The notes under the pieces: generated by a model
Told to the model about the DNA's origin: nothing
What the model saw: only the letters and a program-made list of their open reading frames with translations
Database searches by the model: none
Shown: positions 1 to 64,000 of the stretch, one piece after another
How positions within the stretch are numbered: position 1 is the first letter of the stretch
How the letters are laid out: each line of letters starts with the position of its first letter
Made by a program: the position numbers and the translations under genes
Origin: an uncultured Bdellovibrionales bacterium
GTDB lineage: Bacteria > Bdellovibrionota_C > UBA2361 > CAYQVO01
Assembly (NCBI GenBank): GCA_964421085.1
Contig: CAYQVO010000002.1
Location: forward strand, 91,134 to 155,133
Reading direction: 5' to 3'
DNA: 64,000 nucleotides

Positions 1-3000
1 GCCCATATGAAAATCCCACTGCCTCGACGATGGACGGTGTCCCTTTCACATTCTCGTTAAACCACTGAATCATCTCAGCTTCGTCACCATCGAGCTGGGT
101 AAGATAAGCTGTGCCGTCGATTGTGGGTCTCGGACCAGGTGTGCGCTGGAATGGAAGAAGTCCGGCAAGATTGATGAGAGAACCCACGCAGGCGACAGCG
201 ACGAGTGCGGCACCTGTCGCCAGTCCAATTATTGCCGTCCCGCGTTCAATCCAGGGAGCATCGGATTCCATGAAGTTCAGGTAGAGCGCGCGGCAGAAGA
301 CTACTGACGAAATACCGAAAAGAGTCCACAGAGCATGGTAGAACTTGAAGAGAGTGTTCGCCCTGTCCATAAGGAAATGAAGCTCAACTGTGCACAGAAT
401 CATGGACGCTGTGAAAACAAAGAAGAGGGTGAGCCTTGTTTCGCGGGAAATATTCTCAGCTGCGGCGGAGAATCCTGTGAACAGGAGTACAAGAGCGAAG
501 AAAATAAAAATGCTCCAGTGAATTTCGAAAAATCCCACGTCGACGCGCGGAGTGAGAACGTTCCACGATGCGAGAAGCAGAGGCAGCAGAGCGAGAATGC
601 CGGCAAATACAGCTTTGCGGGCAGTAATTCCCTCCTTGAGCGAGTTCAATGAAAACAGCAGAACTCCGGCCACGATAAAAGGCGCAAACTGCCCGAACAC
701 GCGAAAAATCTGCCAGCCGGTGTTGAACTCCTCTCCGGTCACAAAGCCGTAGTGCGGTGAAATGCTTTCCGATGCCTGGAGCAGCAGCGGCCCGCCCCCC
801 ACGCAGGCGCAGATGCCCATCAGTACAAGATCGGCAGGAACCAGAAGAGCCGCCCAGCGCCACTTTCGCGCGTTCCAGCCTTCACGGAATGCGAGGATCC
901 AGCGGAAAAGAAATATGAGACCGGCAATCGAGCTGTATGTTATGAAATCCCAGCTGTTTGTCGCTATCAGCATTCCAAGAACAATGCCCGCCAGAGCCTT
1001 TGAAAGGAAAAGCCTTGCTGAAAACAGATCATTGCTCCGGAAAAACAGCGATACGAGAAGGCCAAGCATCAGCAATGTGAATGGCAGTGCTATAAGGTGC
1101 GCATGAAGATCGCCGAACAGGTACGCCCAGAAGGGATATTCATTTATTCCCGGAGAATGAAGGGTCCTGCTGCTGGCCCAGTAAAGGTCGAATCCCCACT
1201 CCATTTTGTCGACGACAGCAAGCTTTACCACGTCGAGATTGGACATAAACACTATAAGGAACGCGCCTGGTATCGACCATTTTGAGGTGTTGGTGATTGT
1301 TTTCAGGGTTCCGTAGAAGCCCGCAAGATGAAGAGCTGCAATGACAGCAAGAGAGATATTGAAGCCCATTCCCGGGGGCGTCCCGGAGAGTTTCTGGAGC
1401 AGGCCGAAAAGATAGCTTCCGAAATAGTAATAGTGAAGAGGTCTTCCCGCCGCCCACGGATCATCCGGGGGCATTTTGAGAAGCCGGGTGAAATAGTTGA
1501 AAAACGCTGAATCCATCGGCTTTTCGCCCCAGAATATCTCAGGCTGCCATGCGCGGATCATCAGCACGACGATGAATCCCGCGAGAAAGACGATTTCAAC
1601 TGTGAAGCATTCTTTGAAGAGAGCTTTCGTGAGCTCCTTCAGGCGGTCGGGACCTGTCATAACGCAGGCGGCGAAAAGTATCGCAGTCAGAACAAGCAGG
1701 AGTGAAATGAGAGACTCCTGGGTAAGAGTGAACGGCGTCAGGAACGATAGATACCAGGCAAGGAGTCCAAAAAGCATGATGCCCGCGGGCTTTGAGAGAG
1801 CGGCCGCAAGAGCCGGCTGTCCGGGGAGGATCGGGGCAAGAAAAAAAACGCCGATCACGCCAAGTATGAGAATGATCGCATACCACACGGCGATCGCAGA
1901 GAATGGCGAAGGAGGATCCGAAGCCGGGGAACGTTCCAGGGCGGCGCTGAGCATTTCATCCATTGAGGGGAGATCCGGCCTCAGGACGTTTCGCCGGATT
2001 CGATCTTCGATCGTGGATGCGGGAAGTTTCTCCACATTCTCGAAAACATATGCTTTCGGATGGTCATATACCGAAATGCTTTCGTCCGCGAGATCGTCGT
2101 TGAAGGTGATCGGGCCGAAATGCGGCTGATTTTTTGTCGTATTGACGAGTTTGTAACCGATTTCACCTGTATAAAGCATCTGCAGGAAAGTAGTCGTGTA
2201 AGGCTGGGGCGAAAGCGGTTCCGGAAGCGGAGTCGTGGCGAGTCCTGGTATTGACCCCTGCATCCGCTGCGTGGCAAAGGTTATCCATTGCGCGCCGGAT
2301 GCCTGAGAAGCAATCTGCTCGAGCTTCAGCGAGTTGTCTTGTTCGTACAGAGCAAGCTCCGTGTCCTGCCCTTCGCTGTCATACTGGCGGCCGTCGTACC
2401 CGGGAAGAGAAACGGGAATCCGGTCGTCCCAGTGCGGGCCGATTATCCGGGACCCGGGTGCTGCGTGCTCGAAAATCCATTGAGAAACCGTGTGATAGGT
2501 ATGAGGCTGAGAAGTTATGCTCAGTATCGATGCGCCCCTGAAGAAAGCACAAAGGCACACTACCAGAACGGGAATAATCGCGAGGTACTTTCCGGCGCGC
2601 ATTTTCGAAAGCACCGCCATTATCTCGCCATACAGGATTACCAGAATTCTCGCGGCAAAAATAAAAAAGAGCGGATAGAGCGGAAGCATGTATCGGGGGA
2701 ATTTCACCTGGTATGCCGCAACCACAAGAAAATAAGGAATAACCCACGCGAGAATCATGGCCTCGCTGCTGTTGAATTTTCTCCGTTGAACGCACACAGC
2801 AAAGAGGACTCCGGCAAGAGAGGCGAGTCCTGCAGGCCATCCCATCGTATAAAGCAGCATCTGCTTTATGTGATAAAGCCAGGGAAGTGTGCCGACATAC
2901 TGCCATGTGTACGGGGCGAACCACCCTCCTTTGATAAGAGTAAGCTGCTCTCTCGTGTCGTGGAGATATTTCCGGTAATCGATGAATGCGTAAGGCTCGA

Positions 3001-3865
3001 CAATCAGAAAGGTGCAGAGCGCAATAGTCGCAATCTGCGAAAGGACCTGCAGCCGTCCGCTTCCACCGAGTCTCTTCGGCCACAGGGCGCCGAAGATGAC
3101 TGTGATACCGAATGCAGCAAAGCCTATTCTCCCGATTTCTGAAGGCGTGAACCGCCCGTCACGGACAAACGACAGGGGATCGGCAAGAAAGAATGCGGAC
3201 AACGTAAGCAGACTCACAACTGCAAGATCCGAGATGATTTCCCGCCATCTGTAGCGCCGGCCTTCGAGGTTGGTCAGAAAGAGCACAAAATAAAGCGGAA
3301 GCAGAAGTGACAGGGCGCTGACTTTCGTTCCGACTGAAAGCCCGAGAAGAACGCCGGCTGCAACCGGCCATATGTTCGAGCACCCCGGTTTAAGCCGGAG
3401 AAACGCGAGGAACGCTCCAAGAGCGAGTGTCGTCAGAATTATGTCGACTGTGAAAAAACGCGAAAGCTGAATATGAAAAAAGTTGAAAGAGAGAAGAATG
3501 GCGGCGAGAAGGCTTATGAAGCGGTTATTGTAAACGCGCTGTGCAAGCATGTATGTCAGAACGACGCCTGCAGTGCCGGAAATGACGGAAAGAGTCCTCC
3601 CGAGCACGAAGAGGCCATCGTAGGATCCGAGCCATTTCCAGAAAACTTCCGCGATACTCCGGAATATCCAGAGGAGATAAAACGGGAACGAGCCGTACGC
3701 GAAGGACTGCGGATTCAAATCGTGAAGCCTGAGCCGTTCGGCAACCATCATAATGTGCCGTTCATCCGGGTGATAACCGAAGCCGTGAGTGAGAAAAAGA
3801 ACCCGGAAGATAAATCCCCCCACTAACACGAGTAACAGGGGAAGGAATGACCTGAATTTCTGCAT
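1..3865 (-). CDS. Giant polytopic membrane protein, partial (over 1288 aa, runs off the window at position 1). N-terminus resembles GT-C/PMT (GT39, ArnT-like) glycosyltransferases and a later segment carries a DUF2298 'YYY' motif.
   Basis: Not in the ORF track, presumably because it has no in-window stop. Manual minus-strand translation from the ATG at 3865..3863 gives MQKFRSFLPLLLVLVGGFIFRVLFLTHGFGYHPDERHIMMVAERL... and stays open to position 1. The product is uniformly hydrophobic and W/Y/F-rich. A later segment reads ...WAAGRPLHYYYFGSYLFGLLQKL..., matching the conserved YYY motif of DUF2298 as I remember it. The many short plus- and minus-strand ORFs listed for 1..3860 are therefore spurious. 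Hand translation may hide a frame error. Confidence 0.55.
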   Translation of the reverse strand, partial: MQKFRSFLPLLLVLVGGFIFRVLFLTHGFGYHPDERHIMMVAERLRLHDLNPQSFAYGSFPFYLLWIFRSIAEVFWKWLGSYDGLFVLGRTLSVISGTAGVVLTYMLAQRVYNNRFISLLAAILLSFNFFHIQLSRFFTVDIILTTLALGAFLAFLRLKPGCSNIWPVAAGVLLGLSVGTKVSALSLLLPLYFVLFLTNLEGRRYRWREIISDLAVVSLLTLSAFFLADPLSFVRDGRFTPSEIGRIGFAAFGITVIFGALWPKRLGGSGRLQVLSQIATIALCTFLIVEPYAFIDYRKYLHDTREQLTLIKGGWFAPYTWQYVGTLPWLYHIKQMLLYTMGWPAGLASLAGVLFAVCVQRRKFNSSEAMILAWVIPYFLVVAAYQVKFPRYMLPLYPLFFIFAARILVILYGEIMAVLSKMRAGKYLAIIPVLVVCLCAFFRGASILSITSQPHTYHTVSQWIFEHAAPGSRIIGPHWDDRIPVSLPGYDGRQYDSEGQDTELALYEQDNSLKLEQIASQASGAQWITFATQRMQGSIPGLATTPLPEPLSPQPYTTTFLQMLYTGEIGYKLVNTTKNQPHFGPITFNDDLADESISVYDHPKAYVFENVEKLPASTIEDRIRRNVLRPDLPSMDEMLSAALERSPASDPPSPFSAIAVWYAIILILGVIGVFFLAPILPGQPALAAALSKPAGIMLFGLLAWYLSFLTPFTLTQESLISLLLVLTAILFAACVMTGPDRLKELTKALFKECFTVEIVFLAGFIVVLMIRAWQPEIFWGEKPMDSAFFNYFTRLLKMPPDDPWAAGRPLHYYYFGSYLFGLLQKLSGTPPGMGFNISLAVIAALHLAGFYGTLKTITNTSKWSIPGAFLIVFMSNLDVVKLAVVDKMEWGFDLYWASSRTLHSPGINEYPFWAYLFGDLHAHLIALPFTLLMLGLLVSLFFRSNDLFSARLFLSKALAGIVLGMLIATNSWDFITYSSIAGLIFLFRWILAFREGWNARKWRWAALLVPADLVLMGICACVGGGPLLLQASESISPHYGFVTGEEFNTGWQIFRVFGQFAPFIVAGVLLFSLNSLKEGITARKAVFAGILALLPLLLASWNVLTPRVDVGFFEIHWSIFIFFALVLLFTGFSAAAENISRETRLTLFFVFTASMILCTVELHFLMDRANTLFKFYHALWTLFGISSVVFCRALYLNFMESDAPWIERGTAIIGLATGAALVAVACVGSLINLAGLLPFQRTPGPRPTIDGTAYLTQLDGDEAEMIQWFNENVKGTPSIVEAVGFSYG

Positions 3866-3980
3866 CGGGAAAAGTAGCGAAAACCAATGTGAAAAAGCAC
3901 TATAATACTCCCAGAAAACACCGTTAAGGGAAATACCTGACCGGCAAAAAATCTTTGAATTCCGGCGGCTTAAAACGAGG

Positions 3981-4325
3981 TTGTCAACTGACAGGCACCG
4001 CACTACTCTCGCTTTGATGGGAAGGATCGAACGCGAAAGAAAGACCATTTCGGCAATGATCGCCATTTACTGTCATAATCGGCATAGAAGCCGGGATGCC
4101 GTCTGCCCGGCCTGTTTCGAGCTTCTCGAGTACGCCCATGATCGCCTTCAAAAGTGCCCGTACCGGGGGGGAAAGCTCTCGTGCAGGCTTTGTCCGACGC
4201 ACTGCTACAATGAGAACATGAAGGAGCGGATCAGGGGAGTTATGCGATTTTCAGGTCCCCGCATGCTGTTCCGGCATCCGGTTCTGGCGCTGCGGCACTT
4301 CCTTGATGAGCGCCATGGCTCGTAA
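3981..4325 (+). CDS. Small Cys/His-rich protein, YgbA-like (nitrous-oxide-stimulated promoter family)
   Basis: 114 aa with motifs IYCHNRH...CPACFELLEYAHDRLQKCPY...CRLCPTHCY...MRFSGPRMLFRHP. The cysteine spacing and a C-terminal 'GPRML' segment resemble YgbA-family proteins. Assigned from memory of the family only. Confidence 0.4.
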   Translation: MSTDRHRTTLALMGRIERERKTISAMIAIYCHNRHRSRDAVCPACFELLEYAHDRLQKCPYRGGKLSCRLCPTHCYNENMKERIRGVMRFSGPRMLFRHPVLALRHFLDERHGS

Positions 4326-4629
4326 CAAGAGCACAATCGAAAAAACAGCCCAAATGCATTCAACTCTCTATCCCGCCGCGAACGGTGTAAGAAGCGGCTT
4401 TCCATGATGATCCAAATCATCAGGACCCACATTCCGGCGCGCTAGCATCAACCCACAATACAAAATGGGTAGATTCGACGGCAGGCAGGCGAAGAGACTT
4501 CAAGAACGAAGCGTCTTCGCTTGCCTGAGAGTCTGGAAGGTTTTAAAGAGGTTTCACACCGGAGAGATTGCGCGATTCTTCTCGAGAAATGGCGCAAAAT
4601 CCAAATCTCTCCGGTTACAGGAGGCTGAC

Positions 4630-5133
4630 ATGAAAAGTGTCGGTTTTGCTATCGGCTGTGCGGTGCTGTGCGCGATTCTTTCGGGATGCAGTGGAGGATT
4701 CAACGGACACCCACCCCCACAAGGCTGCGACTGTGAAGAACTGGCGCGCCAGCTTGAGGCACGCGGCTGGGAGCTGTGGGTCGTGCAGGAGGGGGGCACC
4801 CCCAGGTCTCTCCAATACTGCACGGAAGCCAGTCCTCTCCGTGCGGGTGTCGACACGTGGTTCATGGCAAGGGTGAAGCCGGGAGACCGGCCGGCCAGGC
4901 TGATTTGCTTCCGGGACCTGCCGGACTGCGCCTGTGATTTCTGCCTGAAGGGGGGGATTGATCAGGAGGAACCGGACCAGGATGGGTCGTTTTCGTTCCG
5001 GTATGACCGGAATGAGGCGGCTGCAGTAACATTCGAACCCGGAAGATGGATGACAACCCGGGGAGTCCGTCTCTGCATCTGCGAGGTGGAGGTTGCGCTC
5101 CCGGGAGATCCGTATTCCTTCTGGGCCGAATAG
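4630..5133 (+). CDS. Lipoprotein, hypothetical
   Basis: Internal start MKSVGFAIGCAVLCAILSGCSGG has a signal peptide plus lipobox (LSGC) and is preceded by AGGAGG at about 4618. The listed ORF (4465..5133) has a long unlikely N-terminal extension. Cys-rich mature part. Confidence 0.45.
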   Translation: MKSVGFAIGCAVLCAILSGCSGGFNGHPPPQGCDCEELARQLEARGWELWVVQEGGTPRSLQYCTEASPLRAGVDTWFMARVKPGDRPARLICFRDLPDCACDFCLKGGIDQEEPDQDGSFSFRYDRNEAAAVTFEPGRWMTTRGVRLCICEVEVALPGDPYSFWAE

Positions 5134-5207
5134 TACCGCCCTCGCAGCAAAGGTACCTGTCTGAGGTTTTCTGCGGATCGTTGCAGAAAGGTCATCGCTG
5201 CAGACCC

Positions 5208-6653
5208 TCAGGCAAGTACCTTCTTTTCGAAACACTGATTCGAAGAACACTGCTTTGAAGGACACTGTCCGTTCCAGCAGTAAAGGCAGAGTCTCTCCCT
5301 CGGGAGACCGACAGCTTCCACCAGATCGTCGATGCGCTGGTAGCGGAGAGTTGTTGCTCCGAGATCCTTTACAATCCAGTCCACCATCTTTCCATGCTTT
5401 GTTGTCGATTCATCGACGTATTCGCGCACGTCCTCGATATCATGGCCTTCGATAGCCTTAATCGCCTTTCTGGCAGCCAGTTCCTTCCGCGATCTTGTCG
5501 AGAGATTGAACCGGCAGGGGAACATCAGCGGAGGGCAGGCAGCTCTTACATGAACCTCCGTTGCTCCCGCATCCCAGAGCTTTGAGACCGTATAATTCTT
5601 CAACTGCGTTCCCCGGACGATGGAGTCTTCGCATACGGTTATCCTGTTGCCGTCGATGATTTCCTTTATCGGAACGAGTTTCATTGTGGCGACAAGGTCC
5701 CGTGTTTTCTGGGACGGCGGCGTATAGCTTCTTCCGTATCCAGGAGTGTATTTTACAAGAGGACGCCTGAAAGGTTTTCCGCTTTCCATCGCATACCCGA
5801 CCGCGTGAGCGACCCCTGAATCGGGAACTCCGGCGACCATATCGGTGTCGATATCAGTGTCCCTTCTGGCAAGGGCGCGCCCGCAGTTTTCACGCACAAT
5901 TTCAGCGCTGATTCCCTCGTAACTCGACGCGGGAAATCCGGCGTACACCCAGAGGAACGTGCAAATCTGCGCGTCAGTGCCGCCGGTTGCCTCTGTTTTC
6001 CATCCCTTTTCATCGATCAGTACAACTTCCCCCGGAGCGAGTTCGTAAACTGCCTTGTACCCATTGTTTGAGAAAGCGGTAGTCTCACTTGCCACCGCTG
6101 TGCCGTCATCGCGCGAGCCAAGCACGAGAGTCGTGTATCCTCTGCGATCTCTTGCAGCGTAAATGCCCTTTTCATGAAGAAGGAGCAGGGAACATGATCC
6201 TTCAATCACACTGAACATGTGCTTGACACCCTGCGTGATGGAGCCGCCCCGCGTAATGAGCTTTGCGACCAGTTCCGTCATGTTCACAGTTCCGCGGCTC
6301 ACCTCGGAAAACGAGAGCCCTTCCTCCATGAGCTGCAGCGAAAGTTCGTGCGCGTTTTCGATGAAGCCGATAGTTGCGAGGCAGAACCGTCCGAACTTCG
6401 AATGAATGTATACAGGCTGCTCATCAAGGGAACTTACGGCACCGATTCCTTTATTGCCCTCCAGCCTCCGGCCGTGTTCAAAAAACTTCCCCTTGAACTG
6501 GCTGTGACTGATGTTGTGAATTTCGCGGACAAATTCGCAGTTAAGTACCGCGATGCCTCCGAACTCGGTTCCCATATGCGAATGGTAGTCGGTTCCGTAA
6601 ATAAGTGTTTCGTAACAGTCGTTTGTGGATACGACTCCGAAAATACCGCTCAT
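5208..6653 (-). CDS. purF: Amidophosphoribosyltransferase (glutamine PRPP amidotransferase)
   Basis: 481 aa. N-terminal MSGIFGV...CYE matches a class-II glutamine amidotransferase with Cys2 nucleophile. Central PRTase motif VCEDSIVRGTQL. C-terminal cysteines are typical of the 4Fe-4S type PurF. Confidence 0.9.
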   Translation of the reverse strand: MSGIFGVVSTNDCYETLIYGTDYHSHMGTEFGGIAVLNCEFVREIHNISHSQFKGKFFEHGRRLEGNKGIGAVSSLDEQPVYIHSKFGRFCLATIGFIENAHELSLQLMEEGLSFSEVSRGTVNMTELVAKLITRGGSITQGVKHMFSVIEGSCSLLLLHEKGIYAARDRRGYTTLVLGSRDDGTAVASETTAFSNNGYKAVYELAPGEVVLIDEKGWKTEATGGTDAQICTFLWVYAGFPASSYEGISAEIVRENCGRALARRDTDIDTDMVAGVPDSGVAHAVGYAMESGKPFRRPLVKYTPGYGRSYTPPSQKTRDLVATMKLVPIKEIIDGNRITVCEDSIVRGTQLKNYTVSKLWDAGATEVHVRAACPPLMFPCRFNLSTRSRKELAARKAIKAIEGHDIEDVREYVDESTTKHGKMVDWIVKDLGATTLRYQRIDDLVEAVGLPRERLCLYCWNGQCPSKQCSSNQCFEKKVLA

Positions 6654-7040
6654 ATCTGCTGTTGTCCTGCCGGGATAAGATTACGTCCACCTGGAAGATT
6701 CTCATAACCGGTTCTGATTATCAAATGACCTTCGTGGAGGCTCGAGCATCTCCGCGTCGGCAGTCCCGGGAAGCTCGCATTCTTCCGCATCATTCAACGG
6801 CGCCTATTATCGGAGGTGCCGGCAGGAAGCTCGTGAATTTCCCGTTCCGCACCATTTCATTTTCGAGGAGAATTATCTGATTAACCTCGCGCAGATATGC
6901 CGCCCGGTAGATTTGAGATCTCTGAACCGGACCATACCTGAAAAGAGCGAAATGTGTTTCGATGGTGTGGAGCTGCGCAAGTTCTTCCAAAGTGTCGCCT
7001 GGCGCCATGCTTCTGCACGATTCACGGTAAACAGCTGATA

Positions 7041-8207
7041 TCAAAACTCCCACAGCGCTTCTACAACTTTCAGCCTCGAGGCGCGCCATGCAGGGAGGAT
7101 TGATCCGAGAAGACCCATAATCAGCGCAAACACAAGCGACTCAAAGGCAATTACCGGAGTAAGTGCGAAACGGAACGTGAGATCGGAAAATGTCTGAAAA
7201 TTGGTCGTAGAAAACGCCTGCCCCGCGAGCATAGATGAAATCAACAACCCAAGCAGTCCTCCGCCAAGCGCAAGGAGCATGCATTCGAGAATGAAAGAAA
7301 ACAGGATTGTCCAACGCGAAAATCCAAGAGTGCGCAGGATCGCAATCTCCCGGATTCTCTGAGACACAGCAGCGTACATCGTGATCATGCAACCGATAAC
7401 TGCTGCCAGGCTGAAAACCATGCTGACAAAAGTTCCGAGGAAGCGGATGAACTTCGCGAGAATGGCGCTTTGCGATTCATAGTAAGCCTGCTCACGAAAA
7501 ACATTGACGCTCAGCCTTTTGTCGTTCTCGAGCTCCTTTTTGAGCGACGGAAAGTCCGCGCCCGGTGCGAGCCGAAACAGAACCGACGAAAAAGCGTCCC
7601 GCTTGAAAACCGGCATCATCAAGTCGGCGTCGCCCCAGATTTCAGAACTGAAAGAAGAGTCGCCGGCGTCGAAAATTCCGGTAATCTTCCATCCGGTGCC
7701 GGCAAGCCGGAGGGTCTCTCCGACATCTGTGCCTGCAAACCGGCGGTGTACAGCGCTTCCAACCATTATTTCCCGTGTTCCGCGCGCCGGCATTCGCCCC
7801 TGTGTGATCCTGGTACCTTTTCTCAGTTCAAAAGCTTCCGGAAATACTCCACGTACACTGATGTTACCCGGATCTCCATTGCTCCGCCTTTTCAGCGAGA
7901 GCAGAACGATGACATCGGCAGTTCCCGCGGGAGCGTTCTCCGAATTCCGGGCGACAGCCGGATGCGACAGAATTATGCGCGCCTGATCACGCGTGAGCGC
8001 GCTCTGCAGCTCATTCTCCGCTCCATTTCTCAGGACGATTACATTGCCGGGCGCGCCCGATCTGGCGAGTGTTTTTTCGAGTCCCTCTGAAAGCATGAGG
8101 GTGGCGGCAAACACGACCACCACCATTGCCACGCCAAAAAGGGTGAGAATACTGGTTGTCCGGCGTCGGAACAGATAGCGGGCATTATATGAAAACACGA
8201 GCGGCAT
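7041..8207 (-). CDS. ABC transporter permease, FtsX/MacB-type
   Basis: 388 aa. N-terminal TM helix, large periplasmic domain, then three C-terminal TM helices (FtsX fold). Last gene of a four-gene operon. Confidence 0.8.
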   Translation of the reverse strand: MPLVFSYNARYLFRRRTTSILTLFGVAMVVVVFAATLMLSEGLEKTLARSGAPGNVIVLRNGAENELQSALTRDQARIILSHPAVARNSENAPAGTADVIVLLSLKRRSNGDPGNISVRGVFPEAFELRKGTRITQGRMPARGTREIMVGSAVHRRFAGTDVGETLRLAGTGWKITGIFDAGDSSFSSEIWGDADLMMPVFKRDAFSSVLFRLAPGADFPSLKKELENDKRLSVNVFREQAYYESQSAILAKFIRFLGTFVSMVFSLAAVIGCMITMYAAVSQRIREIAILRTLGFSRWTILFSFILECMLLALGGGLLGLLISSMLAGQAFSTTNFQTFSDLTFRFALTPVIAFESLVFALIMGLLGSILPAWRASRLKVVEALWEF

Positions 8208-8210
8208 ATC

Positions 8211-9380
8211 TCAAGAAGCTCTCAGCGAGTCGATCAAGTTCATCTGTTGAAGGCGCAGGTAAGGCACAACTCCGGCAAAAAGTCCCACAACAAGCGTAAT
8301 ACAGAACGCCTCCAACAGAATAATGAGATCGAAGGGAAACTTCGGGAATACGGAAGCGAGCTGGCCGAGAACGAACTTCGCGGATATTCGGAACACCGGA
8401 ATGACCAGGATGCACAGAAGAACAAACCCGGCAATCGAGACGGCGAGAGACTCGAGCGCGAGGAGGAGTCCGATTCTGGATTTTGGAAAACCAAGCGCGC
8501 GCATTATCCCGTATTCTCTGTACCGTTCCCTTGTCGCCATCAGCATGGTGTTCGTAAGCACGAGAAGAATAATCGGAATTACGACAAGCGAGATGAGGTC
8601 CATTGCCAGAAGCAGAGCGCTTGACATCGATATGAAGCCCTGAATGAAAGCCGTTTCTGTTTCCGTCAGGGTTTCAGCGAAGCTGTTCGCGAAGAGAGCG
8701 TCAATAATACGGGATACCGAAGCTGTATTCGCGCCGGGGGAAAGCTTGACCGCAAAGTATCCGACGTAATCGGCCTGCTGACCGAAATCTGATGCTCTTA
8801 TCTGTTCATTGAGATAATCGTAGTGAAACAGCATGAACCTGTTGTCTCTGGTTCCGTCTTTCGGATAGAAAACACCCCGCACAACGAACTCCCAGTTTCC
8901 CGGATAGATTGTTCCCTTGAGGTTTATGACGTCACCTGGTTCGAGGCCATATTTTGCGGCAAGATCCCGGCCCAGCAGCATTCCGCGCCGGTCCATTTCG
9001 TATGCCCGCCTTTGTGCAGGGTCGACGGCGAACTCAGAGTATACATCGAGATAATTGTCGTCGACCGCGAACTGCGCAAACTGAAATGTTTCATCCTTAT
9101 AATTTCCGTTGAACCAGCTTCCGCTTGTGACCATATCGACACCAGTAACGGCGGAGATGCGCGCCTGGTACGATTTTGGGAGAGGAAACACCAGAGACAT
9201 GGCGTTCCGCGTCACGAGGCGGTCCTGAGCGGACTCCGTGACGCCTTCGTGCCATGCATTGAGGAAGGTCCGGATCATGAAAAATGCGAGGAGAGCGACA
9301 GATATGCCGAGAGCAGTGAGAAAAGCGCGAAGCGGATGCCGAAGTGTGTTGCGAAGAACGAGCGTCAAATACTGGTTCAT
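8211..9380 (-). CDS. ABC transporter permease, FtsX/MacB-type (second copy)
   Basis: 389 aa with the same architecture as the neighbouring permease. Start overlaps the ATPase stop (9377..9380). Confidence 0.8.
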   Translation of the reverse strand: MNQYLTLVLRNTLRHPLRAFLTALGISVALLAFFMIRTFLNAWHEGVTESAQDRLVTRNAMSLVFPLPKSYQARISAVTGVDMVTSGSWFNGNYKDETFQFAQFAVDDNYLDVYSEFAVDPAQRRAYEMDRRGMLLGRDLAAKYGLEPGDVINLKGTIYPGNWEFVVRGVFYPKDGTRDNRFMLFHYDYLNEQIRASDFGQQADYVGYFAVKLSPGANTASVSRIIDALFANSFAETLTETETAFIQGFISMSSALLLAMDLISLVVIPIILLVLTNTMLMATRERYREYGIMRALGFPKSRIGLLLALESLAVSIAGFVLLCILVIPVFRISAKFVLGQLASVFPKFPFDLIILLEAFCITLVVGLFAGVVPYLRLQQMNLIDSLRAS

Positions 9381-10054
9381 GCCGTTTTCAGCTGCCCTTT
9401 ATCCAGGTGCACGGTGCGGGACGCAAAAGAAGCGACGGCCTGATCGTGCGTGACTACGAGAATGTTCTTGTGAAACTCCGTGTTGAGACGCAGCAGGAGT
9501 TCCATGACTTCGGTAGCGGAATGTCTGTCGAGATCGCCGGTGGGCTCGTCGGCGACAATAAGCGTGGGGTCAGTGACTATTGCCCGCGCAACCGCCACCC
9601 TCTGTTCCTGTCCTCCGGAAAGCTGCGACGGGAAATGATGCATTCGGTCTGAAAGCCCCGTAATTTCGAGCGCGAACTTCGCTCTTTCAGTTCTCTCTGC
9701 CTGGGTCATATCGAAAAGCGCCAGCGGCAGAGCGACGTTTTCAACAGCGGTGAGCACAGGCAGCAGATTGTAAAACTGAAAAACAAACCCGACGTGGGAA
9801 GATCTCCATGCAGCGAGGCCTGCATCGTTCAATGAGGAGAGCTCCGCATCCCCGACCACGACACTTCCGGAATCGGGCGTGTCGAGCCCGGCGATCAGAT
9901 TCAGAAGAGTAGTCTTGCCGGAGCCCGACGGACCCATCAGCGCCACAAACTCGCCCGCATGCATCGAGAAAGAAAGTCCTTCAAGAACTGTGATGGCAGT
10001 GTCGCCACGCCGGAAAGATTTGGAAACGGAGTCGACGCGGATAAGGTCGGTCAT
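9377..10054 (-). CDS. ABC transporter ATP-binding protein (MacB/LolD-type)
   Basis: 225 aa. Walker [10 protein letters not shown], signature [14 protein letters not shown], Walker [13 protein letters not shown]. Confidence 0.9.
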
Positions 10055-10986
10055 GATTCCTTCAGCTTGAATTCCACCTTCGCGCTCATCTCAGGAATTA
10101 CCCTGCTGTCGAGATCCACGAAACGTATCTTTGTAAGTACCGTCGCTTTTGCCCTGTCGACTGTGGGAACGATCTTGTCGACGACTCCTCTGTATGTATG
10201 ATCGGGAACTGAATCAAGGACGATGGAACATTCCTGGCCGACAAATACTTTGGAAAGATTCGACTCGTTGACGTCAGCTTCCACCTGAAGAGAATGCATG
10301 TCTGCAAGAGTGGCAATCGCGGCGCGCGCGTTCGTCGATGAGCCGAAAGGAGCGACGATTTCTCCAACCTCTGAAAACTTCTTGAGCACGGTGCCGTCGA
10401 AGGGCGCACGGACACAGGTGTATTCCAGCTCTGTCCGCACTCTCGATAATGCAGCCTGCGAAAGGCTGACTTGCGCATTTGCGGCGTCGAGCTGGGCTTC
10501 ATTTTTCAGCACACGCGTTCTTGCCGTGTCCAGGTCCGACTGGGAACTGAAAGAGGACTTTCTGAGCTGTTCGATTCTTTCGCGATGAAGCTTCGCTTCC
10601 TGCAGTTCGGCCTGAACGGAAGAAACATTCGCCATTGCAGCAGCAACTGCAGCCTCGCTCTCTCTTACGGCAGCCTGAAGATCGTCGTTTTCCAGCACGC
10701 CGAGGATCTGTCCTTTTGTGACAAGATCACCCTCTTTGATGTTCAGTTCCTTCAGCCGTCCGGTAGCTTTTGACGAGACAGCCGCAGATCGTTGCGCCAC
10801 AACGTATCCAGTGGCGTTCAGGATGCTGCTTCTGTGAGGCCCGCTGGAAACAGAAACGGTGCCTGCCGGGAGAGGTGCTGCCCCGATTCCAGCCGGATTA
10901 TCCCCGCTGCTCTTCAGCAGGTAAGGGAGCAGTATCGCCGCCGCCGCGATTACCCCAAGTACACCGAGGAACCGTTTCTTCCTCAT
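10051..10986 (-). CDS. HlyD-family periplasmic adaptor (membrane fusion protein)
   Basis: Coiled-coil region (AELQEAKLHRERIEQL...), lipoyl/beta-barrel motifs, and an N-terminal TM helix after MRKKRFLGVLGVIAAAAILL. The likely start is the ATG at 10986; the ORF track extends the frame to 11178. Confidence 0.75.
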   Translation of the reverse strand: MRKKRFLGVLGVIAAAAILLPYLLKSSGDNPAGIGAAPLPAGTVSVSSGPHRSSILNATGYVVAQRSAAVSSKATGRLKELNIKEGDLVTKGQILGVLENDDLQAAVRESEAAVAAAMANVSSVQAELQEAKLHRERIEQLRKSSFSSQSDLDTARTRVLKNEAQLDAANAQVSLSQAALSRVRTELEYTCVRAPFDGTVLKKFSEVGEIVAPFGSSTNARAAIATLADMHSLQVEADVNESNLSKVFVGQECSIVLDSVPDHTYRGVVDKIVPTVDRAKATVLTKIRFVDLDSRVIPEMSAKVEFKLKES

Positions 10987-11370
10987 AAAAGGGACCGCTT
11001 TTTTGTCAGGTATGCTCAACCGCGAAAGATCAGCCGAATTTCTTTCGTTAACCATCGAAACCGGAGGAAGTGAGGCAAAAATTCCCCGACCTGCGTTTCT
11101 CAGGAATTGCAGGCCGGAACCGCGACAGCCATTGTAGTTGAAGCATGCAGGAATCACAACGTACTCCACATCTGACATGGAAGAATACAGGTTTGGCCGC
11201 TTTTGCGAGGGCGCTCCCCTGCGTCAAACCTGCACGGCGCCGCTGCACACAGCTTTTCGCGGGTGACTACTGGATTATTCGCGGAATCGCGCCACCGCCG
11301 GGAAAAAGGGGGGGCATCTGCTTGACACGCCCGACAAGTAGAGATATTCGCAAATTCGAATAAATTCTTA

Positions 11371-12174
11371 ATGAAGGGGAATGCCATGCATAAGAGTGTG
11401 CCTGTGAAGTTGTTTTGTGTGTTCGCCGTGTTTATTCTTTCATGTCTGCCGATTTCTGTTTTTGCCGAGTGCGATCAGACAGATCCCTGCGCTCCCAAAA
11501 AAACAATCGGGGAGTGGGACAAGAGTCTCGCCTTCGGCCTGAATCTTACGTCCGGAAACAGTGAGACAACCCTGGTAAGTCTTATGGGAGCTGCGGGCCT
11601 CGAAAGGGATAAAAACTTGTGGGACCTCAGCGCAAGCTATTACTTTGGCGAGGACAAGACCAACGAGGTTCCCGGGGTGGACACGACAACAAGGAATGAC
11701 TTCCGGGCTGCTTTTGCCTACAAGAGGCTTATTGACGAGCGGTGGTATGGGTCCGGGAGCGTCGGTTTTCTATATGATGAGATTGCCGACGTTGATTACC
11801 GGGTCACCCCGGGGGTCAGCGCAGGAAATTTCCTGCTCAAGGACGCAGACTTCAAACTCTCGCTGGAGGCGGGACCTTCCTACGTATTCGAACGAGTTGG
11901 TGGAGAGGATAAGAATTATTTTGCGCCGCGTATCGCCGACAGATTCGACTGGATCATAAGCTGCACTTCAAAGGTATATCAGCTGGCTGAGATTCTTTTC
12001 GACATAGAAGACTCGAAGAACGTGCTGGTAAATGCCGAAGTCGGAATTGAGGCTGCTATTGCCACGAATCTTGCGCTCGTGCTCTCCGTGAAAGAAACCT
12101 TCGACAACGTGCCCGCGGAGGGACGCAAGAAAGATGACCTCATCGTGACCACTGCGCTGAAGGTCTCGCTGTAA
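11371..12174 (+). CDS. Outer-membrane beta-barrel protein, DUF481-like
   Basis: 267 aa. Signal peptide, then alternating amphipathic segments (LAFGLNLTSGNSETT..., SASYYFGEDKTN..., AAFAYKRLIDERWYGSGSVGFLYDE...) typical of the DUF481/YdiY family. Sits next to the efflux operon. Confidence 0.5.
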   Translation: MKGNAMHKSVPVKLFCVFAVFILSCLPISVFAECDQTDPCAPKKTIGEWDKSLAFGLNLTSGNSETTLVSLMGAAGLERDKNLWDLSASYYFGEDKTNEVPGVDTTTRNDFRAAFAYKRLIDERWYGSGSVGFLYDEIADVDYRVTPGVSAGNFLLKDADFKLSLEAGPSYVFERVGGEDKNYFAPRIADRFDWIISCTSKVYQLAEILFDIEDSKNVLVNAEVGIEAAIATNLALVLSVKETFDNVPAEGRKKDDLIVTTALKVSL

Positions 12175-12175
12175 A

Positions 12176-12230
12176 AAAAATGGGGACGGTTCCTATTTCC
12201 GCAGCGGAAATAGGAACCGTCCCCATTTTC
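12176..12230. terminator. Bidirectional rho-independent terminator between convergent genes
   Basis: Near-perfect 23-bp inverted repeat, aaaaaaaaTGGGGACGGTTCCTATTTCCGC a GCGGAAATAGGAACCGTCCCCAttttc. It has an A-run on one side and a T-run on the other, immediately after the stop at 12172..12174 and before the convergent stop at 12230. Confidence 0.75.
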
Positions 12231-14926
12231 TACCACGTGACTTTCTTTGTCTTCTTCGACACAGCAGGCGATTTTGCCGAACCGTTCTTCGAAGCGCTTA
12301 CAATCACAAGGAGCTTTTTGCCGACATCCTTTGAGCCCACTTTGTACTTGTTTTTCTTTGCATTCTTTATGTTCTTGCAGGTCTTGCCGCACCGCCGCCA
12401 CTGATAAGAAATCGTAAGCTCTTCGACTCCATTCCATGAACCAGCTGACGCAGAAAGAGTGGTACGGGCTCTGGCTTTGCCTTTAATCTTCGGAAGTTTC
12501 GAATTTTTCGGCGCAATGATTGCGCTTGGAGTCCCGCCGGCTTCTTCCGACATGAGGTCGTCATCGACAGTGACATAAATTCTGACTCTGTTTCCAGCAT
12601 CCAACGGTCCCAGGACATAGCTTGTGCCCGTCTGGCCCGAAATGTCGTAGCAACCGGCGCCACTTGCGGAGCACCGCTGCCATTGTCGCGCACTGACTGT
12701 CTGGGTTCCAAAGCCCGACCACGTTCCGGAATCAACCTGTGAAAGCGTCTCACCGTCTTTTGCCGTGCCGGCAGGAGCGGCAGGAGCTGCGGTGTTGATA
12801 AGGGGCGTAACATTCGCAAGGTATGCCAGCGGGGCACTATCAGTTCTTGTGAAAAACCCTCCCGCAAAAACCCGGTCGGAAGATGCATTTACAGTCATAA
12901 TGACCGGTGGAAGAAACAACGGGTTCCACTGGTCAGCAAGTCCGGTAACAGGATCGAGGGCAGCAATGCCATAGCGTACCCCCTGTCCAATAGTCGAGAA
13001 ATGCCCTCCGGCAATTATTTTGCCATTGAAGGCGGCGAGAGTTTGAACGACGGAGTTGGACTGAGGATCCCAGTCTGTCAGAGATCCATCAGATCTGTTG
13101 AACTGTGCCAGGAAGCGCCTCGGCTTTCCACCTATCGCTGGAAACGCACCCCCCGTGTAAATATAGTCGCCGTCGATCAAAATGGCCGTTACGGAGCTGA
13201 CGGGTGATGGGTTCCAGCTTTTAACAGCACCTGCTGAATCAAAAGCCGCAGCGTATGTCCGGATTACAGGTCCTGGAAACAAGGTGAAATCTCCACCTGC
13301 GTATACAGTCCCGTCGGTGTCGATTGCCAGCGATAAGCATGCGCTGTTCGCATTCGGATTCCAGCCCGTAAGTGTTCCAGTGGAAGTGTCAATGGCAGCG
13401 AGGTTATTACGGACATTACCCAGAACACTGTTGAATGCTCCGCAGACATAAAGAGTGTTCCCTGAGGATTTAAGCGCCCACGTTTCTCCGATGACATTCC
13501 CGTCGAACGCCTGAACTGTTCCTGCGCTGTCTATTGCTGCAAGAGATGAGCGCAGCTGTCCTCCTATGCTTTCGAAATTTCCACCTATGTATATCATGTC
13601 GCCAATGGGAAGAATCGCTAAAATTGTCCCGGTGACAGGAACGTCAAGAGAAGTAGCAGCGCCTGTTGTCAGATCGAAAGCGGCAAAAGCCTTTCTGCTG
13701 ACCATCCCGGTTGAAAAGACGTCTCCGCCAAATGCTATTGAAGTTCCGTTGGATGCAATTGCTGACACGCCGCCTCCAAGCGATGGATTAAATGCCGTAA
13801 GGCTTGCTGAAGGGATATCGTACGCAGCAATACCTCTCTGGCTTGCCCCGCCTGTAACTGAGAGGAAATCGCCCCCGAGAAAAAGAGTGCTCCCAGATAC
13901 AGCGATAGCGTTGACAGATGCATTTGCGCCGGGATTCCAGGGCGAGAGCACCCCGGCGCTGGAAATAACAGCGGCCTTACCTCTGGCAACGGCGCCTATG
14001 TGAGTGAAATTACCACCCACAACTATCATAGCGCCTAAAATTGATGCGAGAGAATAAACGGGTCCGTTAGGATCGGGATTCCATGCGTTTATAACTCCTG
14101 TGGTTGCGTGTACCCGGCCGAGATAGTCACGGGAAGCCCCTGCCAGAGAATTAAGCCCGTTAAATCCGCCGCCCACGATCAGAGCAGTATCAGAGAGCAG
14201 CGACAGGGCGTTAACGCTTCCGGTGGCTCCCGGATTCCAATCTCGCAGAGTACCAGCGGGAATATTAACCGCTGCGAGCCTGTTCCTTAACTGACCACCA
14301 AATGAGTTTGCGCCGTTGAAATCTCCGCCCACATAAAGAACGGAATTCGTACTGTTAATAACAAGAGCCCTGACGGAGTCATTTAAATCCGGGTTCCAGT
14401 CTGTGGCTGCACCAGTGGTTGCGTCAATTGCAGCAAGGTAACTTCGGATCTTTCCCCCGATAAATGTGAAGTCGCCTCCCACATAAAGAACATTTCCGCT
14501 GCGGGCCATTGTGAGGACAGCATTATCCGCATCCGGAGCGAAATCAGGGTCGACGGTTTTGTCCGCACGGATATGCGCAATATTTTTTCTGACGAAAGTG
14601 CCCACTTGAGTAATATCCCCCCCGATGTACCAGCCGCCGCTTCCATCGGGCAAAATCGTCCTGATTTCTCCTGTCACACGAGCCCATCCGGATTGAGCGA
14701 CACCCGTGGCAGGATCTGAAACAGCAAATGCCCCGGTGGCAGGCCCGACATTATCGAAAAATCCTCCCGCATAAAGGGTGTTGCCGGACTGGGCAGTCGC
14801 AAAGACAGGCCCGTCAGTCACCCACAGTTCCTGAGCAAGTCCTTCTCCTGTCAGAAGCAATGAGCAGAGGAAGAGGACATGATGCAACAATGCGGCAAAC
14901 GAAAAACACGCAGGTTTCGATTTCAT
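12230..14926 (-). CDS. Secreted multi-bladed beta-propeller repeat protein with C-terminal Ig-like repeats and a Lys-rich tail
   Basis: 898 aa. Signal peptide MKSKPACFSFAALLHHVLFLCSLLLTGEGLA. At least 12 repeats of about 50 aa with the motif LYVGGDFxxIGGxxRxxLAAIDxxTGxxxxWNP, as in delta-60/DUF5122-type propellers. Two C-terminal modules contain (R/Y)QWQRC...GxxC motifs. The last 50 residues are Lys-rich (KNIKNAKKNKYKVGSKDVGKK...KKTKKVTW). Confidence 0.7.
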   Translation of the reverse strand: MKSKPACFSFAALLHHVLFLCSLLLTGEGLAQELWVTDGPVFATAQSGNTLYAGGFFDNVGPATGAFAVSDPATGVAQSGWARVTGEIRTILPDGSGGWYIGGDITQVGTFVRKNIAHIRADKTVDPDFAPDADNAVLTMARSGNVLYVGGDFTFIGGKIRSYLAAIDATTGAATDWNPDLNDSVRALVINSTNSVLYVGGDFNGANSFGGQLRNRLAAVNIPAGTLRDWNPGATGSVNALSLLSDTALIVGGGFNGLNSLAGASRDYLGRVHATTGVINAWNPDPNGPVYSLASILGAMIVVGGNFTHIGAVARGKAAVISSAGVLSPWNPGANASVNAIAVSGSTLFLGGDFLSVTGGASQRGIAAYDIPSASLTAFNPSLGGGVSAIASNGTSIAFGGDVFSTGMVSRKAFAAFDLTTGAATSLDVPVTGTILAILPIGDMIYIGGNFESIGGQLRSSLAAIDSAGTVQAFDGNVIGETWALKSSGNTLYVCGAFNSVLGNVRNNLAAIDTSTGTLTGWNPNANSACLSLAIDTDGTVYAGGDFTLFPGPVIRTYAAAFDSAGAVKSWNPSPVSSVTAILIDGDYIYTGGAFPAIGGKPRRFLAQFNRSDGSLTDWDPQSNSVVQTLAAFNGKIIAGGHFSTIGQGVRYGIAALDPVTGLADQWNPLFLPPVIMTVNASSDRVFAGGFFTRTDSAPLAYLANVTPLINTAAPAAPAGTAKDGETLSQVDSGTWSGFGTQTVSARQWQRCSASGAGCYDISGQTGTSYVLGPLDAGNRVRIYVTVDDDLMSEEAGGTPSAIIAPKNSKLPKIKGKARARTTLSASAGSWNGVEELTISYQWRRCGKTCKNIKNAKKNKYKVGSKDVGKKLLVIVSASKNGSAKSPAVSKKTKKVTW

Positions 14927-15131
14927 AGTCGGCCTCGATTGAATGATAGTCAGGGAGATAGCGTGACAATGTCATATTCTGATGAAGAGTCAATCCGAAA
15001 GAATGCGGAAAGATCAGCGGGTTTGGAGCGGTCCTTAAAAAACTGCCGGGAACCGGGGGGACTGCTTCCAGCAGCGACCCGACCTCAACATAAGATAAGG
15101 CGTTGAAGATACTTCTTTTAATCTGCGGGCT

Positions 15132-15775
15132 TGATGTTCCATGAAACCGCGCACATCAAGGTCGCCTTCGATACGGCTCTCAACTTCATCTATTTTTTCC
15201 CCGCATCGCTGCCTGACAGATCATTGATGTCGTAAGACATGCAGCAAGTGAATGGAGAAGATGCTCGACAGGATTGGGAGATTTGTCTTCCCCAGGAAGC
15301 ACCGGAGGCTCATCCGCTCCGAGCCTGAAAGGTGGTTCATGCTTCATTTCTCCGCCGACGCCGGAGAAATTCGTCATTGTTGTTTCAGTTTTTCTGCCTC
15401 AGCAAAAGGAGAGCAAAATCGAGGAAGGCCATTTGATGTCTGACCACGTACACATGCTGATTTCCATACCGCCGAAATACTCCGTGGTCCATGTAACAGG
15501 GTTCATCAAGGGAAAGAGTGCGAAACATATTGCACGAGTATACGGCAGCTGGATTCGGAATTTTACGGGTGAGCACTTTTGGGCGCGTGGCTACATGGTG
15601 TCAACTGTCGGAAAAGATGAGGCGGCGGTACGGCAGTACATCAAAAATCAGGAACAGGAAGACCGTCGCCTTGATCAGTTGAAATTGCTGTGAGGAGTGC
15701 CGCCTTCAGGTGGCTCATATAATTATCCGCTTTGAGCGGTTCATGTTGTTAAAGCCTGCGGCTTTGCCGCAGGAT
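15132..15775 (+). mobile_element. Degraded IS200/IS605-family element (approximate boundaries)
   Basis: Contains a frameshifted tnpA. An 8-bp-stem hairpin lies upstream (cttgatgt...acatcaag, about 15132..15163) and a 7-bp-stem hairpin downstream (cctgcgg cttt gccgcagg, about 15750..15772), consistent with IS200 subterminal structures. No tnpB. End coordinates are a guess. Confidence 0.45.
15252..15693 (+). pseudogene. tnpA: IS200-type Y1 (HuH) transposase TnpA, frameshifted
   Basis: The C-terminal part (frame of ORF 15274..15693) reads DHVHMLISIPPKYSVVHVTGFIKGKSAKHIARVYGSWIRNFTGEHFWARGYMVSTVGKDEAAVRQYIKNQEQEDRRLDQL. It contains the HuH motif and the catalytic-Tyr region and closely matches Salmonella IS200 TnpA. 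The N-terminal part (...RFVFPRKHRRLIRSEPERW, matching KYHIVFAPKYRRQAF) is in a different frame (ORF 15252..15443). There is therefore at least one frameshift near 15330..15400. Confidence 0.7.
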
Positions 15776-15963
15776 AGTTACTGTGGAATAGTTTCGTATT
15801 TATTCCCCCCAGGCTATCGTATCTGAAGCTCGAGGAGAACTGTTGCCGCGTCCAATGAGTTTTGCCGCCGTAATAGTCGCAGCACTATCCCCCGAATTGT
15901 CCCCGAAGTCCTGGCGAAGGGGGAAGCCCTGTGCCGGGGGGGATCTGAAAGGCCGCCGTGCCC

Positions 15964-15991
15964 GCTTTATGTGAAAAAACTTTCTGAAAGC
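15964..15991 (+). repeat. Intergenic repeat family, copy A (GCTTTATGTGAAAAAACTTTCTGAAAGC)
   Basis: This 28-mer matches 23165..23192 at 26 of 28 positions. Both copies overlap the start of a gene or mini-ORF beginning MKKLS and both follow a G-run. The sequence contains the internal palindromes gcttt...aaagc and ctttc-t-gaaag. Confidence 0.6.
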
Positions 15992-16525
15992 TATACCATG
16001 TCCGAATCCCGCCGGCACCAGATCTTTCAAACTGTACTCGCGCAGTTTCGCCCGGCTGCAGCGTTCGCTGTCCTGCCGCCCTATCTTACGTACGGACGGA
16101 TCCTGGAGTGCCTCGCGCTTGGAGTCCTGTTGTATATAGAAGTGCTTCCTTCCATAATCGGCATCCTGTTTTTCCTTGCGGCTTTTCTTCTCATGTACCG
16201 CGTTCGGATAACAGCTCTTCTCATCGGGATGTTCTGGACGATCTTCTGGCCGCTCGTCATGCTGTTCGCGGTCTTTTTCCCCCTGTTCAACATGGTAAAG
16301 AACAAATCAATCGCTATGTACATTGCGGCTTTGATGTGCTGCGGATACCTCGCGGTCGCACTGTTCAGGACCCGGGTCATTCCTCATGTGGAAACGGGGG
16401 AATGGGAGGAAAAGAAGGAGAAACTCGTTGTGAAGAGAGATGGGAATGTTATCCAGTTTCCGTCGGGGAACCGCCCCGCTCCTGATAAGAAGGACACAGG
16501 TCCTGACGGGCGGTGGCTGCATTGA
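15971..16525 (+). CDS. Integral membrane protein, hypothetical
   Basis: 184 aa with a GTG start (VKKLSESYTMSE...). Four predicted TM helices and a charged C-terminal tail. Confidence 0.45.
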   Translation: MKKLSESYTMSESRRHQIFQTVLAQFRPAAAFAVLPPYLTYGRILECLALGVLLYIEVLPSIIGILFFLAAFLLMYRVRITALLIGMFWTIFWPLVMLFAVFFPLFNMVKNKSIAMYIAALMCCGYLAVALFRTRVIPHVETGEWEEKKEKLVVKRDGNVIQFPSGNRPAPDKKDTGPDGRWLH

Positions 16526-16555
16526 ACATCGCTGCCCGGCGCTTTCCGCCACGCG

Positions 16556-17674
16556 CTACCAACTCATGCCCGTGTCTTGTGGGAAGACGAGCTTCTCGAA
16601 CCTTCCCTGTCTGATGGCTTTCACGGCCACGGGCAGGGTAAATCTATTGTCCCCTGTCGCTGAGTATGTGCCGCATGCCCCGGGGTAATTTTCCAGGGTC
16701 CTTAAGTGCCGGGCAATCTTTTCGTTGTCATGTCCTTCCTTCATGAGCGCCTGAGCGAGGAGGTTCACGGAATCGAATGCGTTTGCCGTGGCAAGCCCAG
16801 GATGACCGCCGAACTTCTCCCTGTACCGATCGACGAACCAGCCGCCTGGATCGTCCGTGTTTACGTACCAGCTTCCCTCCAACGCACCCCTGGCCGCTTT
16901 CACCTCCTCGTCATTTTCGAACGCTTCCACTCCGAACGCCTCGGCGCGCAGCCCAAGTTCCCTCGCCTGTCGTGCAAAGACCCCCGACCCTCCCGGCATC
17001 ATCATCACACAAACGCCATCAACGCCGTTCGCTTTCGCCCTGGAGATGAAGCTTCGATAATCGGTCGTATCCGGGGCGAATGATTCCTTCAGCACGAGCC
17101 TGTCTTCCATCTGCCCTGCGCGGAGAGCTTCGATGAATGCCGACTCAATGGCCTCTATCCCTTCCTGGACGTGGCTGACCAGCGCTATCTTCCCATAATT
17201 CCGCCTGGCGATCTCGTTGACCATTTTTCGTGCCTGCGATTCCAGCGGCATCCAGTGATTGAATACGTACTGCCGTCCGGCGCACACTTTTTTGCTGGAG
17301 GCGGCCAGGGCAATCACGATGATTCCTCTCTCGTCAGCGGCCGGACCAAGTGCCATTCCTGCCCCGGATCCGAAGACGATTGCGGCGTCAATTTTGTCGT
17401 CCGCAAGAAGCTTCTGGAAAGCGGAAACCGACCTCGCAGGCAACATCTGATCATCTTCGTAGACTGGTTTGATTCGTTCCCTGGCGGCGGGAGGCAGAAG
17501 TTCGAAAGCAAGCTCAATTGCACGCTGCATTGCCGCACCTGCATTTGCAGAGTTTCCCGTCAAAGGAAGAATGACTCCCACCTTGTACTGCTCCTGCAGA
17601 CCAGGTCCTTGTTCCGCAGGGGCCGTAGAGAGTGTCAAGATGCCCGCCGCTGCTGCCAGTAAAAATATTTTCAT
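16556..17674 (-). CDS. Periplasmic solute-binding protein, PBP type I (Leu/Ile/Val LivK-like); no transporter partner
   Basis: Signal peptide MKIFLLAAAAGILTLSTAPA. LivK-family hallmarks (KVGVILPLTGNSANAGAAMQRAIELA..., PGGSGVFARQARELGL...). No permease or ATPase genes adjacent. Confidence 0.8.
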   Translation of the reverse strand: MKIFLLAAAAGILTLSTAPAEQGPGLQEQYKVGVILPLTGNSANAGAAMQRAIELAFELLPPAARERIKPVYEDDQMLPARSVSAFQKLLADDKIDAAIVFGSGAGMALGPAADERGIIVIALAASSKKVCAGRQYVFNHWMPLESQARKMVNEIARRNYGKIALVSHVQEGIEAIESAFIEALRAGQMEDRLVLKESFAPDTTDYRSFISRAKANGVDGVCVMMMPGGSGVFARQARELGLRAEAFGVEAFENDEEVKAARGALEGSWYVNTDDPGGWFVDRYREKFGGHPGLATANAFDSVNLLAQALMKEGHDNEKIARHLRTLENYPGACGTYSATGDNRFTLPVAVKAIRQGRFEKLVFPQDTGMSW

Positions 17675-17785
17675 CGCCTGCGCTCCCGAATGCAATCGTC
17701 ATTGAACTGAACTCAATTATAAAGATTTAGGCAGGCTAAGAAATTTCTCTAACATTGTTCACTTTTATCGTGTTATACTAATTAA

Positions 17786-18769
17786 ATGTTAGATGCGCGT
17801 GTTCAAAAGCTGGATAAGAAAAACCTGTACCTCCTTTCTCTGCTCGATTCAAACTGCCGGATGCCCCTTTCGGAAATGGGCGCAAAGCTTCGCATGACCA
17901 AAGAAAGCATTCACTACCGCATAGGCGAACTGGAAAAGTCGGGGATCATCGATCGCTACTACGTCATCATCGACACCGCAAAACTGGGCTACTATTCGTT
18001 CAAACTCTACCTTCAGCTGCAGCGGGTCCGAGGACCGAGCATCGCATCATTTGCCGGGTTCCTGGCGGATGACCCAGCGGTGTACTGGCTTGCGCATACG
18101 ATAGGCAAATTTGACATTATCGTCGGACTTTGGGTGCAGAACCAGATGGAGTTCGACTCGTTTCTAGTGCGGTTGATGAAGAAGCACGGGGCGAAGATTG
18201 CTGCAAAGCAGTTTACGATCACAAAGTATGGGTTTCAAACGAGCAGAAAGTGGCTCTTCGACAATCAAAACCCGAGCCTGTCAATAATCGGAGGACCTGC
18301 CTTCCAGCATTCCATCGACGCCCTGGACTGGAAAATTCTTTCCCTGCTCTCGACGAACGGAAGGCTCTCCTATTCGAAAATTGCGCAGGAGTGCGGCTCG
18401 ACTGCCGCAACGGTAATTTCCCGGGTAAGGAAACTGGAGAAGTCAGGCGTCATCACGGCGCACCGCATTCACCTGAATCTGGAGAAGCTCGGCATGGAAT
18501 TCTACAAACTCTTCGTCGTGCTGTCCGACAAGACCGAGACTCTCGAAAAGAAAATGATCGAGTACTGCAGCAGGCACCGCAACGTGCTGAATGTTTTGAC
18601 GTGCGTGGGTCCCTGGGACATGGAAATCGAGATAGAGGCGAAGTCTCTCGCCGAACTGAACGAAGTCACACTCGAACTACGGGGTAAATGGCCGAAGAAC
18701 GTGCACTCGGTGGAGTTGGTGTCCATTGTGTCCGAGAAGACGCCGGTATTTTTGCCGAAGGCGAAATAG
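17786..18769 (+). CDS. Lrp/AsnC-family transcriptional regulator with two tandem HTH-RAM modules
   Basis: 327 aa. Two AsnC-type HTH segments (LDKKNLYLLSLLDSNCRMPLSEMGAKLRMTKESIHYRIGELEKSGII and LDWKILSLLSTNGRLSYSKIAQECGSTAATVISRVRKLEKSGVI), each followed by a RAM-like domain. Confidence 0.8.
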   Translation: MLDARVQKLDKKNLYLLSLLDSNCRMPLSEMGAKLRMTKESIHYRIGELEKSGIIDRYYVIIDTAKLGYYSFKLYLQLQRVRGPSIASFAGFLADDPAVYWLAHTIGKFDIIVGLWVQNQMEFDSFLVRLMKKHGAKIAAKQFTITKYGFQTSRKWLFDNQNPSLSIIGGPAFQHSIDALDWKILSLLSTNGRLSYSKIAQECGSTAATVISRVRKLEKSGVITAHRIHLNLEKLGMEFYKLFVVLSDKTETLEKKMIEYCSRHRNVLNVLTCVGPWDMEIEIEAKSLAELNEVTLELRGKWPKNVHSVELVSIVSEKTPVFLPKAK

Positions 18770-18835
18770 AACCGGACGGGCATTGGCTGCATTGAACCGC
18801 GCGCATGAATTTGAAACCGGCGATAAGAGATAGTA

Positions 18836-19951
18836 TTGTTATGCAAGTTCAATCTTACTGGTTATTTTCCTATGTTCGCTTTAATACGATATTTCTCAAT
18901 ATTCATCACGATGCTTCTGGTTATTCAGGAGACGGCGCCTGCTGAGGCGCACGATATAGAGATTGGGGCAGTCCTCGGACTGACCGGCGCCGCAGCCGAC
19001 GAAGCAACCGGGCTTCAGAAGGGAATAATGCTTGCAGCAGAGGACCTGAAAGCAAAGGGCCGGAGTGTCAAAGTAATTTTTGAGGATGACCAGACAAATT
19101 CCGCGAAAACCGTGAACTCCATTGAGCGCTTGAGGGCCCGGGGAATCCGGCTTTTCATCGGTCCTACCTGGGGTTTTCAGGTGCAGGCGGCACGGCCCGT
19201 CATTGAACGCGGAGAGCTTCTTGCGATTTCGCCCGCAACATCATCAGATTTTGTCGGCGAGAGCAAATTCATTTTTCACATGTGTCCGTCGCGGCAAAGA
19301 CAGCTTTCAGTGCTTGTCCCGTGGCTGAAACAGGCTGGTGCACGAAAAGTCTTTCTGATCAACTTTGCCAACTACTGGGGGGAAGTCCACAAGAGACTCT
19401 ATAAGTCCGCACTTGAGCAGACCGGCGGCAACGTAGCCGGGGAAGCACTGATTGGATTTGGAGCCGGAATCGGCGAGTTCCAGACACTGCTTGCGAAGGT
19501 TCAGCGTGCCGGGGCAGATCTCATAATGATGACGGCGTCGGGGGGTGAATATGCGAATATGATAAAAGCCGCCAAGCGTCTTCATATGCAGACCCGGGTG
19601 CTTGTGGATGAGAATATTTTCGCTCTTTACCGCTCAGAGCCGTCACTGGCAAGGTCTGAAGGGGAAAAAATTGTCGCATTTTCGCCGGTGATAAGCCGCG
19701 ATTTCATTCGGCGATATCATGAGAGATACGGGGAGTACCCCGGCCTTCACGCCGACCGGGCCTACGATTCCTTGATGATACTCGCGGATACTGCTGCCGG
19801 AACAAACGGCGATCCTTTGAAGATCCGTGAGATATTAAAGAGCAGCTTTTCTTTCAAAGGATACTCCGGGACTGTGAGCTTCGATGAAAACGGCGACGCA
19901 ACGAGCGGCGACTACCGAATCTTCTCCGGAGTGCATCCATGGAAGGAGTAG
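18836..19951 (+). CDS. Periplasmic solute-binding protein, PBP type I (LivK-like); no transporter partner
   Basis: 371 aa. Hydrophobic N-terminus, then IEIGAVLGLTGAAADEATGLQKGIMLAAEDL...; same fold family as the protein at 16556. The start may be the internal Met at 18872. Confidence 0.75.
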   Translation: MLCKFNLTGYFPMFALIRYFSIFITMLLVIQETAPAEAHDIEIGAVLGLTGAAADEATGLQKGIMLAAEDLKAKGRSVKVIFEDDQTNSAKTVNSIERLRARGIRLFIGPTWGFQVQAARPVIERGELLAISPATSSDFVGESKFIFHMCPSRQRQLSVLVPWLKQAGARKVFLINFANYWGEVHKRLYKSALEQTGGNVAGEALIGFGAGIGEFQTLLAKVQRAGADLIMMTASGGEYANMIKAAKRLHMQTRVLVDENIFALYRSEPSLARSEGEKIVAFSPVISRDFIRRYHERYGEYPGLHADRAYDSLMILADTAAGTNGDPLKIREILKSSFSFKGYSGTVSFDENGDATSGDYRIFSGVHPWKE

Positions 19952-19974
19952 ATGCGTTCTTCTGAGCGAAGGAA

Positions 19975-21135
19975 ATGAGACACGCGGCAATCATACTTCT
20001 CGCCGTCTTTTCATTTGTGTCCATTTACTTATGGTCCATCGACTATTTCCGTTTTCAGGATTTTTCCATTTACTGGAACGCCATCCGGCTCTTTCTCGAA
20101 GGAAAAAACCCGTACGATCTCCCTCATCAGACATCTTACGTTACCGGACAGTGGGGGGCGAAGGACACCTACCATGAAATTTACAAAGCGTGGACGCATC
20201 CGTTTTCTCTGGTCATACTCCTGCCGTTCGGGCTTTTTTCTCTTCATACCGCCAAGTATATTTATCTGTTTCTGGCGGGGATAACGCTTTTTGCTTCTAA
20301 TCTCTGGTGTGCCCGCGTTTATCTTGGCGAGAGAGGGCAGCGCGACTGGTATGCCGCGATATTGGCGGTTCTCTGCATCCCCTATGGCCATCTCGCGTAC
20401 CTCTTCGCCTTCGGAGGACTCGGATGGATCCTGCTTGGAAGCGCTGTCGGCGCCCTTGCGCTTTGCACTGCAGGTTTCCCGTTTCTGGCGGGATTCTGCC
20501 TGGTGATATTGCTGCTCAAGGTGCAGGTTACTTCGCTGATACTTGCGGGATTTCTCTTCCGGGCTGTGATGCTGAAGCAGAAGCGGATTATCGCAGGGTT
20601 TGTCGCCGGATGCCTTCTTAGCATTTTGATTGTGCTGATTCTGAATCCTGCCGCGCTGCGTTACCACACCGAGCTGGATGCGTCGCTTACGCTTCGCCAC
20701 TGGTTTGCAACCGAGTCATTGAACAGGCTTTTCTATGTCTTCCTGGGCCGGTTTCAAGTGGAACTCATGACGCTGGTCTGGATCGCCGGGTTTCTGCTGA
20801 CATTGTTCGTCACAGCCCGGCTCCGCATGAGCGGCTTGTCCGGCCTCCTCGCTCTTCTCACGGGATTTTCCGTTCTCTTCAGCCCGTATGTGTGGCCTTT
20901 TGACTACATCCTCTGCGCTCCTCTTCTGTGGGCGACCGCAGGCCGCGCGAGAGAATCCGCCGCGGGTTGGAGGGGCGCAGTATGTATTGCAGCGCTTCTC
21001 TCGTTCCAGGCCGCGGGAGCGGCTGTTTTTATGGAAGGTTTTTCCCTTTATTCGCCGAGCGCGATAGCAGTCGTCATTCTGCTATCGGCGTCGAACGGCG
21101 CTGATTTTCAAGTCACCGGGCGGCGAAAGAGATAG
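19975..21135 (+). CDS. Polytopic membrane protein, DUF2029/GT87-like (putative glycosyltransferase)
   Basis: 386 aa with about 10 TM helices and the early motif ...IYWNAIRLFLEGKNPYDL..., reminiscent of the GT87/DUF2029 mannosyltransferase-like family. Assignment is tentative. Confidence 0.4.
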   Translation: MRHAAIILLAVFSFVSIYLWSIDYFRFQDFSIYWNAIRLFLEGKNPYDLPHQTSYVTGQWGAKDTYHEIYKAWTHPFSLVILLPFGLFSLHTAKYIYLFLAGITLFASNLWCARVYLGERGQRDWYAAILAVLCIPYGHLAYLFAFGGLGWILLGSAVGALALCTAGFPFLAGFCLVILLLKVQVTSLILAGFLFRAVMLKQKRIIAGFVAGCLLSILIVLILNPAALRYHTELDASLTLRHWFATESLNRLFYVFLGRFQVELMTLVWIAGFLLTLFVTARLRMSGLSGLLALLTGFSVLFSPYVWPFDYILCAPLLWATAGRARESAAGWRGAVCIAALLSFQAAGAAVFMEGFSLYSPSAIAVVILLSASNGADFQVTGRRKR

Positions 21136-21169
21136 AAACATCGATGCTTTTCTGTTATTTGTTTTAACT

Positions 21170-21862
21170 ATGAAAATAAGCGCACTTCTTTCCGCATCTT
21201 TGTTCATCATGCTTTCCGGCTGCGTAAACGACGCGCAGATCATCGACACTATCGCGAATGATATCGAAGCCACCTCCGGACTCGGGACGCACCAGGTGAG
21301 GGTAGGTTCAACGAATGGAATCGTAACCCTCGATGGTTTTGTGCCAAGTGAGGCGAATCGAAAGGAAGTCGAACGGGTCGCGCTCCGGGCGGAAGGTGTG
21401 AGCGAGGTCAAAAACAGGCTCGAGGTGAGGCAGTCTTCGGCTGCTGGAGCGACAGGCGACGTCTGTACGCGGGTGACCGAAACGCTTTCGGCTCAAGGCG
21501 GGAGAATTACGGCAAAGTGCGACGGCGGTCAGGTAATACTTCGCGGCGCCGTCACCTCGGAGGATGCAGCGAGGAAGGCGGGTCGCGCTGCATCGGGAAC
21601 TCCAGGGGTAAAAAGCGTGATTAACCTCCTCACTTCGCCGGCCCCACTTTCCGACAAGGTTCTTGATCAGAGAGTGCAGCGCGCAATAGAGACTGTGAAT
21701 GAGTTCAATGTTTCTCATTATGTTCAGAATGGCGTCGTGTACTTTACGGGATTTGTTTCGTCCCGTGAAAAGATGGATCCTGTGATTTCCGCAGCCCGTA
21801 TGGTCGACGGCGTACGGGACGTAAAGAACAACACGCAGATCGAAGGGAAGGGGAATTTCTGA
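21170..21862 (+). CDS. BON-domain lipoprotein (OsmY-like) with three BON domains
   Basis: Lipoprotein signal MKISALLSASLFIMLSGC. Three repeats of the BON pattern (GIVTLDGFVPSEANRKEVERVALRAEGVSEVKNRLEV, GQVILRGAVTSEDAARKAGRAASGTPGVKSVINLL and GVVYFTGFVSSREKMDPVISAARMVDGVRDVKNNTQI). Confidence 0.75.
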   Translation: MKISALLSASLFIMLSGCVNDAQIIDTIANDIEATSGLGTHQVRVGSTNGIVTLDGFVPSEANRKEVERVALRAEGVSEVKNRLEVRQSSAAGATGDVCTRVTETLSAQGGRITAKCDGGQVILRGAVTSEDAARKAGRAASGTPGVKSVINLLTSPAPLSDKVLDQRVQRAIETVNEFNVSHYVQNGVVYFTGFVSSREKMDPVISAARMVDGVRDVKNNTQIEGKGNF

Positions 21863-22172
21863 AGAAGCCTCTTCTTCTCGAATCTCCTCCGAGGGTCTCA
21901 GGAAAAAACGTCTCTTCATAGAACTCTTTTTTTGCGGTCATTGCCGTCCTGATGACAGCGAGCGCATCATTGCGCGAAAAGAAGCCGACGATTATTCGGG
22001 CGGCGCCTCCAATCTGTGGAATCCGCCATGGACGTTCATTCCGCTGATACCTTTATCGCAGCTCAGCTTTAAAAGCGAAGCTTTTGACTTCCGGGTTGCC
22101 GGCGCTCCAAAGGCGTCGTCGAGGGTATGAGCATTAAACCGTAAGCGACGGAAACTTCTTCGTTATCTGATT

Positions 22173-23018
22173 TTACGCCGCAAAGATCCCCAGTTGTTTC
22201 GGCCCGTGTCTTTCGAAAGCGGGAGGATCGAGTTTTTCCGGAGCAAGTTTCCGCACTGCCGAAATGAGATGGCGCGCAGAATCAGGTCGCAGCCAGTGGA
22301 ACCTGAACTGCCGCGCAAGCTGACGCGCGATATGAGACGCGCGCATTTTTTTCTCAACGGGTTCTGAACAGTCTGCAAGAGGCCTAATATAAATTCTGTC
22401 TGCGTTTTCCGCGAGCAGTTCAGCGAAAGAAGGCGCGTCCTGCACCCAGTCCCCGTACGGAAGGAGAGGGGCAGCCTGAAGAGTCACCGGAATCCCAAGT
22501 TTGCGGAGAGTCCGAACGGCTCTCAGCCGTTCTTCAATCCGCGGCAGACCTGGAGTGTATTTTGCGACACTCTCCTCGAGGGGAGTCTCGAGTCCTATTG
22601 TGACAGATGCATGAGAAGCGAGGCGTTTCAGAACCGGCACTGCAAGCACTATGAGGGGGCTTCTTGTCTGAACGACAAGCCTTGCGGGTGTGTAACGGGA
22701 AAAGAGATCGAGGAATCTCATGCTCGCGTCAAATCCTCCTTCAAATGGATGAAAAGGATCGCGTGTGACTCCGAAGTAAATGTATATCTCTCTGAGATTA
22801 CCCTGCCTCGAGAGGCGGAGCATATGGTTTTCGAGCTGTGTTAGGGGCGCCTTTCTGTTCAAAAGGTAGCGGCTTCTCAGCTGCGGAACGGCCCCCTCAT
22901 CGTTCAACCGCAGATGAAAGTGCTCTCTCGCGTCGGTTTCAGGAGCAAGTCGATGCGCGCCAACAGCCACTCCATCGGCAAATGAATCGACAGTGTAAAT
23001 GATGCGGGCCTCGTTCAT
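22173..23018 (-). CDS. Hypothetical protein
   Basis: 281 aa, soluble, with no motif I can name. Rich in Arg and Leu. No radical-SAM CxxxCxxC motif despite a faint resemblance to photolyase-like TIM barrels. Confidence 0.35.
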   Translation of the reverse strand: MNEARIIYTVDSFADGVAVGAHRLAPETDAREHFHLRLNDEGAVPQLRSRYLLNRKAPLTQLENHMLRLSRQGNLREIYIYFGVTRDPFHPFEGGFDASMRFLDLFSRYTPARLVVQTRSPLIVLAVPVLKRLASHASVTIGLETPLEESVAKYTPGLPRIEERLRAVRTLRKLGIPVTLQAAPLLPYGDWVQDAPSFAELLAENADRIYIRPLADCSEPVEKKMRASHIARQLARQFRFHWLRPDSARHLISAVRKLAPEKLDPPAFERHGPKQLGIFAA

Positions 23019-23164
23019 TTCGTCTCCGTTACGCAGGTTTAAACTGTTTGAAGTAATAAGCCGGAGCCTTCAGCCGTTCAATGATCCGGATCACTTTAAG
23101 AGGTGCTTTTGGGGGCCCTTTAAAAGGGCTTATATCCGCAATCGGGGGTTTTCCGGAGGGGCGG

Positions 23165-23192
23165 GCTTTATATGAAAAAACTTTCTAAAAGC
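23165..23192 (+). repeat. Intergenic repeat family, copy B (GCTTTATATGAAAAAACTTTCTAAAAGC)
   Basis: Matches 15964..15991 at 26 of 28 positions. Carries a 13-codon mini-ORF MKKLSKSDAFHNP* (23172..23213). Preceded by the palindrome gccctttaaaagggc (about 23113..23127). Confidence 0.6.
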
Positions 23193-23258
23193 GATGCTTT
23201 CCACAATCCCTGATAAGCTGCGAAAATAAACCGGTCGTATCAGAAAGGGCAGAGTACT

Positions 23259-24275
23259 ATGGGCAGGTGGATAAATCGCGGACGTCATGATTCATGGGGG
23301 ATGCACAGAGCTGCTGAGAAAACCGAACCGCTTTCGATTTCGTGGCGGGCGGTCATGGCCGGAGCGATTCTCGTCCTGCTTGCCCTGGAAGTGGTCTGGT
23401 ACTTTGTGCTGCCGAAAAAAAGTGAATATGAGTCCACTCAGAACAAGCTTGCGGTTGGACAGGAGGCAAAGGCCGTCAGTCTGAACATCCCCATTTACCG
23501 GGCAGCGGGACCGGTCACGGCGAGTGTCCGCGAGCTTCAGCGCATCAGAAGAGATGTCGCGAAAAAGCACGATGCCCTCCTTTCGAAGCCGTACCGGAAT
23601 TTCGATCTGCTTTTTATCAGCGCGGTCAGCGGTAAACCCTGGTGGTCGGTTGAAGGATATTATTTTACCGGCAAATCGCAGACCGTCACCCCGGGAACTC
23701 CGGCGGAACTTCTCGGGATAGCGAATCCTTTTCTGCTTGTGGTGCCCGACTTCACCGGTCTCTCAATCCGGGGAAGGCTGGTCTGGGACGCGGCGAAAAT
23801 CAATCCCGATGTCCTTGCATCTCCGGAATTTCCGTTCCGCCCCGAGCCTCATGCTCTCGAATGGTTTCCGGGTCATGCGCGCGCCGAGGTCAAGTACAGC
23901 GTGTCGCACTACATTGACATGGTAAATCGATGGGCAAAGGCGCCTCTTACTGAAGCGGATATCCGCTTTGACGCTGTCACGTATAACGCGATGGAGTTCG
24001 GCTACCGGTACGCGGGCGTTCTGCTGAACGAGTCTTCGAATATCCAGCTCGAAACGGCCCCGTCACCTCCGGCGCCTGTGCTGATGACATATATCAACTC
24101 TCGCGATGCATGCGGAAATCCGGAAGGGTGCAACGTGAGAGCCGCCCTCCCGCGGGGGCTGGTCAATATTCGTGCCGCATATCTTCCGGCCCTTGCTGTG
24201 TTTGGACTTTGGAAGGAAAAACCGGAATCTTCAGAGGTGAAACCGGATCTCCGTTTTGCTATAATAATAAAGTAG
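23259..24275 (+). CDS. Membrane-anchored hypothetical protein
   Basis: 338 aa with a single N-terminal TM helix (MAGAILVLLALEVVWYFVL) and a large extracytoplasmic domain with no recognisable motif. Confidence 0.4.
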   Translation: MGRWINRGRHDSWGMHRAAEKTEPLSISWRAVMAGAILVLLALEVVWYFVLPKKSEYESTQNKLAVGQEAKAVSLNIPIYRAAGPVTASVRELQRIRRDVAKKHDALLSKPYRNFDLLFISAVSGKPWWSVEGYYFTGKSQTVTPGTPAELLGIANPFLLVVPDFTGLSIRGRLVWDAAKINPDVLASPEFPFRPEPHALEWFPGHARAEVKYSVSHYIDMVNRWAKAPLTEADIRFDAVTYNAMEFGYRYAGVLLNESSNIQLETAPSPPAPVLMTYINSRDACGNPEGCNVRAALPRGLVNIRAAYLPALAVFGLWKEKPESSEVKPDLRFAIIIK

Positions 24276-24297
24276 GTTTAATAAGGAGGCAGGCGGC

Positions 24298-24567
24298 ATG
24301 TCGGGCAGGCGAAAGGGCGAAAGCGGTGCGAGTCTTATGGAATACGTTATTCTCCTCAGTTTTGTCGCCATGGCTGTTATTCCCGTAGTCAAGTATTTTG
24401 GTCTTCGTGGGGCGTGCAGAGAATGTGTGAACGCCTGCGCGATTTCGCCTCCGCCCGAAAACGTGGATACGTGGCTGAACCCGGCACACCGGCAGTCCGT
24501 CATAGATGGCTGCGCTTCCGGGTCCTACTCTGTTGAAGCCCTCTGCGGTTCGTGCAGCACCGGGTAA
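24298..24567 (+). CDS. Small Flp/Fap-pilin-like protein with a Cys-rich C-terminal extension
   Basis: 89 aa. The N-terminus, MSGRRKGESG|ASLMEYVILLSFVAMAVIPV, fits the Flp prepilin motif G/xxxxEY followed by a hydrophobic helix. The C-terminal 50 residues carry 7 Cys (GACRECVNACAISPP...DGCASGSYSVEALCGSCSTG). RBS AAGGAGG at about 24283. Confidence 0.45.
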   Translation: MSGRRKGESGASLMEYVILLSFVAMAVIPVVKYFGLRGACRECVNACAISPPPENVDTWLNPAHRQSVIDGCASGSYSVEALCGSCSTG

Positions 24568-24987
24568 CGGGGTGTCACATCGGGGTTGAAGCAGGCGTCA
24601 GACCTCTCAGAGTTTTCATTTCAAAATTTTCCGGCGGGCTGGAACCCCCTTTCCATTTTTCCACGAGAAAAAATAATCGCGGCATAAACGGCAACGAGAA
24701 AAATAGAGGCAAGGCCGTTGAGAAGCATAGAGAGGAGGCGGCCGTCCGCGGCAGCGGACGATACCGGCGCCGCTGTAAGTCGTGACAGTAAATCCATTAA
24801 AGGGCTCAATTAGTTCAGGGACAGGCGGCGAATGACGCCGATCCCCCGGAGGAAGCCGGAGGATTGGCCGGCAGGTTATTTTCGCGTTTTTTGGGGTGCT
24901 TATGACGGCAAAAGGGCATGGCAAGGGTGGGTGAACAGGCCGCCGTCATGCTCCGAATCGCCCCCGGATCATTTCCCATCATAAATA

Positions 24988-25758
24988 ATGCAGAGATCAA
25001 CTGCAGATGAAGTTGAAGTATTGAAAATGAGACAGCTTGTGGAGGATAGAGACATCACCATCGAGGCAGGCGCGTCTGTTCAGGAAGCGGATGCAGACCA
25101 TGTCGATATGCTGCTCCTTGGAGAGCTCAGCGGGAAGCTTTCTCCGGAACGCATCTATCCGTCGTCGATTGAAGGCAGGTGTGCGGATGAAAACGTCGAA
25201 CGTCACATTGCGCGTTACAGGTTCGCCGCGGAATTTATCGGCGAGGGTGATGTTGTGCTCGATGCGGGATGTGGAGCGGGGTATGGTTCCGCGATAATCG
25301 CAGCAAAGGCAGGATCAGTAATCGGTGTCGACATATCCGGCGAGGCTGTGGGTTTTGCCCTCGCGACATATCAGAGAAAGAACGTAACTTTTTTGTGCGA
25401 AGATCTGGCCAGGTTCACACGTAAAGACGGAGAGTTCGACGGTGTAGCATGCATCGAAACATTGGAACATCTCGCACCGGAATTGTGCAGGAGTTTCATG
25501 AGAGCAGTCCGGCGATTGCTCAAACCCGGGGGGGTTCTAATAGCGTCATCTCCCATGCTGCGTTACAAAAACGGAAAGCCTTTCATCACGAATCCTCACC
25601 ACATCAACGAAATGCCAAGAGATGCGCTCCTGAGATTTTTCGTCGAAACTCTCCCGGGTTTTGGGTTTCAGTTCTTTCACCAGAAACAGAACGTTTTCAC
25701 GCCTCTTCTCGATGAGAACACAGGGTTTTGTGTCGTCGTGGCGCGGAAGGAAGGATGA
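24988..25758 (+). CDS. Class I SAM-dependent methyltransferase
   Basis: SAM-binding motif VVLDAGCGAGYGSAIIA, then motif II/III (DGVACIETLEHL, LKPGGVLIASSP). 256 aa. Confidence 0.8.
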   Translation: MQRSTADEVEVLKMRQLVEDRDITIEAGASVQEADADHVDMLLLGELSGKLSPERIYPSSIEGRCADENVERHIARYRFAAEFIGEGDVVLDAGCGAGYGSAIIAAKAGSVIGVDISGEAVGFALATYQRKNVTFLCEDLARFTRKDGEFDGVACIETLEHLAPELCRSFMRAVRRLLKPGGVLIASSPMLRYKNGKPFITNPHHINEMPRDALLRFFVETLPGFGFQFFHQKQNVFTPLLDENTGFCVVVARKEG

Positions 25759-26648
25759 TGCCGCCCGATCCCGGTAAAACAATCGCGGATAATCTGCAAC
25801 GGGTAGATGAACTAGTGGAAGGCAGCCTCCGGATTCTCGACGGTTATCCGCTCTTCAGCTGGCTGGAGATCACAGCGACGGATTCGTGCAATCGACGGTG
25901 CGTATTCTGTCCGCATCCGGCAGCTCAGTCAAAGGCCGGCCACTTCATGGCAAAAGCATTGTATGAAAAAATAGCGGTTGAGCTCGAGGCGGTGGGATAC
26001 TGTGGAACTGTGATGCTGGCAGGATACGGAGAACCCCTTCTTTCACGGAATATAGTGGACATGACACGTGTCTTTGCCGGAATCTGCAACACTGAAATCA
26101 CAACCAACGGCGATCCCCTGACACCGCGGTTGATCACGGAACTGATGAACGCCGGAGCTTCGAGGCTCATCGTCAGCCTTTACGACGGCCCCCATCAAAT
26201 CGAGAAATTCTCCTCTATGTTCGCGGAGGCAGGGGCCCCGTCCGTGTTCTACGTTCTGAGAGACCGATGGTATCCGGCGGAAAAAGATTTCGGTCTCAAA
26301 CTGACCAACCGCGCAGGGACCGTTTCTGCCGGGAATCAACCCCCTGTCGATGAGAGCCGGGCATGCTTTTACCCGCACTATATGATGATGGTAAACTGGG
26401 AGGGCAGTGTGTACCTGTGCACTCAGGACTGGAACCGGAAGCAAGCCTGCGGAAACCTCACGACAAGCTCGCTTCTGGAGGTATGGACGTCTCCGCCTTT
26501 CAGGAAATACCGGACGCTTCTTGCAGATGGGCGGCGCGCAATCGAGCCTTGTTCAGAGTGCAACGCTGATGGAATGATGCACGGGAGGAATCATGCGCGC
26601 GGATGGGGGATTTTTTACGGGAAAATGCCGGCGAATGAACCACGATAA
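25728..26648 (+). CDS. Radical SAM enzyme with C-terminal SPASM/twitch domain
   Basis: CxxxCxxC cluster motif (TDSCNRRCVFCPHP), GGEP-like motif (GYGEPLL), and a C-terminal auxiliary-cluster cysteine pattern (CFYP...YLCTQDW...ACGNL...EPCSECN). Overlaps the upstream methyltransferase and the downstream aminotransferase, so they are translationally coupled. Confidence 0.8.
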   Translation: MCRRGAEGRMMPPDPGKTIADNLQRVDELVEGSLRILDGYPLFSWLEITATDSCNRRCVFCPHPAAQSKAGHFMAKALYEKIAVELEAVGYCGTVMLAGYGEPLLSRNIVDMTRVFAGICNTEITTNGDPLTPRLITELMNAGASRLIVSLYDGPHQIEKFSSMFAEAGAPSVFYVLRDRWYPAEKDFGLKLTNRAGTVSAGNQPPVDESRACFYPHYMMMVNWEGSVYLCTQDWNRKQACGNLTTSSLLEVWTSPPFRKYRTLLADGRRAIEPCSECNADGMMHGRNHARGWGIFYGKMPANEPR

Positions 26649-27984
26649 ATTGAAAGATCCATCTCCTCCTGCCTCACTCACGCGGGATCTGATGGAATCC
26701 ATGCCCGATAGAATCCTGAATGAGAGCTACGGGAAGGCGCCCGGTTCCCTCTATATCCGCAGCGCATCCGGATGTTTTATCGAAGATATCGACGGCAGGC
26801 AGTACATCGACATGGCGCTTGGAGGTGGTACCGCGATTCTTGGACATGCCGGTGCCTGTGTCACGGATCGTATCATTTCCCGGATTAAGTCCGGCGCCAT
26901 TTACGCAGTCCCAAATCCCATCGCGCATCAGTATGGCGAAGTTCTGCATGAAGCGATGCCCTGGTTCTCGCATTTCGCTTTCTGCAGCACCGGGTCGGAG
27001 GCGACGATGCGGGCTGTCCGCATTGCAAGGGCCTTTAACGGCAGGCGGAAGATTGGACTGTTCAGCGGCGGCTGGCATGGTTCGCACGATATGGTTCTTG
27101 TGGAGGAGGATTATTCGGGGCCGGAAGCAGAGCCGCGGATGGTTCTGAAATCAGCAGGCACGCCGGAGGAGATCAAAGATCTCATCGTCTTCCTTCCTTA
27201 CAACCATCCTGACGCGTTCGAGCTGATTCGAAAAAATCGATCCGAACTCGCAATGATCATGATTGAGCCGTCCCAGGGATCCAACCCACGGGATGACGTC
27301 GTTCAGTTTCTTCGCGATCTGAGGAAGGTGACGGAGGAAACTGACATACTGCTCTGCTTCGATGAGATCATAACGGGCGGGAGGCTCGCCCTGGGCGGAG
27401 CTCAGGAACTGTACGGGATTCATGCGGATCTCGCGACTTACGGAAAGGTGCTTGGGGGAGGTCTTCCAATAGGAATCGTCGGTGGAAGAGAGGAGGTAAT
27501 GCGTGTCATTCGACCCTCCGCCGCGGAGAATCGCACTCCTGTGTTTCTTGGAGGGACTTTTTCCGCAAATCCGCTCTCTGTTGCGGCAGGGATGGAGGTG
27601 ATGAGGTATCTCCGGGAAAATGAAGCGGTCATCTATCCGTGTTTGAATGAGAACGGAGCTTTGTTGAAGAACGGTGTGAACGAATTCTGCGAAGCACGAA
27701 ATATTCCCGCATATATGACCGGAGCCGGATCGATGCTTCGGCTCGTTTTCAGCAGCCGCTCCGTCAGGTCCCGCCGTGAACGGGATTTTGCCGAAGTAAA
27801 TCCGGAGGTGCAGAAAGAATTTTATGCATCGCTTCTCGCATCGGGCGTGCATGTGGGAACGAACCGGCTTAATTTTCTCTCGATTTGTCATGATCAGACG
27901 ATTATACGGAAGGTGCTGGACTCGTATACGGAAAGCCTCGATAAATTCACCGTGGCGGGGAGATTCCGGAGATCTGCGGAATGA
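26635..27984 (+). CDS. Class-III (PLP, fold type I) aminotransferase, glutamate-1-semialdehyde aminomutase-like
   Basis: Motifs GSEATMRAVRIARAFNGRRKI and DEIITGGRLALGGAQELYGIHADLATYGKVLGGGLPIGIVGGREEVM (PLP lysine region). The start is uncertain (26593, 26635 or 26695). Confidence 0.8.
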   Translation: MNHDKLKDPSPPASLTRDLMESMPDRILNESYGKAPGSLYIRSASGCFIEDIDGRQYIDMALGGGTAILGHAGACVTDRIISRIKSGAIYAVPNPIAHQYGEVLHEAMPWFSHFAFCSTGSEATMRAVRIARAFNGRRKIGLFSGGWHGSHDMVLVEEDYSGPEAEPRMVLKSAGTPEEIKDLIVFLPYNHPDAFELIRKNRSELAMIMIEPSQGSNPRDDVVQFLRDLRKVTEETDILLCFDEIITGGRLALGGAQELYGIHADLATYGKVLGGGLPIGIVGGREEVMRVIRPSAAENRTPVFLGGTFSANPLSVAAGMEVMRYLRENEAVIYPCLNENGALLKNGVNEFCEARNIPAYMTGAGSMLRLVFSSRSVRSRRERDFAEVNPEVQKEFYASLLASGVHVGTNRLNFLSICHDQTIIRKVLDSYTESLDKFTVAGRFRRSAE

Positions 27985-28349
27985 TGAGCAGGTCGGAAAC
28001 AACAGCGCGTGAATGGCTCGAAAAAGGGCGGGAGTATTCCCGGCGGAACGATCCTGGAGAGTCTCTCGCATGCTTTCTCCGGGCTGTGGATCTCGACCCC
28101 TGGTGCCTCGATGCGTATCTTGGCATTGGAGATGTATTCATGGCGAGTGGTCAGTTCCTTGAAGTATTATCCGCTGTCAATAAGGCTGAGGAACGTTTCG
28201 GAGATCATCCCTGGCTGCTTGCGACCCGTGGACATGCCCTTGTCCGCCTCGGGCTGCGCCGAAGAGCGCTCGCTACGTACGAGAAGGGCTGCCGGCTGTT
28301 TCCGGAAGTATACGAAAATGAACTTTTTGCGCAGCGACTGCGTAAATAA
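27981..28349 (+). CDS. TPR-repeat protein
   Basis: 122 aa with three helical hairpins showing the TPR signature (W-LG-Y-A-F-A-P). The stop overlaps the aminotransferase stop/start (ATGA). Confidence 0.55.
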   Translation: MMSRSETTAREWLEKGREYSRRNDPGESLACFLRAVDLDPWCLDAYLGIGDVFMASGQFLEVLSAVNKAEERFGDHPWLLATRGHALVRLGLRRRALATYEKGCRLFPEVYENELFAQRLRK

Positions 28350-28364
28350 ATGGGGACGGTTCCT
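28348..28364. repeat. Second copy of the 17-mer AAATGGGGACGGTTCCT
   Basis: Identical to 12178..12194, the left arm of the terminator hairpin. It lies exactly between convergent stop codons (28346..28348 and 28367..28369). There is no complementary arm here, only a short local inverted repeat tgtttat...ataaaca. Confidence 0.6.
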
Positions 28365-28366
28365 GT

Positions 28367-29749
28367 TTATTTTCTGAGGGCGAGCCTCTGATAAACAAAA
28401 TCCGGCGCTTTGCGGGCTGTGGCTTCTTCATAATGCGCCTTTGCCGTCACGGCATCCGAAGGATCCTGAGAGGAGACAAGTTCCTCCGCGACGATCCGGA
28501 GGATTTCGTGGATTCCTTCACCGCTTTTGACACCTTTCATCCAAAGCTCCTTTATCCGGCCAGTGTGCAGGGAGAGGTCCGGCGAATCTGCTGACAACTC
28601 CTCCGCATCGAACATCGGAAATTCTATCGGAGAGGCTCTGTTTCCAGGTTTGATTGTAATTCTCGGCATGTATGCTTCGGGAAGATTCACACTGTGAAGA
28701 AATTCAGCGATTTCATTCTCGCTCTCTTTCTTCAGCTGGAACCGCGTGTCGTCCAGACATATTCCGAAGGAATCTCCGCACTTTTTCAACCGGGACACGG
28801 TGTTCATGAACTTCTCATACCCAGGAGAGGGGATAAGGCCGCCTCCCGCAATTTTCGAGATATGAGAGTCATTAAGCCCTGGTCCAATGCACCGGTCATC
28901 GGAGTATTCAAGAGGTTTATTTCGAGCATTTTGCCCCGCGAACAGCTCGTCAAAACGGATTTCGAAATCGCTCTCGATACTCCGGTAAGGTATCATCGAG
29001 AACTGCGAGTGGAGCGCGGCAAAGTACACAGCGAACACCTCATTCAGGAATTCCGGCATCACGAAATCCCTTCCGGACATCCTGGCAGCCGTTATCAACG
29101 CTTTCGAAAGGAGATACAGGTCGAAATCCCGGAAAAGAACCAGCAGTTCCCTGAAGTAGAGGAGGAAGGGGACTGTGTATGTGGTTGCTTCACCCCCGAA
29201 GAGGGCACTGCGGCAGAGTGACTGGAGCTTGACATTGAAATGCGTGAGAGCTTCGAGATCGCGCCTTTGAGCGTAAATGACATTATCGTGCATCAAAAAA
29301 GGCATGCTCAGCCATGCCGGAAAGACGTGAACTTTTCCCTGAAATATCTGCGGGAAGGAACCAAAGGGGGTGATTTGCGGCACTTCCCGCCTGTTCAGCG
29401 CGGGGAACAGCTGCTTCATGGAAGGGGAATCTCTGTCGGCTCTGATACGGAAAATGAGGCTGTCATCGGGACACAGCGACAGCCCATTAAACAGGGTCGC
29501 ATGCTGCTGCATGAAATATGCATGCATCGGGAGAAGGTCTACTGGCTCTGAAGAAACAGTCGTGATGCCGTATTTTCGCAGCTCGGACTGCAGGTGCGGT
29601 CTTCCGACAAGCTCCTCTTTCCATGTCGAGAAGATAATTTCATCGACAAGACCGTCAGATCGCCACTGGAGCAGCCGCGTGATGGTTACCATGAACTCGA
29701 GTGAGTCACGTATCTGACCAGTCACAATGGCATAGATCCGTTTTCTCAC
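28367..29749 (-). CDS. Hypothetical protein, paralog A of a divergent pair (unknown family)
   Basis: 460 aa. The N-terminal roughly 250 aa align with the protein at 29859 (YAIVTGQIRDSLEFMVTITRLLQWRSDGLVDEIIFSTWKEEL vs WAIICGLVRDRRAFEEKINSLVQWRSEGILEETVVSTWLGEL; LCPDDSLIFRIRADRD vs SCPDDAHVLKLRADLF; FPQIFQGKVHVF...DNVIYAQRRDLEALTHFNV vs WPQIFNERVVVG...GDVYFYGLRDDLKKLVTFTV). I do not recognise the family. Confidence 0.5.
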   Translation of the reverse strand: MRKRIYAIVTGQIRDSLEFMVTITRLLQWRSDGLVDEIIFSTWKEELVGRPHLQSELRKYGITTVSSEPVDLLPMHAYFMQQHATLFNGLSLCPDDSLIFRIRADRDSPSMKQLFPALNRREVPQITPFGSFPQIFQGKVHVFPAWLSMPFLMHDNVIYAQRRDLEALTHFNVKLQSLCRSALFGGEATTYTVPFLLYFRELLVLFRDFDLYLLSKALITAARMSGRDFVMPEFLNEVFAVYFAALHSQFSMIPYRSIESDFEIRFDELFAGQNARNKPLEYSDDRCIGPGLNDSHISKIAGGGLIPSPGYEKFMNTVSRLKKCGDSFGICLDDTRFQLKKESENEIAEFLHSVNLPEAYMPRITIKPGNRASPIEFPMFDAEELSADSPDLSLHTGRIKELWMKGVKSGEGIHEILRIVAEELVSSQDPSDAVTAKAHYEEATARKAPDFVYQRLALRK

Positions 29750-29858
29750 AAAGAAATCCTCCAGGGTCTGTCCGTCCGTCCGGGCAAAAGAGACGCGTTG
29801 ATGCTGAACGGTTCTCCCATTATACTTACATTATCAATATCCTTCCGGAAACTGACTA

Positions 29859-31019
29859 ATGAGAAACTGGGCGATAATCTGCGGATTGGTGAGAGACAGG
29901 AGGGCTTTCGAGGAGAAGATCAATTCTCTCGTACAGTGGAGGTCGGAGGGGATTCTCGAAGAGACAGTTGTTTCCACCTGGCTCGGAGAACTCAATGCTT
30001 ATGAAGGCCTTTCGAAGAGCCTGGCCGACAAAGGTGTCATTGTTCTGGAGAGCCTCGAGCCGGAGCTGATCCTTTCGGGTCACAGGATCCATCAGATGAA
30101 GACGCTCGCATACGGGTTGGAATCGTGCCCGGATGACGCTCATGTACTGAAGCTCAGGGCTGATCTCTTCTCTTTTTTCCCCGGTATAAAGCAGGTGCTG
30201 GAAGGGCGGGTGGATACGGCCATTGCGCCGGATCCCGGATGGCCGCAGATCTTCAATGAGCGAGTTGTTGTGGGCACCTTCCTGCCCATTCAGCCATTTT
30301 TCATCGGGGACGTTTACTTCTATGGATTGAGAGACGATCTTAAAAAGCTTGTTACATTCACAGTGGAGCCGGAACTATGCTCTCTGCTGATGAATCCCGA
30401 ACAGGTTTTTCATTTTGCACCCTTCCGGAACCATTTTCAGTTCTTCTTCCAGTATTTCCGGATCAATCCGGGCCTTGTACATCACAGCGTTCAGATGGCG
30501 AGCGATCTCGTGAGGTTCCTGCTCGACGAACCATTTTTCCTGAAAACACTCGCGTCCTGGTTGATGCTTCTCCGGAGGTATTACAGGGTCGGATTCTTCG
30601 AGCGAAGCGAAGGACATTCGCTGCAGGCAGCGGAAGAATTCGCAGGAGTCTCGCTGCCGGAATTCCTTGACCCGATGCTGGAATGTGGGCCTTCATTCCG
30701 CTATGTGGTAAGGCCTGCCAACGCCGTGGGTGGGTCTGATGACGCATGGGTTGCCCCCTGCCTCAACGGAGATTTTCAGCATGATGTGTTCCGCGACCGT
30801 TTCATGGAAGCAGTGGACAGCTTTCCGGATTTTGAATCCTTCCAGAGATTCGGCCAGTCCCCGCTCTACCTTTCAAGTGATGCGATAGAGTTCGCCCGCA
30901 GGCTCAAAAAGAGATTTCCGGATGCGCCCTTTGTCCTGGAAGATCTCCCCGAATCGAGGGGGAGGAGTGTAAGGATCCAGGGGAAACCTTTCGACGGAAT
31001 GGTCAGAGCGGGCCGCTGA
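29859..31019 (+). CDS. Hypothetical protein, paralog B of a divergent pair (unknown family)
   Basis: 386 aa, homologous to 28367..29749 (see there). Divergently transcribed from a shared 109-bp intergenic region. Confidence 0.5.
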   Translation: MRNWAIICGLVRDRRAFEEKINSLVQWRSEGILEETVVSTWLGELNAYEGLSKSLADKGVIVLESLEPELILSGHRIHQMKTLAYGLESCPDDAHVLKLRADLFSFFPGIKQVLEGRVDTAIAPDPGWPQIFNERVVVGTFLPIQPFFIGDVYFYGLRDDLKKLVTFTVEPELCSLLMNPEQVFHFAPFRNHFQFFFQYFRINPGLVHHSVQMASDLVRFLLDEPFFLKTLASWLMLLRRYYRVGFFERSEGHSLQAAEEFAGVSLPEFLDPMLECGPSFRYVVRPANAVGGSDDAWVAPCLNGDFQHDVFRDRFMEAVDSFPDFESFQRFGQSPLYLSSDAIEFARRLKKRFPDAPFVLEDLPESRGRSVRIQGKPFDGMVRAGR

Positions 31020-31027
31020 GCTTGAGA

Positions 31028-31909
31028 TCACCGTATCAGCTTACTGTACATTTCAGGATAATCCGTGCAGATCGCGTCCGCGCCTGTTGATACAAGATCC
31101 TTTGCCCGCGATAACACACGTTCGATTGATCCTCCATCCTCGTGCGCCTCTCCACCGGCAAGGGCAGGGGATGATGAATGAAGTTCCGGGCTGACGAGGG
31201 CCACGGAAAACCCTTCGCTCCGGGCCGACTCGATGATGTCCCGGGTGTAAAACGCCTTCTTCCGCCCGTTGACATCGGCTCGATCCCACTCATCCAGCCA
31301 TATCCAGTCAAAGACATGTCTGTATGGGAGGACAGCATCGAGGCTGTAGAGCGTGTCTGAAACACACTTGCTGTATCTCTCGATATCGAACGGGTGCGCA
31401 ACCGAAGGTGCAAGGTGAATATCCCGAAGTTTTTTTCTCAGACATGACGCGGCGTCAATGGTGAGATCGAAAACAAGCATGTTCTTGTGCAGTTCTTCGA
31501 ACCCCCCAAGAATGTCTGCGAGAACCTCAAGGTTTTTTTCTGACTGATGATGTCCTTTGAGGTGGAGTGCCTTGAGCGCCGATGATGAAACGGTCCGTAT
31601 CAGAGCGAGGATGTCCTGTAATGTCATTAAATCCGGCGCGGCGTCCCGCACTTCGTCCGCCATAAGGTCGTCAAATCTCCTTCGGTCCTTCTCAGCCGAT
31701 ATTCTCGCTATGTCGCAGTCATGCCAGATGAACGGCTGAAGGTCGCGGCTGAATACGACATCGAATTCGATTCCAAACCCCCGCGTCAGATGGCTCCTGA
31801 AAGCTTCGGGGGACGACTCTCGGTGCAGGAACGCCGCATTGTCCGGCTCGAGCCCCCGGTGAGTCACTATGAAGGGTGGAGAGATACGATCAATGACAGG
31901 TGACGTCAT
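31028..31909 (-). CDS. Glycerophosphodiester phosphodiesterase (GDPD) family protein
   Basis: N-terminal GDPD catalytic signature IVTHRGLEP...ESSPEAFRSHLTRGFGIEFDVVFSRDLQPFIWHD (the HR..E..DV..HD motif). C-terminal ADAICTDYP. Confidence 0.7.
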   Translation of the reverse strand: MTSPVIDRISPPFIVTHRGLEPDNAAFLHRESSPEAFRSHLTRGFGIEFDVVFSRDLQPFIWHDCDIARISAEKDRRRFDDLMADEVRDAAPDLMTLQDILALIRTVSSSALKALHLKGHHQSEKNLEVLADILGGFEELHKNMLVFDLTIDAASCLRKKLRDIHLAPSVAHPFDIERYSKCVSDTLYSLDAVLPYRHVFDWIWLDEWDRADVNGRKKAFYTRDIIESARSEGFSVALVSPELHSSSPALAGGEAHEDGGSIERVLSRAKDLVSTGADAICTDYPEMYSKLIR

Positions 31910-32630
31910 TTGCGGCCTCGTAAGCCTGCAGGTCTTCCGGAGTTCCGAGACCGTGCATGGCCCATGGTGCGATTTCGAAAATTCCCACCTTCTTCCGCGC
32001 CAGCAGTATCTCGTTATAGACGGGACAGACGTAAAACTCGCCGTTTACTCTGATGTTTTTCTCTATCATCGATACCGCACCCTCGAAGAAGAGGGAACCT
32101 TGCTCGAAATAGTAAATGCCGACAGTCGCATGAGAGCTTATCGGTTCCTTTTCCGCGACGCATTCCACCAGCCCCTCCGGCGATAACTTTGCATAAGACC
32201 ATTTTGGATGGGCTGACTGGAATGTGAGAATGTCTCCGTCCAGTCCGCGTTCCTGTGCATCCGATATGAGGGAGTCAATGTCGAGATCTATCAGCTGGTC
32301 GCTGTTTGCAAGGACCAGAGGGGAATCATTATTGAAAAAGTCGGCGGCAAGCAAAACCGTACACGCTGCGCCTTCCGTGACTTTTTCCACAGTGACGATG
32401 TTGCATCCGGGGGCCAGCGCGTCAAGAAGTTCTTCAAGATTGAACTGCTGACAATGCTCGCGCCGGCATATAAAGGTGAACTTATGATCGATGTCAGGCC
32501 GCACGTTATCGATGACATGGGAAATCATCGGCCTGCCTTTTACGTCTATAAGAGGTTTGGGCAGGGAGTACCCCGCCTCCGCGAAACGTTTCCCGTTGCC
32601 TGCCATTGGAATTACAATGTTGATCGGCAT
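31890..32630 (-). CDS. Sugar/alcohol-phosphate nucleotidyltransferase (LicC/IspD/MobA-like NTP-transferase fold)
   Basis: N-terminal motif IVIPMAGNGKRFAEAGYSLPKPLIDVKGRPMISHVIDNV is the typical glycine-rich nucleotide-binding loop. 246 aa. Overlaps the GDPD and HAD genes, forming an operon. Confidence 0.7.
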   Translation of the reverse strand: MPINIVIPMAGNGKRFAEAGYSLPKPLIDVKGRPMISHVIDNVRPDIDHKFTFICRREHCQQFNLEELLDALAPGCNIVTVEKVTEGAACTVLLAADFFNNDSPLVLANSDQLIDLDIDSLISDAQERGLDGDILTFQSAHPKWSYAKLSPEGLVECVAEKEPISSHATVGIYYFEQGSLFFEGAVSMIEKNIRVNGEFYVCPVYNEILLARKKVGIFEIAPWAMHGLGTPEDLQAYEAANDVTCH

Positions 32631-33262
32631 TCTTCCATTCCCTCCATGAGCTCTCCGGACAAAAATTCAGTAAAGAGAGACTTGTTCACTTCATTGTACG
32701 AATCGACTCCAATAAGGAACCCCCCGCTCGCACGGGCTGCGGCTTTCCCGTGGTCGGAATCTTCCACGATCGCGCACTGTTCAGGAGAAAGTTTCAACAG
32801 CTGAAATGCGCGAAAATAGATCTCCGGATCGGGCTTCGGCAGTCTCACGTCTTCGTTCCCAAGCACTAGAGAGAAGCAGTCGAAGATGCCGCTTTTCTTC
32901 AGCATCAACTCGACACTTCTGTTGACAGCGTTTGAACACACGGCGAGTGTAAATCCCGACTTCCGCAGCAGTTCGAGCATTTCGATTTTTGCGGGATCAG
33001 GACGACAGCGCGCACAGATTGTTTCATAAGTGTATCGCTGCTTGAGGGAAATAACCGGCTTATGAAGCGCCGAAGGGAAGCCTTTGTGAGCAGACAGCGC
33101 TTCGAGCTTCTTCCGGGTAGGAAGACCGTTATAGAATGAAAGATGTTCTTTGCGGGAAATGGTAAATCCAAACGTCCCCAGCGCTTTGTTCAGCGCTTCG
33201 TAGTGCCACTCAGCGGCGTCGACAAGAACTCCGTCGAGATCGAATATTACAGCTTCAATCAT
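32612..33262 (-). CDS. HAD-superfamily hydrolase (subfamily IA, beta-phosphoglucomutase/phosphatase-like)
   Basis: Motif I MIEAVIFDLDGVLVD at the proposed start (ATG 33262, preceded by AGGGA). Motifs II/III (LAVCSNA, GNEDV...KPDPEIYF, VEDSDHG). The ORF track extends the frame to 33355. Confidence 0.8.
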   Translation of the reverse strand: MIEAVIFDLDGVLVDAAEWHYEALNKALGTFGFTISRKEHLSFYNGLPTRKKLEALSAHKGFPSALHKPVISLKQRYTYETICARCRPDPAKIEMLELLRKSGFTLAVCSNAVNRSVELMLKKSGIFDCFSLVLGNEDVRLPKPDPEIYFRAFQLLKLSPEQCAIVEDSDHGKAAARASGGFLIGVDSYNEVNKSLFTEFLSGELMEGMEECRSTL

Positions 33263-33433
33263 TCCGCATCCCTGCTCAAAAGATCCATGGGCAACTTCAC
33301 AACGCGCAGGCGCTGAAGTTCCCTCAGTAGAATACTCGGCTGAAAAGATCCGCATCTTTAAAAGTTTCTTGTCAGAAAGGACCAGGAATTTTTCCTATGA
33401 AAGGACCATGGAACATTGTAAAGTTCCGGGAGA

Positions 33434-34081
33434 ATGGACATTTTTAAATTTGCAGAAGGAATAGAGCGAGGAGCTGGTTCCGCACGGCTTCCCGGCGGTT
33501 CTTTCAACGCCCACTTTGGAAGCGCCTTCAAAGCAGTCCGCAGAGTGTCTCCGGCCGATTTCGTCCGCTTCAGCATTCTCAACTTCGCCGTTCAGCAGCT
33601 GTCGGTCCGGAGCGCATTCATGCCCGCCACTGAACGATATCTCTTTGCGGGAGGTCTTTCAGATACCGACTTTGCGGCTTCTCTCATCGGGATGGTCCCT
33701 TTTCTCCGGGCTTATTTTGCGATTCCCCCCGGAGGGGAGAGTGCAAGTGTTTCTGAAGCGAAACAGATCATCTCCGGAGGCCGGGAAGACGATTTGAAGA
33801 CATTCGAAGTGGTGAACAGGACTCCGGCCGGGTTTCTGTTACAGGAGCCTGAAGCGTCGTTCGGCCTTGTTTCTCTGATCTCGAACGGACAGGAGACTTT
33901 TTCCCGGGAATTAGTTCCCGTTCTGGCTGATTCTCTCAGTTCCGGCGGAACCGCTGTCATGACGGTTCCCTCCGGCGAGATTCCTGAGAATGCGGCCGGC
34001 TTTTCGAGAGTCTGGACATCAACACTCGAGCCGCTTTGTCCGTTTGGGGGATTTACTCTCTGCATACTGAGGAGATTCTGA
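33434..34081 (+). CDS. Hypothetical protein
   Basis: 215 aa. First gene of a plus-strand operon with the GT61 and radical-SAM fusion genes (stop/start abut at 34081/34082). No recognisable motif. Confidence 0.4.
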   Translation: MDIFKFAEGIERGAGSARLPGGSFNAHFGSAFKAVRRVSPADFVRFSILNFAVQQLSVRSAFMPATERYLFAGGLSDTDFAASLIGMVPFLRAYFAIPPGGESASVSEAKQIISGGREDDLKTFEVVNRTPAGFLLQEPEASFGLVSLISNGQETFSRELVPVLADSLSSGGTAVMTVPSGEIPENAAGFSRVWTSTLEPLCPFGGFTLCILRRF

Positions 34082-35239
34082 TTGAACAGCGTGGAATTCA
34101 GGGCGGAGGATTCGTTTTTGACGCTCGAACGCGTTTCGTCGATGAGTGATGAGCCCGAAAGAGAAAGCCTTGTCCTTTTGCGGGAAGCAACACAGTATCC
34201 CAATGCAGAACCGCTCTTTGTGTATGCAGATGAGGCCATACCTGAAGTGTCGCGCAGCCTCCTGTACCGCCAGGCATGGAGCATCGATCCGTCGTACTGT
34301 GTCAAACTTCCCGGCGGCTCGGTATACGGGGAGTGCGGGATAGTGACGGGAGGAGGGGTTTTTCTGCATGATCTCTCGACGCTTGCCGGACGGCATCGCA
34401 AGCCGGCAGAAGTAACCCGGCAGGAAGACGGGAGTGAAATCGCAGGATTCAAAACTGTGAAGCCGGAATACCGCGACTGCTCCGCGGCAATCCTGTCTCC
34501 CCTTATCGCGTGCGGCAAAAATCATTCTCACTGGCTTTTTCATGCGCTGCCTAAAGTGCAGATTTTCAGGGATGCGTCGGTTGCCCCCGACTTTTTCCTT
34601 GTTCTCCCGGCAGTTGCCGGATATCAGCGGGACACCCTGAAAGCACTCGGAATAGGCGATGATCGGATACTTGTGCGCGATCCGGCGCAACCGATGAAGT
34701 TCCGTGAACTCTATGCGTCGTACACGCAGAGCGACGTTTCACCGGACATGACGATCTATGATGAAATCATATCTAAAGTGGATCGGGGAGAGGAAGGACC
34801 TGAAAGAATCTATGTATCCAGAATGGATGCCAGGGGTATGCGGCGTTTCATCAACGAGGAGCAGGTCATTGATGTTGCCCGGAACAACGGATTCCATATA
34901 GTCACCCCCTCCGAGCTTTCGTTTGAAGACGAAGTAAGAATTTTCCGGAATGCCCGCATTATTGCCGGTCCCGTCGGTGCGGGTCTTTACAATGCCGTCT
35001 TCACCCGGCCGGGCTGCGTCATTGTAGCCATGAGCGAACCAGCTTATGTAATGGACTGGCCGCTGCAGCTCGCGTCGCTTCGAAAACATTCCATAGGCTA
35101 TCTTCTCGGGAACAGTTTTCTCTCGATGGAACCGGTACACCGGGGGTGTCACAACAGCTGGGTTCTCAATCCGGCTCTCTTCGATCTGGCGCTTAACAAC
35201 CTTCTTTCCGGCAAAGACGCGGCCAGGGCGGGCAGGTGA
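34082..35239 (+). CDS. Glycosyltransferase family 61 / DUF563 protein
   Basis: HWLFHALPKVQIF motif, and a C-terminal block RRFINEEQVIDVARNNGFHIVTPSELSFEDEVRIFRNARIIAGPVGAGLYNAVFTRPGCVIV that is characteristic of DUF563/GT61 (EOGT-like) transferases. Confidence 0.65.
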   Translation: MNSVEFRAEDSFLTLERVSSMSDEPERESLVLLREATQYPNAEPLFVYADEAIPEVSRSLLYRQAWSIDPSYCVKLPGGSVYGECGIVTGGGVFLHDLSTLAGRHRKPAEVTRQEDGSEIAGFKTVKPEYRDCSAAILSPLIACGKNHSHWLFHALPKVQIFRDASVAPDFFLVLPAVAGYQRDTLKALGIGDDRILVRDPAQPMKFRELYASYTQSDVSPDMTIYDEIISKVDRGEEGPERIYVSRMDARGMRRFINEEQVIDVARNNGFHIVTPSELSFEDEVRIFRNARIIAGPVGAGLYNAVFTRPGCVIVAMSEPAYVMDWPLQLASLRKHSIGYLLGNSFLSMEPVHRGCHNSWVLNPALFDLALNNLLSGKDAARAGR

Positions 35240-35300
35240 TCTGCTGCGTGGGATTGCACGCCCCCGCAAGAAATCGGCATACTGAAGGCTGGAGCTCAGA

Positions 35301-38300
35301 ATGGATCCGAACAGGCTGATAATCGACTTTAAAAAGCAACTTGGTAACAGAAACACCTCCGCTGTTCATGCTCTCGATATCTTCCGTGATTTGAGAGACG
35401 TTCTGGAGCAGGAAACAAAATCCGATCCTCTCCTTGCCGCAATAAGGGAAAATATACTGCGGCTTTTCATGCAGAGATCCTGTCTGCTTCCCGACCTGGA
35501 ACGTGAGGCGGCTGTTTTGAACCTGATTCTTCAGGATTCCCGTTCCAATACTGCTGAAATATCCTCCGGGCTGGAAGAATGGGGGCGCTCAGTCGCGGAA
35601 CTTTCTGAAATCCTGCGTGGAATCAAAACCCATGTGACACAGATGGCGACGCGACACCGTATGACGGAGCAGAAACCTTCCGTGGTCCGGATTGAAAACA
35701 GTAATTTCAGCGAGGCTCGTGAACTCAATATAAAGATCCTCGCCTGCGAGATGCTGCTTGGCAGCACCGATCCGGCTCCCTTTCCTCCGAACATGCAGGT
35801 GGAATCAACCAGCAGGTGCAATGCGCGGTGCAGAATATGCGGGCACTTCTTCCATCCCGCCAGGGCATACAGAGATCTCGATTTTCAGGTGTTTCTCAAA
35901 TTGTCGCCCGTTCTTCCGTATGTCCAGTGCCTTGAACTGCACACTTATGGAGAAGCCTCTCTCGCGCCGCATTTCACCGCCATGTGCGAAGTCTGCAGGA
36001 GCTTCGGCTGCAGAACGCATGTGCTTACAAACGGCTCGACTCTTGGGGTGGATAGTCCCCTGGCAGACGTAGACCAGATTGGAATCAGCGTTGATTCAGA
36101 CAACGAACGCACCTTTGACGCCGTCCGCAAAGGGCTGCGGTTCAAAACAGTGATCGAAAACATCAAAGCGTTTCGCCGGCGGAATCCGGACAATTTCATG
36201 TACTTTCTGGTGACGATACACCGGGCGAATGTAGATGAAATATCCGGCATAGCCGGACTAGCCTGCGATCTGGGCCTTCAGGCCGTCTGCCTCAGTCTCA
36301 TGTCGGCCATTCATCCGTCACTGCGGCCGGTCACTTTAACGGCCCAGGACGTTCCTCTTTACCGGGAGGAAGTGGAGAAAGCAGAAAGAATCTGCTCGAA
36401 GCGCGGCGTAGATGTGTATGATTACGCTTTTCTGGACGGTCTCCCCGATCAGACGGAACCTCTGAACAAGGAGGCATGTTTAAGGGTGTTCGAGTCGCTT
36501 ATCCCTCCATCTGCCGGCGCGCCGCCCGATATTGAAGAGTTGACAACGAGGCTCGCAAAGATTGAGTGCGGCGCATATCCTGCGTCCCTGCACCGGTTTT
36601 TCACACTGGAAGCCGCGTCTTTCGAATCCACTCGAAAAGCGGAGATCGAAAGAGTCCATGAAGACACTTCTATGGAACCTGTCACGGTCGATACCGGCAG
36701 GCTGAAGGAACGGCTGCATGAACTCCGGAGTGAAATAGAAAGGCGGGGCAGGGATGCGCTCGTAATTCCGTACTGTACCGCCCCCTGGTTCAGGCTTGAA
36801 GTGAAGGCGGACGGAGGGATCTTCCCCTGCTGCAGCTGGAAAGGACCACCGTTTGCCGATCTTGCAGTTCAGTCTGTCGCGGAGATATGGCACGGGCCGT
36901 TCATGACGGCGCTCAGGCAGGGATGTTACGGCGAAGGAGAACTCCCTCCTTTCTGCCTGAACTGCAGGAGCATAGACCGTTATCAGGGCCTGACTGAAAC
37001 GATCAGCACGATGAACGAATTCGGCCTGGACTATAACACAATCCGGAAGATTCCCGGGTTTTCTCCTCCGCCCGGGAAACTCCAGCTTATACGCGCGGGC
37101 GCGCCGGAGATTGAATACGTTCCCATTGATAAATCGTATCCGGGAGGATTTTACGAACTCCGGGGGGATGCAGAAGGGCGGGGGAACAGGAGCAGTGGTT
37201 ACGACTTTGTCATCTCGCCCGGCCCCAGGCTCTTCTGCGAAAGACCTTCGAGCATGCGAAGCAGAAAGATTTCCTGTGGAGTTCTCGGCGGCGCTTCCCT
37301 TCCTTTGAAGGACATCCTGAAGCTCGAAGGACGCCCGCGTGTATCGATAACAGAAACCGCTCATGAATTATTCCCCTCCGGTCTTTTGTTTGTGTCTGTC
37401 CGTTTCCGTAATGAAGGTGAAGTGCCGCTCTTCGGCAGGGATTCGCATCCCGATTGCGTGGACAGAGCGGGACTGCGCGTGCTTAAGCAGGAAGCCGGAG
37501 TCACATCGGCAGCGCGTGAAGAAAGAATGGATATGCCGTTTGAGTGGATACTCCCCGGATCGGAGTACCATATCTCGGGACTCTTTGACTTCTCGGGCCT
37601 TGAACCCGGGACATACACGGTGGAGACAGGAATTGTCCGGGAAGGAGAATTCTGGATTTCGGAGGAATCTGAACGGCGAAGCTTTGAAATAACCACGGCA
37701 GAAGCCTCAACCATGACTCCTGTCGAAGTGTCGAGAGTTCCGGGATCGAAAGGGATTGCGCTTACATTCGACGCGGGAGCGTCAATACCGCCTTCGGACG
37801 CCCTTCTCGATTTTCTGCAGAAGAGGCGGATGCAATGCACAGTTTTTCTGACCGGGAGGTCGATAGCCTCTTTTCCTGAACATGCGCGTCGCATCGCGAA
37901 TGAGGGGCATGAAGCGGCAAACCACACATACAATCATCCATGGCTGTCCTTTCTGCACGATCCCCATCCGGCGCAGGGAGTGGACAAAGACTTTCTCATG
38001 AAAGAGCTTTATTCCACCGAAGAGGCCTTCTTCAAAACGACAGGGCGCACGATGTCGAGACTCTGGCGGGCTCCCTACGGAGCAAGAAACGCGGAGATTC
38101 TCAAATGGGCGATGGAAGAAGGATTTACTCACGTTTTCTGGTCGCACGATTCAAACGACTGGAGGATAGGCTCTTCCCTTAATTCCATGAAGTGTACCCC
38201 GCAGAGCGTCTTTGAGACGCTTAAGAACAAACTTCGCCAGTTTGATGATGCCGATGGCGCTGTAGTTCTATTTCACCTCTCGACCTACAATCAACCGGAC

Positions 38301-38390
38301 ATGCTTTCAGAGATGTCGAAATTCATCGACTGGATTGCCGGCCGGGGTCTTGCCTTTCGGACGGCAGGCTCTCTTCTCACGATGATCTGA
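35301..38390 (+). CDS. 1029-aa fusion protein: N-terminal helical domain, radical-SAM core, SPASM domain, beta-rich linker, and C-terminal NodB-type polysaccharide deacetylase domain
   Basis: Radical-SAM cluster motif ESTSRCNARCRICGHFF at residues about 166-180. SPASM cysteines IPYCTAPWF...GGIFPCCSWKG...GCYGEGELPPFCLNCRS at about 490-560. NodB motifs IALTFDAGAS...CTVFLTGRSI...GHEAANHTYNHPWL at about 820-910, with conserved Asp, His and His positions present. Confidence 0.8.
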   Translation: MDPNRLIIDFKKQLGNRNTSAVHALDIFRDLRDVLEQETKSDPLLAAIRENILRLFMQRSCLLPDLEREAAVLNLILQDSRSNTAEISSGLEEWGRSVAELSEILRGIKTHVTQMATRHRMTEQKPSVVRIENSNFSEARELNIKILACEMLLGSTDPAPFPPNMQVESTSRCNARCRICGHFFHPARAYRDLDFQVFLKLSPVLPYVQCLELHTYGEASLAPHFTAMCEVCRSFGCRTHVLTNGSTLGVDSPLADVDQIGISVDSDNERTFDAVRKGLRFKTVIENIKAFRRRNPDNFMYFLVTIHRANVDEISGIAGLACDLGLQAVCLSLMSAIHPSLRPVTLTAQDVPLYREEVEKAERICSKRGVDVYDYAFLDGLPDQTEPLNKEACLRVFESLIPPSAGAPPDIEELTTRLAKIECGAYPASLHRFFTLEAASFESTRKAEIERVHEDTSMEPVTVDTGRLKERLHELRSEIERRGRDALVIPYCTAPWFRLEVKADGGIFPCCSWKGPPFADLAVQSVAEIWHGPFMTALRQGCYGEGELPPFCLNCRSIDRYQGLTETISTMNEFGLDYNTIRKIPGFSPPPGKLQLIRAGAPEIEYVPIDKSYPGGFYELRGDAEGRGNRSSGYDFVISPGPRLFCERPSSMRSRKISCGVLGGASLPLKDILKLEGRPRVSITETAHELFPSGLLFVSVRFRNEGEVPLFGRDSHPDCVDRAGLRVLKQEAGVTSAAREERMDMPFEWILPGSEYHISGLFDFSGLEPGTYTVETGIVREGEFWISEESERRSFEITTAEASTMTPVEVSRVPGSKGIALTFDAGASIPPSDALLDFLQKRRMQCTVFLTGRSIASFPEHARRIANEGHEAANHTYNHPWLSFLHDPHPAQGVDKDFLMKELYSTEEAFFKTTGRTMSRLWRAPYGARNAEILKWAMEEGFTHVFWSHDSNDWRIGSSLNSMKCTPQSVFETLKNKLRQFDDADGAVVLFHLSTYNQPDMLSEMSKFIDWIAGRGLAFRTAGSLLTMI

Positions 38391-38400
38391 CATTATTACG

Positions 38401-38622
38401 TCAGGTGCCTCCCTGCATAATCCTCAGGTAGTGCTCTACGCTCCTGTCGTAAGTTCTCTCCGCCTCGGCGTTGAAATAACATGCCGGAAGTTCCCGGCGT
38501 GCCCTGTGGTAGGCGATACACTTGCAGCACAGGCCGCGTTTGTCGCACGGATACGAGCAGTTGCAGTTTTTGAGGTTCTTTTCTTTTGAGCAGGTCGTCA
38601 TAATCCGGCTTCTCCTCCCCAT
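38401..38622 (-). CDS. Small Cys-rich protein (8 Cys, probable metal-binding), hypothetical
   Basis: 73 aa, [50 protein letters not shown]... Overlaps the 3' end of yraN on the same strand, so it is probably co-transcribed. Confidence 0.4.
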
Positions 38623-38963
38623 CTATTGATGCGAAACGCGTCAGGATAATGATTAACAGAAGCCTTTCCAAAGTAAAGACCACCCTTATAATGCACGGTG
38701 ACAATATCGAACCGGATTCCTTTCGGCCGCAGCGGGCGAATCAGAGCGCTTCTTCTTTTCAGGTACCGGCTCGAAAGTCTGCGCATATGCTCCCGCTTCG
38801 AATGGTCAACAGCATTGAGGGCAGTCCATCGTGAAAAGGGAACCGGCTTTCGTGTTTTGACTTCGCAGAAAACGAGAGTGTGCCGGAAAAAGGCGACGAT
38901 ATCGAACTCACACCGTCCGGCACGCCAGTTTCTGTCGAGTATTATAAAGCCCTTCCTTCTCAA
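38598..38963 (-). CDS. yraN: YraN-family (UPF0102) endonuclease
   Basis: The C-terminal 120 aa of ORF 38598..39296 read [50 protein letters not shown]...IRFDIVTV, the YraN signature. The true start is uncertain and probably non-ATG. Follows rnhB, as in many bacteria. Confidence 0.55.
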
Positions 38964-39072
38964 TTCTCTCGATGCGATTTCTTCGCCGAGAATGCCGGCG
39001 TTTCGTCGGGCAAAGGGAGCAAACCAGGCGAAACCACCGTGAAAGCAGAGGGTGAAGATGAAATCGCCCGTG

Positions 39073-39648
39073 TTAAAGAACGATAACGCCTTCTTCCGGA
39101 GGCGCCGGAGGAAGGAGCGTAAAGCTTCTGCGGTGAACCGGGCAGCGCCCAAGCTCTTCAATCGCCGCCCGATGGAGCGAAGTGGCATACCCCGCATGCT
39201 TCGCGAAATAATAGCCGGGATACTTCCTGTCCAGCGCCTCCATGAGGTGATCACGCCAGACCTTGGCAAGTATCGAGGCCGCGGAAATCTGAACAACCTT
39301 CGTGTCTCCGTTTATGATGGTTTCCTGGGGGATGTGAGTATCGATCCGCTGATTGCCGTCAATCAGAACGAGATCTGCGTTCACTTTTGCGACTGCGAGC
39401 TTCATGGCCAGAAGCGATGCCCTCAGTATGTTGAGCTGATCTATTCTTCGATGCCCGACAGCTACCACGGACCATTCCAGTGCGTCGCTTTTTATCACAT
39501 CAACAAGGTATTCGCGTTTTTTTGCGCAAAGTTGCTTTGAGTCTTTAATTTGGGGGTTCTCATAGCCTTCAGGGAATACTACAGCTCCGGCGACAACGGG
39601 CCCGGCAAGCGGACCCCGGCCCGCCTCATCAACTCCCGCTACACGCAT
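39073..39648 (-). CDS. rnhB: Ribonuclease HII
   Basis: From the internal Met: MRVAGVDEAGRGPLAGPVVAGAVV...DSKQL...IDGNQ...ASILAK... (RNase HII DEDD motifs). The listed ORF (to 39936) carries a 96-aa unlikely N-terminal extension. Confidence 0.85.
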   Translation of the reverse strand: MRVAGVDEAGRGPLAGPVVAGAVVFPEGYENPQIKDSKQLCAKKREYLVDVIKSDALEWSVVAVGHRRIDQLNILRASLLAMKLAVAKVNADLVLIDGNQRIDTHIPQETIINGDTKVVQISAASILAKVWRDHLMEALDRKYPGYYFAKHAGYATSLHRAAIEELGRCPVHRRSFTLLPPAPPEEGVIVL

Positions 39649-40028
39649 CGAAATCTCCTGTGCTTCTCGGAAGGGCGAAACGCTTTTTCTATCCTCACAG
39701 GCTTTGACGGGCCGACTATGAGGGCAAGCAGGTAGATCACGATAGGGAAAAGAACGATCTGTATAAAAAGCAGCGGGATCCACCATGGAAGATCCTCCTC
39801 TGTTATTTCTGACAGCACGTACTGGTCCAGGAGCAGGCACAGTACAGCAGCAGCCAGCACAAACAGTCCCTGCCTGAAAAAGTCCCCGGGCTTTTCCTTC
39901 CGTGATTTTTTGCCCCATTCTTCGAGCTGAGCCCAAAGACCGATAAGAAAGAAAAACACGGGCATGCCGAACCAGATAATATATAGAAGAATCCGCATGT
40001 TACTTTCCTGCACCTGAAAGTCTGACAT
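39639..40028 (-). CDS. Small integral membrane protein, hypothetical
   Basis: 129 aa with three predicted TM helices (LLYIIWFGMPVFFFLIGLW, LFVLAAAVLCLLL, WWIPLLFIQIVLFPIVIYLLALIV). Confidence 0.4.
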   Translation of the reverse strand: MSDFQVQESNMRILLYIIWFGMPVFFFLIGLWAQLEEWGKKSRKEKPGDFFRQGLFVLAAAVLCLLLDQYVLSEITEEDLPWWIPLLFIQIVLFPIVIYLLALIVGPSKPVRIEKAFRPSEKHRRFRCV

Positions 40029-40036
40029 CAGGAGCG

Positions 40037-40651
40037 CTAAGAGTAGAATTCCCGGAAGCCTCTGTAAGCCGTCATGACTTTTTTGACATACTTCTGGGTT
40101 TCCGGATAGGGGGGGATACCCCGGTATTGTCTGACTGCAGCAGGACCAGCATTGTACGCTGCCAGAGCAAGCTTTAAATCGTTGCCGAACATGTCGAGAA
40201 GGACCCGCAGATATTTGCTTCCGCCGTTTATGTTCTGGACAGGGTCATGAATATTGACTACGCCAAGCCTTCGCGCAGTGCCGGGCATCAGCTGCATTAT
40301 ACCCCTCGCGCCTTTGGGGGAGACGCCAACGGTGTTCGCCCGTGACTCCACGTGAATGACGGCCCTGACAAGAGCCGGGTCGAGCCGGTGCTTTACAGCT
40401 GCCCGGACCACAATCGAGCTCACGCTGTACGCCCTCCGGCCTTCCTGAGCTTCCGATGCGAGTCTTACTCTGTTTCGTTCGAGTTCATCATAAAGGCGGG
40501 GTCCCTCATCCCGGGGCAGGACGAGCTGGCGAAGGCTGTCAGTGAACCTTCCGCGGAAACCGGCATCTGTAATGAGAGGTATAGCGAGTGCAAGAGCAAA
40601 GAGGCTGCTCACATATGCGCGGCATAAGGTTTTGAAATGTGACTCCTTCAT
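40037..40651 (-). CDS. Lytic transglycosylase (Slt/MltE-like domain)
   Basis: Signal peptide, then catalytic motif IHVESRANTVGVSPKGARGIMQLMP and AAYNAGP. Confidence 0.8.
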   Translation of the reverse strand: MKESHFKTLCRAYVSSLFALALAIPLITDAGFRGRFTDSLRQLVLPRDEGPRLYDELERNRVRLASEAQEGRRAYSVSSIVVRAAVKHRLDPALVRAVIHVESRANTVGVSPKGARGIMQLMPGTARRLGVVNIHDPVQNINGGSKYLRVLLDMFGNDLKLALAAYNAGPAAVRQYRGIPPYPETQKYVKKVMTAYRGFREFYS

Positions 40652-41046
40652 ATCAATCCTAAAGTTCTCTGCTCCGCTATCGTTGATGGCCTCAATGATT
40701 CTTTTGCTTCAATTTTCTCCCAGCCGGGCGGCAAAAGTATAGTTTTTGGCTTGCCAGAGGCCCTTTTGGGGTGTCTACAAAACATACAGATAGCCGAGAC
40801 TAGACAAGACACCGGAGAGTTACTAACGAAATGCCGTTTCCGAAACATTATTTGAAAAACGCAGCGTCTGCGCAGAAAAAAATTGAAATTGGGTATTGCT
40901 TAGTATTCGAGAATTTGGGGCGGGAGTTGCTGCTTTAAGGGAGTTAAATTAATGTCAGCTTCGCTGACGTGGCGAAATAAGCAGGCTATTGAGGGGGCAA
41001 AGATCAGAGTTAATATACGGAGAGTTGTAGAAGGAACAAGCGAGTT

Positions 41047-41865
41047 ATGGGCAAGAAACAGGATTCAGGCGGTGGAAAAGCATCAGGGCGACGAAGTACG
41101 CATGCCCGGGGGGTCTCTTCCATACCTCCCCTTGCCGTCAAGAGACGGCGCGACCTCGGTCTTCGAGGACAAAAGAGAAGGCATCTTGATGAGAGGCTGC
41201 AGATGCTTCACCAAAGGGCACTCATGCTCGAGCATGAACTTATGGAGCTTGAAGACCACAGGTTTTACAGAACCTGCATCTTTGGCAGTGCCCGAATCAA
41301 GAGGGAGGGCGGGGAGTATAACGACGTTTTTGAGCTCGCCAGATACCTGGCATGGGAAGGCATCGATATTCTAACCGGGGGTGGCCCGGGACTTATGGAG
41401 GCGGCAAATAAAGGGGCTCACCACGGAAAGGAAGAGAGGAGGACAAAAAGCCTCTCCTTTGGACTGTCCGTATCGCTGCCACACGAGGTCGAACCGAATC
41501 TGCACCTCGACATAAAGCGGCACCACTTCAAATTTTCCTCCCGGCTTGATGACTTTATGAGGCTCTCGCATTCCGTCATTTGTACTCCGGGAGGAATCGG
41601 AACGCTGCTCGAGTTCTTTTTCTCGTGGCAGTTGATACAGGTTAAGCATATCCCTCCCCGCCCGATCGTCCTTCTGGACAAATCGTACTGGAGCGGAATT
41701 ATCGACTGGATGCGGGCCGAACCTTTGAGGAGGCAGCTCGTTGCGGAAAAGGATTTCTCCGTTCTTTCGATAGTGGACAGCCCGGGAGAGGCATTTGAGA
41801 TTATTTCTAAGCACCACAGTGAGTTCCGCGAGGCGAATCTGAAACGGAAGAAGGTGCCGAGGTAG
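41047..41865 (+). CDS. LOG-family (TIGR00730) Rossmann-fold protein with a basic N-terminal extension
   Basis: IFGSARIKREGGEYNDVFELARYLAWEGIDILTGGGPGLMEAANKGA and the PGGIGTLLE(F) motif are typical of the cytokinin riboside 5'-monophosphate phosphoribohydrolase (LOG) family. About 80 aa of Arg/Lys-rich N-terminal extension. Confidence 0.75.
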   Translation: MGKKQDSGGGKASGRRSTHARGVSSIPPLAVKRRRDLGLRGQKRRHLDERLQMLHQRALMLEHELMELEDHRFYRTCIFGSARIKREGGEYNDVFELARYLAWEGIDILTGGGPGLMEAANKGAHHGKEERRTKSLSFGLSVSLPHEVEPNLHLDIKRHHFKFSSRLDDFMRLSHSVICTPGGIGTLLEFFFSWQLIQVKHIPPRPIVLLDKSYWSGIIDWMRAEPLRRQLVAEKDFSVLSIVDSPGEAFEIISKHHSEFREANLKRKKVPR

Positions 41866-42182
41866 CGCGAACTCGCGGAGGGCGTTTGCAGGTGCGAGTC
41901 TCACTTTTCCTCGCCGCAGCTGCCCTCAATACGGCCTGTAATTCGCCATCCACAACAGCATCATCTTCGCCCACCCCTGATAGTCTCCGTGCTTCAGCGC
42001 GCGCGATTTGCCGATTGTCAGGTCCATGCTCTGTTCCTGAAAATTCCCCGAGCTTATCGCCGTAAGCTCAGCCCGGAGTCCTCTCGAAGCCTCGGCAGAT
42101 TCGCAGTCGATAAATGTTTCAACAGCACGCTGATCAGTGATACCGGGATTAGCGTAGGTCCTGACCCAGTACGTGATGTTTT

Positions 42183-43067
42183 TCACTTTCTGAACTCCAG
42201 AAGATGCCGCATGAAATCAACGAGTTCAGGCGCCACATCCGGTTTCTTGAGACCATATGCGATGTTAGCCTTGAGGAAACCCACTTTATCGCCCGCGTCA
42301 TATCTGTCTCCTTCAAAGCGGAGTCCGATAAAGCCTTCTTCGCGCATGAGCTGCGCCATTGCGTCGGTAAGCTGAATTTCTCCCCCCTTCCCGGGTTTTG
42401 TGCCGGAGAGAATCTCGAAGATGCGGGGAGTCAGTATATAACGGCCGACTATCGCAAGGCGCGAAGGAGCGTCCTCAGCTTTTGGTTTTTCCACCATTTG
42501 ATCGAGTTCGACTATCCTGTCGCTGATCCGTTTCCCGCCGACAACACCGAATTTTGAAACATCTTTTTCGGAAACTTCCATCAAGGCGACGACCGATTTC
42601 CCGTACTTCTCGTACACGTCCACCATCTGCTTGATGCAGGGAACTTCGGAGTCGACCATATCGTCTCCAAGCAGTACCGCGAAGGGTTCGTCTCCGATCG
42701 CGATTCGCGAGCAGAGCACGGCGTGTCCAAGTCCGCGGGGATGTTCCTGACGGATCGAGACAACCTGGACAAGCCCGGACGCAGAATGCACCTTTTCGGC
42801 GAGATCCAGCTTTCCATCCTTTTTCAGCTTGTCTTCCAGTTCGTAATTGAAATCGAAGTAATCGATAATCGAGTCCTTTCCGCGGCTTGTGATGAGAACC
42901 AGAGTATCCATGCCCGCGGCGTGAACTTCCTCCACGATAAAGTGAATCGTGGGAGTGTCGACGATTGGGAGGAGTTCTTTGGGAACAGCTTTTGTTGCAG
43001 GTAAAAAACGGGTGCCCAGACCAGCGGCAGGAATGACGGCTTTCCTCACAGGCAGCTTTACGCTCAT
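42183..43067 (-). CDS. galU: UTP-glucose-1-phosphate uridylyltransferase
   Basis: VRKAVIPAAGLGTRFLPATKAVPKELLPIVDTPTIHFIVEE..., 294 aa. Confidence 0.85.
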   Translation of the reverse strand: MSVKLPVRKAVIPAAGLGTRFLPATKAVPKELLPIVDTPTIHFIVEEVHAAGMDTLVLITSRGKDSIIDYFDFNYELEDKLKKDGKLDLAEKVHSASGLVQVVSIRQEHPRGLGHAVLCSRIAIGDEPFAVLLGDDMVDSEVPCIKQMVDVYEKYGKSVVALMEVSEKDVSKFGVVGGKRISDRIVELDQMVEKPKAEDAPSRLAIVGRYILTPRIFEILSGTKPGKGGEIQLTDAMAQLMREEGFIGLRFEGDRYDAGDKVGFLKANIAYGLKKPDVAPELVDFMRHLLEFRK

Positions 43068-43194
43068 AATCTCCCTCTCTTGATTTTTCCGGTTAATTTT
43101 TGAAAAAGAAGAATAAGTCAGGATAGAAAACAGTGTATCCCTGAGCTTTTTACACTATCCTTTTTCCCTCCTAAAAGAAAATGACGCGCGATTA

Positions 43195-44496
43195 GTGCGA
43201 AAAAATGTTATGTCGGCTTTTCTGATACGCTATTTATATTTTGCGGCTCTCTTTCTTGAATGGGCAGCAAGTACCGTACTTGAGTCCGTCAACCTGAAAC
43301 ATGCAAAGTCACGGATCGGGAAGCTGCCGCCCGGGCTTGAGCCGCATTTCGACCGGCCATTTCAGGAGAGGGCATACGCGTACATGAGGAGCAGAAAAAA
43401 GCTCGGACTGGCGCAGGATGCTGTGGACACGCTGACTCTCTTCGCCATGGTGGCATGCGGATTTTTTGGATACCTCGATTCCCGGTGCCGCATTCCGCAG
43501 CTCGGACCGGACAGTCAGGGTGTCCTTTTTGTTCTTGCGCTTTCTTTCCTTTTCTTTCTGATCGAGATTCCTTTTCGCCTTGTATACACATTTGTCATCG
43601 AGGAAAAGTTCGGCTTCAACAAGACAACTCCGAGGGTGTGGATTACGGACCTCGTCAAGGAGGGACTGATCAGCCTTGCAATCGGAGTGCCGCTTCTTTA
43701 CGGGATATTCTTCCTGATTGATTCAGGGGGAAATTACTGGTGGTTCTATGCCTTTATTCTGCTTACATCCGTGCAGATATTTCTCATCTTCATTTATCCG
43801 GTATGGATTGCACCTCTCTTCAATAAATTCGAGCCCATCGAGGACGCAGCGCTCAAACAGGAGGTGGAATCTCTCACCCGCCGCACCGGTTTTCAGATGG
43901 AAGGAGTGTATCTGATGGACGGCAGCAGACGATCCTCCCACGCCAACGCTTTCTTCACCGGATTCGGCAGAAACAGAAGGATCGTCCTCTATGACACTCT
44001 CATTGAGCAGCTTGCAGTCCCGGAACTTATTGCAGTGCTTGCTCATGAGATCGGGCACGAGAAACTGCGGCATGTGATAAAGAGCCTTATTCTATCGATT
44101 ATCGCGTCGCTCGCCGGTTTTTTCATCCTGGGAATCTGTGTCGATTTCCTCCCGCTCTATCAGGCGTTCGGCTTCGAACAGAAAAGCGCGCACGCGGTGC
44201 TTGTCATTTTCATGTTCGCACTGAGCCCGCTTTCATTTTTCCTGTCGCCGCTCGGCACGGCAATCTCCCGGTGTTTCGAGTATCAGGCCGACCGGTTCGC
44301 AGTGCGTGCTGTCGAAGACCCGGCCCCTCTTTCAAACGCCCTCATAAAACTTTCGAGAAAGAGCCTCAGCAATCTGACCCCGCACCCGCTGTACAGTTTC
44401 ATTCATTATTCTCATCCGACACTGGTAGAGAGAATTTCGGCCATGCGTGACGTGGAAACCGAAGCAGTCCTGAAAGAGAACTCCCCGGGCGGCTGA
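43195..44496 (+). CDS. M48-family zinc metalloprotease (Ste24/HtpX-like)
   Basis: Multi-TM N-terminal half, HExxH motif (LAHEIGHEKLRH), and a downstream Glu-containing helix. 433 aa. Confidence 0.8.
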   Translation: MRKNVMSAFLIRYLYFAALFLEWAASTVLESVNLKHAKSRIGKLPPGLEPHFDRPFQERAYAYMRSRKKLGLAQDAVDTLTLFAMVACGFFGYLDSRCRIPQLGPDSQGVLFVLALSFLFFLIEIPFRLVYTFVIEEKFGFNKTTPRVWITDLVKEGLISLAIGVPLLYGIFFLIDSGGNYWWFYAFILLTSVQIFLIFIYPVWIAPLFNKFEPIEDAALKQEVESLTRRTGFQMEGVYLMDGSRRSSHANAFFTGFGRNRRIVLYDTLIEQLAVPELIAVLAHEIGHEKLRHVIKSLILSIIASLAGFFILGICVDFLPLYQAFGFEQKSAHAVLVIFMFALSPLSFFLSPLGTAISRCFEYQADRFAVRAVEDPAPLSNALIKLSRKSLSNLTPHPLYSFIHYSHPTLVERISAMRDVETEAVLKENSPGG

Positions 44497-44515
44497 CACG
44501 GACTTGAGCGCCCGC

Positions 44516-45643
44516 TCAAGTCCCGCCTCCCGGCCTCATCGATGCAGCTTTCCTTATCTCCGCACCCTCGGCGATATTTCCCTTCCCGTCGAAAGCGGAT
44601 ATTTCAACCAGGTCGTACTGCCTCAAATGCCTCGCCGCATGTCTGGTTTCAGCCGGAAGCTTTTTTGTGACCGCAGTCAGTCCGTACATGTCAGGTCCGC
44701 AGATGGGAAAGACCATCCCCTGCCGCGCTTTCCCGGCAGGACGAAGTACCCGGTATCCTTTCCGCATTTCGCCGTTTCGTATGAAAACAAACGCGGAAAA
44801 CTTCATCCTGTGCTTGTTGAAATCAGTAAGGGCATCGAGCTGCCGGATAAGCGAAGGCTCGTTCCAGCCCGTTGACGCGTGGCACCAGTCCGTCCCGGAT
44901 GACGAAAGCATGGGACAGTTGCCGCATCGCGTGCATGGAAAGCGAACAACGAGATCTTTGAAACGTGAAAGAATCAGATCCCGGAGAACCATCAGGTCTC
45001 TCGTGATGCTCAGTGTACCCGGCTCCAGCAGTATAAGGACGCCTTTGTTCGCAAGTCTTTCACGGAACACTTCAACGAGTTCAAGACCGGGTCCCATGCC
45101 GATCTCGGAAACAACATTTGCGGCAATGACGATATTGAACTGTCCGTCGGGGATCTTCGATCCCCTTATGAAATCAACCTGAGCCGAGGGCCATGGTGAC
45201 CTGGACTGTATCTTTTCTGCGACTTTGAGCATCTCCGGAGAAGAGTCAATGCAGGTGTACCTGCATTCGCCGCTCAGGACGCTTTGAGCCGCAAGAGTCG
45301 CAGTTCCGGGGCCGCATCCATAATCGAGAACGGTGAACTGTCTGCTGAGATACGAAGACGGAAGATCGAGCAACAGGGTGCGCAACTTGAAGAAATTGAT
45401 GGGGAGGTAGTAGAGAGCGTACGCTGAGGCGTCCGCGTGGGAGAACTCGGGGAGGGGAGGAGAACCTGCCGTCCGGCTGGTATAGAGTTCCGACAGCGTC
45501 CTGATTCGGCCCGCTGCAGGAAGAAGGAATTCGTTTCCAATAGCTCCCGTGCTCAGCTGAGCTGCGGCTTCGGGCGGCAGCAACGCCTCGACAATGGACT
45601 GTTGAAGAAGGTCGAGAATATTATTCTGAGAAGACTCCCTCAT
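44516..45643 (-). CDS. Rsm22-like class I SAM-dependent methyltransferase with a C-terminal Cys cluster
   Basis: VLDYGCGPGTATLAA SAM motif. C-terminal CTRCGNCPM...C zinc-ribbon-like region, as in the Rsm22 family. Confidence 0.6.
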   Translation of the reverse strand: MRESSQNNILDLLQQSIVEALLPPEAAAQLSTGAIGNEFLLPAAGRIRTLSELYTSRTAGSPPLPEFSHADASAYALYYLPINFFKLRTLLLDLPSSYLSRQFTVLDYGCGPGTATLAAQSVLSGECRYTCIDSSPEMLKVAEKIQSRSPWPSAQVDFIRGSKIPDGQFNIVIAANVVSEIGMGPGLELVEVFRERLANKGVLILLEPGTLSITRDLMVLRDLILSRFKDLVVRFPCTRCGNCPMLSSSGTDWCHASTGWNEPSLIRQLDALTDFNKHRMKFSAFVFIRNGEMRKGYRVLRPAGKARQGMVFPICGPDMYGLTAVTKKLPAETRHAARHLRQYDLVEISAFDGKGNIAEGAEIRKAASMRPGGGT

Positions 45644-45665
45644 GATTTGCTGCTAAACTCCCCAC

Positions 45666-46727
45666 ATGAAGACTAACGGATCCGCAGAGAAAATTAAATC
45701 AAGGCAGGAAGCCGAAGGCATAATAAGGCAGTGGCAGAAAGAGGGAGCTTCAGTCGGCTTCACCTCCGGTGTGTTTGACCTTATTCATGCCGGGCACGTC
45801 GAATACCTCGAAGATGCTGCTGGGAACTGCGATCGCCTTGTGGTCGGTGTCAATTCGGACTCCTCCGCGCGCGAACTGAAGGGGGAAAAACGCCCGATTT
45901 GCTCCGAGAAGAGCCGGGTTCAGGTTGTGGCAGGTCTGGCATGTGTGGATCTTGTTTTTACTTTTGACGAGCGGAACAACAATAAAAACGTCGATGTTCT
46001 GAAGCCCGATGTTTATATCAAAGCCGGCGATTACTCCTCGTGCGCTCTGACATCGGGGAGCATCGTGGAGTCTTACGGCGGACGGGTCCATATTGTTCCA
46101 TTCAAGAAAGGATTTTCCTCGACTGGAATAATCAACCGCATTCTTGAATCTCACCTGGATGAGCTTCCGGAAGCGGGGCCGAAGGTCCGGTACAAAAAAA
46201 TGCCTGCAGTCTTTCTCGACAGGGATGGCACGATAAACGAGGAAGTGGATTATCTGGGCGATCCAAAGGACATGAAGATGATTCCCGGCGCGGCTGAGGC
46301 AATGGGAAAGCTCACCGGCGCGGGATACAGACTTATCATCGTGACGAATCAGCCCGGGATAGGTTTTGGTTATTACACGGCGCCGGATTTCTTCAGAGTG
46401 AACAAGGAAATTCTCAAAGAGGCGGGTAAAGCAGGCGCGAGAGTCAGCAGAATCTATTACTGCCCCCACACGCAGGCCGACAATTGTGGATGCAGAAAGC
46501 CGCTCACGTATTTTATCGAGCGCGCAGCGAAAGAGATGAACATTGATCTCGGCGGAAGTTTCGTTGTCGGTGACAGGACATGCGATATCGAGCTTGGAAG
46601 AAATGCGGGCGTAAGGACCATCCTTGTCGGGACGGGCGCCGCCGGCAAAGACGGGCAGTATGAGGTGACGCCGGATTACATCGCGGCTGATCTTGCTGAA
46701 GCGGTGAAGATTATTTCAGCTGTGTGA
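45666..46727 (+). CDS. Bifunctional D-beta-D-heptose 1-phosphate adenylyltransferase (HldE domain II, RfaE-II) / D,D-heptose 1,7-bisphosphate phosphatase (GmhB)
   Basis: N-terminal cytidylyltransferase-fold motif GFTSGVFDLIHAGHVEYL (HxGH). C-terminal HAD-IIIA motifs AVFLDRDGTIN, IVTNQPG, and CPHTQADNCGCRKP (GmhB zinc-binding Cys). No RfaE domain-I kinase is present in the window. Confidence 0.8.
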   Translation: MKTNGSAEKIKSRQEAEGIIRQWQKEGASVGFTSGVFDLIHAGHVEYLEDAAGNCDRLVVGVNSDSSARELKGEKRPICSEKSRVQVVAGLACVDLVFTFDERNNNKNVDVLKPDVYIKAGDYSSCALTSGSIVESYGGRVHIVPFKKGFSSTGIINRILESHLDELPEAGPKVRYKKMPAVFLDRDGTINEEVDYLGDPKDMKMIPGAAEAMGKLTGAGYRLIIVTNQPGIGFGYYTAPDFFRVNKEILKEAGKAGARVSRIYYCPHTQADNCGCRKPLTYFIERAAKEMNIDLGGSFVVGDRTCDIELGRNAGVRTILVGTGAAGKDGQYEVTPDYIAADLAEAVKIISAV

Positions 46728-46813
46728 CGCCCGCCCGTCACCTTCCGTCTCTTCAATAAAATGCTTCCCCCGGGCCTCCTGTTGGAGGAATATACGGCTG
46801 AGGACCGATTAAT

Positions 46814-47944
46814 ATGAAGAACGCTTCGAACATCACCGCCACAGGTCCCAATATCGTTCTTGTCGGCGGCGGCCATGCGCATATGGAGGCGCTTCGTTTA
46901 ATGGCGAAAGAGCCGCTTTACGGAGCGAGGGTAATACTTGTGTCAGATGTTACTCATGCCACGTTTGCCGGAATGCTCCCTGAGGTGATCACAGGAAAGG
47001 TGAAGCTCGAGGATGCGGTTATTGATCTCAGGAAGATATGCCGGGATGCAGGCGCTGAATTCGTACAGGGGAACGTGTGCGGGCTCAATCTTGCCGAACG
47101 TTTCATCTCGCTTGATCGCGGTACCACCATCTCTTTCCGGTTATTGTCTCTCAATATCGGAAGCAGGCCCGCCTTCAGCGATGATCCGTCAGTGGTCGAA
47201 CACGCATGGCCCCTGAAGCCCATTGAAATCTTCCTCAACAGACTGGAGGCCTTCATTGCCGCGCACCGGGAGGGCGAAACGAAAACAGTCGTAGTCGTAG
47301 GCGGCGGAAAAAACGCCTTTGAGCTTGTATGCAGTCTGCGCGAACGGCTCCTGTCCGACGTGATACTTCATATAGTGCAGCCGAACGAAAGGTTCCTCGA
47401 AGATCACATGCCGGCGACAGGAGAAATCGCGCAGCGTGTGCTTGAAAGTAAAAAGATCGTGATTCACCTGGACGAATATGTAACGGAGGTGAACAAAGAT
47501 TCCATTATCTGCGAATCAGGACTCGAGCTTCCAACCGACGTAATTATCTGGGCGGCGCGAGCTGAACCTGCGGCCCGATGGCCGGCCGCGGCCGGGCTTG
47601 CCACCGATTCCTGCGGTTTCATGCAGATTCGCGACAGCCTGCAGAGCGTATCGCACACCTTCGTTTTCGGCGCCGGTGAAATAACGTCCTGCGGAGGATG
47701 TTATTACCCCCGCACTGCCCGGATAAGCATTCTTCAGGGGCCGCTTCTTTATCGCAACCTGAAGAGATGGATTGAAGGGAGGAAACTCGAGACCTTCGAA
47801 TGCTCGAGTTTGTCGAGAGATTTCATTTTCACAGGAACCGCAGGCGCGATAGTTCAGACGCGGAAGTTCGCGATAGATTCGCCCATAGCGGGCATGATCA
47901 GATCATGGCAGAATCGAAGGTTCATGGCGAGAGTTGCAGGATAA
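46814..47944 (+). CDS. FAD/NAD(P)-dependent pyridine nucleotide-disulfide-family oxidoreductase
   Basis: N-terminal dinucleotide-binding motif IVLVGGGHAHMEAL and a second Rossmann motif VVVVGGGKNAFELV. 376 aa. Confidence 0.7.
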   Translation: MKNASNITATGPNIVLVGGGHAHMEALRLMAKEPLYGARVILVSDVTHATFAGMLPEVITGKVKLEDAVIDLRKICRDAGAEFVQGNVCGLNLAERFISLDRGTTISFRLLSLNIGSRPAFSDDPSVVEHAWPLKPIEIFLNRLEAFIAAHREGETKTVVVVGGGKNAFELVCSLRERLLSDVILHIVQPNERFLEDHMPATGEIAQRVLESKKIVIHLDEYVTEVNKDSIICESGLELPTDVIIWAARAEPAARWPAAAGLATDSCGFMQIRDSLQSVSHTFVFGAGEITSCGGCYYPRTARISILQGPLLYRNLKRWIEGRKLETFECSSLSRDFIFTGTAGAIVQTRKFAIDSPIAGMIRSWQNRRFMARVAG

Positions 47945-47953
47945 CGCCGGCGC

Positions 47954-48289
47954 CTATCTCCTGAACGCCCACGCCATCTGCCGCGGAATTCCACATTCGA
48001 TGAATTCGCGCACGCGACCCTGAACCTGTGCCATATCAAGATCGAGGTGCCGGCAGATCCAGGAGAGAGAGAATGGAAGACTCGAGTCGCCGCCCCAGTC
48101 TTCGAAGAACCATCTCTCTGCCTGCTTCGAATGCGGCTTGTCTTTTTCGAGCACGTCACGGATCGCCTGTTCCATGACGGCAAGGAGCAGGCGTTGTTCA
48201 GGGGTGAGTTTGCCTTCAGAACCTCCCAGTTCCGGCGCGATTACTGTCGTCGTCCCGGCGAATTCAAAAGCAGAAAAGTGATTCCTCAT
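47954..48289 (-). CDS. Hypothetical protein
   Basis: 111-aa ORF with no recognisable motif. Confidence 0.3.
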   Translation of the reverse strand: MRNHFSAFEFAGTTTVIAPELGGSEGKLTPEQRLLLAVMEQAIRDVLEKDKPHSKQAERWFFEDWGGDSSLPFSLSWICRHLDLDMAQVQGRVREFIECGIPRQMAWAFRR

Positions 48290-48450
48290 ACGTCAGACCT
48301 TCAAAATGCAAGGTGCGATTTGATTGCACCTTTTTTTGAAGCAGCCCGCAACGGAAGGGTTCATAAAAGATTCAACTTTAGAATGCTGCGCGTTTCAAAG
48401 ATCCGTTCGGCGTCTGAATGAGCGTTCATGCCCTGAACCGCGCTTCTCAA

Positions 48451-49749
48451 TTATAACAGATACTTTTCAATCAGCAGCCTTCCGAGGTGGGAGGGCTTCG
48501 AATCGAGTGTGCTGCTGTTGACTGAAATAATTGCCACTGCAATTGCCGGCTTTTCCAGCGGCGCTGCCGCAATGAACCAGTGATTCAGACCGGGCGGGCG
48601 GTCTCCGCGGAGCGTACCTGTTTTCGCCGCAACCCGGATCCCCCGCAGCCGGCTTGCTTTGTTTCCGGAGAACTCTCTCTTCGAGGTTCCGACAGTGGTT
48701 GTATACTCCATCATCTGAAGCGTCGTCGCGGCGCTTTCCATAGACACCGATTTTTTAAAAAGGGTCGGACGGGATTCGTACACAACCCGTCCATCCGCCG
48801 ATACAATCCGCTCCACAAAAGAAGGGACCGGCATCAGACCGCCGTTTGCCATCGCTGACATTATCATCGCGGCATGCACCGGGCTCAGTGTGACAGCGCC
48901 GAAACCTGCGCATGTTCTGCTGAATTCAAAATCAGTTTCCGGGATCGACGCAGTGCTCTGGGGCAATGGTGCTTCAAAGGATATGGGCTCATTGAATCCG
49001 AAAGAGCGGGCATACCGCCGCACTGCAGGCACATCGAGGTAATCAAGACCAAGACGCCCGAAAACGGGATTGCACGATTTGCCCAGAGCCTCAGCTACCG
49101 TCATTGAATGCTGATCCCGGCGCGCATCGGGGCGGAAATTGAGCTGATTGAGTGTATAGATCCCCCCGCGGAAATTTATCGTGTGCATAGGATTAATAGC
49201 CGCCTTCTCGACCACCGCGGCAGCAGTGATGACTTTAAACAGAGAAGCAGCCGGAAACCCCGCATGAAGAGGAAGGTTTTCGTATGTCTGGGATTTCCCC
49301 GCGATTGCCATGATTCTTCCTGTTGAGGGCTGCATGACCACCATGGCGATGTGCGGGGCCCGCGCTTTATCTATCAACGCCTGGGCGAGCGTCTGCATCT
49401 GAGGATCCATCGTGTAATAAATAAAATCGTTCCGGTTCGTCACGCCGGTGACCCTGCTCTTGAGGGGCAGGGCAAAACGCGGAACATGGTTGAGCACAGG
49501 TCTGCCGCTTTGACTGTAACTGAGCTCAAGGGGAGCAGAAGGCAGGGCCAGGCGGTATTTCGGTGCCGGCGGCGCTGCAGAACTCGTTTTCTTCTTCGAA
49601 GAAGTCTTGCTTATCTTCGTGGTACTTTTTACCGAACTCCATTTCTTTTGCGAGCCTGTCTTGTACTGCGCATGAGGAGCCGCATTAACAACCGGTGGAA
49701 TAATCAGGATCAATATGAGCAGAATACGGATTGAATACATAAGGGGCAT
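48451..49749 (-). CDS. Penicillin-binding transpeptidase-domain protein with a Lys/Ser-rich N-terminal linker
   Basis: Active-site motifs SLFK (SxxK), SCN (SxN) and KTGT. N-terminal signal/TM, then a low-complexity stretch KKWSSVKSTTKISKTSSKKKTSSAAPPAPK. Confidence 0.7.
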   Translation of the reverse strand: MPLMYSIRILLILILIIPPVVNAAPHAQYKTGSQKKWSSVKSTTKISKTSSKKKTSSAAPPAPKYRLALPSAPLELSYSQSGRPVLNHVPRFALPLKSRVTGVTNRNDFIYYTMDPQMQTLAQALIDKARAPHIAMVVMQPSTGRIMAIAGKSQTYENLPLHAGFPAASLFKVITAAAVVEKAAINPMHTINFRGGIYTLNQLNFRPDARRDQHSMTVAEALGKSCNPVFGRLGLDYLDVPAVRRYARSFGFNEPISFEAPLPQSTASIPETDFEFSRTCAGFGAVTLSPVHAAMIMSAMANGGLMPVPSFVERIVSADGRVVYESRPTLFKKSVSMESAATTLQMMEYTTTVGTSKREFSGNKASRLRGIRVAAKTGTLRGDRPPGLNHWFIAAAPLEKPAIAVAIISVNSSTLDSKPSHLGRLLIEKYLL

Positions 49750-49914
49750 GATAACAACGTTTTCGGCGGCTTGCCTTTATCTAAACTGTGTCCGATAGCA
49801 CGACTCCGGCATTCAGACGCGGCACTATCAGAAAAGCGGTTACACTGGATTATTTCGTATATCGAGAGTATTATTCAAGCCGTTCTTTACAACCTGACAA
49901 AAGGAACAGTAATC

Positions 49915-50577
49915 ATGGGTTTCTGGACCAAAAAACCGGGGATGGAAGGCAGCGAAAGCGGATTGGCTTCCACATCTAAACCTGCTCCCGAGATATTTAC
50001 TCCTCAGTCGAAGCAGGAAATAAGAAATTTATTCGAGAAAAAGTCGGAAAGTATTATTGATGTCGACGCGGTGCTCGAGAAATTCGGCAAGGTGCGGTCA
50101 GCACTTGGAACAGGCACTGTGATTCAGGGGAAGCTCACCTTTGACACCCCTGTCCGTATCGACGGAAGGCTTTCAGGAGAGATTTTTTCGTCGGCAGCGC
50201 TTGTCGTTGGTCCAGCCGGTATTGTTGACGCAACTGTTGAAGTGAGCCAGCTTGTTGTACTCGGGTCGGTGAAAGGCTCCGTAACGGCCGCCGATCGAGT
50301 GGAAGTCTATTCAGGCGGGACCCTGGAAGGCACTGTGAACACTCCAGTCCTGATTATTGAAAAAGGGTGCGCTTTCAACGGCGATTGCAGAATGCCGCAG
50401 AAGGAACAGAAACCAGCCGCGCAACCAGCTAAAACGGGGCCTCAACCAGCCTCTCAGCCGTCGCCGAAGGAGCAGCAGGGGGGTGCAAAGCTGCAGGGCG
50501 GCACGCAGCAATTGTCTCCACAGCCATCGACCCCACAGCCATCGACCCCACAGCAATCGACGGGATTCCGGAAGTAG
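49915..50577 (+). CDS. Bactofilin with a Pro/Gln/Ser/Thr-rich repetitive C-terminal tail
   Basis: DUF583 beta-helical core (VIQGKLTFDTPVRIDGRLSGEIFSSAALVVGPAGIVDATVEVSQLVVLGSVKGSVTAADRVEVYSGGTLEGTV). Start taken as the ATG at 49915 with AAGGAA RBS. The listed ORF begins at 49771. Confidence 0.75.
   Translation: MGFWTKKPGMEGSESGLASTSKPAPEIFTPQSKQEIRNLFEKKSESIIDVDAVLEKFGKVRSALGTGTVIQGKLTFDTPVRIDGRLSGEIFSSAALVVGPAGIVDATVEVSQLVVLGSVKGSVTAADRVEVYSGGTLEGTVNTPVLIIEKGCAFNGDCRMPQKEQKPAAQPAKTGPQPASQPSPKEQQGGAKLQGGTQQLSPQPSTPQPSTPQQSTGFRK
50518..50562 (+). repeat. Three tandem copies of a 15-bp repeat (CCACAGCCATCGACC) inside the bactofilin tail, encoding (PQPST)n
   Basis: Units ccacagccatcgacc | ccacagccatcgacc | ccacagcaatcgacg, read directly. 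Confidence 0.8.
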
Positions 50578-50598
50578 CGGTTTTATTCTGTACAGGTT

Positions 50599-51021
50599 TT
50601 ATTCTGTCGCGTCGCCTTCCCCGGCAATCGCATTCATCTCCTTCTTTCCGAGGAAACGCCTGCGGATTCGGGCAGCTTTTCCGCGCAGAGGCCGCAGATA
50701 GAAAAGCCTGCCGCGACGCACGCGGCCCTTTGCGACAATTTCTATCTTTTCGACACGAGGACTGTGAACAAGAAAGGTCCTCTCTACGCCTATGTTCGCG
50801 GACACCTTTCGCACTGTGAATGTCGAGGAGGGTCCGCTGCCATTGTTTCTTTTTATTACCACGCCTTCAAAGACCTGAATTCTTTCCTTTGCACCCTCGA
50901 CAATACGGGCATGGACGCGCACAGTGTCCCCTGTCCGGAACTGCGGGACATCGCTTTTCATGATTGAGGCTTCAATTTGCGCCAGTTTATTGGGCGATAA
51001 TTTAGTATCGGCGGCAGACAT
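50599..51021 (-). CDS. rplS: 50S ribosomal protein L19
   Basis: [51 protein letters not shown]...[11 protein letters not shown]...[13 protein letters not shown]...GKAARI aligns with E. coli L19 throughout. Not preceded by trmD/rimM/rpsP. Confidence 0.85.
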
Positions 51022-51136
51022 CGCGAATTCCTGTATCGTGAATGATTTTCAATAAGTAAGGCCCGAGACAATATCATTAACTTTGAATGTTTACAAGTTG
51101 GGGGGTCCGCTCTACGATTTCAGGCATTGAGGGAGT

Positions 51137-51493
51137 ATGAATATGGCGCAGTACCCAAAGAAAAGAAAAGTCGCGGCTCGGAAGCCGGATAAGGATAAAG
51201 AGCGTATTTTCAGGGGATTATCGCTCCTTTTTTCAATGCATGGATTCAAAGTCCGGCGGGAAGAGTTAAAGAGAGGATCCGGCTGGAATGTGTCTAACGG
51301 GAGCTGCCGAAAGATTGATGAGCAGCTGATATTTGTCGACAGAAGGAGTTCGATAGACGATCAGATCGGATTTCTTGCCCAGTGCTTCATCAAGACAGGT
51401 CTTTCGCTCGATGAACAGAAGCTGGATGAGATACCCGACGATTTGCGTCCTGTGCTGCTTTCGCTTTTCAACACATCTTCTTTAACGGTATGA
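51137..51493 (+). CDS. Hypothetical small protein
   Basis: 118 aa, with a basic N-terminus. Lies upstream of mreB. No recognisable motif. Confidence 0.3.
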   Translation: MNMAQYPKKRKVAARKPDKDKERIFRGLSLLFSMHGFKVRREELKRGSGWNVSNGSCRKIDEQLIFVDRRSSIDDQIGFLAQCFIKTGLSLDEQKLDEIPDDLRPVLLSLFNTSSLTV

Positions 51494-51682
51494 TGAATGC
51501 GAAGATCATGAACGCAGCTTCGCAGGAGGGCGGACAGGTTTAAGTTACTTAAACTAATTTTGTTGATCTTGATCCCGCACTCATGCTACGAGGATTCTGA
51601 TACTCTCGGGGGCAGGAGGTAAAGCGCGGGGCGTGGCTGCAGAGTTATCGACTTCAAACAGCCGGCTATATAGAAACATTGA

Positions 51683-52732
<1,050 letters not shown>

Positions 52733-52767
52733 CAAGGCGGCACTGCTGATACAGTGGCTTCTTCTGC

Positions 52768-53613
52768 ATGGCAGCAACAGTAAGTTCTCGGACCAAAGTA
52801 ATTCTTACCGCGTTTGCGCTTTTCTGCTGCTCGCTTTTCCTCACGGCATACAGCGCCCGGAACCCGCAGATTGCGCGAGTGGGGTACTGGGCAGTCGGAG
52901 AGGTGGAAAGACCTCTGCAGGTCATGACAGAGAAAGTCTATGACAGCGTCGCGAATCTCTGGTCGGGATATGTCAGTCTTCTGGACGTCCGGAGGCAGAA
53001 CGAGATCCTTCAGGAGAGACTCCGCAGCCTCGAATCGGAGGTCGTGGAACTGAGTGAAGTGCGGGCTGAAAATGAACGCCTCTCCCGCATCCTCCGTTTC
53101 GTCGAGGAGACTCGACTCGATGGAGTGATTGCAAGGGTAATAGGAAGAAATCCTTCAAACTGGGTGCAGTCTGTGACTTTGAACAAAGGATCTCTGGATG
53201 GAATCGCAGTCGATATGGCGGTCATCGACGGACTTGGCGTGGTGGGCCAGGTGATGGAGGTGAGCCCGCATTCGACGAATGTTCTCCTCGCAATCGATCC
53301 AACCAGCGGTGTCGACGGACTCCTTCAGGATGGAAGAGCCCGGGGCGTTGTCAGCGGTGCCGGGAAGGGCCGTTATGTTCTCAAGTTCGTATCGAGAGAT
53401 CAGGATGTCAAAATGGGAGATCGCATCGTGACGTCAGGCATCGGCGGAATTTTCCCGAGCGGGCTCCTGATCGGATCAGTTGCTGAAATAAAAAGACAGA
53501 GTATGGGCCTCTTCCAGGAGGTGGAAGCTGTTCCGGCAGTGGATTTTTCGAAGCTTGAAGAGGTTCTGGTTCTTGCAAAAATGACCCCGGCTCCGGAAAA
53601 GAAGAAGGGATAA
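52768..53613 (+). CDS. mreC: Rod shape-determining protein MreC
   Basis: N-terminal TM helix, coiled coil (LQERLRSLESEVVELSEVRAENERL), and a beta-rich C-terminal domain. Position after mreB. Confidence 0.85.
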   Translation: MAATVSSRTKVILTAFALFCCSLFLTAYSARNPQIARVGYWAVGEVERPLQVMTEKVYDSVANLWSGYVSLLDVRRQNEILQERLRSLESEVVELSEVRAENERLSRILRFVEETRLDGVIARVIGRNPSNWVQSVTLNKGSLDGIAVDMAVIDGLGVVGQVMEVSPHSTNVLLAIDPTSGVDGLLQDGRARGVVSGAGKGRYVLKFVSRDQDVKMGDRIVTSGIGGIFPSGLLIGSVAEIKRQSMGLFQEVEAVPAVDFSKLEEVLVLAKMTPAPEKKKG

Positions 53614-53616
53614 GGC

Positions 53617-54135
53617 GTGGTGAAGACTGTCCAGCAGATAACGATGGGAATAGCCGTGATCCTCGCGGCGCTCTTTCTCCAGAGTACCGCCCTCAAGTTC
53701 CTGCTTCCATATCATTTTGTTCCTAATTTCTGCCTTATTTTTCTCGTATTCCTCGCGTTTTATGAAGTGAGCGTGGTTGGTGCCGTACTCTCTTTCATCA
53801 TAGGGATTGCTTTCGATGTGAGTTCCGGAGTGCTTCTTGGTCCGTGGAGCGCGTCGTTCACGGCGAGCTATTGTGTGCTTATTCTTCTTTCCCAAAGAAT
53901 TTTTGTCGATTCGTTTCCGGCAGCGATGCTCGTGGTTTTCATCACCACGCTCTTCTCCACCTTCATTTATACCGGTCTTCTCTATCAGTTTCAGCCGGCG
54001 GCCTTCGACATCTGCGACTTCGTCGTGGAAGCCGCCGTCACAGGAGCTGTCTCTCCATTTGTTCTGGCTTTTTTCCAGCGTCTGCTGGTGCACAGGATGG
54101 CGCTTTATTCGCTGCGCGGAAGTTCAGTGATGTAG
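53617..54135 (+). CDS. mreD: Rod shape-determining protein MreD
   Basis: 172-aa polytopic membrane protein immediately after mreC. Confidence 0.7.
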   Translation: MVKTVQQITMGIAVILAALFLQSTALKFLLPYHFVPNFCLIFLVFLAFYEVSVVGAVLSFIIGIAFDVSSGVLLGPWSASFTASYCVLILLSQRIFVDSFPAAMLVVFITTLFSTFIYTGLLYQFQPAAFDICDFVVEAAVTGAVSPFVLAFFQRLLVHRMALYSLRGSSVM

Positions 54136-54146
54136 GGGGTGGTTGA

Positions 54147-56051
54147 ATGGCGATATCGGCGGAGAAAACTCAGATGAATATCTCTCTCCGGGTTACTCTG
54201 GCCTTCGGAGCCGTTCTTGCCTGCTTCTTTGTCATAGCCCTCCGGCTCTGGTACCTGCAGATTCTGAAGGGTGATTACTTTCGCGATCGATCGGAGAACA
54301 ACCGGCTTCGCACCATTTTCATGCCTCCTCCACGCGGCCTCGTGTTCGATCGCAACGGCACTCTTCTTGTAAAGACCCGCCCCTCCTTCAATGTTGAGCT
54401 GATCATGGAGGACTGTCCCGATCCGAAGGGCACGGTGAAGAAACTTGCGCACATGCTCAAGTATGAGGAAGGCATGCTGACGGAACGTCTCAAGGAGCAG
54501 CGCAAGCGGCGCCGTTTCGAACCCAGGCTTCTTCTCAAGGATATCTCGCGGGACACGGTCGCCGTTGTTCTTGCGCACAGATGGGACCTGCCCGGAGTGG
54601 TCATAAATGTGGTGCCGACCCGCGACTACGAGTACAAGACGCTGGCGGCCCATGTCCTCGGATATATCAGGGAGATTACGAAGAATCAGCTGGACAGTCC
54701 GCGATTCTCCCAGTACCAGATGGGGGATGAGATCGGTCAGTACGGTCTCGAAGCGGAATGGGAATCCTTTCTTCAGGGCAAACGCGGCAGGCAGGAGGTG
54801 ATAGTAAATGCGACCGGGTCGAAAGTGGGAGATTTCCGTTTCGAGCCCGACAGAGCGGGCCATAATCTCACTACGACCCTTGATTTCAAAGTTCAGAAAG
54901 CTGCTGATGAGGCGTTGAAAGGAAAAAGCGGAGCGATTGCAGCGCTTGATCCGAACACGGGCGATATACTGGCGATGTCTTCAGCGCCGGCGTTTGATCC
55001 GAATATCTTCACCGGCGACATGTCTCCTGCCTTATGGAAAGAGCTGACGACCGGAAAAGGGAAAATTCTGAACAACAGGGCAGTGCAGGGAGCTTATCCG
55101 CCGGGGTCCGTATGGAAGATTTTCATGAGCGTGGCCGGGCTTTCCGAGGGTGTCGTCCGTGAGGGAGACTCCTTCAACTGTCCCGGTTTTTATTTCTTCG
55201 GCGGAAGACGATTCCGGTGCTGGAGGCACCAGGGCCACGGATCCGTCAACTTCATGCGGGGACTCACAGTCTCCTGCGACGTATATTTTTACACTGTCGG
55301 GCAAAGGCTCGGCATCGATCGTATTCACGAGTACGCGGCGAAGTTCGGACTGGGGTCGGTGACGGGATTGAAGCTTGTTCATGAAAATCCGGGCGTGGTT
55401 CCTTCCACGCTCTGGAAACGCACCTTTTTCAAGAATCCTGCCCAGCAGAAATGGTATCCGGGGGAAACGATAAGTGTCGCAATTGGACAGGGCGCAGTAA
55501 CTACCACTCCTCTTCAGATAGCCCGCGGAGTGGCGGGAGTTGTCAACGGCGGGAAGCTTGTCACTCCGCAGCTCGTCAAGAAGATAGAATCACCTGACGG
55601 ATTGTTCCTTGATACTGCTTTCAACCCGCAGGTGACTAAAATCGACGTCGATCAGAGGATTCTTAAAAAAGTCGCCGATGGAATGGTCAGCGTGGTGAAC
55701 GATCCGCGCGGAACCGGCCGCAAGGCCCGGCTTCCGGAAGAACTCGGGATTGCAGTCGGCGGGAAAACGGGAACTGCCCAGGTTGCATCGATGAATGTGC
55801 GCACTGCCGGGGATCATGCGTGGTTTGTCGGGTTTGCTCCTGCGGAAGATCCGAAGATCGTTGTTTCTGCTCTTGTGGAACATGGAGGCCACGGCGGATC
55901 CATTGCGGCCCCTCTTGTGAGGCAGGTTATGGAGGCCTTTTTCGGGTATGTGCCGCCTCCTCCGGACGCGACGCCGACTCCGGCGGAGCCATCCGCGAAG
56001 AAGGCAAAAGCCAGGGTGCAGGGAGACACGGAAGAGTCAGATGGCGATTGA
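54147..56051 (+). CDS. mrdA: Penicillin-binding protein 2 (elongasome transpeptidase)
   Basis: 634 aa. N-terminal TM helix, dimerisation domain, and transpeptidase domain with SVWK (SxxK) and KTGTA motifs. Sits between mreD and rodA. Confidence 0.9.
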   Translation: MAISAEKTQMNISLRVTLAFGAVLACFFVIALRLWYLQILKGDYFRDRSENNRLRTIFMPPPRGLVFDRNGTLLVKTRPSFNVELIMEDCPDPKGTVKKLAHMLKYEEGMLTERLKEQRKRRRFEPRLLLKDISRDTVAVVLAHRWDLPGVVINVVPTRDYEYKTLAAHVLGYIREITKNQLDSPRFSQYQMGDEIGQYGLEAEWESFLQGKRGRQEVIVNATGSKVGDFRFEPDRAGHNLTTTLDFKVQKAADEALKGKSGAIAALDPNTGDILAMSSAPAFDPNIFTGDMSPALWKELTTGKGKILNNRAVQGAYPPGSVWKIFMSVAGLSEGVVREGDSFNCPGFYFFGGRRFRCWRHQGHGSVNFMRGLTVSCDVYFYTVGQRLGIDRIHEYAAKFGLGSVTGLKLVHENPGVVPSTLWKRTFFKNPAQQKWYPGETISVAIGQGAVTTTPLQIARGVAGVVNGGKLVTPQLVKKIESPDGLFLDTAFNPQVTKIDVDQRILKKVADGMVSVVNDPRGTGRKARLPEELGIAVGGKTGTAQVASMNVRTAGDHAWFVGFAPAEDPKIVVSALVEHGGHGGSIAAPLVRQVMEAFFGYVPPPPDATPTPAEPSAKKAKARVQGDTEESDGD

Positions 56052-57186
56052 TAGAAGAGTCTTTGCGAATTTCGACTGGCCTCTTCTCGGGCTTACCATG
56101 CTCGTGCCAGTGTCCGGGCTTATTGTTCTTTACAGCGCCGGATACAATCCCGAGGCGCCGATTGAACTTGACTGGCTTCCGATAGTTTTTTACAGCCAGG
56201 CCTTCGTGAAGCAGTTTATCTTCATTGGAATCGGACTTCTGGTTCTTATCGGCGCGCTCCTGATACCGCCGCAGTTTCTGCAGAAATATGCGTACATATT
56301 CTACATACTCTGCCTCATTCTTCTTGTGCTTGTGGCGAAGTTCGGCGTAGTGGTGAACGGCGCCAGGCGATGGCTTGATCTCGGTCCCGTCCATCTGCAG
56401 GCCTCTGAAGTTATGAAGCTCGGCGTTATTTTTGCGCTTGCGCGTTATCTTTCGCGTCGCCCGCCGCCTAAAAAAGGGTACGGACTTGGCGGCCTGTTCG
56501 GCCCGGGATTTCTCGTGCTGCTGCCTATGGCCCTCATTATGCTTCAGCCCGATCTCGGAAGCGCGCTTGTCGTGGGATCAGTCGGCGCCTGCATGATCCT
56601 TTTCATGGGGGTGAGGATCCGCGTGCTGACCATTCTTATTCTGCTGGGGGTGTTTGCGGTAATTCCATCGTACACGTTTCTTCTTCACGACTACCAGAAG
56701 CGGAGAATCGAGGTGCTGTTCAATCCTGAGGCTGATCCCAAAGGAAGCGGGTACCATATCACGCAGTCGAAAATTGCGGTCGGCTCAGGTGCGCTTGTCG
56801 GCAAGGGCTTTCTTTCGGGGACCCAGACGCAGCTGCAGTTTCTTCCGGAACACACGACCGACTTTATTTTTTCCGTGCTTGCGGAAGAGTGGGGATTTCT
56901 GGGGTGCATGAGCATACTTTTTCTGTATCTTCTTCTGCTTGCGCGTCTTCTTCAGATCGTGCAGCGGACGCGAGATCTGTTTTCATGTCTTCTCGTGTTT
57001 GGTGTCACCGCGCGGCTTTTCTGCAATATGACCATTAATGTGGGAATGGTCGTGGGTCTTCTTCCGGTCGTGGGAATTCCGCTGCCGCTGTTCAGTTATG
57101 GAGGCTCGTCCATTGTTTCGTTCATGTTTTCGATAGGACTGATTCTTGGCGTGGCGATGAGAAGGTTCGCGCATATGAGGGGGTAA
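56041..57186 (+). CDS. rodA: Peptidoglycan glycosyltransferase RodA (SEDS family)
   Basis: From the ATG at 56041 (overlapping the mrdA stop): MAIDRRVFANFDWPLLGLTMLVPVSGLIVLYSA... The protein is polytopic with a C-terminal FSYGGSS motif. Confidence 0.9.
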   Translation: MAIDRRVFANFDWPLLGLTMLVPVSGLIVLYSAGYNPEAPIELDWLPIVFYSQAFVKQFIFIGIGLLVLIGALLIPPQFLQKYAYIFYILCLILLVLVAKFGVVVNGARRWLDLGPVHLQASEVMKLGVIFALARYLSRRPPPKKGYGLGGLFGPGFLVLLPMALIMLQPDLGSALVVGSVGACMILFMGVRIRVLTILILLGVFAVIPSYTFLLHDYQKRRIEVLFNPEADPKGSGYHITQSKIAVGSGALVGKGFLSGTQTQLQFLPEHTTDFIFSVLAEEWGFLGCMSILFLYLLLLARLLQIVQRTRDLFSCLLVFGVTARLFCNMTINVGMVVGLLPVVGIPLPLFSYGGSSIVSFMFSIGLILGVAMRRFAHMRG

Positions 57187-57191
57187 CTGAT

Positions 57192-57608
57192 ATGCCCAAC
57201 TGCGAATCCCCTGCAGCGCTTGAGGCAATTGTCCGCCTTGACTCATTCAACAGGGCAGCTTCAGCCCTTTACGTAACGCAGTCAGCGGCTCATAAGACAT
57301 TTCCATGAAGTCTCTCTGCTCGAGCAGGATCTGGAACTCGGCCTGCCTGCCGGCGCAATTTTTGCCGCATTACCTCCAGCACGAAGCACTGAGCGGGGGG
57401 CAGAAGCCCATGCCTGGGCACTCCGACCGGTATTGGCAATCTGTTTCACCATGGCGGATCCCGCTGCTCTCATTGCAGAGTTCATAATTTCTGCAGCTCC
57501 ACCCAGTGCCACAAGTTTCCGTCCCCTCGGCCTGAATGCACCCGGTATGGTTGGATCGCTGTATCCCTCGGGCAAGGTCTCTGCTGTGAGCTTGGTGTTG
57601 AAAGTATA
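57192..57608 (+). pseudogene. Truncated, frameshifted LysR-family regulator fragment (HTH only)
   Basis: MPNCESPAALEAIVRLDSFNRAASALYVTQSAAHKTFP* (57192..57308) matches the LysR N-terminal HTH (F..V...GSF..AA..L.VSQ.A.S..I). After a frameshift the next frame reads HEVSLLEQDLELGL (LysR LE..LG..LF). There is no room for a substrate-binding domain before the next gene. Confidence 0.4.
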
Positions 57609-57632
57609 AAGGTTCGCTCTCGCTTCAATAAG

Positions 57633-58052
57633 TCAAGGCTTAGCCTTGAACATCTCCTGAACTTTGCTGAGAGCCTCGGGAGTGCCTTCCGCTCTCAGTT
57701 CATTGATTTTTATGAGATCATCTTTATTCCTCAGTACAGCTTCGTACGCTTCCTGCGCCGTCCCCTGGATATATTTTTCTTTGTCTGTGCCGGAGCGGTT
57801 TCTGATTTCCTGAAGGGTCCTGAAGATTTTGAAATCGCGCTCCATCCGGGCGATTTGTCCTGCCTCAGGCGCGGCGGATGCTGTGTCCAGAGAAGCCAGC
57901 TGAGCACCCTTGAAACCCATTTCCTCTGCAATACCTGCGAGTCGTTCTTCCATAAAAAAAACCTCCTTCCCAAACCTCTTAATGATGGATACCCAGGGAA
58001 CAGGCATAGTGTGACAAAAACATGGGCATTTATTTACGCCAGGCATGTGCAC
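57633..58052 (-). CDS. Hypothetical protein
   Basis: 139-aa ORF. A helical, charged protein is likely from the internal Met (MEERLAGIAEEMGFKG..., about 57986). Confidence 0.35.
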   Translation of the reverse strand: MHMPGVNKCPCFCHTMPVPWVSIIKRFGKEVFFMEERLAGIAEEMGFKGAQLASLDTASAAPEAGQIARMERDFKIFRTLQEIRNRSGTDKEKYIQGTAQEAYEAVLRNKDDLIKINELRAEGTPEALSKVQEMFKAKP

Positions 58053-58122
58053 GGAAACGGCAGGTGATGATATTGTATTGTGGTTCCACCCGCTGTTATC
58101 ATAGCCTGCGGAGGAAGTAAAA

Positions 58123-58734
58123 ATGCAGACTCTGCCTTCTATGCAGTTAAATACACCCGAACTGCCCCATCACGACTTCGACGGTCAGCAGGATGGCGAG
58201 CGGGTTCTGTGGACCATAAGGCTCCATCCGGTAAAGAGAGTTGTCAACTTCGCCTCGAGCCTGATTATAGCGCTCGTGTTCTTTGCCGGCATGATTTTCG
58301 TGCCGGAATTTGCACCGGTCGATCGGCAGTATTTCCTTGTTCTTTCCGCGATTATCTCGCTCATGATCGTCCTGATCGGCGCGTGGTGGGGCGAGCTTCA
58401 TATGAAGCATACAAAAGCATTCATCACGGACCGGAGAATCATACGGTTTGTGTTCACTCTTCCTCATTTCAAGAGCAAGAGATCTCTGTTCTGGACGGAA
58501 GTGGCGAAAGTGAAAAGCACTTCGCCCGGGTATTTCTTCGCTTTGGCAAAGATTGGAGCGCTCAGCATTCAGCCTCTCATGATGCCCGACGAGGAGATTT
58601 ATATCCCCTATGTTTACTACTTTGCGGATCTGGCGAATTATATAGACAAGATTCTCTATCTCCAGAAAAACAAGCCTGAAGATATAGCCTTGATGCGCGA
58701 ATTTGTTCCGAAGCCGAAGGGACAGAGGTACTAG
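58123..58734 (+). CDS. Membrane protein, hypothetical (bacterial PH-domain-like)
   Basis: 203 aa with two TM helices following a soluble N-terminal segment. The topology resembles YdbT/bPH-type proteins. Tentative. Confidence 0.4.
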   Translation: MQTLPSMQLNTPELPHHDFDGQQDGERVLWTIRLHPVKRVVNFASSLIIALVFFAGMIFVPEFAPVDRQYFLVLSAIISLMIVLIGAWWGELHMKHTKAFITDRRIIRFVFTLPHFKSKRSLFWTEVAKVKSTSPGYFFALAKIGALSIQPLMMPDEEIYIPYVYYFADLANYIDKILYLQKNKPEDIALMREFVPKPKGQRY

Positions 58735-58826
58735 GTTCTTCGGGTTTGTCGGCCGCGGCCCGGAAAAAGATTTGAGCATTTTCCGGAAAATATGTAATAT
58801 TCCGCCCTATACTTTCCGGAATCCCC

Positions 58827-60335
58827 ATGGCTCGAATAATTGACGATATCTCCCGTACATTCAACGAATTCCTCCTCCTCCCCGGGCTGACTAAAAAAGC
58901 GCATACGCCTTCTGCCGTCAGTCTGAGGACACCGCTCCAGCGCTTCAATAAAGACAATGGCCCCGGCGTCACGCTGAAAATCCCTCTTGTATCGGCCGCA
59001 ATGCAGGCAGTGTCGGGGGATCAGCTTGCTGTGGCGCTGGCAAGGAAGGGAGGATGCGCGTTCATATACTGCTCTCAGCCCATTGAGCGTCAGGCTGAGA
59101 TGGTCCGGCAGGTCAAAGAGCACAAGGCGGGTTTCGTAGAGTCGGATTCGAATCTTTCGCCAAAAGCAACGCTTCGCGATGCGCTTGCTCTCCGGCAGAA
59201 GACAGGGCATTCCACCATTGCAATTACAGCGGATGGCGGACTCCATTCGAAGCTTCTCGGGATTCTCACAAGCAAAGACTTCTGGGAGTTCAAGGACGAT
59301 CTCGACAGTCCGGTATCTGATTTTTACACCCCGCTTGAAAGGCTCGTCCTCGCCGAAGAAGGGGTGACCCTGCAGGAAGCAACCGAAAAACTTTGGAAGT
59401 ACAAGAAAGAGTGCCTGCCGGTTGTCGATAAGAAAGGTAATCTTAAAGCGCTGGTTTTCAGGCGTGATTACTTTGATCACAAGTCGAATCCCGATGAACT
59501 CACCGACAGAGAAAAGAGGCTTTTTGTCGGAGCTGCTCTCAACACGGTCGACTACGCCGTGCGCGCAAAGGCCCTGATTGAAGCGGGCGTGGACTGCCTC
59601 TGCTTTGATTCATCGGACGGATACACGGAGTGGCAGGCTGACGCTGCGAAACACATAAGGAAGACCTGCGGAAACGATATTATTCTTGGCGGGGGTAACG
59701 TCGTAACTGCCGAAGCCTTCCGCTATCTTGTGGAGGAGGCGGAACTTGATTTCGTCAAAGTCGGCATTGGCGGCGGTTCGATCTGCATAACCCGCGAGCA
59801 GAAAGGAATAGGCCGGGGCCAGGCATCGGCCCTCATTGATGTGGTCGAGGAACGGGACCGGTACTTTAAGGAGACCGGAACCTATATCCCGGTGTGCTCG
59901 GATGGCGCAATCAACAACGATACGCATATCATCATCGCCCTGGCTCTCGGCGCTGATTTCCTTATGATGGGGAAATATTTCGCGATGGCTGAAGAAAGCC
60001 CGACAAAGAAGTTCGTTTACAAAGACAGGCTCTACAAACCGTACTGGGGTGAAGGAGCAAACCGCGCGCGGAACTGGCAGAGGTACAAACAGTCGGAGCG
60101 TCAGGATCTGATCTTCGAAGAGGGTGTCGATGCTTTCGTGCCATACGCAGGCCCTCTTGCACACAAGCTCGACATATCGCTTGCGAAGGTCAAGGCAACG
60201 ATGTGCAATCTTGGCGTCCTGAACGTTCGTGAGCTTCATGAAAATGCCGTGCTGACCAGAGTTTCCGAACTTACGATTTCTGAGGGCGGTACATCCACAG
60301 TCGAGCAGCTGGACCGGATAGGTGAGCAGTCATAG
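58827..60335 (+). CDS. IMP dehydrogenase-family protein with tandem CBS domains
   Basis: N-terminal barrel segment (IPLVSAAMQAVSGDQLAVALARKGGCAFIY), inserted CBS pair, catalytic loop GIGGGSICITREQKGIGRGQASALIDV (the Cys loop), and CSDGAIN. 502 aa. Confidence 0.85.
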   Translation: MARIIDDISRTFNEFLLLPGLTKKAHTPSAVSLRTPLQRFNKDNGPGVTLKIPLVSAAMQAVSGDQLAVALARKGGCAFIYCSQPIERQAEMVRQVKEHKAGFVESDSNLSPKATLRDALALRQKTGHSTIAITADGGLHSKLLGILTSKDFWEFKDDLDSPVSDFYTPLERLVLAEEGVTLQEATEKLWKYKKECLPVVDKKGNLKALVFRRDYFDHKSNPDELTDREKRLFVGAALNTVDYAVRAKALIEAGVDCLCFDSSDGYTEWQADAAKHIRKTCGNDIILGGGNVVTAEAFRYLVEEAELDFVKVGIGGGSICITREQKGIGRGQASALIDVVEERDRYFKETGTYIPVCSDGAINNDTHIIIALALGADFLMMGKYFAMAEESPTKKFVYKDRLYKPYWGEGANRARNWQRYKQSERQDLIFEEGVDAFVPYAGPLAHKLDISLAKVKATMCNLGVLNVRELHENAVLTRVSELTISEGGTSTVEQLDRIGEQS

Positions 60336-60950
60336 CATTTACAGAGCAGCGGGCGGGATTATCCTGGCTTCAGGCTCGCCCAGGCGGAAAGAACTCCTGT
60401 CGGATCTCGGTATCGATCTGAAAATAGAAGTTCCAGGCCACTCCGAGGAAGTTCTGGCGGGGGAAGCAGCAGCTGCGTATGCCGCAAGGGTTGCGAAAGA
60501 AAAAGCGGAGATCGTCGCGGCAAAATATCCTGACGCCTGGGTCATCGGCGCCGACACCACTGTCGTGCTTGGCGGTATCATTTATGGAAAGCCCGAGAGC
60601 CCTGCCGATGCAAAACGGATGCTTTTGGAACTGCAGGGAACTGTCCATCCGGTCGTAGTGGATTTGCAGTAATCAATAAAAGCCGGTCAATTGAGCATAT
60701 CGAGGTGCACTCTACTGATGTTGAAATGCGCCGTGTGTCGGAAAAAGAAGCGGAAGCCTATGCTGCATGCGGAGAGCCTGTGGACAAGGCAGGGGGTTAC
60801 GCGATTCAGGAAAAGGGCGGCGCGTTTGTTTCAAGGATAAGCGGCTCCTTCAGCAATGTGATTGGACTTGAACTTTCTGCGCTGGTGAAGGTTCTGCTTG
60901 ACCTGGGGGCCATTACTCCGGCGCCTTCGGGCAACCGGCCGGAGAAATAG
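60322..60950 (+). pseudogene. maf: Maf-like nucleoside-triphosphate pyrophosphatase, interrupted by a frameshift/stop at about 60660
   Basis: The N-terminal half (60322..60672) reads ILASGSPRRKELL...WVIGADTTVVLGGIIYGKPES..., then stops at a TAA after ...HPVVVDLQ. The C-terminal half continues in the +2 frame (...GFAVINKSRSIEHIEVHSTDVEMRRVSEKEAEAYAACGEPVDKAGGYAIQEKGGAFVSRISGSFSNVIGL). Confidence 0.65.
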
Positions 60951-61044
60951 CAGTAAATCGATCGAGACATCGTCCGTAAAACTTCCATGCCGGATCGTAT
61001 AAGGGGCAGCGAAATGTAATCTTTGAGCCCCGGTTATTGTTTAT

Positions 61045-61470
61045 TTGGAGGTTGTTATGGCTTTTCCTTTGCCAAATCCCGCGACGAAAATATCCGGAGC
61101 TCCTGGCGACTCGGCCGGCATTACCAACGTTGCCGGGGCCCGACTCCCCGGATTCTCTCAGAAAGTTCTGAACGCAATGCAGCGCCTGGACAAGAGACTT
61201 GATACGCTGCGGCAACAGGCGGCCGCAGGGCGCATAGAACCAGAATTGAAAGAAGAAGTGCTGATGGATCTCGCTGCCGTTAAGCCCGCGCTGCAGAGGT
61301 CTCCAAGTGTCGACGCCCGCATAGACGCTTCATACAGAAGCCTCGATGCTCTCGCGTCGCCTCTCAGGGATCTGCCAAAGAACGGCCGCTACAAACCCGC
61401 TCAGATTGATCTGAAGACGATAACGCAGACAGCCGATGCTGATCTGGAACTTGTGCGGGGCTTCGTTTAA
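61045..61470 (+). CDS. Hypothetical protein
   Basis: 141-aa ORF, helical, with no recognisable motif. Confidence 0.35.
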   Translation: MEVVMAFPLPNPATKISGAPGDSAGITNVAGARLPGFSQKVLNAMQRLDKRLDTLRQQAAAGRIEPELKEEVLMDLAAVKPALQRSPSVDARIDASYRSLDALASPLRDLPKNGRYKPAQIDLKTITQTADADLELVRGFV

Positions 61471-61584
61471 GCCTCACCAGGGCAGTCCTGTCTGAACGGC
61501 CTGCGATCTCGATATGGTTTGAATTCGACAGCAAGACAGTAATTCCCCTTTGATTTATTTCATCCGCCGATATAGTGTCGGCGG

Positions 61585-62661
61585 ATGAAAAATATCCTCA
61601 TTCAGCTCTCAGCCATTTTTGCTGTTTTGACCACTGCGTATGCAGAGCCGCCCCGCCCGGTCATAGGTATTGTGGGTCCGCTATCAGGACAGCTTGCCTT
61701 TATGGGGGAAGGGATTCGGAAGGGGATGATGAGCAGTAAAGAACTCACTTCTTCATATTCTTTAATCTTTGAGGACAGCAAGGGGAGCGGTACCGATGCG
61801 GTGAGTGCCTTCAGGAAACTCGTTGATGTACAGCATCCTGCGCTGGTCCTGGTTGCAGGCGCCGGCGCTGAGCAGATATCACACATTGTGACATCTGTAG
61901 GTCCTCCTGTGGTTTTTACAATTGCATCCGCTTCTGGACTTGCGGATGCCGGTAAAGGCGCTTTCCGGTATTTCACTAACGCTGATGTGGATGCTCCTGT
62001 TCTTGCCGTCCATGCATTCAAAACGCGCGGGTTCAGGAAAATGGCGATAGTGAACCTTCAGGATCGTTTCTGCATTGATTACGCGCGCGTCTTTGCCGGA
62101 CAGTTTGAAAAGGAAGGTGGAAAGATTGTCGCTCAGGAAACATTTAACCATGGGGACAATGACATCCGTGCGCAGCTTCTGCGTATCAAGAATGCTTCGC
62201 CGGATGCCTTGTATCTTGTGGGTCTCGACTTTCAGATTATCGGGCTTGCTGCCCAGGTAAGACAGCTTGGCCTGAAGCAGCCCCTGCTTGCCATTGGCAC
62301 AATCGCAACGCGCGAGGCAATAGATAAAGCAGGCGGACTCTTTGAAGGAGTTGAAGTCACTGCATTCTGCACAGATGGCCCCGATCCTGAATTCGTAAAA
62401 ACCTTCAAGGCGGCAAATAACGGCGCTGCTCCTGATTTTTTTGCTGAGCTTGGGGCAGACCTTGCAGAAATCGTTTTGAAAGCAAAAGGGAAGGATGCGA
62501 AATCATTTGCTGACGGACTTAGATCCCCCGGTTCAATGGATTTAAATGCAGGAAAAGTAACGGCTGACCCGTCAGGAGAAATGATAATCCCGGCTTGTGT
62601 GAAGAAGATTACAGGAGGGAGAATGTTTAATCTTTCGACCGGAAAATACTCTGATTATTGA
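61585..62661 (+). CDS. Periplasmic solute-binding protein, PBP type I (LivK-like); no transporter partner
   Basis: Signal peptide MKNILIQLSAIFAVLTTAYA, then IGIVGPLSGQLAFMGEGIRKGM...; third member of this family in the window, again with no adjacent transporter genes. Confidence 0.8.
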   Translation: MKNILIQLSAIFAVLTTAYAEPPRPVIGIVGPLSGQLAFMGEGIRKGMMSSKELTSSYSLIFEDSKGSGTDAVSAFRKLVDVQHPALVLVAGAGAEQISHIVTSVGPPVVFTIASASGLADAGKGAFRYFTNADVDAPVLAVHAFKTRGFRKMAIVNLQDRFCIDYARVFAGQFEKEGGKIVAQETFNHGDNDIRAQLLRIKNASPDALYLVGLDFQIIGLAAQVRQLGLKQPLLAIGTIATREAIDKAGGLFEGVEVTAFCTDGPDPEFVKTFKAANNGAAPDFFAELGADLAEIVLKAKGKDAKSFADGLRSPGSMDLNAGKVTADPSGEMIIPACVKKITGGRMFNLSTGKYSDY

Positions 62662-63171
62662 TCCGGACTCCACCTCCATTTGATCTGCATTATGTTCGGC
62701 CTTTTAACCGGATGGACTGGTAATCCCGGCTTTCGCATTGTTGATGTGACGATAATGCCGGTCATCAGCATTCTGACAGTCGTGGGAATGAGGAGGCCTG
62801 GTCCTGCATCAGGGGTCGTCGCTTCCCGCATGTTCATTTCTTTTATCTCTCAGGGGGCCCGGACTTTTCTCTGCAGCGGGATTACCCTGCACTGCCATTC
62901 TGGGCGGCTGGCCCGGCAATCTGCTCCTTCAATCCGTCAGCCAAAGGGGATCTGTGACCTCAACTGTGTAAATGGCGAGCGGGCAAGGAACCCGCCCGAG
63001 ATTCTCCGGTGCTCGGCCGGGGGGTTAAAAAGGGGGGTAAGCCTATGGAGCGTTCTCTGGTACGTTCAACTTATGAAACGGAAAAGGGACGCAAAGATGG
63101 ACAACACTGACGAGATAATCAACACGACTGAAACAAATGCAGCAGAGCTTCTTTTGAACTTACACTGACAT

Positions 63172-63915
63172 CTACTTACCAGGCGTCTTCTCTGCCGGTT
63201 GATCTGCTCCTCCCGGCAGATGAGGCGCAGAAGCTGCTGCCATAACCCCCACGGCAAACTGCTCAGGAGATAAATCATCCGCCTGCCCGAGTTCATCAAG
63301 AATAGCGCCGAATGCAAGAGTTGCTCTGTATCCAGCATGTACCTCGGGCGAATCTCCCTTCTTAATCGAATCAAAAGCCTTGATGACGTCTCCTTCTTCT
63401 ATGAACCCCCTCCCTGCAGCTACCGCAATCCGGGCTGCCTCTGCGGAAAGCTCATGTGAGAATTCGCGGACAATCCGAGCCAGATCGTCTTTCTCATACA
63501 TCTCTCCTGCTGTTACAAAATGATCATTGGGCCATCTGCCGTAGTAATCCACTGCGTCTGCAGCTGCTTCAGAAAATCCCTTGATACTTTCCACAGCAGC
63601 TGCTCCCGAATTCATTCCCTTGAGGGTCGGCATGCCATTACGGCTCGAGGTCACACCAATGAGAATCTGTTCTGGCCTGATTCTGTTGAGCTGCTGCTTC
63701 TGATCCATAGTCGCTATGGCAAAGCCATCAGTAAAGTATTCTCCCAGAATTGCCAGGTATTCGTCAGCTACTCCTGCCCTTGAAAGGTGCTCTTCGATAA
63801 TTTTTCGGAAGTCATCCCGTGGGAAAAATGGCTCGCCTGCCTGCACTGATTTTATTGCCTCGACCCTCAAGCGCACAAACTCGGGGTCATCTGCAGCACT
63901 CTGATAGAAGGGCAT
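63172..63915 (-). CDS. Hypothetical protein
   Basis: 247-aa soluble ORF with RBS-like caggaaaag upstream. No recognisable motif. Confidence 0.4.
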   Translation of the reverse strand: MPFYQSAADDPEFVRLRVEAIKSVQAGEPFFPRDDFRKIIEEHLSRAGVADEYLAILGEYFTDGFAIATMDQKQQLNRIRPEQILIGVTSSRNGMPTLKGMNSGAAAVESIKGFSEAAADAVDYYGRWPNDHFVTAGEMYEKDDLARIVREFSHELSAEAARIAVAAGRGFIEEGDVIKAFDSIKKGDSPEVHAGYRATLAFGAILDELGQADDLSPEQFAVGVMAAASAPHLPGGADQPAEKTPGK

Positions 63916-64000
63916 GAGCTTTTCCTGCGTCTGTTTAATGAAAGCTTTAATAGTCGGGAAATCACACCCTGTAGGGCTCTCAAAAGGAAGATGCGACAGA

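Follow-up and report, generated by a model that had tools for sequence, protein, structure and literature searches.

A minus-strand gene joining PMT-like and DUF2298 'YYY' modules in one very large inner-membrane protein of an uncultured Bdellovibrionales bacterium

Does the beginning of the 64,000-nt stretch analysed here (the window) encode a real protein, and if so, what might that protein do? The gene is missing from the open reading frame (ORF) list only because that list leaves out frames extending past the limits of the source; across the region it shows just short shadow ORFs. Five of these shadow ORFs, taken from either strand, were searched against Pfam, and none of the five had a match.

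An intact gene on the minus strand

The preliminary description claimed an uninterrupted minus-strand frame from the ATG at 3865, with a product of more than 1288 aa. Exact translation of the reverse strand of 1-3865 bears this out: the product begins MQKFRSF... and the frame reaches the window edge after 1288 codons without a stop. The full length, 1407 aa, is given by a database protein with 100% identity (P0001), and with it the C-terminus, i.e., the final 119 aa, which fall past position 1 and outside the window. The start codon agrees with the N-termini of both P0001 and a 55% homolog (P0002), while in-frame starts further upstream (4003, 4048 and 4066) would run into the divergent YgbA_NO gene. 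Approximately 34 nt upstream of the ATG, inside the 115-bp divergent intergenic region, is a sigma-70-like promoter match (Table 1).

Such a frame could also be non-functional: it might have arisen by chance, be a pseudogene, or be a chimera in which the assembly joined two neighbouring genes. This might be suspected from the stop codon lying outside the window and from the separate genes that encode the two modules in some relatives. However, 1288 stop-free codons are impossible by chance, an identical full-length protein is on record, and dozens of independent assemblies carry the collinear fusion, at 26-56% identity. Every conserved residue is intact (including all the family-invariant DUF2298 residues), and the strong A>T skew of the plus strand (0.21 and 0.18) suits a minus-strand gene that is rich in T and encodes a membrane protein. 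We consider the non-functional reading effectively refuted, with a negligible residual probability: window positions 2-3865 (minus strand) are a genuine, intact gene, and its product is a very large protein of the inner membrane.

The gene contains a homopolymer, which had been reported as an A8 run at 1845..1852. The run exists but sits four bases away from that position, and it bears no sign of significance. Three A/T runs of at least 8 bases occur in the window, where approximately 0.9 would be expected. Phase variation at this tract was considered and rejected, because it is a Phe-Phe codon pair and similar runs occur elsewhere in the window.

Table 1. Features of the gene, with window positions
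Feature	Position	Strand	Basis or remark
Sigma-70-like promoter match, TTAACG-17-TATAGT	3899..3927	-	Consensus match alone, no functional evidence
CDS, residues 1-1288 of 1407-aa protein	2..3865	-	No stop; 100% identity to P0001
N-module membrane domain, residues 1-452, ~13 TM helices	2510..3865	-	GT-C fold; PMT/PMT_2-like sequence
H32-P-D-E35, candidate catalytic acidic motif, first periplasmic loop of N-module	3761..3772	-	Translation and conservation
N-module soluble periplasmic alpha/beta domain, residues 453-653	1907..2509	-	
Three extra TM helices, residues 654-737, ahead of second-module core	1655..1906	-	AF2 secondary structure and hhalign
A8 run (T8 on coding strand)	1841..1848	+	GTT TTT TTT = Val-Phe-Phe, in TM helix
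C-module core membrane domain, residues 738-1237	155..1654	-	DUF2298/TIGR03662 'YYY'; GT-C fold
E781-K-P-M-D785, candidate catalytic motif, first periplasmic loop of C-module	1511..1525	-	
Y812-Y-Y-F-G816, 'YYY' signature	1418..1432	-	
D919-L-H-A-H923, near-invariant D-x-H-x-H, predicted second periplasmic loop	1097..1111	-	Loop inferred from AF2 helices
R1168-A-N-T-L-F-K-F-Y1176, basic motif, predicted periplasmic loop before last two TM helices	338..364	-	
C-module soluble domain, first 51 residues (full domain 1238-1407; rest beyond window)	2..154	-	

Two modules and their conserved residues

Judged by sequence profiles, the identity call already made for this protein, a GT-C/PMT-like (GT39-like) N-terminus plus a DUF2298 'YYY' domain in one polypeptide, is correct. 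The two motifs behind that call are present, HPDE at residues 32-35 and YYY at 812-816 (PLHYYYFG), and four profiles score above their cut-offs. PMT and PMT_2 (Pfam, curated cut-offs) match residues 89-222: PMT at 5e-8 and 33.1 bits (cut-off 22.7) over profile positions 85-198 of 245 only, and PMT_2 at 31.9 bits (cut-off 26.1); both matches lie in the N-terminal part of the protein. DUF2298 (PF10060) matches residues 698-1183 at 6e-73 and 246.9 bits (cut-off 27.8), and its profile is covered in full (positions 1-488 of 488). The NCBIfam model TIGR03662 'Chlor_Arch_YYY' reaches 330 bits (cut-off 300.25) without the last 119 aa. The YYYxG motif lies within a strongly hydrophobic region of approximately 700 residues, which is a DUF2298/TIGR03662 feature.

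Eukaryotic PMTs have a luminal MIR domain in loop 5. Neither MIR nor PMT_4TMC, the C-terminal TM bundle, gave a Pfam match at E<=1, so we file the N-module as PMT-like and not as a bona fide GT39 PMT. A single-sequence search of the PDB gave no match; the profile search returned Pmt1 and Pmt2 at E=0.001 and one further PMT, all with E values from 1e-3 to 1e-2. Triosephosphate isomerase matches in the same search were spurious. The isolated soluble domains matched no Pfam family even at E<=10.

Among 163 homologs that bear the N-module (residues 1-653), the HPDE motif is at least 90% conserved, D34 and E35 included. The same homologs conserve a second motif, K388-F-x-R391-Y392 (K388 94%, R391 98%, Y392 98%). 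The soluble domain bears H-W479-D-D and the motif D594-E-S-x-x-V-Y-D-H-P603. Helices in the AF2 model, together with the positive-inside rule, place the acidic residues of both modules in their predicted loops.

By AF2 secondary structure, the TM helices that follow (residues 654-737) return the chain from the periplasm to the cytoplasm. They occur in stand-alone DUF2298 proteins too, and residues 654-1237 as a whole hold approximately 16 helical TM segments. Conservation in the C-module, assessed in 228 family members, is high at E781 (98%), K782 (95%) and M784 (98%), whereas D785 is below 80%. The 'YYY' signature is similarly constrained (Y812 99%, Y813 88%, Y814 97%, G816 96%), as are D919 (99%), H921 (100%) and H923 (100%), which make D919-L-H-A-H923 a candidate metal or phosphate site. 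The basic motif R1168...Y1176 (R1168 94%, N1170 100%, K1174 99%) parallels K388-F-x-R391-Y392 of the N-module.

Are the two modules related to each other? Aligning them with hhalign gave a non-significant result (E ~0.008, probability 5%), so module-module homology rests on structure, not sequence. That non-significant alignment pairs E781-K-P-M-D785 with the N-module HPDE and sets N-module TM1 against residues ~760-780. The multi-TM fold is that of the solved lipid-carrier-dependent glycosyltransferases of the GT-C superfamily, and the conserved acidic residues in the first extracytoplasmic loop (D34/E35; E781) are likewise a feature of that superfamily.

What the protein may do

We think it likely that the protein consists of two complete GT-C modules, head-to-tail, each a transferase with a polyprenyl-phosphate donor, which together couple consecutive steps. 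Module 1 (1-653) would be a distant PMT/PMT_2 (GT39/GT83-like) enzyme with a cytoplasmic N-terminus and with D34-E35 in the first periplasmic loop. After the three linker helices have brought the chain back to the cytoplasm, module 2 (738-1407) would be a DUF2298/TIGR03662 GT-C enzyme, with E781 in the equivalent first loop, D-x-H-x-H in the periplasmic loop after it and a basic R/N/K motif towards its end; its periplasmic domain, the second in the protein, is of the AglB/STT3 'central core' type. From the fold family, we infer that each module works on the periplasmic side of the inner membrane and draws its sugar from a donor linked to polyprenyl phosphate. The sugar would then pass to an acceptor in the envelope, be it a glycan, a lipid or a protein, and the fusion would link two successive reactions of a single pathway. 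A stand-alone DUF2298 paralog, predicted to lie immediately downstream, would probably take part. An exact-sequence look-up of P0001 returned no record that reads beyond the window edge, and a syntenic relative (L081) was used in its place; on that model the paralog should follow the last 119 codons within about 50 bp, on the same strand. The gene, its domains, both folds, the conservation of the candidate active-site residues and the family's distribution are thus shown, while catalysis, the type of donor, the acceptor and the coupling are the proposed part of this picture. The glycosylation of envelope proteins or lipids that was suggested earlier is a plausible role. Elsewhere in the window, tblastn found no GT2, GT4 or GT-C paralog as a candidate donor-supplying gene.

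Alternatively, one or both modules could be OST-like. A glycan assembled beforehand on a polyprenyl-diphosphate carrier would then be moved as a whole onto periplasmic proteins, in N- or O-linkage, and the AglB-like soluble domains would recognise the peptide that accepts it. The sequence profile prefers PMT to OST, and STT3 has no match at E<=1 in Pfam and none in NCBIfam; we consider this alternative improbable.

In another reading, one module or both would lack transferase activity and serve instead as a flippase or scramblase of lipid-linked sugars, or as a non-catalytic scaffold that presents substrate to the other module, in the manner reported for Agl23 or like PIGU/GAB1 of the GPI transamidase. 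TIGR03663, the model for the flippase activity-associated protein Agl23, has a cut-off of 126.25 bits but scores only 9.5 here (E=0.45), which puts the N-module outside that family. Near-invariant acidic, His and basic residues fill the GT-C active-site loops of both modules, beyond what a scaffold needs, and catalytic GT-C enzymes outscore PIGU and GAB1 by far. This reading is also unlikely, and two coupled transferases remain our preferred explanation.

Distribution and comparison with known systems

The preliminary description considered such a protein notable in a diderm, the family being known mainly from Chloroflexi and Archaea. Its distribution contradicts this, as relatives are present in at least 592 GTDB species-representative genomes, and the protein is neither rare nor surprising in a diderm. 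The best 80 of these at least 592 loci include Bdellovibrionota, Oligoflexia, Myxococcales, Binatia, Acidobacteriota/Thermoanaerobaculia and Chloroflexota. Hundreds of uncultured bacteria already have an annotated protein of this design: the same fusion architecture is found in at least 374 clusters at 90% identity, and of the 150 best representatives of 50%-identity clusters 50 share it. The YYY module has approximately 4,300 cluster representatives at 50% identity. The closest relative, NMC62094.1 from a SAR324-labelled MAG, is syntenic, 55% identical and annotated by NCBI as 'phospholipid carrier-dependent glycosyltransferase'. When ORFs from the 80 loci were clustered, no neighbour unrelated to the family recurred in more than 14 of them; the commonest were Chloroflexi housekeeping genes (e.g., TrkA, GAPDH and enolase).

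The protein is an ordinary new member of a known, experimentally uncharacterised family: no experimental study of the YYY-module family surfaced in the searchable literature. Papers that mention a 'YYY domain' concern the Y_Y_Y domain of hybrid sensor kinases, which is unrelated, and those that mention 'Agl23' mostly concern plant MADS-box genes. For this window, the result carries little weight, as standard HMMs recognise the gene and close homologs are already annotated. The wider YYY family, however, is a real knowledge gap: its candidate active sites are conserved, its GT-C fold is clear and its periplasmic domains resemble those of OSTs. Because the PMT-like fusion and the adjacent paralogs recur, the enzymes can be argued to act in one periplasmic glycosylation pathway, and this pattern is a concrete entry point for de-orphaning DUF2298. 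It is a more doubtful, though conceivable, extension that the YYY module, with its conserved AglB-type periplasmic domain, is an unrecognised oligosaccharyltransferase sister lineage, and that the PMT-like+YYY fusions, plus the downstream paralog, are a widespread two-active-site envelope-glycosylation machine. In Bdellovibrionota/SAR324-like, Myxococcota, Acidobacteriota and Chloroflexota lineages, it would assemble or attach a glycan of the periplasm or the outer surface.

The mycobacterial AftA, AftB, AftD and EmbA/B/C and the luminal ALG3/9/12 have one GT-C module per polypeptide and carry carbohydrate-binding or other soluble domains; PDB sequence and profile searches detected no sequence-level relationship to them. 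Like the GT66 oligosaccharyltransferases (AglB/STT3/PglB), the present protein has a C-terminal globular domain with the 'central core' fold, but it has no STT3 Pfam match, and the canonical WWDYG motif, which in those enzymes marks the start of the extracytoplasmic globular domain, is absent. HWDD (478-481) and GWDYH (1304-1308) come closest to it, and in these the family conserves only W and H. Compared with PMT (GT39) and ArnT-type PMT_2 (GT83) enzymes, the Pfam match spans just 110-135 residues or so, structural identity is 11-15%, and the protein differs in that an AglB-like soluble domain follows the last TM helix, a second GT-C module is fused to it and no MIR domain was found. PMT_2+DUF2298 fusions, which NCBI also names 'glycosyltransferase family 39 protein' or 'YYY domain-containing protein', are the closest counterpart. 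Our protein has lineage-specific insertions (residues 706-713, 1107-1124 and 1360-1376) and is without the NHL/SGL beta-propeller of the 1600-1900-aa Binatia/Acidobacteriota variants. It nevertheless shows no essential difference from its DUF2298/TIGR03662 relatives, sharing the full profile, the YYYxG motif, the two-module layout and the length class of approximately 1300-1400 aa.

The reading frame and its start

On the reverse strand of window positions 1-3865 there are 1288 codons and no stops, in agreement with the uninterrupted minus-strand frame from 3865 that the preliminary description had proposed; the product begins MQKFRSFLPLLLVL. Only short overlapping ORFs had been noted across this interval, which is also what the mechanical ORF list contains, and the giant frame is missing from that list because ORFs running off the source DNA are not listed. 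A Pfam scan of five of the shadow ORFs in 1-3865 gave no matches. The plus strand has more A than T in the first two 2-kb bins of the window (skews of 0.21 and 0.18), a bias that a T-rich membrane-protein gene on the minus strand would produce. The giant ORF is a real gene. P0001, a 100% identical database protein, is 1407 aa long, which bears out the earlier claim of a single polypeptide longer than 1288 aa and means that its last 119 residues are missing from the window.

Judged from sequence, the ATG at 3865 is likely the start codon. It agrees with the N-termini of both P0001 and a 55% homolog (P0002), and the next upstream in-frame starts (4003, 4048 and 4066) would each overlap the divergent gene. 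A sigma-70-like consensus match on the minus strand (3927-3899) is a candidate promoter. The A8 tract previously reported in this gene is present, but at 1841-1848, four bases off the original placement at 1845-1852. It reads GTT TTT TTT (Val-Phe-Phe) on the coding strand, within a transmembrane helix, and is one of three A8 runs in the 64 kb (the others are at 12173-12180 and 57954-57961); base composition predicts ~0.9 A/T runs of at least 8 against the 3 observed. We attach no significance to it.

Features of the giant protein (residue numbers) and of genes in the window and at a related locus (nucleotide positions)
Feature	Position	Strand	Details
N-module membrane domain	residues 1-452		~13 helices
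First soluble alpha/beta domain	residues 453-653
Three further TM helices	residues 654-737		ahead of second core
Second membrane core	residues 738-1237		~13 helices
Second soluble alpha/beta domain	residues 1238-1407
PMT	residues 89-197		Pfam, 33.1 bits (cut-off 22.7)
PMT_2	residues 89-222		Pfam, 31.9 bits (cut-off 26.1)
DUF2298	residues 698-1183		Pfam, 246.9 bits (cut-off 27.8), E=6e-73, full profile
TIGR03662 Chlor_Arch_YYY	residues 655-1287		NCBIfam, 330 bits (cut-off 300.25)
TIGR03663 (Agl23)	residues 71-436		NCBIfam, 9.5 bits (cut-off 126.25), not a member
YgbA_NO ('nitrous oxide-stimulated promoter') family gene	3981-4325	+	Pfam 6e-40, divergent from giant gene
Overlapping ORFs	4465-5133; 4615-5265	+; -	no Pfam match
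481-aa ORF	5208-6653	-	GATase_7 glutamine amidotransferase the sole recognised domain
MacB-type tripartite exporter operon	7041-11178	-	HlyD-family adaptor, ABC ATPase, two MacB_PCD/FtsX permeases
DUF481 gene	11371-12174	+	after MacB-type operon, opposite strand
898-aa ORF	12230-14926	-	only weak beta-propeller matches (Rax2 C-terminal, DUF5122)
1029-aa ORF	35301-38390	+	radical SAM, SPASM and polysaccharide deacetylase domains; unusual fusion
Transpeptidase-domain protein	48451-49749	-
PBP2-type penicillin-binding protein	54147-56051	+
IMP dehydrogenase (IMPDH)	58827-60335	+
DUF2298 paralog at L081, closest relative's locus	5759-6555	+

Domains, fold and conserved residues

The giant protein is a clear PF10060/TIGR03662 member with a PMT_2-like N-terminus, and the PMT-like and DUF2298 calls made at the outset were both correct, their Pfam and NCBIfam scores being above the cut-offs. 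We advise against filing it as a true GT39 PMT: Pfam gave no MIR or PMT_4TMC match (E≤1) and the profile match is only partial. The anatomy in the table was drawn from hydropathy and AlphaFold secondary structure. In the N-module (the PMT-like half, residues 1-653), K/R content is 32% in loops predicted to be cytoplasmic vs 11% in other loops, so the N-terminus is predicted to be cytoplasmic and both soluble domains periplasmic. A second N-in module following a periplasmic domain needs an odd number of linker helices; the three found here are also present in stand-alone DUF2298 proteins.

Each half was modelled separately with a 51-sequence alignment. The N-module model (pLDDT 89.4, pTM 0.90) matched the folds of AglB (29.3), ALG12 (27.7), Pmt4 (26.2), ArnT (25.1) and STT3B (24.9), and that of the C-module, i.e., the DUF2298 half (pLDDT 92.2, pTM 0.93), matched ALG12 (17.9), Pmt4 (16.0), Pmt2 (16.0), ArnT (15.8) and AftA (15.6; 488 residues aligned), with ALG9, AglB, STT3B, PglB and AftD lower down. 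Profile-profile comparison of the two modules was not statistically significant (E ~0.008); this same non-significant comparison pairs HPDE with EKPMD, directly past the first core helix, and the soluble-domain ASxWIYENxPxGS (N-module) with AIxWLxxNVxGTP (C-module). As modelled, the giant protein is two predicted enzymes of like general build in one chain.

Among 163 N-module sequences, the positions conserved at ≥90% include D34/E35, Y57/G58, R90, Q133, D141, K181 and K388/R391/Y392, plus W463, W479 (100%) and D594-E595-S596...D601-H602-P603 in the soluble domain. The corresponding C-module set (228 sequences, fused and stand-alone) includes E781/K782/M784, Y812/Y814/G816, W896, R900, E909 (100%), D919/H921/H923 (99-100%), W972 and R1168/N1170/K1174, with E1281, Y1287, R1292, G1298, W1305, H1308, R1322 and E1356 in the soluble domain. 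At every one of these positions the giant protein has the consensus residue, and wherever else it differs from a 90%-consensus residue, the substitution is a conservative one between hydrophobic or aromatic side chains. The helix map places all conserved positions in loops on the predicted periplasmic side, and equivalent loops of both modules carry an acidic residue (loop 1), an Asp (loop 2) and K/R-x-x-[RK]-Y before the last two helices. In GT-C enzymes (ArnT, PglB and PMT structures) the catalytic acid, the metal site and the residues that bind phosphate occupy corresponding places. By analogy, the loop motif pattern of both modules matches these sites, and we regard the residues as candidates for these roles. 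It is unlikely that one module is non-catalytic or a flippase: Agl23 (PMC11182771) and PIGU/GAB1 are precedents, but the loop residues are strongly conserved in both modules and TIGR03663 membership failed.

Family distribution and gene neighbourhood

With a word-indexed search we recovered at least 374 clusters (E≤1e-10), the majority carrying PF10060 together with PF13231 and/or PF02366. An exhaustive C-module search yielded 4,327 representatives (50% identity) with E≤1e-3, and 433 of these reach 1e-30. The best 150 representatives include 68 stand-alone YYY modules (~730 aa), 50 proteins with the four-part architecture (1258-1930 aa) and 27 with a third, in which the YYY module is joined to a soluble domain (~980 aa). 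Some family members (P0016, P0019, P0020-P0032; 1600-1930 aa) have NHL/SGL-type beta-propeller domains besides both GT-C modules. Relatives are encoded at no fewer than 592 loci of GTDB species representatives, the best 80 of which belong to Bdellovibrionota, Oligoflexia, Binatia, Myxococcales, Acidobacteriota/Thermoanaerobaculia, Dehalococcoidia, Anaerolineae and SAR202. The best glycosyltransferase homolog (55% identity) is from a SAR324-labelled MAG, and the host IMPDH shares 84% identity with that of a SAR324-labelled MAG and ~72% with those of MAGs from Oligoflexia and Bdellovibrionota. A diderm host is therefore normal for the family. The two-module architecture is common and already annotated by automated pipelines, so the preliminary description, otherwise correct in its interpretation, was mistaken in treating it as rare and notable in a diderm.

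Across 80 loci, no neighbour outside the family is conserved (maximum 14/80, housekeeping genes). In closer relatives, including those at L001, L002, L039 and L003-L007 (Bdellovibrionota, Binatia and Myxococcales), one to three extra YYY-type paralogs adjoin the gene, in some with GT4 or GT2 genes; no GT2, GT4 or GT-C genes were found in the remainder of the 64-kb window. L081, the syntenic contig of a SAR324-labelled MAG that encodes the closest relative, has a divergent YgbA_NO gene, the fusion gene and then a stand-alone DUF2298 paralog 37 bp downstream. The window has the same YgbA_NO/fusion gene pairing, and this shared gene order suggests that such a paralog probably lies just left of window position 1.

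Predicted function and comparison with OST

In the searchable literature, we found DUF2298 named in just two papers, each time in passing, and no experimental characterisation of the family. The present analysis contributes fold-level evidence, from models, pointing to DUF2298 as a GT-C module that carries a periplasmic domain of AglB type, and it maps the residues of the probable active site. The best-supported reading is that the giant protein is a predicted bifunctional GT-C glycosyltransferase facing the periplasm. Polyprenyl-phosphate-linked sugars would serve as its donors for two consecutive sugar additions onto an envelope acceptor, and the downstream DUF2298 paralog would probably participate. 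OST-like en bloc transfer to proteins, which the AglB-like soluble domains and AglB as top N-module fold match could suggest, is unlikely, and we advise against filing the protein as an OST. It differs from OST in having neither an STT3 HMM match nor the WWDYG motif, and its sequence profile leans to PMT.

Follow-up and report, generated by a model that had tools for sequence, protein, structure and literature searches.

What does a short block of DNA signify when it stands, nearly unchanged, in front of two genes for membrane-type proteins? In the window, the whole 64,000-nucleotide stretch of an uncultured Bdellovibrionales bacterium that was analysed here, a 28-nt block, GCTTTATRTGAAAAAACTTTCTRAAAGC, is found at 15964-15991 and again at 23165-23192, on the plus strand both times and 7.2 kb apart. 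The sequence-only reading that first drew attention to the pair, and whose count of 26 identical bases out of 28 is confirmed, saw in it either a shared regulatory leader for envelope proteins or a duplicated 5' region, and described a conserved mini-ORF within it. The block is called repeat A below, and its copies A1 and A2. What is said here about the function of repeat A is inferred from two copies, two substitutions, one relative and a 64-kb window.

Genes at the two sites

Copy 1 precedes a plus-strand gene (15998-16525) for a 175-residue multi-pass membrane protein of no known family. The ATG at 15998 is its supported start: the NCBI protein (P0001) has 175 residues, and a homologue with 71% identity (P0002) also has 175 and is aligned from residue 1. 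At least three hydrophobic segments are present in the protein. Copy 2 precedes a plus-strand gene (23259-24275) for a 338-residue protein with one N-terminal membrane anchor, a single hydrophobic segment at residues 24-54, followed by an uncharacterised extracytoplasmic domain. The earlier description of both downstream proteins as membrane-type is borne out. The 338-aa protein belongs to a broad family, with 439 representatives at E <= 0.001, for which Pfam offers no model; its domain is sometimes fused to Ser/Thr kinases or other modules.

The surroundings of the two copies differ. An IS200-like transposase pseudogene of the Y1 family (15252-15693, plus strand), with its N-terminal part in a different frame, lies 270 nt upstream of copy 1. 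Hairpins follow its stop, the strongest at 15755-15773, and then TTAC at 15778-15781; copy 1 begins about 180 nt past this terminal hairpin. The pseudogene is outside the A1-A2 interval and is not flanked by repeat A. Copy 2 occupies the centre of the intergenic region between the 338-aa gene and a divergent radical-SAM-like gene (22173-23018, minus strand), two genes whose adjacency is conserved in the relative described next. A tandem Lrp/AsnC regulator gene is located between the two sites. No integrase or recombinase domain was detected among the window proteins scanned.

Comparison was possible with a single relative, represented by loci L001 and L048. Each of the two downstream proteins has exactly one homologue in a collection of 5.8 billion proteins, and both homologues come from one sequencing run. 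The relative shows 67-71% protein identity and 61% third-position identity.

Sequence and extent of the repeat

The two copies of repeat A are 93% identical, and both differences are G/A exchanges, at motif positions 8 and 23. The identity runs three bases further (NAT), so that the extended copies, 15964-15994 and 23165-23195, agree in 28/31 positions. A pair of this quality has a chance expectation of 0.00 in 100 shuffles, and when the window is compared with itself by BLAST no other non-palindromic repeat scores as well (E = 4.7e-4). The block is AT-rich, with a G+C content of 25-32% against about 53% for the window. It is sharply bounded at both sites. The flanks show no significant similarity to one another, either on the left (p = 0.29 for 40 nt and p = 0.36 for 120 nt) or over 30 nt on the right (p = 0.18). 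A gapped local alignment extends the match to 39 identical columns of 48, an extension that is not significant by itself. The G-runs mentioned in the earlier reading do exist, G7 at 15936-15942 near copy 1 and G5 at 23144-23148 with GGGG at 23158-23161 near copy 2, but with flanks that are not significantly similar (p 0.18-0.36) they carry no weight.

The position relative to the downstream gene is not the same at the two sites. Between copy 1 and the ATG of the 175-aa gene there are 6 nt, and this copy includes GAAAG (15986-15990), the sole Shine-Dalgarno-like stretch of that gene, 7 nt before the start codon. At site 2 the gap from the block to the ATG of the 338-aa gene is 66 nt.

Some dyad symmetry is present. 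The outer elements GCTTT and AAAGC, separated by 18 nt, are found in both copies, as had been proposed; the second proposed palindrome, CTTTC-T-GAAAG, is perfect in copy 1 only, copy 2 reading CTTTCTAAAAG. GAAA-N4-TTTC forms a further partial dyad within the block. This last pattern occurs 10 times in the window where 2.7 are expected, an excess that was rejected as a signal: the extra sites are mostly intragenic and shuffling does not keep codon bias, so codon bias is probably the cause.

Searches for further copies

Repeat A appears to be confined to its two sites in the material searched. No third copy was found in the 64-kb window on either strand with up to three mismatches, nor by a covariance model built from both copies and run on the window without filters, and no inverted copy is present in the window. 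About 43 kb of related loci contain no copy. A stretch at 8178-8198 that matches the left part of copy 2 in 19/21 positions was considered as a third copy and rejected; it falls within the gene for a MacB-type permease, does not reach significance in the self-BLAST, and is missed by the covariance model. Another short intergenic repeat, GGGGACGGTTCC with its flanks, was seen in the window at 12177-12229 and 28344-28368.

Public collections gave a similar picture. A 21-nt core of repeat A had 46 matches among 185,579 species-representative genomes (the source genome is not among these), all of them single. They fall mostly in AT-rich genomes, none has the flanks of repeat A, and several are ordinary gene starts encoding MKKLSK. 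A scan of metagenomes produced one match of the chance type, a viral collection produced none, and 72,556 plasmid records gave no significant match (best E 0.5). We attribute the matches in public collections to chance; they lie in AT-rich genomes and their flanks differ.

Reading frames across the block

Could the block be part of a gene? On the plus strand, open reading frames beginning (M/V)KKLS(E/K)S do exist at both sites, at GTG 15971 and ATG 23172, as the sequence-only reading had it. At site 1 the frame is an in-frame extension of the membrane-protein gene (VKKLSESYT, 15971-15997), and the 184-aa product that would result is better given as 175 aa from ATG 15998. At site 2 it is a 13-codon mini-ORF, MKKLSKSDAFHNP, with a stop at 23211-23213 (23172-23213 in all). 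The idea that these frames encode a translated leader peptide has in its favour that both sites possess one, and several points count against it. The site-1 extension is mechanical and is not conserved in the orthologue, where an in-frame TAA stands 12 nt before the ATG; the NCBI model likewise starts at 15998. The site-2 ORF is not conserved either, the relative having ATG-TAA at the nearest position. Upstream of the ATG at 23172 a GGAGG is found, at a spacing of 11 nt, and the GTG frame at site 1 has no Shine-Dalgarno sequence. The two substitutions in repeat A turn a GTG start codon into ATG and Glu into Lys, the latter being the sole internal difference between the two frames. With the start codon changed, Glu replaced by Lys and no conservation in the relative, the MKKLS mini-ORF is, as far as its sequence tells, an unsupported mechanical feature that lies outside the conserved protein, and its description as conserved does not hold.

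The minus strand offers a second way of coding, in which repeat A would belong to a small protein. Both copies translate there as IAFRKFFHIK, inside ORFs of 76 aa (15800-16030) and 52 aa (23130-23288), and both substitutions are synonymous. However, the similarity of the ORFs is limited to these 10 residues, both overlap the starts of plus-strand genes, and the relative has no equivalent ORF. By our own estimate, a pair of synonymous changes 15 nt apart would arise without selection in about one case in four. A coding role on either strand is therefore considered very unlikely.

Comparison with the relative

The age of the repeat can be judged from the divergence of the genes beside it. Third codon positions of the 175-aa gene differ by about 39% between the two genomes and the copies of repeat A by 7%, so the simplest reading of the sequences is that the similarity of the copies arose after the split from the relative. 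Repeat A is absent upstream of both orthologues in the relative, and the relative's two upstream regions have no motif in common (p = 0.97 and 0.66).

The region around copy 2 can be followed in more detail. The radical-SAM-like and 338-aa orthologues are adjacent in the relative, so that synteny spans copy 2. Two intergenic segments at this site are conserved between the genomes, 23020-23109 and 23189-23253; since these are the only conserved blocks, most of copy 2, namely its first 24 bases, falls in the non-alignable centre of the intergenic region. A collinear alignment of copy 2 with the corresponding slot of the relative shows a faint resemblance that is not significant (p = 0.27). Given this weak resemblance, copy 2 might be old.

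Around the 175-aa gene the gene order itself differs. In the relative, rimP-nusA-infB come after this gene, an order not seen in the window. The relative has a partial ORF of 48 aa without a counterpart upstream of copy 1; a pseudogene of an upstream gene was rejected as an origin of the block.

Hairpin and promoter context

A shared cis-regulatory element, recently acquired, is somewhat less probable than the duplication discussed below. Such an element could act as the operator of a dimeric DNA-binding protein or as a leader hairpin that masks the start, and it would place both genes under common control. Both copies are intergenic and AT-rich and have the same orientation as the gene that follows; GCTTT-N18-AAAGC and GAAA-N4-TTTC give the block partial dyad symmetry; and the gene for the tandem Lrp/AsnC regulator lies between the sites.

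Both copies can form a hairpin of 11 pairs with two bulges. The pairs run from G1-C28 to U5-A24, continue with U7-R23 and R8-U22, and end with G10-C21 to A13-U18; A6 and U9 are bulged and the loop is AAAC. Both substitutions keep the pairing, exchanging G-U for A-U. These are two one-sided changes with no compensatory change, and two sequences have no power to reveal covariation. As 37-mers the copies have energies of -5.3 and -6.0 kcal/mol (z = -2.6 and -1.3 against shuffles). In copy 1 the 3' arm covers the sole Shine-Dalgarno-like stretch of the 175-aa gene. The hairpin might conceivably affect expression, for example by masking part of the ribosome-binding region.

Against a cis-element, the hairpin is weak, and in an 81-nt context it is no better than shuffled sequence (z = +1.4 and -0.6). 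Rfam gave no match at gathering scores in the window, nor at E <= 1 around both sites. The distance from block to start codon is 6 nt in one case and 66 nt in the other. The block is missing from both orthologous sites, with no shared motif replacing it in the relative. An identity of 26/28 is also above what is usual for binding sites that evolved independently.

No promoter arrangement is common to the two sites. A consensus scan found nothing near site 1 or site 2, and neither scan nor inspection revealed a shared -35/-10, sigma-54 or ECF-type arrangement. Individual candidates were rejected in turn. No hexamer spacing works for a sigma-70 promoter within the block (by inspection), and the sigma-54 pattern GG-N10-GC fails in its spacing at both sites. 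An ECF-type promoter, with AAC at -35 and TCC about 16-18 nt downstream, would start the transcript inside the coding sequence of the 175-aa gene. A CRP-like site, TGTGA-N6-TCACA, is mismatched in its right half, again by inspection. The spacing of an archaeal TATA-like element, TTTATRTG, followed by a leaderless start would suit copy 1, yet the window is bacterial, as judged by its genes for bL19, MreB, PBP2 and MacB/HlyD.

Several known regulatory elements can be compared with repeat A. The CIRCE operators of HrcA, which also act as mRNA hairpins, are likewise about 27-28 nt long and partly palindromic, and occur in few near-identical copies per genome in 5' regions. CIRCE, however, is a perfect 9-bp inverted repeat whose arms are 9 nt apart, and it is kept in different phyla and at orthologous genes, whereas the symmetry of repeat A is imperfect (5 + 4 pairs and two wobble-prone ones) and the closest relative lacks the block. 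Like the fourU and ROSE RNA thermometers, copy 1 has a U-rich 5' arm that can pair with the purine stretch before the start codon. Unlike them, the hairpin of copy 2 is 66 nt away from its gene, has no Rfam match and is not conserved in the relative, and the fold of repeat A in context is no more stable than that of shuffled controls. Points that speak against a conserved regulatory leader include the presence of just two copies in the window, the absence from the orthologous sites of the relative, and the unequal spacing.

A family of dispersed short extragenic palindromes without a gene-specific role, of which the window would contain two members, is improbable. The resemblance to REP sequences and their RAYT transposases lies in a short, imperfect, extragenic 28-nt palindrome with bulges and sharp boundaries, and in the Y1-family pseudogene nearby; a second short intergenic repeat in the window (GGGGACGGTTCC) also points this way. 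REP elements occur in tens to hundreds of copies, often as inverted pairs, and flank the RAYT gene. Repeat A, by contrast, has two direct copies in 64 kb and none in the other loci (about 43 kb) or the public collections. It is AT-rich with a weak fold, unlike typical REPs, and is found at the 5' ends of genes, not between convergent ones. The Y1 gene itself is an ordinary IS200-type pseudogene, unflanked by repeat A, with its own terminal hairpin some 180 nt before copy 1.

A second repeat and a rearranged neighbourhood

Repeat A is accompanied by another short direct repeat, repeat B, unrelated to it in sequence. Its first copy, B1 (16505-16527, plus strand, GACGGGCGGTGGCTGCATTGAAC), comprises the last codons of the 175-aa gene (DGRWLH), the stop and 2 further bases, and encodes the conserved C-terminus DG(R/Q)WLH. 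The second copy, B2 (18775-18797, plus strand), 2.3 kb downstream, is non-coding and starts 5 nt past the stop codon of the tandem Lrp/AsnC gene. B2 agrees with B1 in 21/23 bases (31/40 when extended) and with the end of the relative's 175-aa gene in 18/19. On this sequence evidence B2 duplicates the end of the 175-aa gene in part and is clearly derived from coding sequence. Constraint at the nucleotide level was considered for repeat B and rejected: 64% of the conserved residues of the 175-aa gene keep their codon, so five identical codons at the gene end are unremarkable.

When the 701-nt unit of this gene is compared with the window, only two non-self matches are significant, repeat A at E = 4.8e-5 and repeat B at E = 0.002, the next match having E = 0.13. 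Repeats A and B together suggest that short pieces of both ends of the 175-aa gene were copied within a few kb, in a neighbourhood that has undergone rearrangement. Between B1 and B2 stands a 2.2-kb module of two genes, one for a substrate-binding protein and the other the tandem Lrp gene. The tandem Lrp protein has its best homologue (55%) on a contig that carries archaeal-type genes, and no close homologue from the relative's sample was returned by the search.

The order of the copies is A1-B1-B2-A2, all on the same strand. Integration into the 3' ends of genes typically leaves a copy of that 3' end. The copies could be read as att-like sites, nested direct repeats of 23-31 nt that bound inserted gene modules: B2 repeats the 3' end of what would be the target gene, and the regulator in the bracketed module has no close homologue from the relative's sample. 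There is little to recommend this reading, given that no integrase or recombinase was detected among the window proteins scanned, that A and B are unrelated in sequence, and that the genes on the two sides of copy 2 adjoin each other in the relative as well, so that copy 2 is no island boundary. The same synteny contradicts a 7.2-kb island bounded by A1 and A2. A looser version, in which A and B are recombination sites of exchangeable modules served by a recombinase encoded elsewhere, somewhat in the manner of pdif modules, would be just as improbable.

Sites of known mobile elements were compared as well. Repeat A shares its length of 28 nt with the dif and pdif sites of XerC-XerD (11-6-11), and by inspection TTATGTGAAAA resembles the consensus XerD arm, TTATGTTAAAT, in 9/11 positions. 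A Xer site was rejected, with the inner dyad ATAA-N6-TTAT missing and the conserved block extending to the wrong side of the XerD-like arm. The end of an insertion sequence or a MITE was set aside in view of the lack of a significant plasmid-database match and of any inverted copy in the window. The block is not the right end of the IS200 relic, whose own hairpin and TTAC are found about 180 nt before copy 1, and subterminal hairpins of the IS200/IS605 type were rejected on two grounds, the position of the transposase pseudogene outside A1-A2 and the synteny across copy 2 in the relative.

Origin and meaning of the repeat

Repeat A looks like a young, local and fairly ordinary repeat, neither a conserved regulatory motif nor a translated mini-gene. 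The leading explanation, to which we give a probability of about 0.4, is that it is a lineage-specific relic of local duplication or rearrangement. This reading is ranked first because it explains the sharp borders, the high identity, the absence in the relative and the companion repeat B. Between the two explanations offered from the sequence alone, then, the duplicated 5' region fits better than the shared regulatory leader. The sequence-only reading had also named what would speak against a regulatory motif, just two copies without a fixed position relative to promoters or a local duplication, and within the material searched this is largely what was found.

In the proposed course of events, the copying of some 30-50 bases during a rearrangement around the 175-aa gene would have given rise to the two-copy direct repeat. 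Repeat A would be a duplicated fragment of the 5' flank of this gene, although the direction of copying could have been either. Both repeats may be by-products of insertion or recombination in a region that includes an IS200-like pseudogene together with a regulator gene not found in the relative. However it arose, copy 1 now makes up the last 34 bases before the start codon of the 175-aa gene.

Among known systems, repeat A seems closest to the short direct repeats that local duplication, or insertion at the ends of genes, leaves behind, such as partial copies of gene ends beside inserted DNA. Like these it has sharp borders, a length of 23-31 nt together with repeat B, direct orientation and a young age (91-93% core identity), and here too repeat B copies a coding 3' end in a rearranged neighbourhood with an IS relic. 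It is unlike them in that no recombinase gene was detected among the proteins scanned, the order is A1-B1-B2-A2 and copy 2 is flanked by its ancestral neighbours.

Certain features do not sit easily with a relic. No simple single event yields the order A1-B1-B2-A2 with all copies on one strand. The 28-nt core is better kept (26/28) than the gapped extension (39/48), which could reflect selection on the core. Both copies are in 5' intergenic DNA and share the orientation of the gene that follows. Dyad symmetry is present in the block, neither substitution breaks the hairpin pairing, and the source genome beyond the window may contain more copies.

If repeat A is indeed a relic of duplication, it matters little in itself, and would record a recent small-scale rearrangement around an orphan membrane-protein gene in a poorly sampled lineage. 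The start of that gene is corrected in any case, from 184 to 175 aa. If instead the block worked as an operator or a leader hairpin, two uncharacterised envelope proteins, one of them from a broad family without a Pfam model, would be joined in a small lineage-specific regulon, and the block would be an example of a regulatory site spread by copying, not by convergent evolution.

Direct repeats and the tandem regulator

Upstream of the 175-aa membrane-protein gene (15998-16525, + strand), an IS200-like Y1 transposase pseudogene occupies positions 15252-15693; its N-terminal part (FVFPRKHRR...) is in a different frame from its C-terminal part (HVHMLISIPP...), and its stop is followed by three hairpins and TTAC. 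A second short direct repeat, repeat B, begins with the closing codons of the membrane-protein gene (DGRWLH and the stop codon), at 16505-16527. They have been copied at 18775-18797, where the DNA is non-coding and falls immediately 3' of a tandem Lrp/AsnC regulator gene; the extended copies span 16493-16532 and 18763-18802. Together the two copies flank a 2.2-kb module of two genes.

The tandem regulator (17786-18769) contains two HTH_AsnC domains. Its best homologue, with 55% identity (L050, 10001-10987), is on a 130-kb contig that also carries archaeal-type genes (AglB-like, HMG-CoA reductase and UbiA), and the gene may have entered this bacterial genome by horizontal transfer. The 90-nt region upstream of it has a G+C content of 29% and contains the palindrome AGAAATTTCT.

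When the 21-nt core of repeat A, the 28-nt AT-rich direct repeat, was searched against species-representative genomes, it was found twice in one Acidobacteriota genome, MFD04967.bin.2.116 (L011, 7589-7609, and L014, 7389-7409). These two copies are on separate contigs with near-identical flanks; evidently they are that genome's own repeated element and are not related to the window.

Inverted repeats

Elsewhere in the window, AAAATGGGGACGGTTCCTATTTCCGC and its complement form a 26-nt inverted repeat without mismatches between convergent genes (12177-12229). One arm recurs 16 kb away at 28344-28368 (23/25 match), immediately 3' of another stop codon, and the pair may represent a repeated terminator-like element. 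The sequence GGGGACGGTTCC occurs 3 times, versus 0.36 expected.

The divergent intergenic region preceding the 338-aa gene contains the palindrome GCCCTTTAAAAGGGC (23115-23129), 36 nt upstream of the second copy of repeat A. This palindrome is absent from the only available relative. In the relative's orthologous intergenic region (L048, 1202-1313), CAGCGCGTTTTGGGCC and its complement form a perfect 16-bp inverted repeat around 80 nt. This could be a structured element, or else a small insertion of the MITE type.

The 338-aa protein family

In both genomes a small ORF lies immediately 3' of the 338-aa gene (24298-24567, 89 aa, in the window; L048 2444-2710, 88 aa, in the relative). It is preceded by a strong AGGAGG, and its product has a hydrophobic segment at the N-terminal end and no Pfam match. 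The membrane-anchored 338-aa protein (23259-24275), also without a Pfam domain, belongs to a large uncharacterised family, with 439 representatives at E <= 0.001 and 42 at E <= 1e-30. Some members carry its domain fused to other modules, namely a Ser/Thr protein kinase with TPR, DUF2207, or zinc ribbons.

Follow-up and report, generated by a model that had tools for sequence, protein, structure and literature searches.

The 64-kb stretch of DNA analyzed here (the window) contains a block of ~13 kb (24988-38390) whose 12 genes form a real cluster of predicted soluble sugar-modifying enzymes. We consider it slightly better than an even bet that this block, a join of three gene modules, serves to modify unusual sugar donors and to attach them to a glycoconjugate of the cell surface, with all steps taking place in the cytoplasm. 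The decoration is best read as an amino, methyl or phospho-linked sugar that is tailored independently of oxygen. The substrates of all block enzymes are predicted from sequence and several of the enzymes are uncharacterized. Pfam and NCBIfam profile searches reproduced every domain call of an initial annotation of this DNA (Table 1). Since no block protein reaches a curated NCBIfam cut-off, the names are given at domain level only. A scan for TM-like segments predicted none in the 12 proteins. The initial annotation had also proposed that the block is directed at glycans and had known of no characterized pathway with such a composition. Both views hold: The whole block matches no characterized O-antigen, capsule or flagellin locus, and modules 1 and 2 occur alone in surface-sugar or flagellin-sugar loci of other bacteria, so that the block represents a locus of familiar type in an unusual form rather than something wholly new.

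Table 1. Features of the window discussed in the text, with positions, strands and profile matches
Feature	Position	Strand	Description
ABC system	7041-11178		Sole ABC system of the window; MacB/FtsX and HlyD type
Flp-like ORF	24298-24567		89 aa; one hydrophobic segment, G/ASLMEY motif, 6 Cys in C-terminal half
Module 1, methyltransferase	24988..25758	+	Class-I SAM-dependent; Pfam PF13649, 72 bits; Methyltransf_25/11/31
Module 1, small radical-SAM enzyme	25728..26648	+	306 aa; radical-SAM (twitch/SPASM) dehydrogenase homolog, BtrN-type; Pfam Radical_SAM and SPASM
Module 1, aminotransferase	26593..27984	+	Class-III PLP enzyme, glutamate-1-semialdehyde (GSA) aminomutase-like; Pfam Aminotran_3, 151 bits
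Small TPR protein	27981..28349	+	Three to four repeats; Pfam TPR_14/TPR_2/TPR_1
Module 2, paralog A	28367..29749	-	460 aa; family without Pfam match; predicted GT-A/nucleotide-diphospho-sugar-transferase fold
Module 2, paralog B	29859..31019	+	386 aa; predicted transferase, same family as paralog A
Module 2, GDPD-like protein	31028..31909	-	Divergent; glycerophosphodiester phosphodiesterase fold; Pfam GDPD, 41 bits (cut-off 23.6)
Module 2, nucleotidyltransferase	31890..32630	-	Sugar-1-phosphate type (RmlA/GlmU-N/AglF-like); Pfam NTP_transferase, 50 bits
Module 2, HAD-IA enzyme	32612..33355	-	Beta-phosphoglucomutase/phosphatase-like; Pfam HAD_2, 109 bits
Module 2, overlapping gene trio	33355-31028	-	HAD, nucleotidyltransferase and GDPD genes in order of transcription
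Module 3, orphan protein	33434..34081	+	215 aa; no family match
Module 3, GT61 glycosyltransferase	34082..35239	+	Pfam Glyco_transf_61, 78.9 bits (cut-off 27)
Module 3, fusion protein	35301..38390	+	1029 aa; Pfam Radical_SAM, SPASM, Polysacc_deac_1; residues 161-335 radical-SAM core, ~490-560 SPASM/twitch, 814-1029 NodB/CE4 deacetylase; 1-160 and 560-810 without assigned domain

Ordinary chromosomal genes flank the block, among them BON and GT87 genes on the left and genes for UPF0102 (yraN) and RNase HII (rnhB) on the right. GC content is flat at ~53% through the region, and the comparison with the flanks suggested earlier revealed no difference in GC3 (0.579 in the block, 0.590 in the flanks, p 0.23) or codon usage (p 0.50). 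A search of the block edges found no tRNAs, Rfam matches, flanking repeats or integrases. The block is not compositionally distinct, and the term island is thus valid in its functional sense only. Its gene order is kept in one close relative (contigs L001 and L002), with 57-88% protein identity (72-88% if the TPR protein is left aside), a range similar to that of the flanking rnhB (78%) and yraN (73%). This relative, ~25% diverged at the protein level, has locally expanded the same types of gene and carries an additional B12-radical-SAM gene. The initial annotation had regarded the block as a single system whose genes should not lie scattered in relatives. Gene-neighborhood comparison found the whole set in this one relative only, where it is kept together, and single modules elsewhere; distant taxa scatter the genes by module. 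All three modules together are confined to the present lineage with its two closely related genomes, and co-evolution as a single system is not supported. The best explanation is a vertically inherited chromosomal locus in which three separable modules have been joined specifically in this lineage.

The adjacency of the three modules could be historical rather than functional. In the extreme case, three unrelated sugar-metabolism operons would lie side by side with no common function, which would agree with their independent distribution in distant taxa and with the lack of a detected shared regulatory signal (promoter and terminator scans remained at chance level). We regard this as unlikely given that the order is conserved in the diverged relative with the same gene types expanded locally, that the genes are tightly packed, with overlaps within two operons and gaps of ~110 bp or less between modules, and that all modules are glycan-directed.

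Judged from its sequence, the small radical-SAM enzyme of module 1 is a homolog of BtrN, the 2-deoxy-scyllo-inosamine dehydrogenase of the butirosin pathway, and thus of the sugar/cyclitol dehydrogenase type rather than a peptide maturase. BtrN is the nearest solved structure (4m7t; E 2.3e-27, ~99 bits, nearly full length), and the two proteins align at the CxxxCxxC motif (CNRRCVFC) and at the single auxiliary cluster, all four cysteines of which are kept. However, their identity is low and the context of BtrN is an aminoglycoside pathway, whereas that of the block enzyme is surface-glycan or flagellar. The enzyme has 846 homologs at E<=1e-10, and its true start probably lies ~9 codons downstream because database copy P0007 comprises 297 aa. 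The alignment to BtrN and the aminotransferase gene 3' of the radical-SAM gene imply the same logic of converting an alcohol via a ketone to an amine. The natural aminotransferase partner of BtrN belongs to a different class, the DegT family, than the class-III enzyme of the block, whose top PDB match is the GSA aminomutase 2e7u (E 6e-64) and which scores 298 bits against hemL-type NCBIfam models, under their cut-offs. We infer that the radical-SAM enzyme would act oxygen-independently on a nucleotide-linked sugar, oxidizing a secondary alcohol to a ketone, that the aminotransferase would turn this ketone into an amine and that the methyltransferase would then methylate the resulting product.

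Module 1 is a widespread and apparently uncharacterized cassette. A CBS-methyltransferase gene lies directly 5' of the radical-SAM gene in all six independent distant loci, and a class-III aminotransferase gene directly 3' in five of them; the exception, L059, has an Aminotran_1_2 gene at this position and its class-III gene ~2 kb upstream. The block's methyltransferase is 43-76% identical to the CBS-methyltransferases 5' of the radical-SAM gene in L002, L004, L006, L007, L047 and L048, and aminotransferase orthologs with 46-65% identity follow this gene in L004/L005, L006, L007, L047 and L048. The N-terminal CBS pair of the orthologs is absent from the block's methyltransferase; together with the extra B12-radical-SAM gene of the relative, this loss suggests that module 1 may be reduced here. 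Nonulosonic-acid or other sugar-nucleotide genes occur in five of the six distant loci and flagellar genes in three (L004: DegT, epimerase, SIS-CBS; L006: FleQ/FlrBC; L007: FliD, FliS, two Maf genes, four flagellin genes; L047: NeuB; L048: FleQ, PseB/PseC-like genes, CTP_transf_3; L059: NeuB, CTP_transf_3). The orthologs lie within nonulosonic-acid (pseudaminic/legionaminic) flagellin islands of Sulfurimonas, Psychrobium and Psychromonas (43-65% identity) and adjoin NeuB/CMP-synthetase genes in two further loci.

These data also bear on a RiPP-like function, in which the Flp-like protein, at its Cys-rich tail, or another peptide would receive cross-links or other modifications from the radical-SAM/SPASM enzymes before being glycosylated. 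Many peptide maturases contain SPASM domains, the radical-SAM part of the large fusion weakly matches ScmE- and PqqE-type models, and the Flp-like ORF with its six cysteines is located 420 bp 5' of module 1. Still, such a function is highly improbable. The peptide substrate initially assumed for both radical-SAM/SPASM enzymes does not suit the small one, a BtrN homolog always accompanied by an aminotransferase, and no precursor-like gene was called between the CBS-methyltransferase, radical-SAM and aminotransferase genes of the six distant loci. All peptide-maturase matches in NCBIfam are far under cut-off (ScmE 56.7 vs 400 bits). The Cys-rich ORF annotated as Flp-like exists, but it has no Flp Pfam match, lacks homologs in contigs L001 and L002 of the relative (retrieved in full but for ~4 kb of one contig) and is not linked with the block at any of the other loci examined. 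No precursor peptide conserved with the block was found.

The HAD, nucleotidyltransferase and GDPD trio together with the paralogs constitutes a conserved module. Five independent loci (L003/L051, L049, L050, L054, L057) likewise combine a nucleotidyltransferase, a HAD enzyme, a mini-GDPD and a paralog; their HAD orthologs are 42-49% identical to the block's, and their nucleotidyltransferase orthologs, which adjoin paralog-family genes, 48-50%. The GDPD-like proteins in the module 2 position of L049, L050, L054 and L057 are shorter (~205-215 aa) and carry the same catalytic motifs that we read from the sequence of the block's protein (HRG, E, ExD, HD). Every NCBIfam match of the nucleotidyltransferase is under cut-off, as is that of the HAD enzyme to TIGR02009 (110 vs 153 bits). 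The latter probably starts at an internal Met ~30 codons in; its alignment with the copy of the relative begins at residue 29. Transcription of the trio runs opposite to the order GDPD-nucleotidyltransferase-HAD given initially.

The description of the paralogs as divergently transcribed members of an unknown family was confirmed (36% identity over 207 aa, E 2e-27). Pfam and NCBIfam yielded no match for either of them, and for paralog A Pfam gave none even at E<=10. The family comprises 584 cluster representatives with invariant residues W41, Q79, R100 and D151. Its predicted fold (pLDDT 94.9) suggests membership of the GT-A/NTase superfamily, and one member matches the LPS-core family WavE (PF07507) near threshold (E 5.8e-6). 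Five of six scanned members with an N-terminal extension have TPR repeats there. By eye, some C-terminal tails in the family alignment look coiled-coil-like; PDB matches occur only at E>=0.2.

Module 2 may follow a Kennedy-pathway-like route: The HAD and GDPD-like enzymes would make or trim a phospho-sugar or phospho-alcohol, the nucleotidyltransferase would activate it as NDP-X and both paralogs would transfer this group, possibly with the small TPR protein as guide. Such an activated head group had been proposed in the initial annotation, and the ftaABCD genes (CD0241-CD0244) for the Type A flagellin glycan of C. difficile set a precedent. In C. difficile, a HAD-superfamily enzyme makes the phospho-alcohol, an NTP_transferase-family enzyme yields CDP-X on which a SAM methyltransferase acts, and a dedicated transferase adds the group to a sugar set by a separate glycosyltransferase (PMC10714395; bioRxiv 10.64898/2026.02.12.704994). 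At the level of enzyme descriptions, module 2 together with the methyltransferase follows the same scheme. While the C. difficile HAD enzyme is phosphoserine-phosphatase-like and the transferase TagF-like, the block has a beta-PGM-like HAD enzyme of subfamily IA, transferases with a predicted GT-A fold and an additional GDPD-like protein, and is not located beside fliC.

Alternatively, the product could be a small molecule, either an aminocyclitol/aminoglycoside-like compound or a solute of the glycosyl-glycerol/glycosyl-glycerate type made by NDP-sugar formation, a GT-A transferase and a HAD phosphatase, with GDPD as source of glycerol-3-phosphate. A BtrN-type dehydrogenase next to an aminotransferase corresponds to 2-deoxystreptamine logic, to which the relative's extra B12-radical-SAM gene could be added. 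Compatible solutes such as mannosylglycerate are usually made in two steps, in which a phosphorylated acceptor is first glycosylated and a dedicated phosphatase then acts on the product, a scheme that would agree with this reading. Nevertheless, we find this quite improbable: The scanned ORFs revealed no 2-deoxy-scyllo-inosose synthase, resistance gene or exporter, modules 1 and 2 elsewhere lie in glycan or flagellar loci, and the TPR fusions and apparent coiled-coil tails (PDB only at E>=0.2) of the paralog family suggest macromolecular acceptors.

In module 3, the GT61 enzyme would add a HexNAc-type sugar, from which the fusion protein would then strip the N-acetyl group in addition to performing a radical modification on the same residue. 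The orphan protein has no match in Pfam, NCBIfam or PDB, and its gene lies directly upstream of a GT61 gene in every instance found, including two homologs in L001 (73% and 45% identity). At least five GT61 genes are present on the two contigs of the relative (four in L001 and a cut one in L002), one of them fused to Methyltransf_24. Species-representative genomes contain only distant relatives of the block's GT61 enzyme: If one 34-residue fragment is left aside, identity peaks at 42% in a 169-residue segment and does not exceed 33% otherwise. A word-indexed search of 5.8 billion proteins found just one second full-length homolog of the fusion protein (L001, 72% identity). The fusion protein has the radical-SAM motif CNARCRIC at residue 173, and its C-terminal 215 aa match Bacillus PgdA-type enzymes (E ~4e-21) among the CE4/NodB de-N-acetylases (PgdA, PdaA, NodB). 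Here, however, the domain shares a polypeptide with a cytoplasmic radical-SAM/SPASM enzyme, and since it has no signal peptide its substrate must be intracellular. Of its CE4 motifs (TFDAG, HTYNH, RAPY, DSNDW, LFH), 2-5 are intact; motif 1 reads TFDAG instead of TFDDG, with Ala replacing the canonical metal-binding Asp, so that its activity as a deacetylase is uncertain.

The ORFs scanned in the window include no nonulosonic-acid synthase (NeuB) or CMP-synthetase, no flagellin, Maf or FlmG-type TPR-GT fusion, and no ABC-2 transporter, flippase, obvious initiating transferase or ligase; the block itself has no exporter or obvious priming enzyme. Neither candidate carrier of the decoration is therefore anchored in the window. 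We lean towards a polysaccharide or LPS-type glycan that is built on the cytoplasmic face and has its export genes elsewhere. ABC-2 transporter genes adjoin module 2 in L049, L057 and the truncated locus L056, GT2 genes in L003, L050 and L057, and RgpF in L057. In Brevundimonas sp. VNH65 and metagenomic contigs, module 2 is embedded with ABC-2, GT2, RgpF and methyltransferase genes, which resembles ABC-transporter-dependent O-antigen or rhamnan-type loci; their transporter, obvious initiating transferase and ligase are not among the scanned ORFs of the window. The coiled-coil-like tails of some paralog-family members (PDB only at E>=0.2) recall chain-terminating enzymes.

The main alternative carrier is a secreted protein such as flagellin. 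The block would then be an island for O-glycosylation in the cytoplasm, of the kind that acts on flagellin, pilin or S-layer proteins and similar to the Maf/FlmG and C. difficile Type A systems. The protein would be decorated directly by soluble transferases, GT61 and its small partner on the one hand and the GT-A paralogs and the TPR protein on the other, and modules 1 and 2 would supply or further modify the sugar. This is a possibility to be taken seriously, if a doubtful one. Consistent with it, all enzymes are soluble and the block holds no lipid-carrier or export genes, module 1 adjoins flagellins and Maf or flagellar regulators in three of six loci, GT61 copy number differs between the two related genomes, and the Flp-like ORF lies at the left edge. 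Maf/FlmG islands likewise consist of soluble cytoplasmic enzymes with TPR- or adaptor-based acceptor recognition: TPR domains recognize flagellin in FlmG and Maf-1, and Maf-2 requires a small cis-encoded adaptor (PMC7591256; bioRxiv 10.1101/2023.12.03.569772). The TPR repeats of the extended paralog-family members would agree with this. In contrast, the block's transferases are of GT61 and a GT-A family without Pfam match, flagellin, Maf and FlmG-type genes are missing from the window's scanned ORFs, none of 39 distant GT61 loci has a flagellin neighbor, the Flp-like ORF lacks a homolog in the relative's available contigs and module 2 elsewhere has a polysaccharide context. As for the small TPR protein, its gene is kept 3' of the aminotransferase gene in the relative (L002; 57% identity over 120 aa), and the protein is a possible adaptor for an acceptor or partner.

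The best-supported reading of the twelve genes of the block (table) is that of a mosaic, cytoplasmic locus for the tailoring and transfer of glycan to a surface glycoconjugate. Module 1 comprises a methyltransferase, a small BtrN-type radical-SAM enzyme and a class-III aminotransferase, with a short TPR gene next to it. Module 2 combines a HAD protein, a nucleotidyltransferase (NTase), a GDPD-like protein and paralogs A and B, and module 3 a 215-aa partner, a GT61 protein and a 1029-aa fusion. The initial annotation had proposed one novel glycan modification system: the ORF map and the domain calls give the same gene content, and the assignment to glycan tailoring stands, but the unity of the system finds no support, as the three modules were never found together outside this lineage among the loci examined. 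A mosaic structure and many orphan enzymes are known traits of glycan loci. Since none of the block proteins reached a curated NCBIfam cut-off, the genes are named at the domain level only. Both flanks hold ordinary chromosomal genes, with BON, GT87, binding proteins and a MacB-type ABC system on the left and UPF0102, RNase HII, SLT, MreBC, PBP2, RodA and IMPDH on the right.

Coordinates of the block genes and of further features discussed in the text (positions in the window unless a contig is named)
Feature	Position	Strand	Remark
Class-I SAM methyltransferase	24988-25758	+	ORF map and domain calls
Radical_SAM + SPASM protein, 306 aa	25728-26648	+	domain calls
Class-III aminotransferase	26593-27984	+	domain calls
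TPR protein, 122 aa	27981-28349	+	domain calls
Paralog A	28367-29749	-	without Pfam or NCBIfam match
Paralog B	29859-31019	+	without Pfam or NCBIfam match
GDPD	31028-31909	-	in overlapping operon with NTP_transferase and HAD-IA
NTP_transferase	31890-32630	-	in overlapping operon with HAD-IA and GDPD
HAD-IA	32612-33355	-	first gene of the overlapping operon
Orphan partner, 215 aa	33434-34081	+	opens the closing operon
GT61	34082-35239	+	in the closing operon
Radical_SAM/SPASM/NodB fusion, 1029 aa	35301-38390	+	end of block
89-aa ORF	24298-24567	+	
Gap after the 89-aa ORF, 420 bp	24568-24987		without convincing ORF
Surface protein candidate, 898 aa	12230-14926	-	
AsnC-type HTH protein, 327 aa	17786-18769	+	
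Partial Radical_SAM match, 281 aa	22173-23018	-	
UPF0102 (yraN), longest ORF, 232 aa	38598-39296	-	domain confined to residues 104-201
RNase HII ORF	39073-39936	-	
GalU-like NTP_transferase	42183-43067	-	outside the block
Cytidylyltransferase-like/HAD fusion	45666-46727	+	outside the block
TPR-sulfotransferase protein, 1739 aa	L057: 15159-20378		metagenomic contig
GT61/TPR-like ORF, at least 909 aa	L013: 1-2727		Oscillatoriales MAG; runs off contig end
Contig end of the close relative	L002: 13400-13589		
Contig end of the close relative	L001: 1-235		

The closest solved structure to the small radical-SAM enzyme is BtrN, a radical-SAM 2-deoxy-scyllo-inosamine dehydrogenase (E 2.3e-27) of similar length (270 aa versus about 300 aa). 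The CxxxCxxC motif is present (CNRRCVFC aligned to CNRTCWYC of BtrN) and all four cysteine positions of the single auxiliary [4Fe-4S] cluster in the C-terminal, short twitch domain are conserved with a spacing of 18 / 44 / CxxC. The predicted reaction is a SAM-dependent oxidation of a secondary alcohol in a sugar or aminocyclitol, to which solely the adjacent aminotransferase points. The enzyme has 846 homologs at E<=1e-10. A CBS-methyltransferase gene lies directly 5' of the radical-SAM gene in 6/6 independent distant loci, and in five of these a class-III aminotransferase gene (46-65% identity) directly follows. In the sixth (L059, a JGI metagenome contig whose radical-SAM protein has also been deposited under the name Arcobacter sp.), Aminotran_1_2 takes that place and a class-III gene is located about 2 kb upstream. 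The window's aminotransferase is nearest to glutamate-1-semialdehyde aminomutases. The neighbours of the distant cassettes are NeuB in a Phycisphaerae genome (L047), NeuB and CTP_transf_3 in L059, FleQ, PseB/PseC-like genes and CTP_transf_3 in Psychrobium (L048), FleQ and FlrBC in Psychromonas (L006), FliD, FliS, two Maf genes and four flagellin genes in Sulfurimonas (L007), and DegT, epimerase, SIS-CBS and GFO/IDH genes in L004. We infer that module 1 could convert an alcohol via a ketone to an amine on a probably nucleotide-linked sugar, independently of oxygen and followed by methylation. No description of this cassette was found in the searchable literature, and searches there on radical SAM in flagellin glycosylation islands gave nothing relevant; a search for BtrN together with nonulosonic acids found no paper containing BtrN, and none of the enzymes of the cassette is named in the nab-cluster paper. 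The cassette, whose homologs number in the hundreds and lie in loci for nonulosonic acids, other sugar nucleotides or flagella, is a testable unit.

A RiPP reading, in which the small radical-SAM enzyme would mature a peptide, was rejected. No conserved precursor peptide gene lies beside it, the gene directly before it in the six other loci being that of the CBS-methyltransferase, and it has no curated maturase match: the best peptide-maturase NCBIfam models gave 19-57 bits against cut-offs of 375-650. The glycopeptide reading offered in the initial annotation finds no support for this enzyme and is at most a weak possibility for the large fusion. The 89-aa ORF upstream, which had been taken as a Flp-like member of the system, carries the motif G/ASLMEY of Flp type, a single hydrophobic, TM-like helix (residues 9-37) and six cysteines in its C-terminal half. 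It did not match Pfam Flp even at E<=5 and has no homolog in L001-L007 (a close relative and distant loci of modules 1 and 2), and we leave it out of the system. The gap that follows it corresponds to the place of the CBS pair in the relative's methyltransferase.

In module 2, paralogs A and B share 36% identity over 207 aa (E 2e-27) and belong to a family of 584 cluster representatives in an exhaustive profile search. Five of five family members scanned had no Pfam match, and the window paralogs did not match WavE (PF07507) at E<=10; one distant member reached 26.2 bits with WavE at a cut-off of 27. N-terminal TPR repeats occur in five of the six scanned members with an N-terminal extension. 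An AlphaFold2 model of paralog B built from an 80-sequence alignment (pLDDT 94.9), which replaced a prediction from 4 sequences (pLDDT 50), places the paralogs in the predicted GT-A/nucleotide-diphospho-sugar transferase fold with a Rossmann-like alpha/beta/alpha core. A metagenome scan with alignment A6 yielded 9 loci. The paralog-family gene is accompanied by module 2 orthologs in each further locus whose flanks are long enough (L003/L051, L049 from Brevundimonas sp. VNH65, L050, L054 and L057), namely NTases 48-50% and HAD proteins 42-49% identical to those of the window. A second NTase paralog is also found there, as is a protein of about 205 aa that retains the GDPD motifs HRG, ExD and HD. 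ABC-2 transporter genes adjoin the module in L049, L057 and the truncated L056, GT2 in L003, L050 and L057, and RgpF in L057; methyltransferase genes are among the neighbours as well. The window GDPD scores 41 bits with PF03009 (cut-off 23.6), shows the catalytic motifs THRG, ES, IEFDV and WHD in its sequence and had no significant match in the PDB. Module 2 would be a Kennedy-like module that follows a 'make, activate, transfer' logic, and this conserved set of four to five genes around a GT-A-fold family without Pfam match is a second testable unit. TPR-enzyme fusions recur around the paralog and GT61 families: a giant TPR-sulfotransferase is encoded about 4 kb downstream of module 2 in L057, and an ORF in L013 unites GT61 and TPR-like matches.

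The putative logic of module 2 has a biochemical precedent in ftaABCD of C. difficile, where a HAD-like enzyme, a CDP-threonine-making NTase, a methyltransferase and a transferase decorate the GlcNAc of flagellin with a phospho-linked group (PMC10714395; bioRxiv 10.64898/2026.02.12.704994). HAD, NTase and methyltransferase genes are also present in the window, but the likeness is one of enzyme logic only: the fta locus has a TagF-like phosphotransferase beside fliC, the window block has neither, and the HAD subfamily differs. A flagellin-type context fits module 1 and the TPR/adaptor features, and in Sulfurimonas the module 1 ortholog adjoins Maf and flagellin genes, whereas the window block does not. 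Among the window ORFs scanned, there was no exporter, initiating transferase, flagellin, Maf or FlmG-type transferase gene and no NulO synthase or CMP-NulO synthetase (no NeuB or CTP_transf_3 match on 50 ORFs). A polysaccharide context fits modules 1 and 2, which are both conserved. The window's NTP_transferase, GT61 and GT-A-fold paralogs represent the NDP-sugar and glycosyltransferase genes expected of O-antigen or capsule loci. A classical self-contained locus of this type was nevertheless rejected, as 12/12 block proteins are without TM segments and the flanks hold no Pfam families of initiating polyprenyl-phosphate transferases, flippases/polymerases or ABC-2 exporters. As a whole, the block matches no characterised O-antigen, capsule or flagellin locus, in line with the initial annotation, which knew of no characterised pathway of this make-up.

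In module 3, a word-indexed search of 5.8 billion proteins brought up only one other full-length homolog of the fusion (Logan run SRR21358178; 72% identity), and the N-terminal and middle regions of the window's fusion have no Pfam match. The NodB domain aligns to PgdA-type deacetylases and keeps CE4 motifs 2-5 (H(S/T)xxH, RxPY, DxxDW, LxH). Motif 1 reads TFDAG in both known copies instead of the canonical TFDDG, and the metal-ligand Asp is therefore missing; PdaA has TFDNG at this motif. Because the fusion has neither a signal peptide nor a convincing TM segment, the predicted deacetylase must act in the cytoplasm. GT61 (PF04577) scores 78.9 bits against a gathering threshold of 27, and its sole sequence match in the PDB, to EOGT, is not significant (E 0.73). 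Its relatives in species-representative genomes are distant: leaving aside one fragment of 34 residues, identity does not exceed 33% except in a segment of 169 residues, where it reaches at most 42%. Probes for flagellin, Maf, FliD and FliS gave no match in 39 distant GT61 loci, and a literature search found no paper containing GT61 or DUF563. The partner directly precedes the GT61 gene in 3/3 known instances. It has no match in Pfam or PDB and no relatives detected outside the lineage, and hhalign revealed no similarity between its family and the Methyltransf_24 half of a GT61 fusion in the relative. GT61 might add a HexNAc-type residue that the fusion would de-N-acetylate and radically modify. 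The very rare radical-SAM/NodB fusion is a third testable unit.

The initial annotation had called the block an island. A horizontally acquired genomic island was rejected: GC is flat at about 53% along the window, GC3 is 0.579 in the block versus 0.590 in the flanks (p = 0.23), codon-usage likelihood does not separate the two (p = 0.50), and neither tRNAs or Rfam matches in the window nor an integrase or direct repeats at the block edges were found. Promoter-like and terminator-like sites occur at chance level. A close relative holds the same genes in the same order on two contigs, L002 and L001. Identities to the window are 76% for the methyltransferase, 77% for the small radical-SAM enzyme, 78% for the aminotransferase and 57% for the TPR protein; 76% and 80% for paralogs A and B, 76% for GDPD, 87% for the NTase and 88% for HAD; 73% for the partner, 76% for GT61 and 72% for the fusion; and, in the flanks, 73% for yraN and 78% for rnhB. 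The relative also has a methyltransferase with a CBS pair, a B12-radical-SAM gene and a double nucleotidyltransferase, and its two contigs together carry at least 5 GT61 genes, including a second partner-GT61 pair and the Methyltransf_24-GT61 fusion. As order and identity are kept alongside such local gene additions, the block is vertically inherited and locally plastic, which is typical of glycan loci. The break between the relative's contigs falls precisely within the divergent promoter region of HAD and partner, and the contig ends carry CTAGAGCGATTCCCGAA in inverted copies, which suggests that a repeated insertion element, bounded by terminal inverted repeats and missing from the window, parts the two contigs. 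The lineage is sparsely sampled: with 15 billion proteins clustered at 90% identity, each of the five housekeeping proteins looked up (MreB, PBP2, a GalU-like NTase, an ABC ATPase, a pyridine-nucleotide oxidoreductase) forms a cluster of its own, and the window's genome was not among the returns of a pattern scan of GTDB species representatives.

Surface- and flagellin-glycan loci set antigenicity, phage and immune recognition, and motility, and most of their tailoring chemistry is still without assignment. The locus described here holds one rare fusion, one widespread uncharacterised cassette and one conserved uncharacterised module. Assigning any of the three would extend bacterial glycobiology by new reactions and help to annotate many genomes better, while no concept is overturned. 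It is also conceivable, though we consider it rather unlikely, that the locus encodes an oxygen-independent radical-SAM route that leads to a decorated glycan of a new kind. The fusion would then remove the N-acetyl group from an amino sugar installed by GT61 and, coupled to this, oxidise, epimerise or C-methylate that residue by radical chemistry; the GT-A family would be a new class of enzymes that transfer an NDP-activated head group, phospho- or glycosyl-, delivered by NTase, HAD and mini-GDPD; and the BtrN-like cassette would represent a general, unrecognised bacterial amination of nonulosonic or other sugars.

Several further genes of the window deserve mention. Two sugar-activation genes lie outside the block (table). 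The yraN ORF overlaps the RNase HII ORF by 224 nt, and the latter has an N-terminal extension of about 100 aa; the real starts of both are probably internal. A 338-aa membrane protein had no Pfam match. The 281-aa protein matches the middle of the Radical_SAM profile only and is PA0069/Rv2578c-like below the cut-off; it has a single cysteine, so that no CxxxCxxC cluster site is possible, and appears to be a degenerate member of the radical-SAM fold. Two AsnC-type HTH units and a weak NirD/L-like match characterize the 327-aa protein, which may be a fused siroheme decarboxylase (AhbA/B)-like enzyme and, if so, would hint at an alternative haem pathway and an anaerobic lifestyle. The 898-aa protein, perhaps a surface protein and a potential target of glycosylation, matches only beta-propeller (Rax2/DUF5122) and Ig-like domains.

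Follow-up and report, generated by a model that had tools for sequence, protein, structure and literature searches.

A putative Flp-type pilin-like protein with a cysteine-rich tail and the conserved gene beside it

Does the short open reading frame at 24298..24567 (+) of this DNA encode a pilin of the Flp type or the precursor of a modified peptide (RiPP)? Its N-terminus resembles a prepilin, its C-terminal tail is rich in cysteine and a radical-SAM/SPASM enzyme is encoded downstream. The preliminary description of the window (the whole stretch of 64 kb that was analysed) had kept both readings. The ORF that it reported was recovered at exactly this position, and we treat it as a Flp-type (type IVc/Tad) pilin-like gene on the basis of the ORF listing, a homologue and profile matches. 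It starts with ATG and encodes 89 aa including the leader (MSGRRKGESGASLMEYVILLSFVAMAVIPVVKYFGLRGACRECVNACAISPPPENVDTWLNPAHRQSVIDGCASGSYSVEALCGSCSTG), with a predicted mature protein of 79 aa. A strong Shine-Dalgarno sequence, AAGGAGG (24283..24289, +), is read 8 nt 5' of the ATG. A consensus scan returned a sigma-70-like promoter match, GTGAAA-17-TATAAT with a TG extension (24237..24265, +; 10/12 positions), that falls within the 3' end of the preceding gene, called here the partner gene. A TATAAT was found at the equivalent place in the homologous locus L001, and another lies 5' of the gene in locus L002. The match is a possible candidate for a promoter dedicated to the pilin gene.

A word-indexed search of 5.8 billion protein clusters returned the window protein itself and a single relative, P0002, an 88-aa protein from locus L001 (a Logan assembly) with 66% identity, in which the six cysteines and the entire hydrophobic segment are invariant. 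Synonymous sites are saturated between the two genes (pS 0.74) while pN is only 0.20, which shows that a genuine gene is present here and that purifying selection on it is strong. The gene is followed by a spacer of 420 nt (24568..24987) that separates it from a methyltransferase gene. No Rfam match was found in this spacer, nor a clear intrinsic terminator right after the pilin stop codon, and a scan of the whole window for Rfam families and tRNAs returned none. The spacer also holds a 62-aa ORF (24621..24809, -) with one hydrophobic segment, which is not conserved in L001.

The N-terminus had been matched to the Flp/Fap prepilin signature (G|ASLMEY followed by a hydrophobic helix), and this assignment is well supported. 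The first ten residues (MSGRRKGESG; 24298..24327, +), as read directly from the sequence, form a hydrophilic, basic leader that ends in Gly at position -1. They are followed by a hydrophobic alpha1-N segment of 21 residues (A11-V31, ASLMEYVILLSFVAMAVIPVV; 24328..24390, +), delimited by sequence, hydropathy and alignment, with a Kyte-Doolittle maximum of 2.34 at residue 13. The segment carries the Glu at +5 (E15) and the Tyr at +6 of the Flp motif and aligns with the GASLVEYxLLxxLIA core of Flp pilins. Class III signal peptides are described as a hydrophilic leader that has 6-26 aa and ends in Gly, then about 21 hydrophobic residues broken by Glu5 (PMC4471445). The window protein has each of these features (10-aa leader, 21 hydrophobic residues, E at +5), and a prepilin-peptidase cleavage site is predicted at G10|A11. 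When the entire window was translated in six frames, a relaxed pattern of the Flp motif turned up at this one place only.

Profile comparisons gave the same picture. A two-sequence profile (window protein and P0002) searched against 1.84 billion representatives produced 21 matches at E<1e-3, nearly all of them Flp pilins of 56-111 aa with the ...ERGASLVEYxLLxxLIA...FFG core. The Pfam family PF04964 was matched by 12 of the 15 aligned relatives (best E-value 1.9e-8). The window protein itself (P0001) gave no PF04964 match even at E<=10 and thus stays below the gathering score. In a profile-profile alignment with nine classical Flp pilins by hhalign, it scored a probability of 99.1% and an E-value of 1.2e-18 over residues 2-40. 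One match, P0006 (3972 aa, E 5e-7), was discarded as an artefact: it is a tandem-repeat, eukaryote/virus-like polyprotein, and its score is spurious because six copies of 'CAECVQANAVGEPREW' add up. Judged by sequence, the homology of its N-terminus places the window protein in the Flp (Tad, type IVc) pilin lineage, of which it would be a divergent member.

The tail (50 residues; 24415..24564, +) was defined by the cysteine positions and an AlphaFold2 model, in which it comprises the end of alpha1 and three short helices. Seven cysteines had been counted in it; the protein contains six, at positions 40, 43, 47, 72, 83 and 86. That such a tail is atypical of Flp pilins was borne out, since it forms a six-Cys extension of 40-50 residues. 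A remote subgroup of relatives (P0005, P0008, P0009, P0010 and P0017) aligns with a CxxC directly after alpha1, equivalent to C40 and C43, one Cys at C72 and one at C83. C47 and C86 are a further pair, present in the window protein and P0002 beyond the cysteines of the remote subgroup. By this alignment the Cys-rich tail is unusual yet not unique.

The AlphaFold2 model, built from a 15-sequence alignment, has a mean pLDDT of 81.9 and is all-helical, with helices at residues 13-49, 53-60, 62-74 and 79-86. With their i, i+3, i+7 spacing, C40, C43 and C47 share one face of alpha1, and C83 and C86 share one face of the last helix. From these faces on alpha1 and on the last helix we infer disulfide staples between helices in the periplasm. 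The earlier suggestion of an unusual Flp-like protein stabilised by disulfides is supported by the Flp profile homology, the conservation of the cysteines and the all-helical model, the disulfides themselves being predicted. Our literature searches returned no paper that named Flp pilins together with disulfides or with radical-SAM links.

Conserved Cys pairs in the periplasm usually form disulfides. The same cysteines, in the pattern CxxC...C...CxxC, could instead hold a metal ion or a cluster. The two CxxC-type spacings (C40/C43 and C83/C86) with two more cysteines would suit such a site, and a weak match to PF06750, the Cys-rich N-domain of prepilin peptidase, was detected (E 0.004). That match, at 17.6 bits, does not reach the cut-off of 23, however, and it overlaps with the hydrophobic helix. 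The predicted periplasmic location, the even number of cysteines at matching positions in the remote subgroup and the lack of a CxxCH haem motif also speak for disulfides, and we regard metal or cofactor binding as quite improbable.

If the gene belongs to the Flp lineage, what does it travel with? Four loci with context are available, the window and the three homologous loci L001, L002 and L086, and in all four the pilin-like gene adjoins a member of the partner family. When the four loci were compared all against all, the pilin-like gene and the partner were the only families common to all. In the window the partner gene (23259..24275, +) lies directly 5' of the pilin-like gene and was recognised by its conserved adjacency, its homologues and its hydropathy. 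It encodes a signal-anchored protein of 338 aa with a charged N-terminus, a single hydrophobic anchor at about residues 29-51 that includes a conserved E-x-x-W-Y, and a predicted extracytoplasmic domain of about 285 aa with a conserved CGxxxxC. The motifs KPWxS, PAExLGxxNPxLLxxPDFxGLS, FD...N..F, CGxxxxCNxR and LPAxAVFxxW are invariant among the family members, which are 300-340 aa long. Like the pilin-like gene, it is under purifying selection (pN 0.19, pS 0.62).

The arrangement varies from locus to locus. L001, which carries P0002, is organised as the window is, with a partner of 338 aa and 67% identity; its 3' side is occupied by a HAD hydrolase gene and an alternative-complex-III operon. 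In L002 the pilin-like protein is the remote P0005, and the partner (P0025, 304 aa, 33% identity) is divergently transcribed. In L086 the remote P0009 has the partner directly upstream, with about 33-35% identity. This last homologue (3114..3917, +, of its locus) contains an in-frame TAG at 3285, within the KPWxS motif, and more stops upstream. It would be a decaying gene, a C-terminal remnant of 204 aa or the result of a misassembly in this one contig of low coverage. An alternative genetic code as the reason for this stop was discounted, since the codon is TAG and the other genes of the contig end in TAA, TAG or TGA. The contigs of P0008, P0010 and P0017, of only 0.7-1.3 kb, contain neither the partner nor tad genes. 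Taken over the loci with context, gene order argues firmly that the pilin-like gene and the 338-aa partner form a conserved two-gene module, and the two proteins may interact physically.

The partner family is small. A word-indexed search gave one close homologue, a three-sequence profile added P0025 alone, and only three intact members were found among the 5.8 billion protein clusters. Scans of genome contigs and metagenome contigs found nothing more. No match was obtained in Pfam, NCBIfam, PDB, PADLOC or PHROG, and the best hit of the partner profile among PDB chain sequences (E 0.78) was to the TM segment of an unrelated protein. On these searches the partner is to be regarded as a novel, previously undescribed family. 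AlphaFold2 with a two-sequence alignment reached a pLDDT of only 35.6, so that any role given to the partner is a guess. The conserved Cys pair and the signal-anchor suggest that it is periplasmic, in the same compartment as the pilin tail.

Two other genes near the pair have counterparts in the homologous loci. At 22173..23018 (-) the window encodes a 281-aa protein with a radical-SAM fold (PF04055, E 2e-5; the PA0069/Rv2578c-family models were sub-threshold). It cannot bind the radical-SAM [4Fe-4S] cluster because it has a single Cys and lacks CxxxCxxC. Its counterpart in L001, at the equivalent divergent position, is 80% identical, and the protein looks like a conserved, cluster-less derivative of a radical-SAM enzyme. 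A membrane glycosyltransferase of the GT87 family (GT-C type, polyprenyl-phosphate-sugar dependent) is encoded 3 kb upstream of the pair (19975..21135, +), and in L086 the pilin-like gene is followed, after 122 nt, by another GT87 gene (4300..5346, +, of its locus), whose product shares 28% identity with that of the window over 179 aa (E 6e-5). L002 has no GT87 gene, and L001 is cut off on the relevant side. GT87 may be a third associated gene, perhaps for glycosylation of the pilin or the partner, or its presence may be a coincidence.

The conserved neighbour bears directly on the RiPP question. In that reading the small protein would consist of an N-terminal leader and a core peptide, the Cys-rich tail, in which the radical-SAM/SPASM enzyme encoded at 25728..26648 (+) installs cross-links. 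SPASM enzymes install thioethers on Cys-rich peptides, six cysteines lie in the last 50 residues of the protein, and the enzyme gene, which had been placed 1.2 kb downstream, does start on the same strand 1160 nt after the pilin stop codon. Yet none of the three homologous loci (L001, L002, L086) has a radical-SAM/SPASM neighbour, the genes found instead in L002 and L086 being unrelated ones, so that the co-localisation that the preliminary description had proposed looking for was not found. The pilin gene travels with its partner and not with a radical-SAM enzyme, which makes a RiPP precursor very unlikely.

The enzyme and its own neighbours point the same way. The 306-aa protein (PF04055 and PF13186) has one CxxxCxxC, about 50 residues before it, and only five C-terminal cysteines, and looks rather twitch/BtrN-like. 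Only the Radical_SAM and SPASM domains were detected in it and no RRE/PqqD domain. The NCBIfam models of RiPP maturases were all far below their cut-offs, as were its best NCBIfam matches (W-cofactor maturase, MoaA, twitch). The gene lies beyond the 420-nt gap, in a run of genes typical for sugar or surface-glycan chemistry, and its ORF overlaps both that of the methyltransferase (24988..25758, +) and that of a class-III aminotransferase of the GSA type (26593..27984, +). Further genes of this sugar-nucleotide/glycosyltransferase cluster encode a GDPD protein, a nucleotidyl-transferase, a HAD protein and a GT61. The pairing of a radical-SAM dehydrogenase with an aminotransferase occurs in BtrN-type aminosugar pathways. 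The more natural reading of the ORFs at 24988..27984 is that they resemble radical-SAM-dehydrogenase and transaminase chemistry on aminosugars or aminocyclitols and not peptide maturation, and the radical-SAM/SPASM gene is most likely part of a pathway for cell-surface glycans.

The small protein does not fit a RiPP precursor either. In place of a soluble cytoplasmic leader it has a transmembrane class III signal with homology to those of pilins, and such a signal would put the Cys-rich tail in the periplasm, apart from the cytoplasmic radical-SAM enzyme. The other radical-SAM-like neighbour, at 22173..23018, is no better candidate, given its single Cys and lack of CxxxCxxC. Synteny and domain evidence together essentially refute the RiPP reading.

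Some other genes of the window deserve mention. In the glycan-type cluster, two divergent genes, at 28367..29749 (-; 460 aa) and 29859..31019 (+; 386 aa), encode paralogous proteins, related over the N-terminal ~200 residues (36% identity, E 2e-27), for which Pfam and NCBIfam gave no match. A second SPASM enzyme of this cluster (35301..38390, +; 1029 aa) is a fusion of Radical_SAM and SPASM domains with a C-terminal polysaccharide deacetylase, an unusual architecture. On the other side of the pair, a 327-aa protein (17786..18769, +) contains two tandem HTH units of the Lrp/AsnC type, that is, a duplicated AsnC regulator, and its gene is flanked by those of two periplasmic binding proteins of the branched-chain-amino-acid type.

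If the protein is a pilin, a secretion and assembly machinery would be expected, and the absence of a tad locus nearby had already been noticed. We confirmed this: in the 64 kb window (24 kb upstream and 39 kb downstream of the gene), none of the ORFs with 150 aa or more contains a domain of the Tad/Cpa machinery, and the leftover ORFs of at least 80 aa do not include a multi-TM, prepilin-peptidase-like protein. Likewise, no tad genes (TadV/CpaA peptidase, TadA/CpaF ATPase, TadB/C platform, RcpA/CpaC secretin) were found in L001, L002 or L086. Homologues lying in tad loci away from radical-SAM neighbours had been named as evidence against a modified peptide; the radical-SAM neighbours are indeed missing, but so are the tad loci, and a novel partner adjoins instead. 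Assembly into a pilus is unproven because no Tad machinery gene lies in any of the four loci.

These results leave room for a protein that is not part of a filament. It could be a small bitopic protein of the inner membrane that is never polymerised, with its leader cleaved or not. Its head in the periplasm, stapled by disulfides, would then work together with the partner's periplasmic domain, for example in a sensor, an anchor or an envelope-modifying complex. The four loci lie neither in a tad locus nor close to one, the partner is the only invariant neighbour, and both proteins have a conserved Glu in their single hydrophobic segment, all of which would agree with such a module. However, the N-terminal 40 residues are as close to bona fide Flp pilins as those are to each other, and the retained Gly(-1), Glu5 and Tyr6 serve processing and filament packing. 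Orphan genes for major pilins are known, KilP being one, and the tad genes could sit elsewhere in the genome. A non-filament module is possible, and we consider it on the whole unlikely.

Our preferred reading, which we hold to be moderately probable, is that of an orphan and divergent Flp/Tad-type pilin-like protein with disulfide-stapled C-terminal helices that works with a dedicated signal-anchored partner. The prepilin would be inserted into the inner membrane via its class III signal, and a prepilin peptidase of the TadV/CpaA type, with its gene elsewhere in the genome, would cut after Gly10, leaving a mature protein of 79 aa that carries Glu5 and Tyr6. The extra 40-50 C-terminal residues would fold back in the periplasm as short helices, and up to three disulfides would tie them to the end of alpha1; for these bonds C40, C43 and C47 would offer one helical face and the returning helices would supply C72, C83 and C86. 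The outcome would be a small rigid head, which ordinary Tad pilins of 40-60 aa do not have. The partner, in the same membrane and with its own conserved intramembrane Glu, would act on or with the pilin, perhaps as a factor in its assembly or maturation, as an anchor or as an outer component with a gene of its own. In this reading cleavage at G10|A11 is predicted, and the protein may be incorporated into a Tad filament.

A more speculative proposal is that the two genes form a self-contained unit in which the partner is the outer, tip or anchoring component of a disulfide-stapled Flp subunit, or in which both belong to an envelope module that is not a classical pilus. The unit would then be a Tad-lineage counterpart of the PilA-N/PilA-C pair of Geobacter or a new pilin-dependent envelope module, and it may be further modified by the GT87-type glycosyltransferase found near the pair in two loci. 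We regard this proposal as rather doubtful.

Among type IV pilins the Tad/Flp proteins count as the minimal form, with 40-60 residues, a single helix and no head domain. The structural range of type IVc pilins would be widened by a lineage whose helical head is stapled by disulfides, and if that lineage is obligately paired with an undescribed periplasmic protein, type IV filaments would gain a new accessory family. In addition, the annotation as a RiPP, tempting but wrong, can be dropped. The family is extremely rare, with four loci among billions of sequences, and its practical impact is limited because of this rarity and because it has been seen only in uncultured deltaproteobacteria-like organisms.

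How does the protein compare with known systems? Similar to the Cys-rich RiPPs matured by radical-SAM/SPASM enzymes (sactipeptides, ranthipeptides/SCIFF), it has a C-terminal Cys cluster and a SPASM enzyme encoded within about 1.2 kb. It differs from them in that the adjacency is not conserved, no RRE is present, the signal is of a membrane-inserting type and the enzyme is encoded in a glycan-type operon. With the Flp/Fap pilins (PF04964; Flp1 of A. actinomycetemcomitans, PilA of C. crescentus) it has in common the class III signal with a basic leader ending in Gly, the Glu+5/Tyr+6, the 21-residue alpha1-N segment, the small size and the all-helical prediction. Tad pilins are 40-60 residues long and have no C-terminal domain (PMC10710030), whereas the mature window protein would have 79 aa, with an extra helical extension of 40-50 residues and six cysteines. 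Unlike the Flp/Fap pilins, it also has no PF04964 score of its own and no adjoining tad genes in any locus.

Geobacter sulfurreducens offers a possible analogy for the conserved pilin-partner pair, since there a short helical PilA-N is completed by the product of the adjacent gene, which forms the outer globular part of the subunit (PMC10710030). The analogy does not extend to the proteins themselves. PilA-N is a type IVa pilin and not a Flp pilin, and PilA-C has 104 aa and is encoded directly downstream, whereas the partner family is membrane-anchored, 300-340 aa long and encoded upstream or divergently. The search of PDB chains likewise gave no significant match that would relate the partner to PilA-C (best E 0.78).

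A further likeness, by description, is to KilP of Myxococcus xanthus (mxan_5121, 97 aa), the major Flp pilin of the Kil/Tad predation pilus (PMC12075869). KilP is longer than usual for a Flp pilin, is helical throughout and includes a second helical region, and its gene is an orphan, distant from both kil/tad clusters (mxan_3102-3108 and mxan_4648-4661); it is processed by a peptidase that has its gene at a distance and differs from the one encoded in the clusters (PMC12075869). The mentions of cysteine found for KilP concern an engineered A96C label (PMC12075869), and nothing like the 300-340-aa partner is described for it. As to the host, the MreB of the window is at most 70-73% identical to those of MAGs labelled Deltaproteobacteria, Bdellovibrionales or Binatia, which puts the source in a deep-branching, uncultured lineage of deltaproteobacteria-like type, to which Myxococcus is related. 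Because KilP is likewise an orphan, the absence of nearby tad genes is by itself no argument against a pilin role for the window protein.
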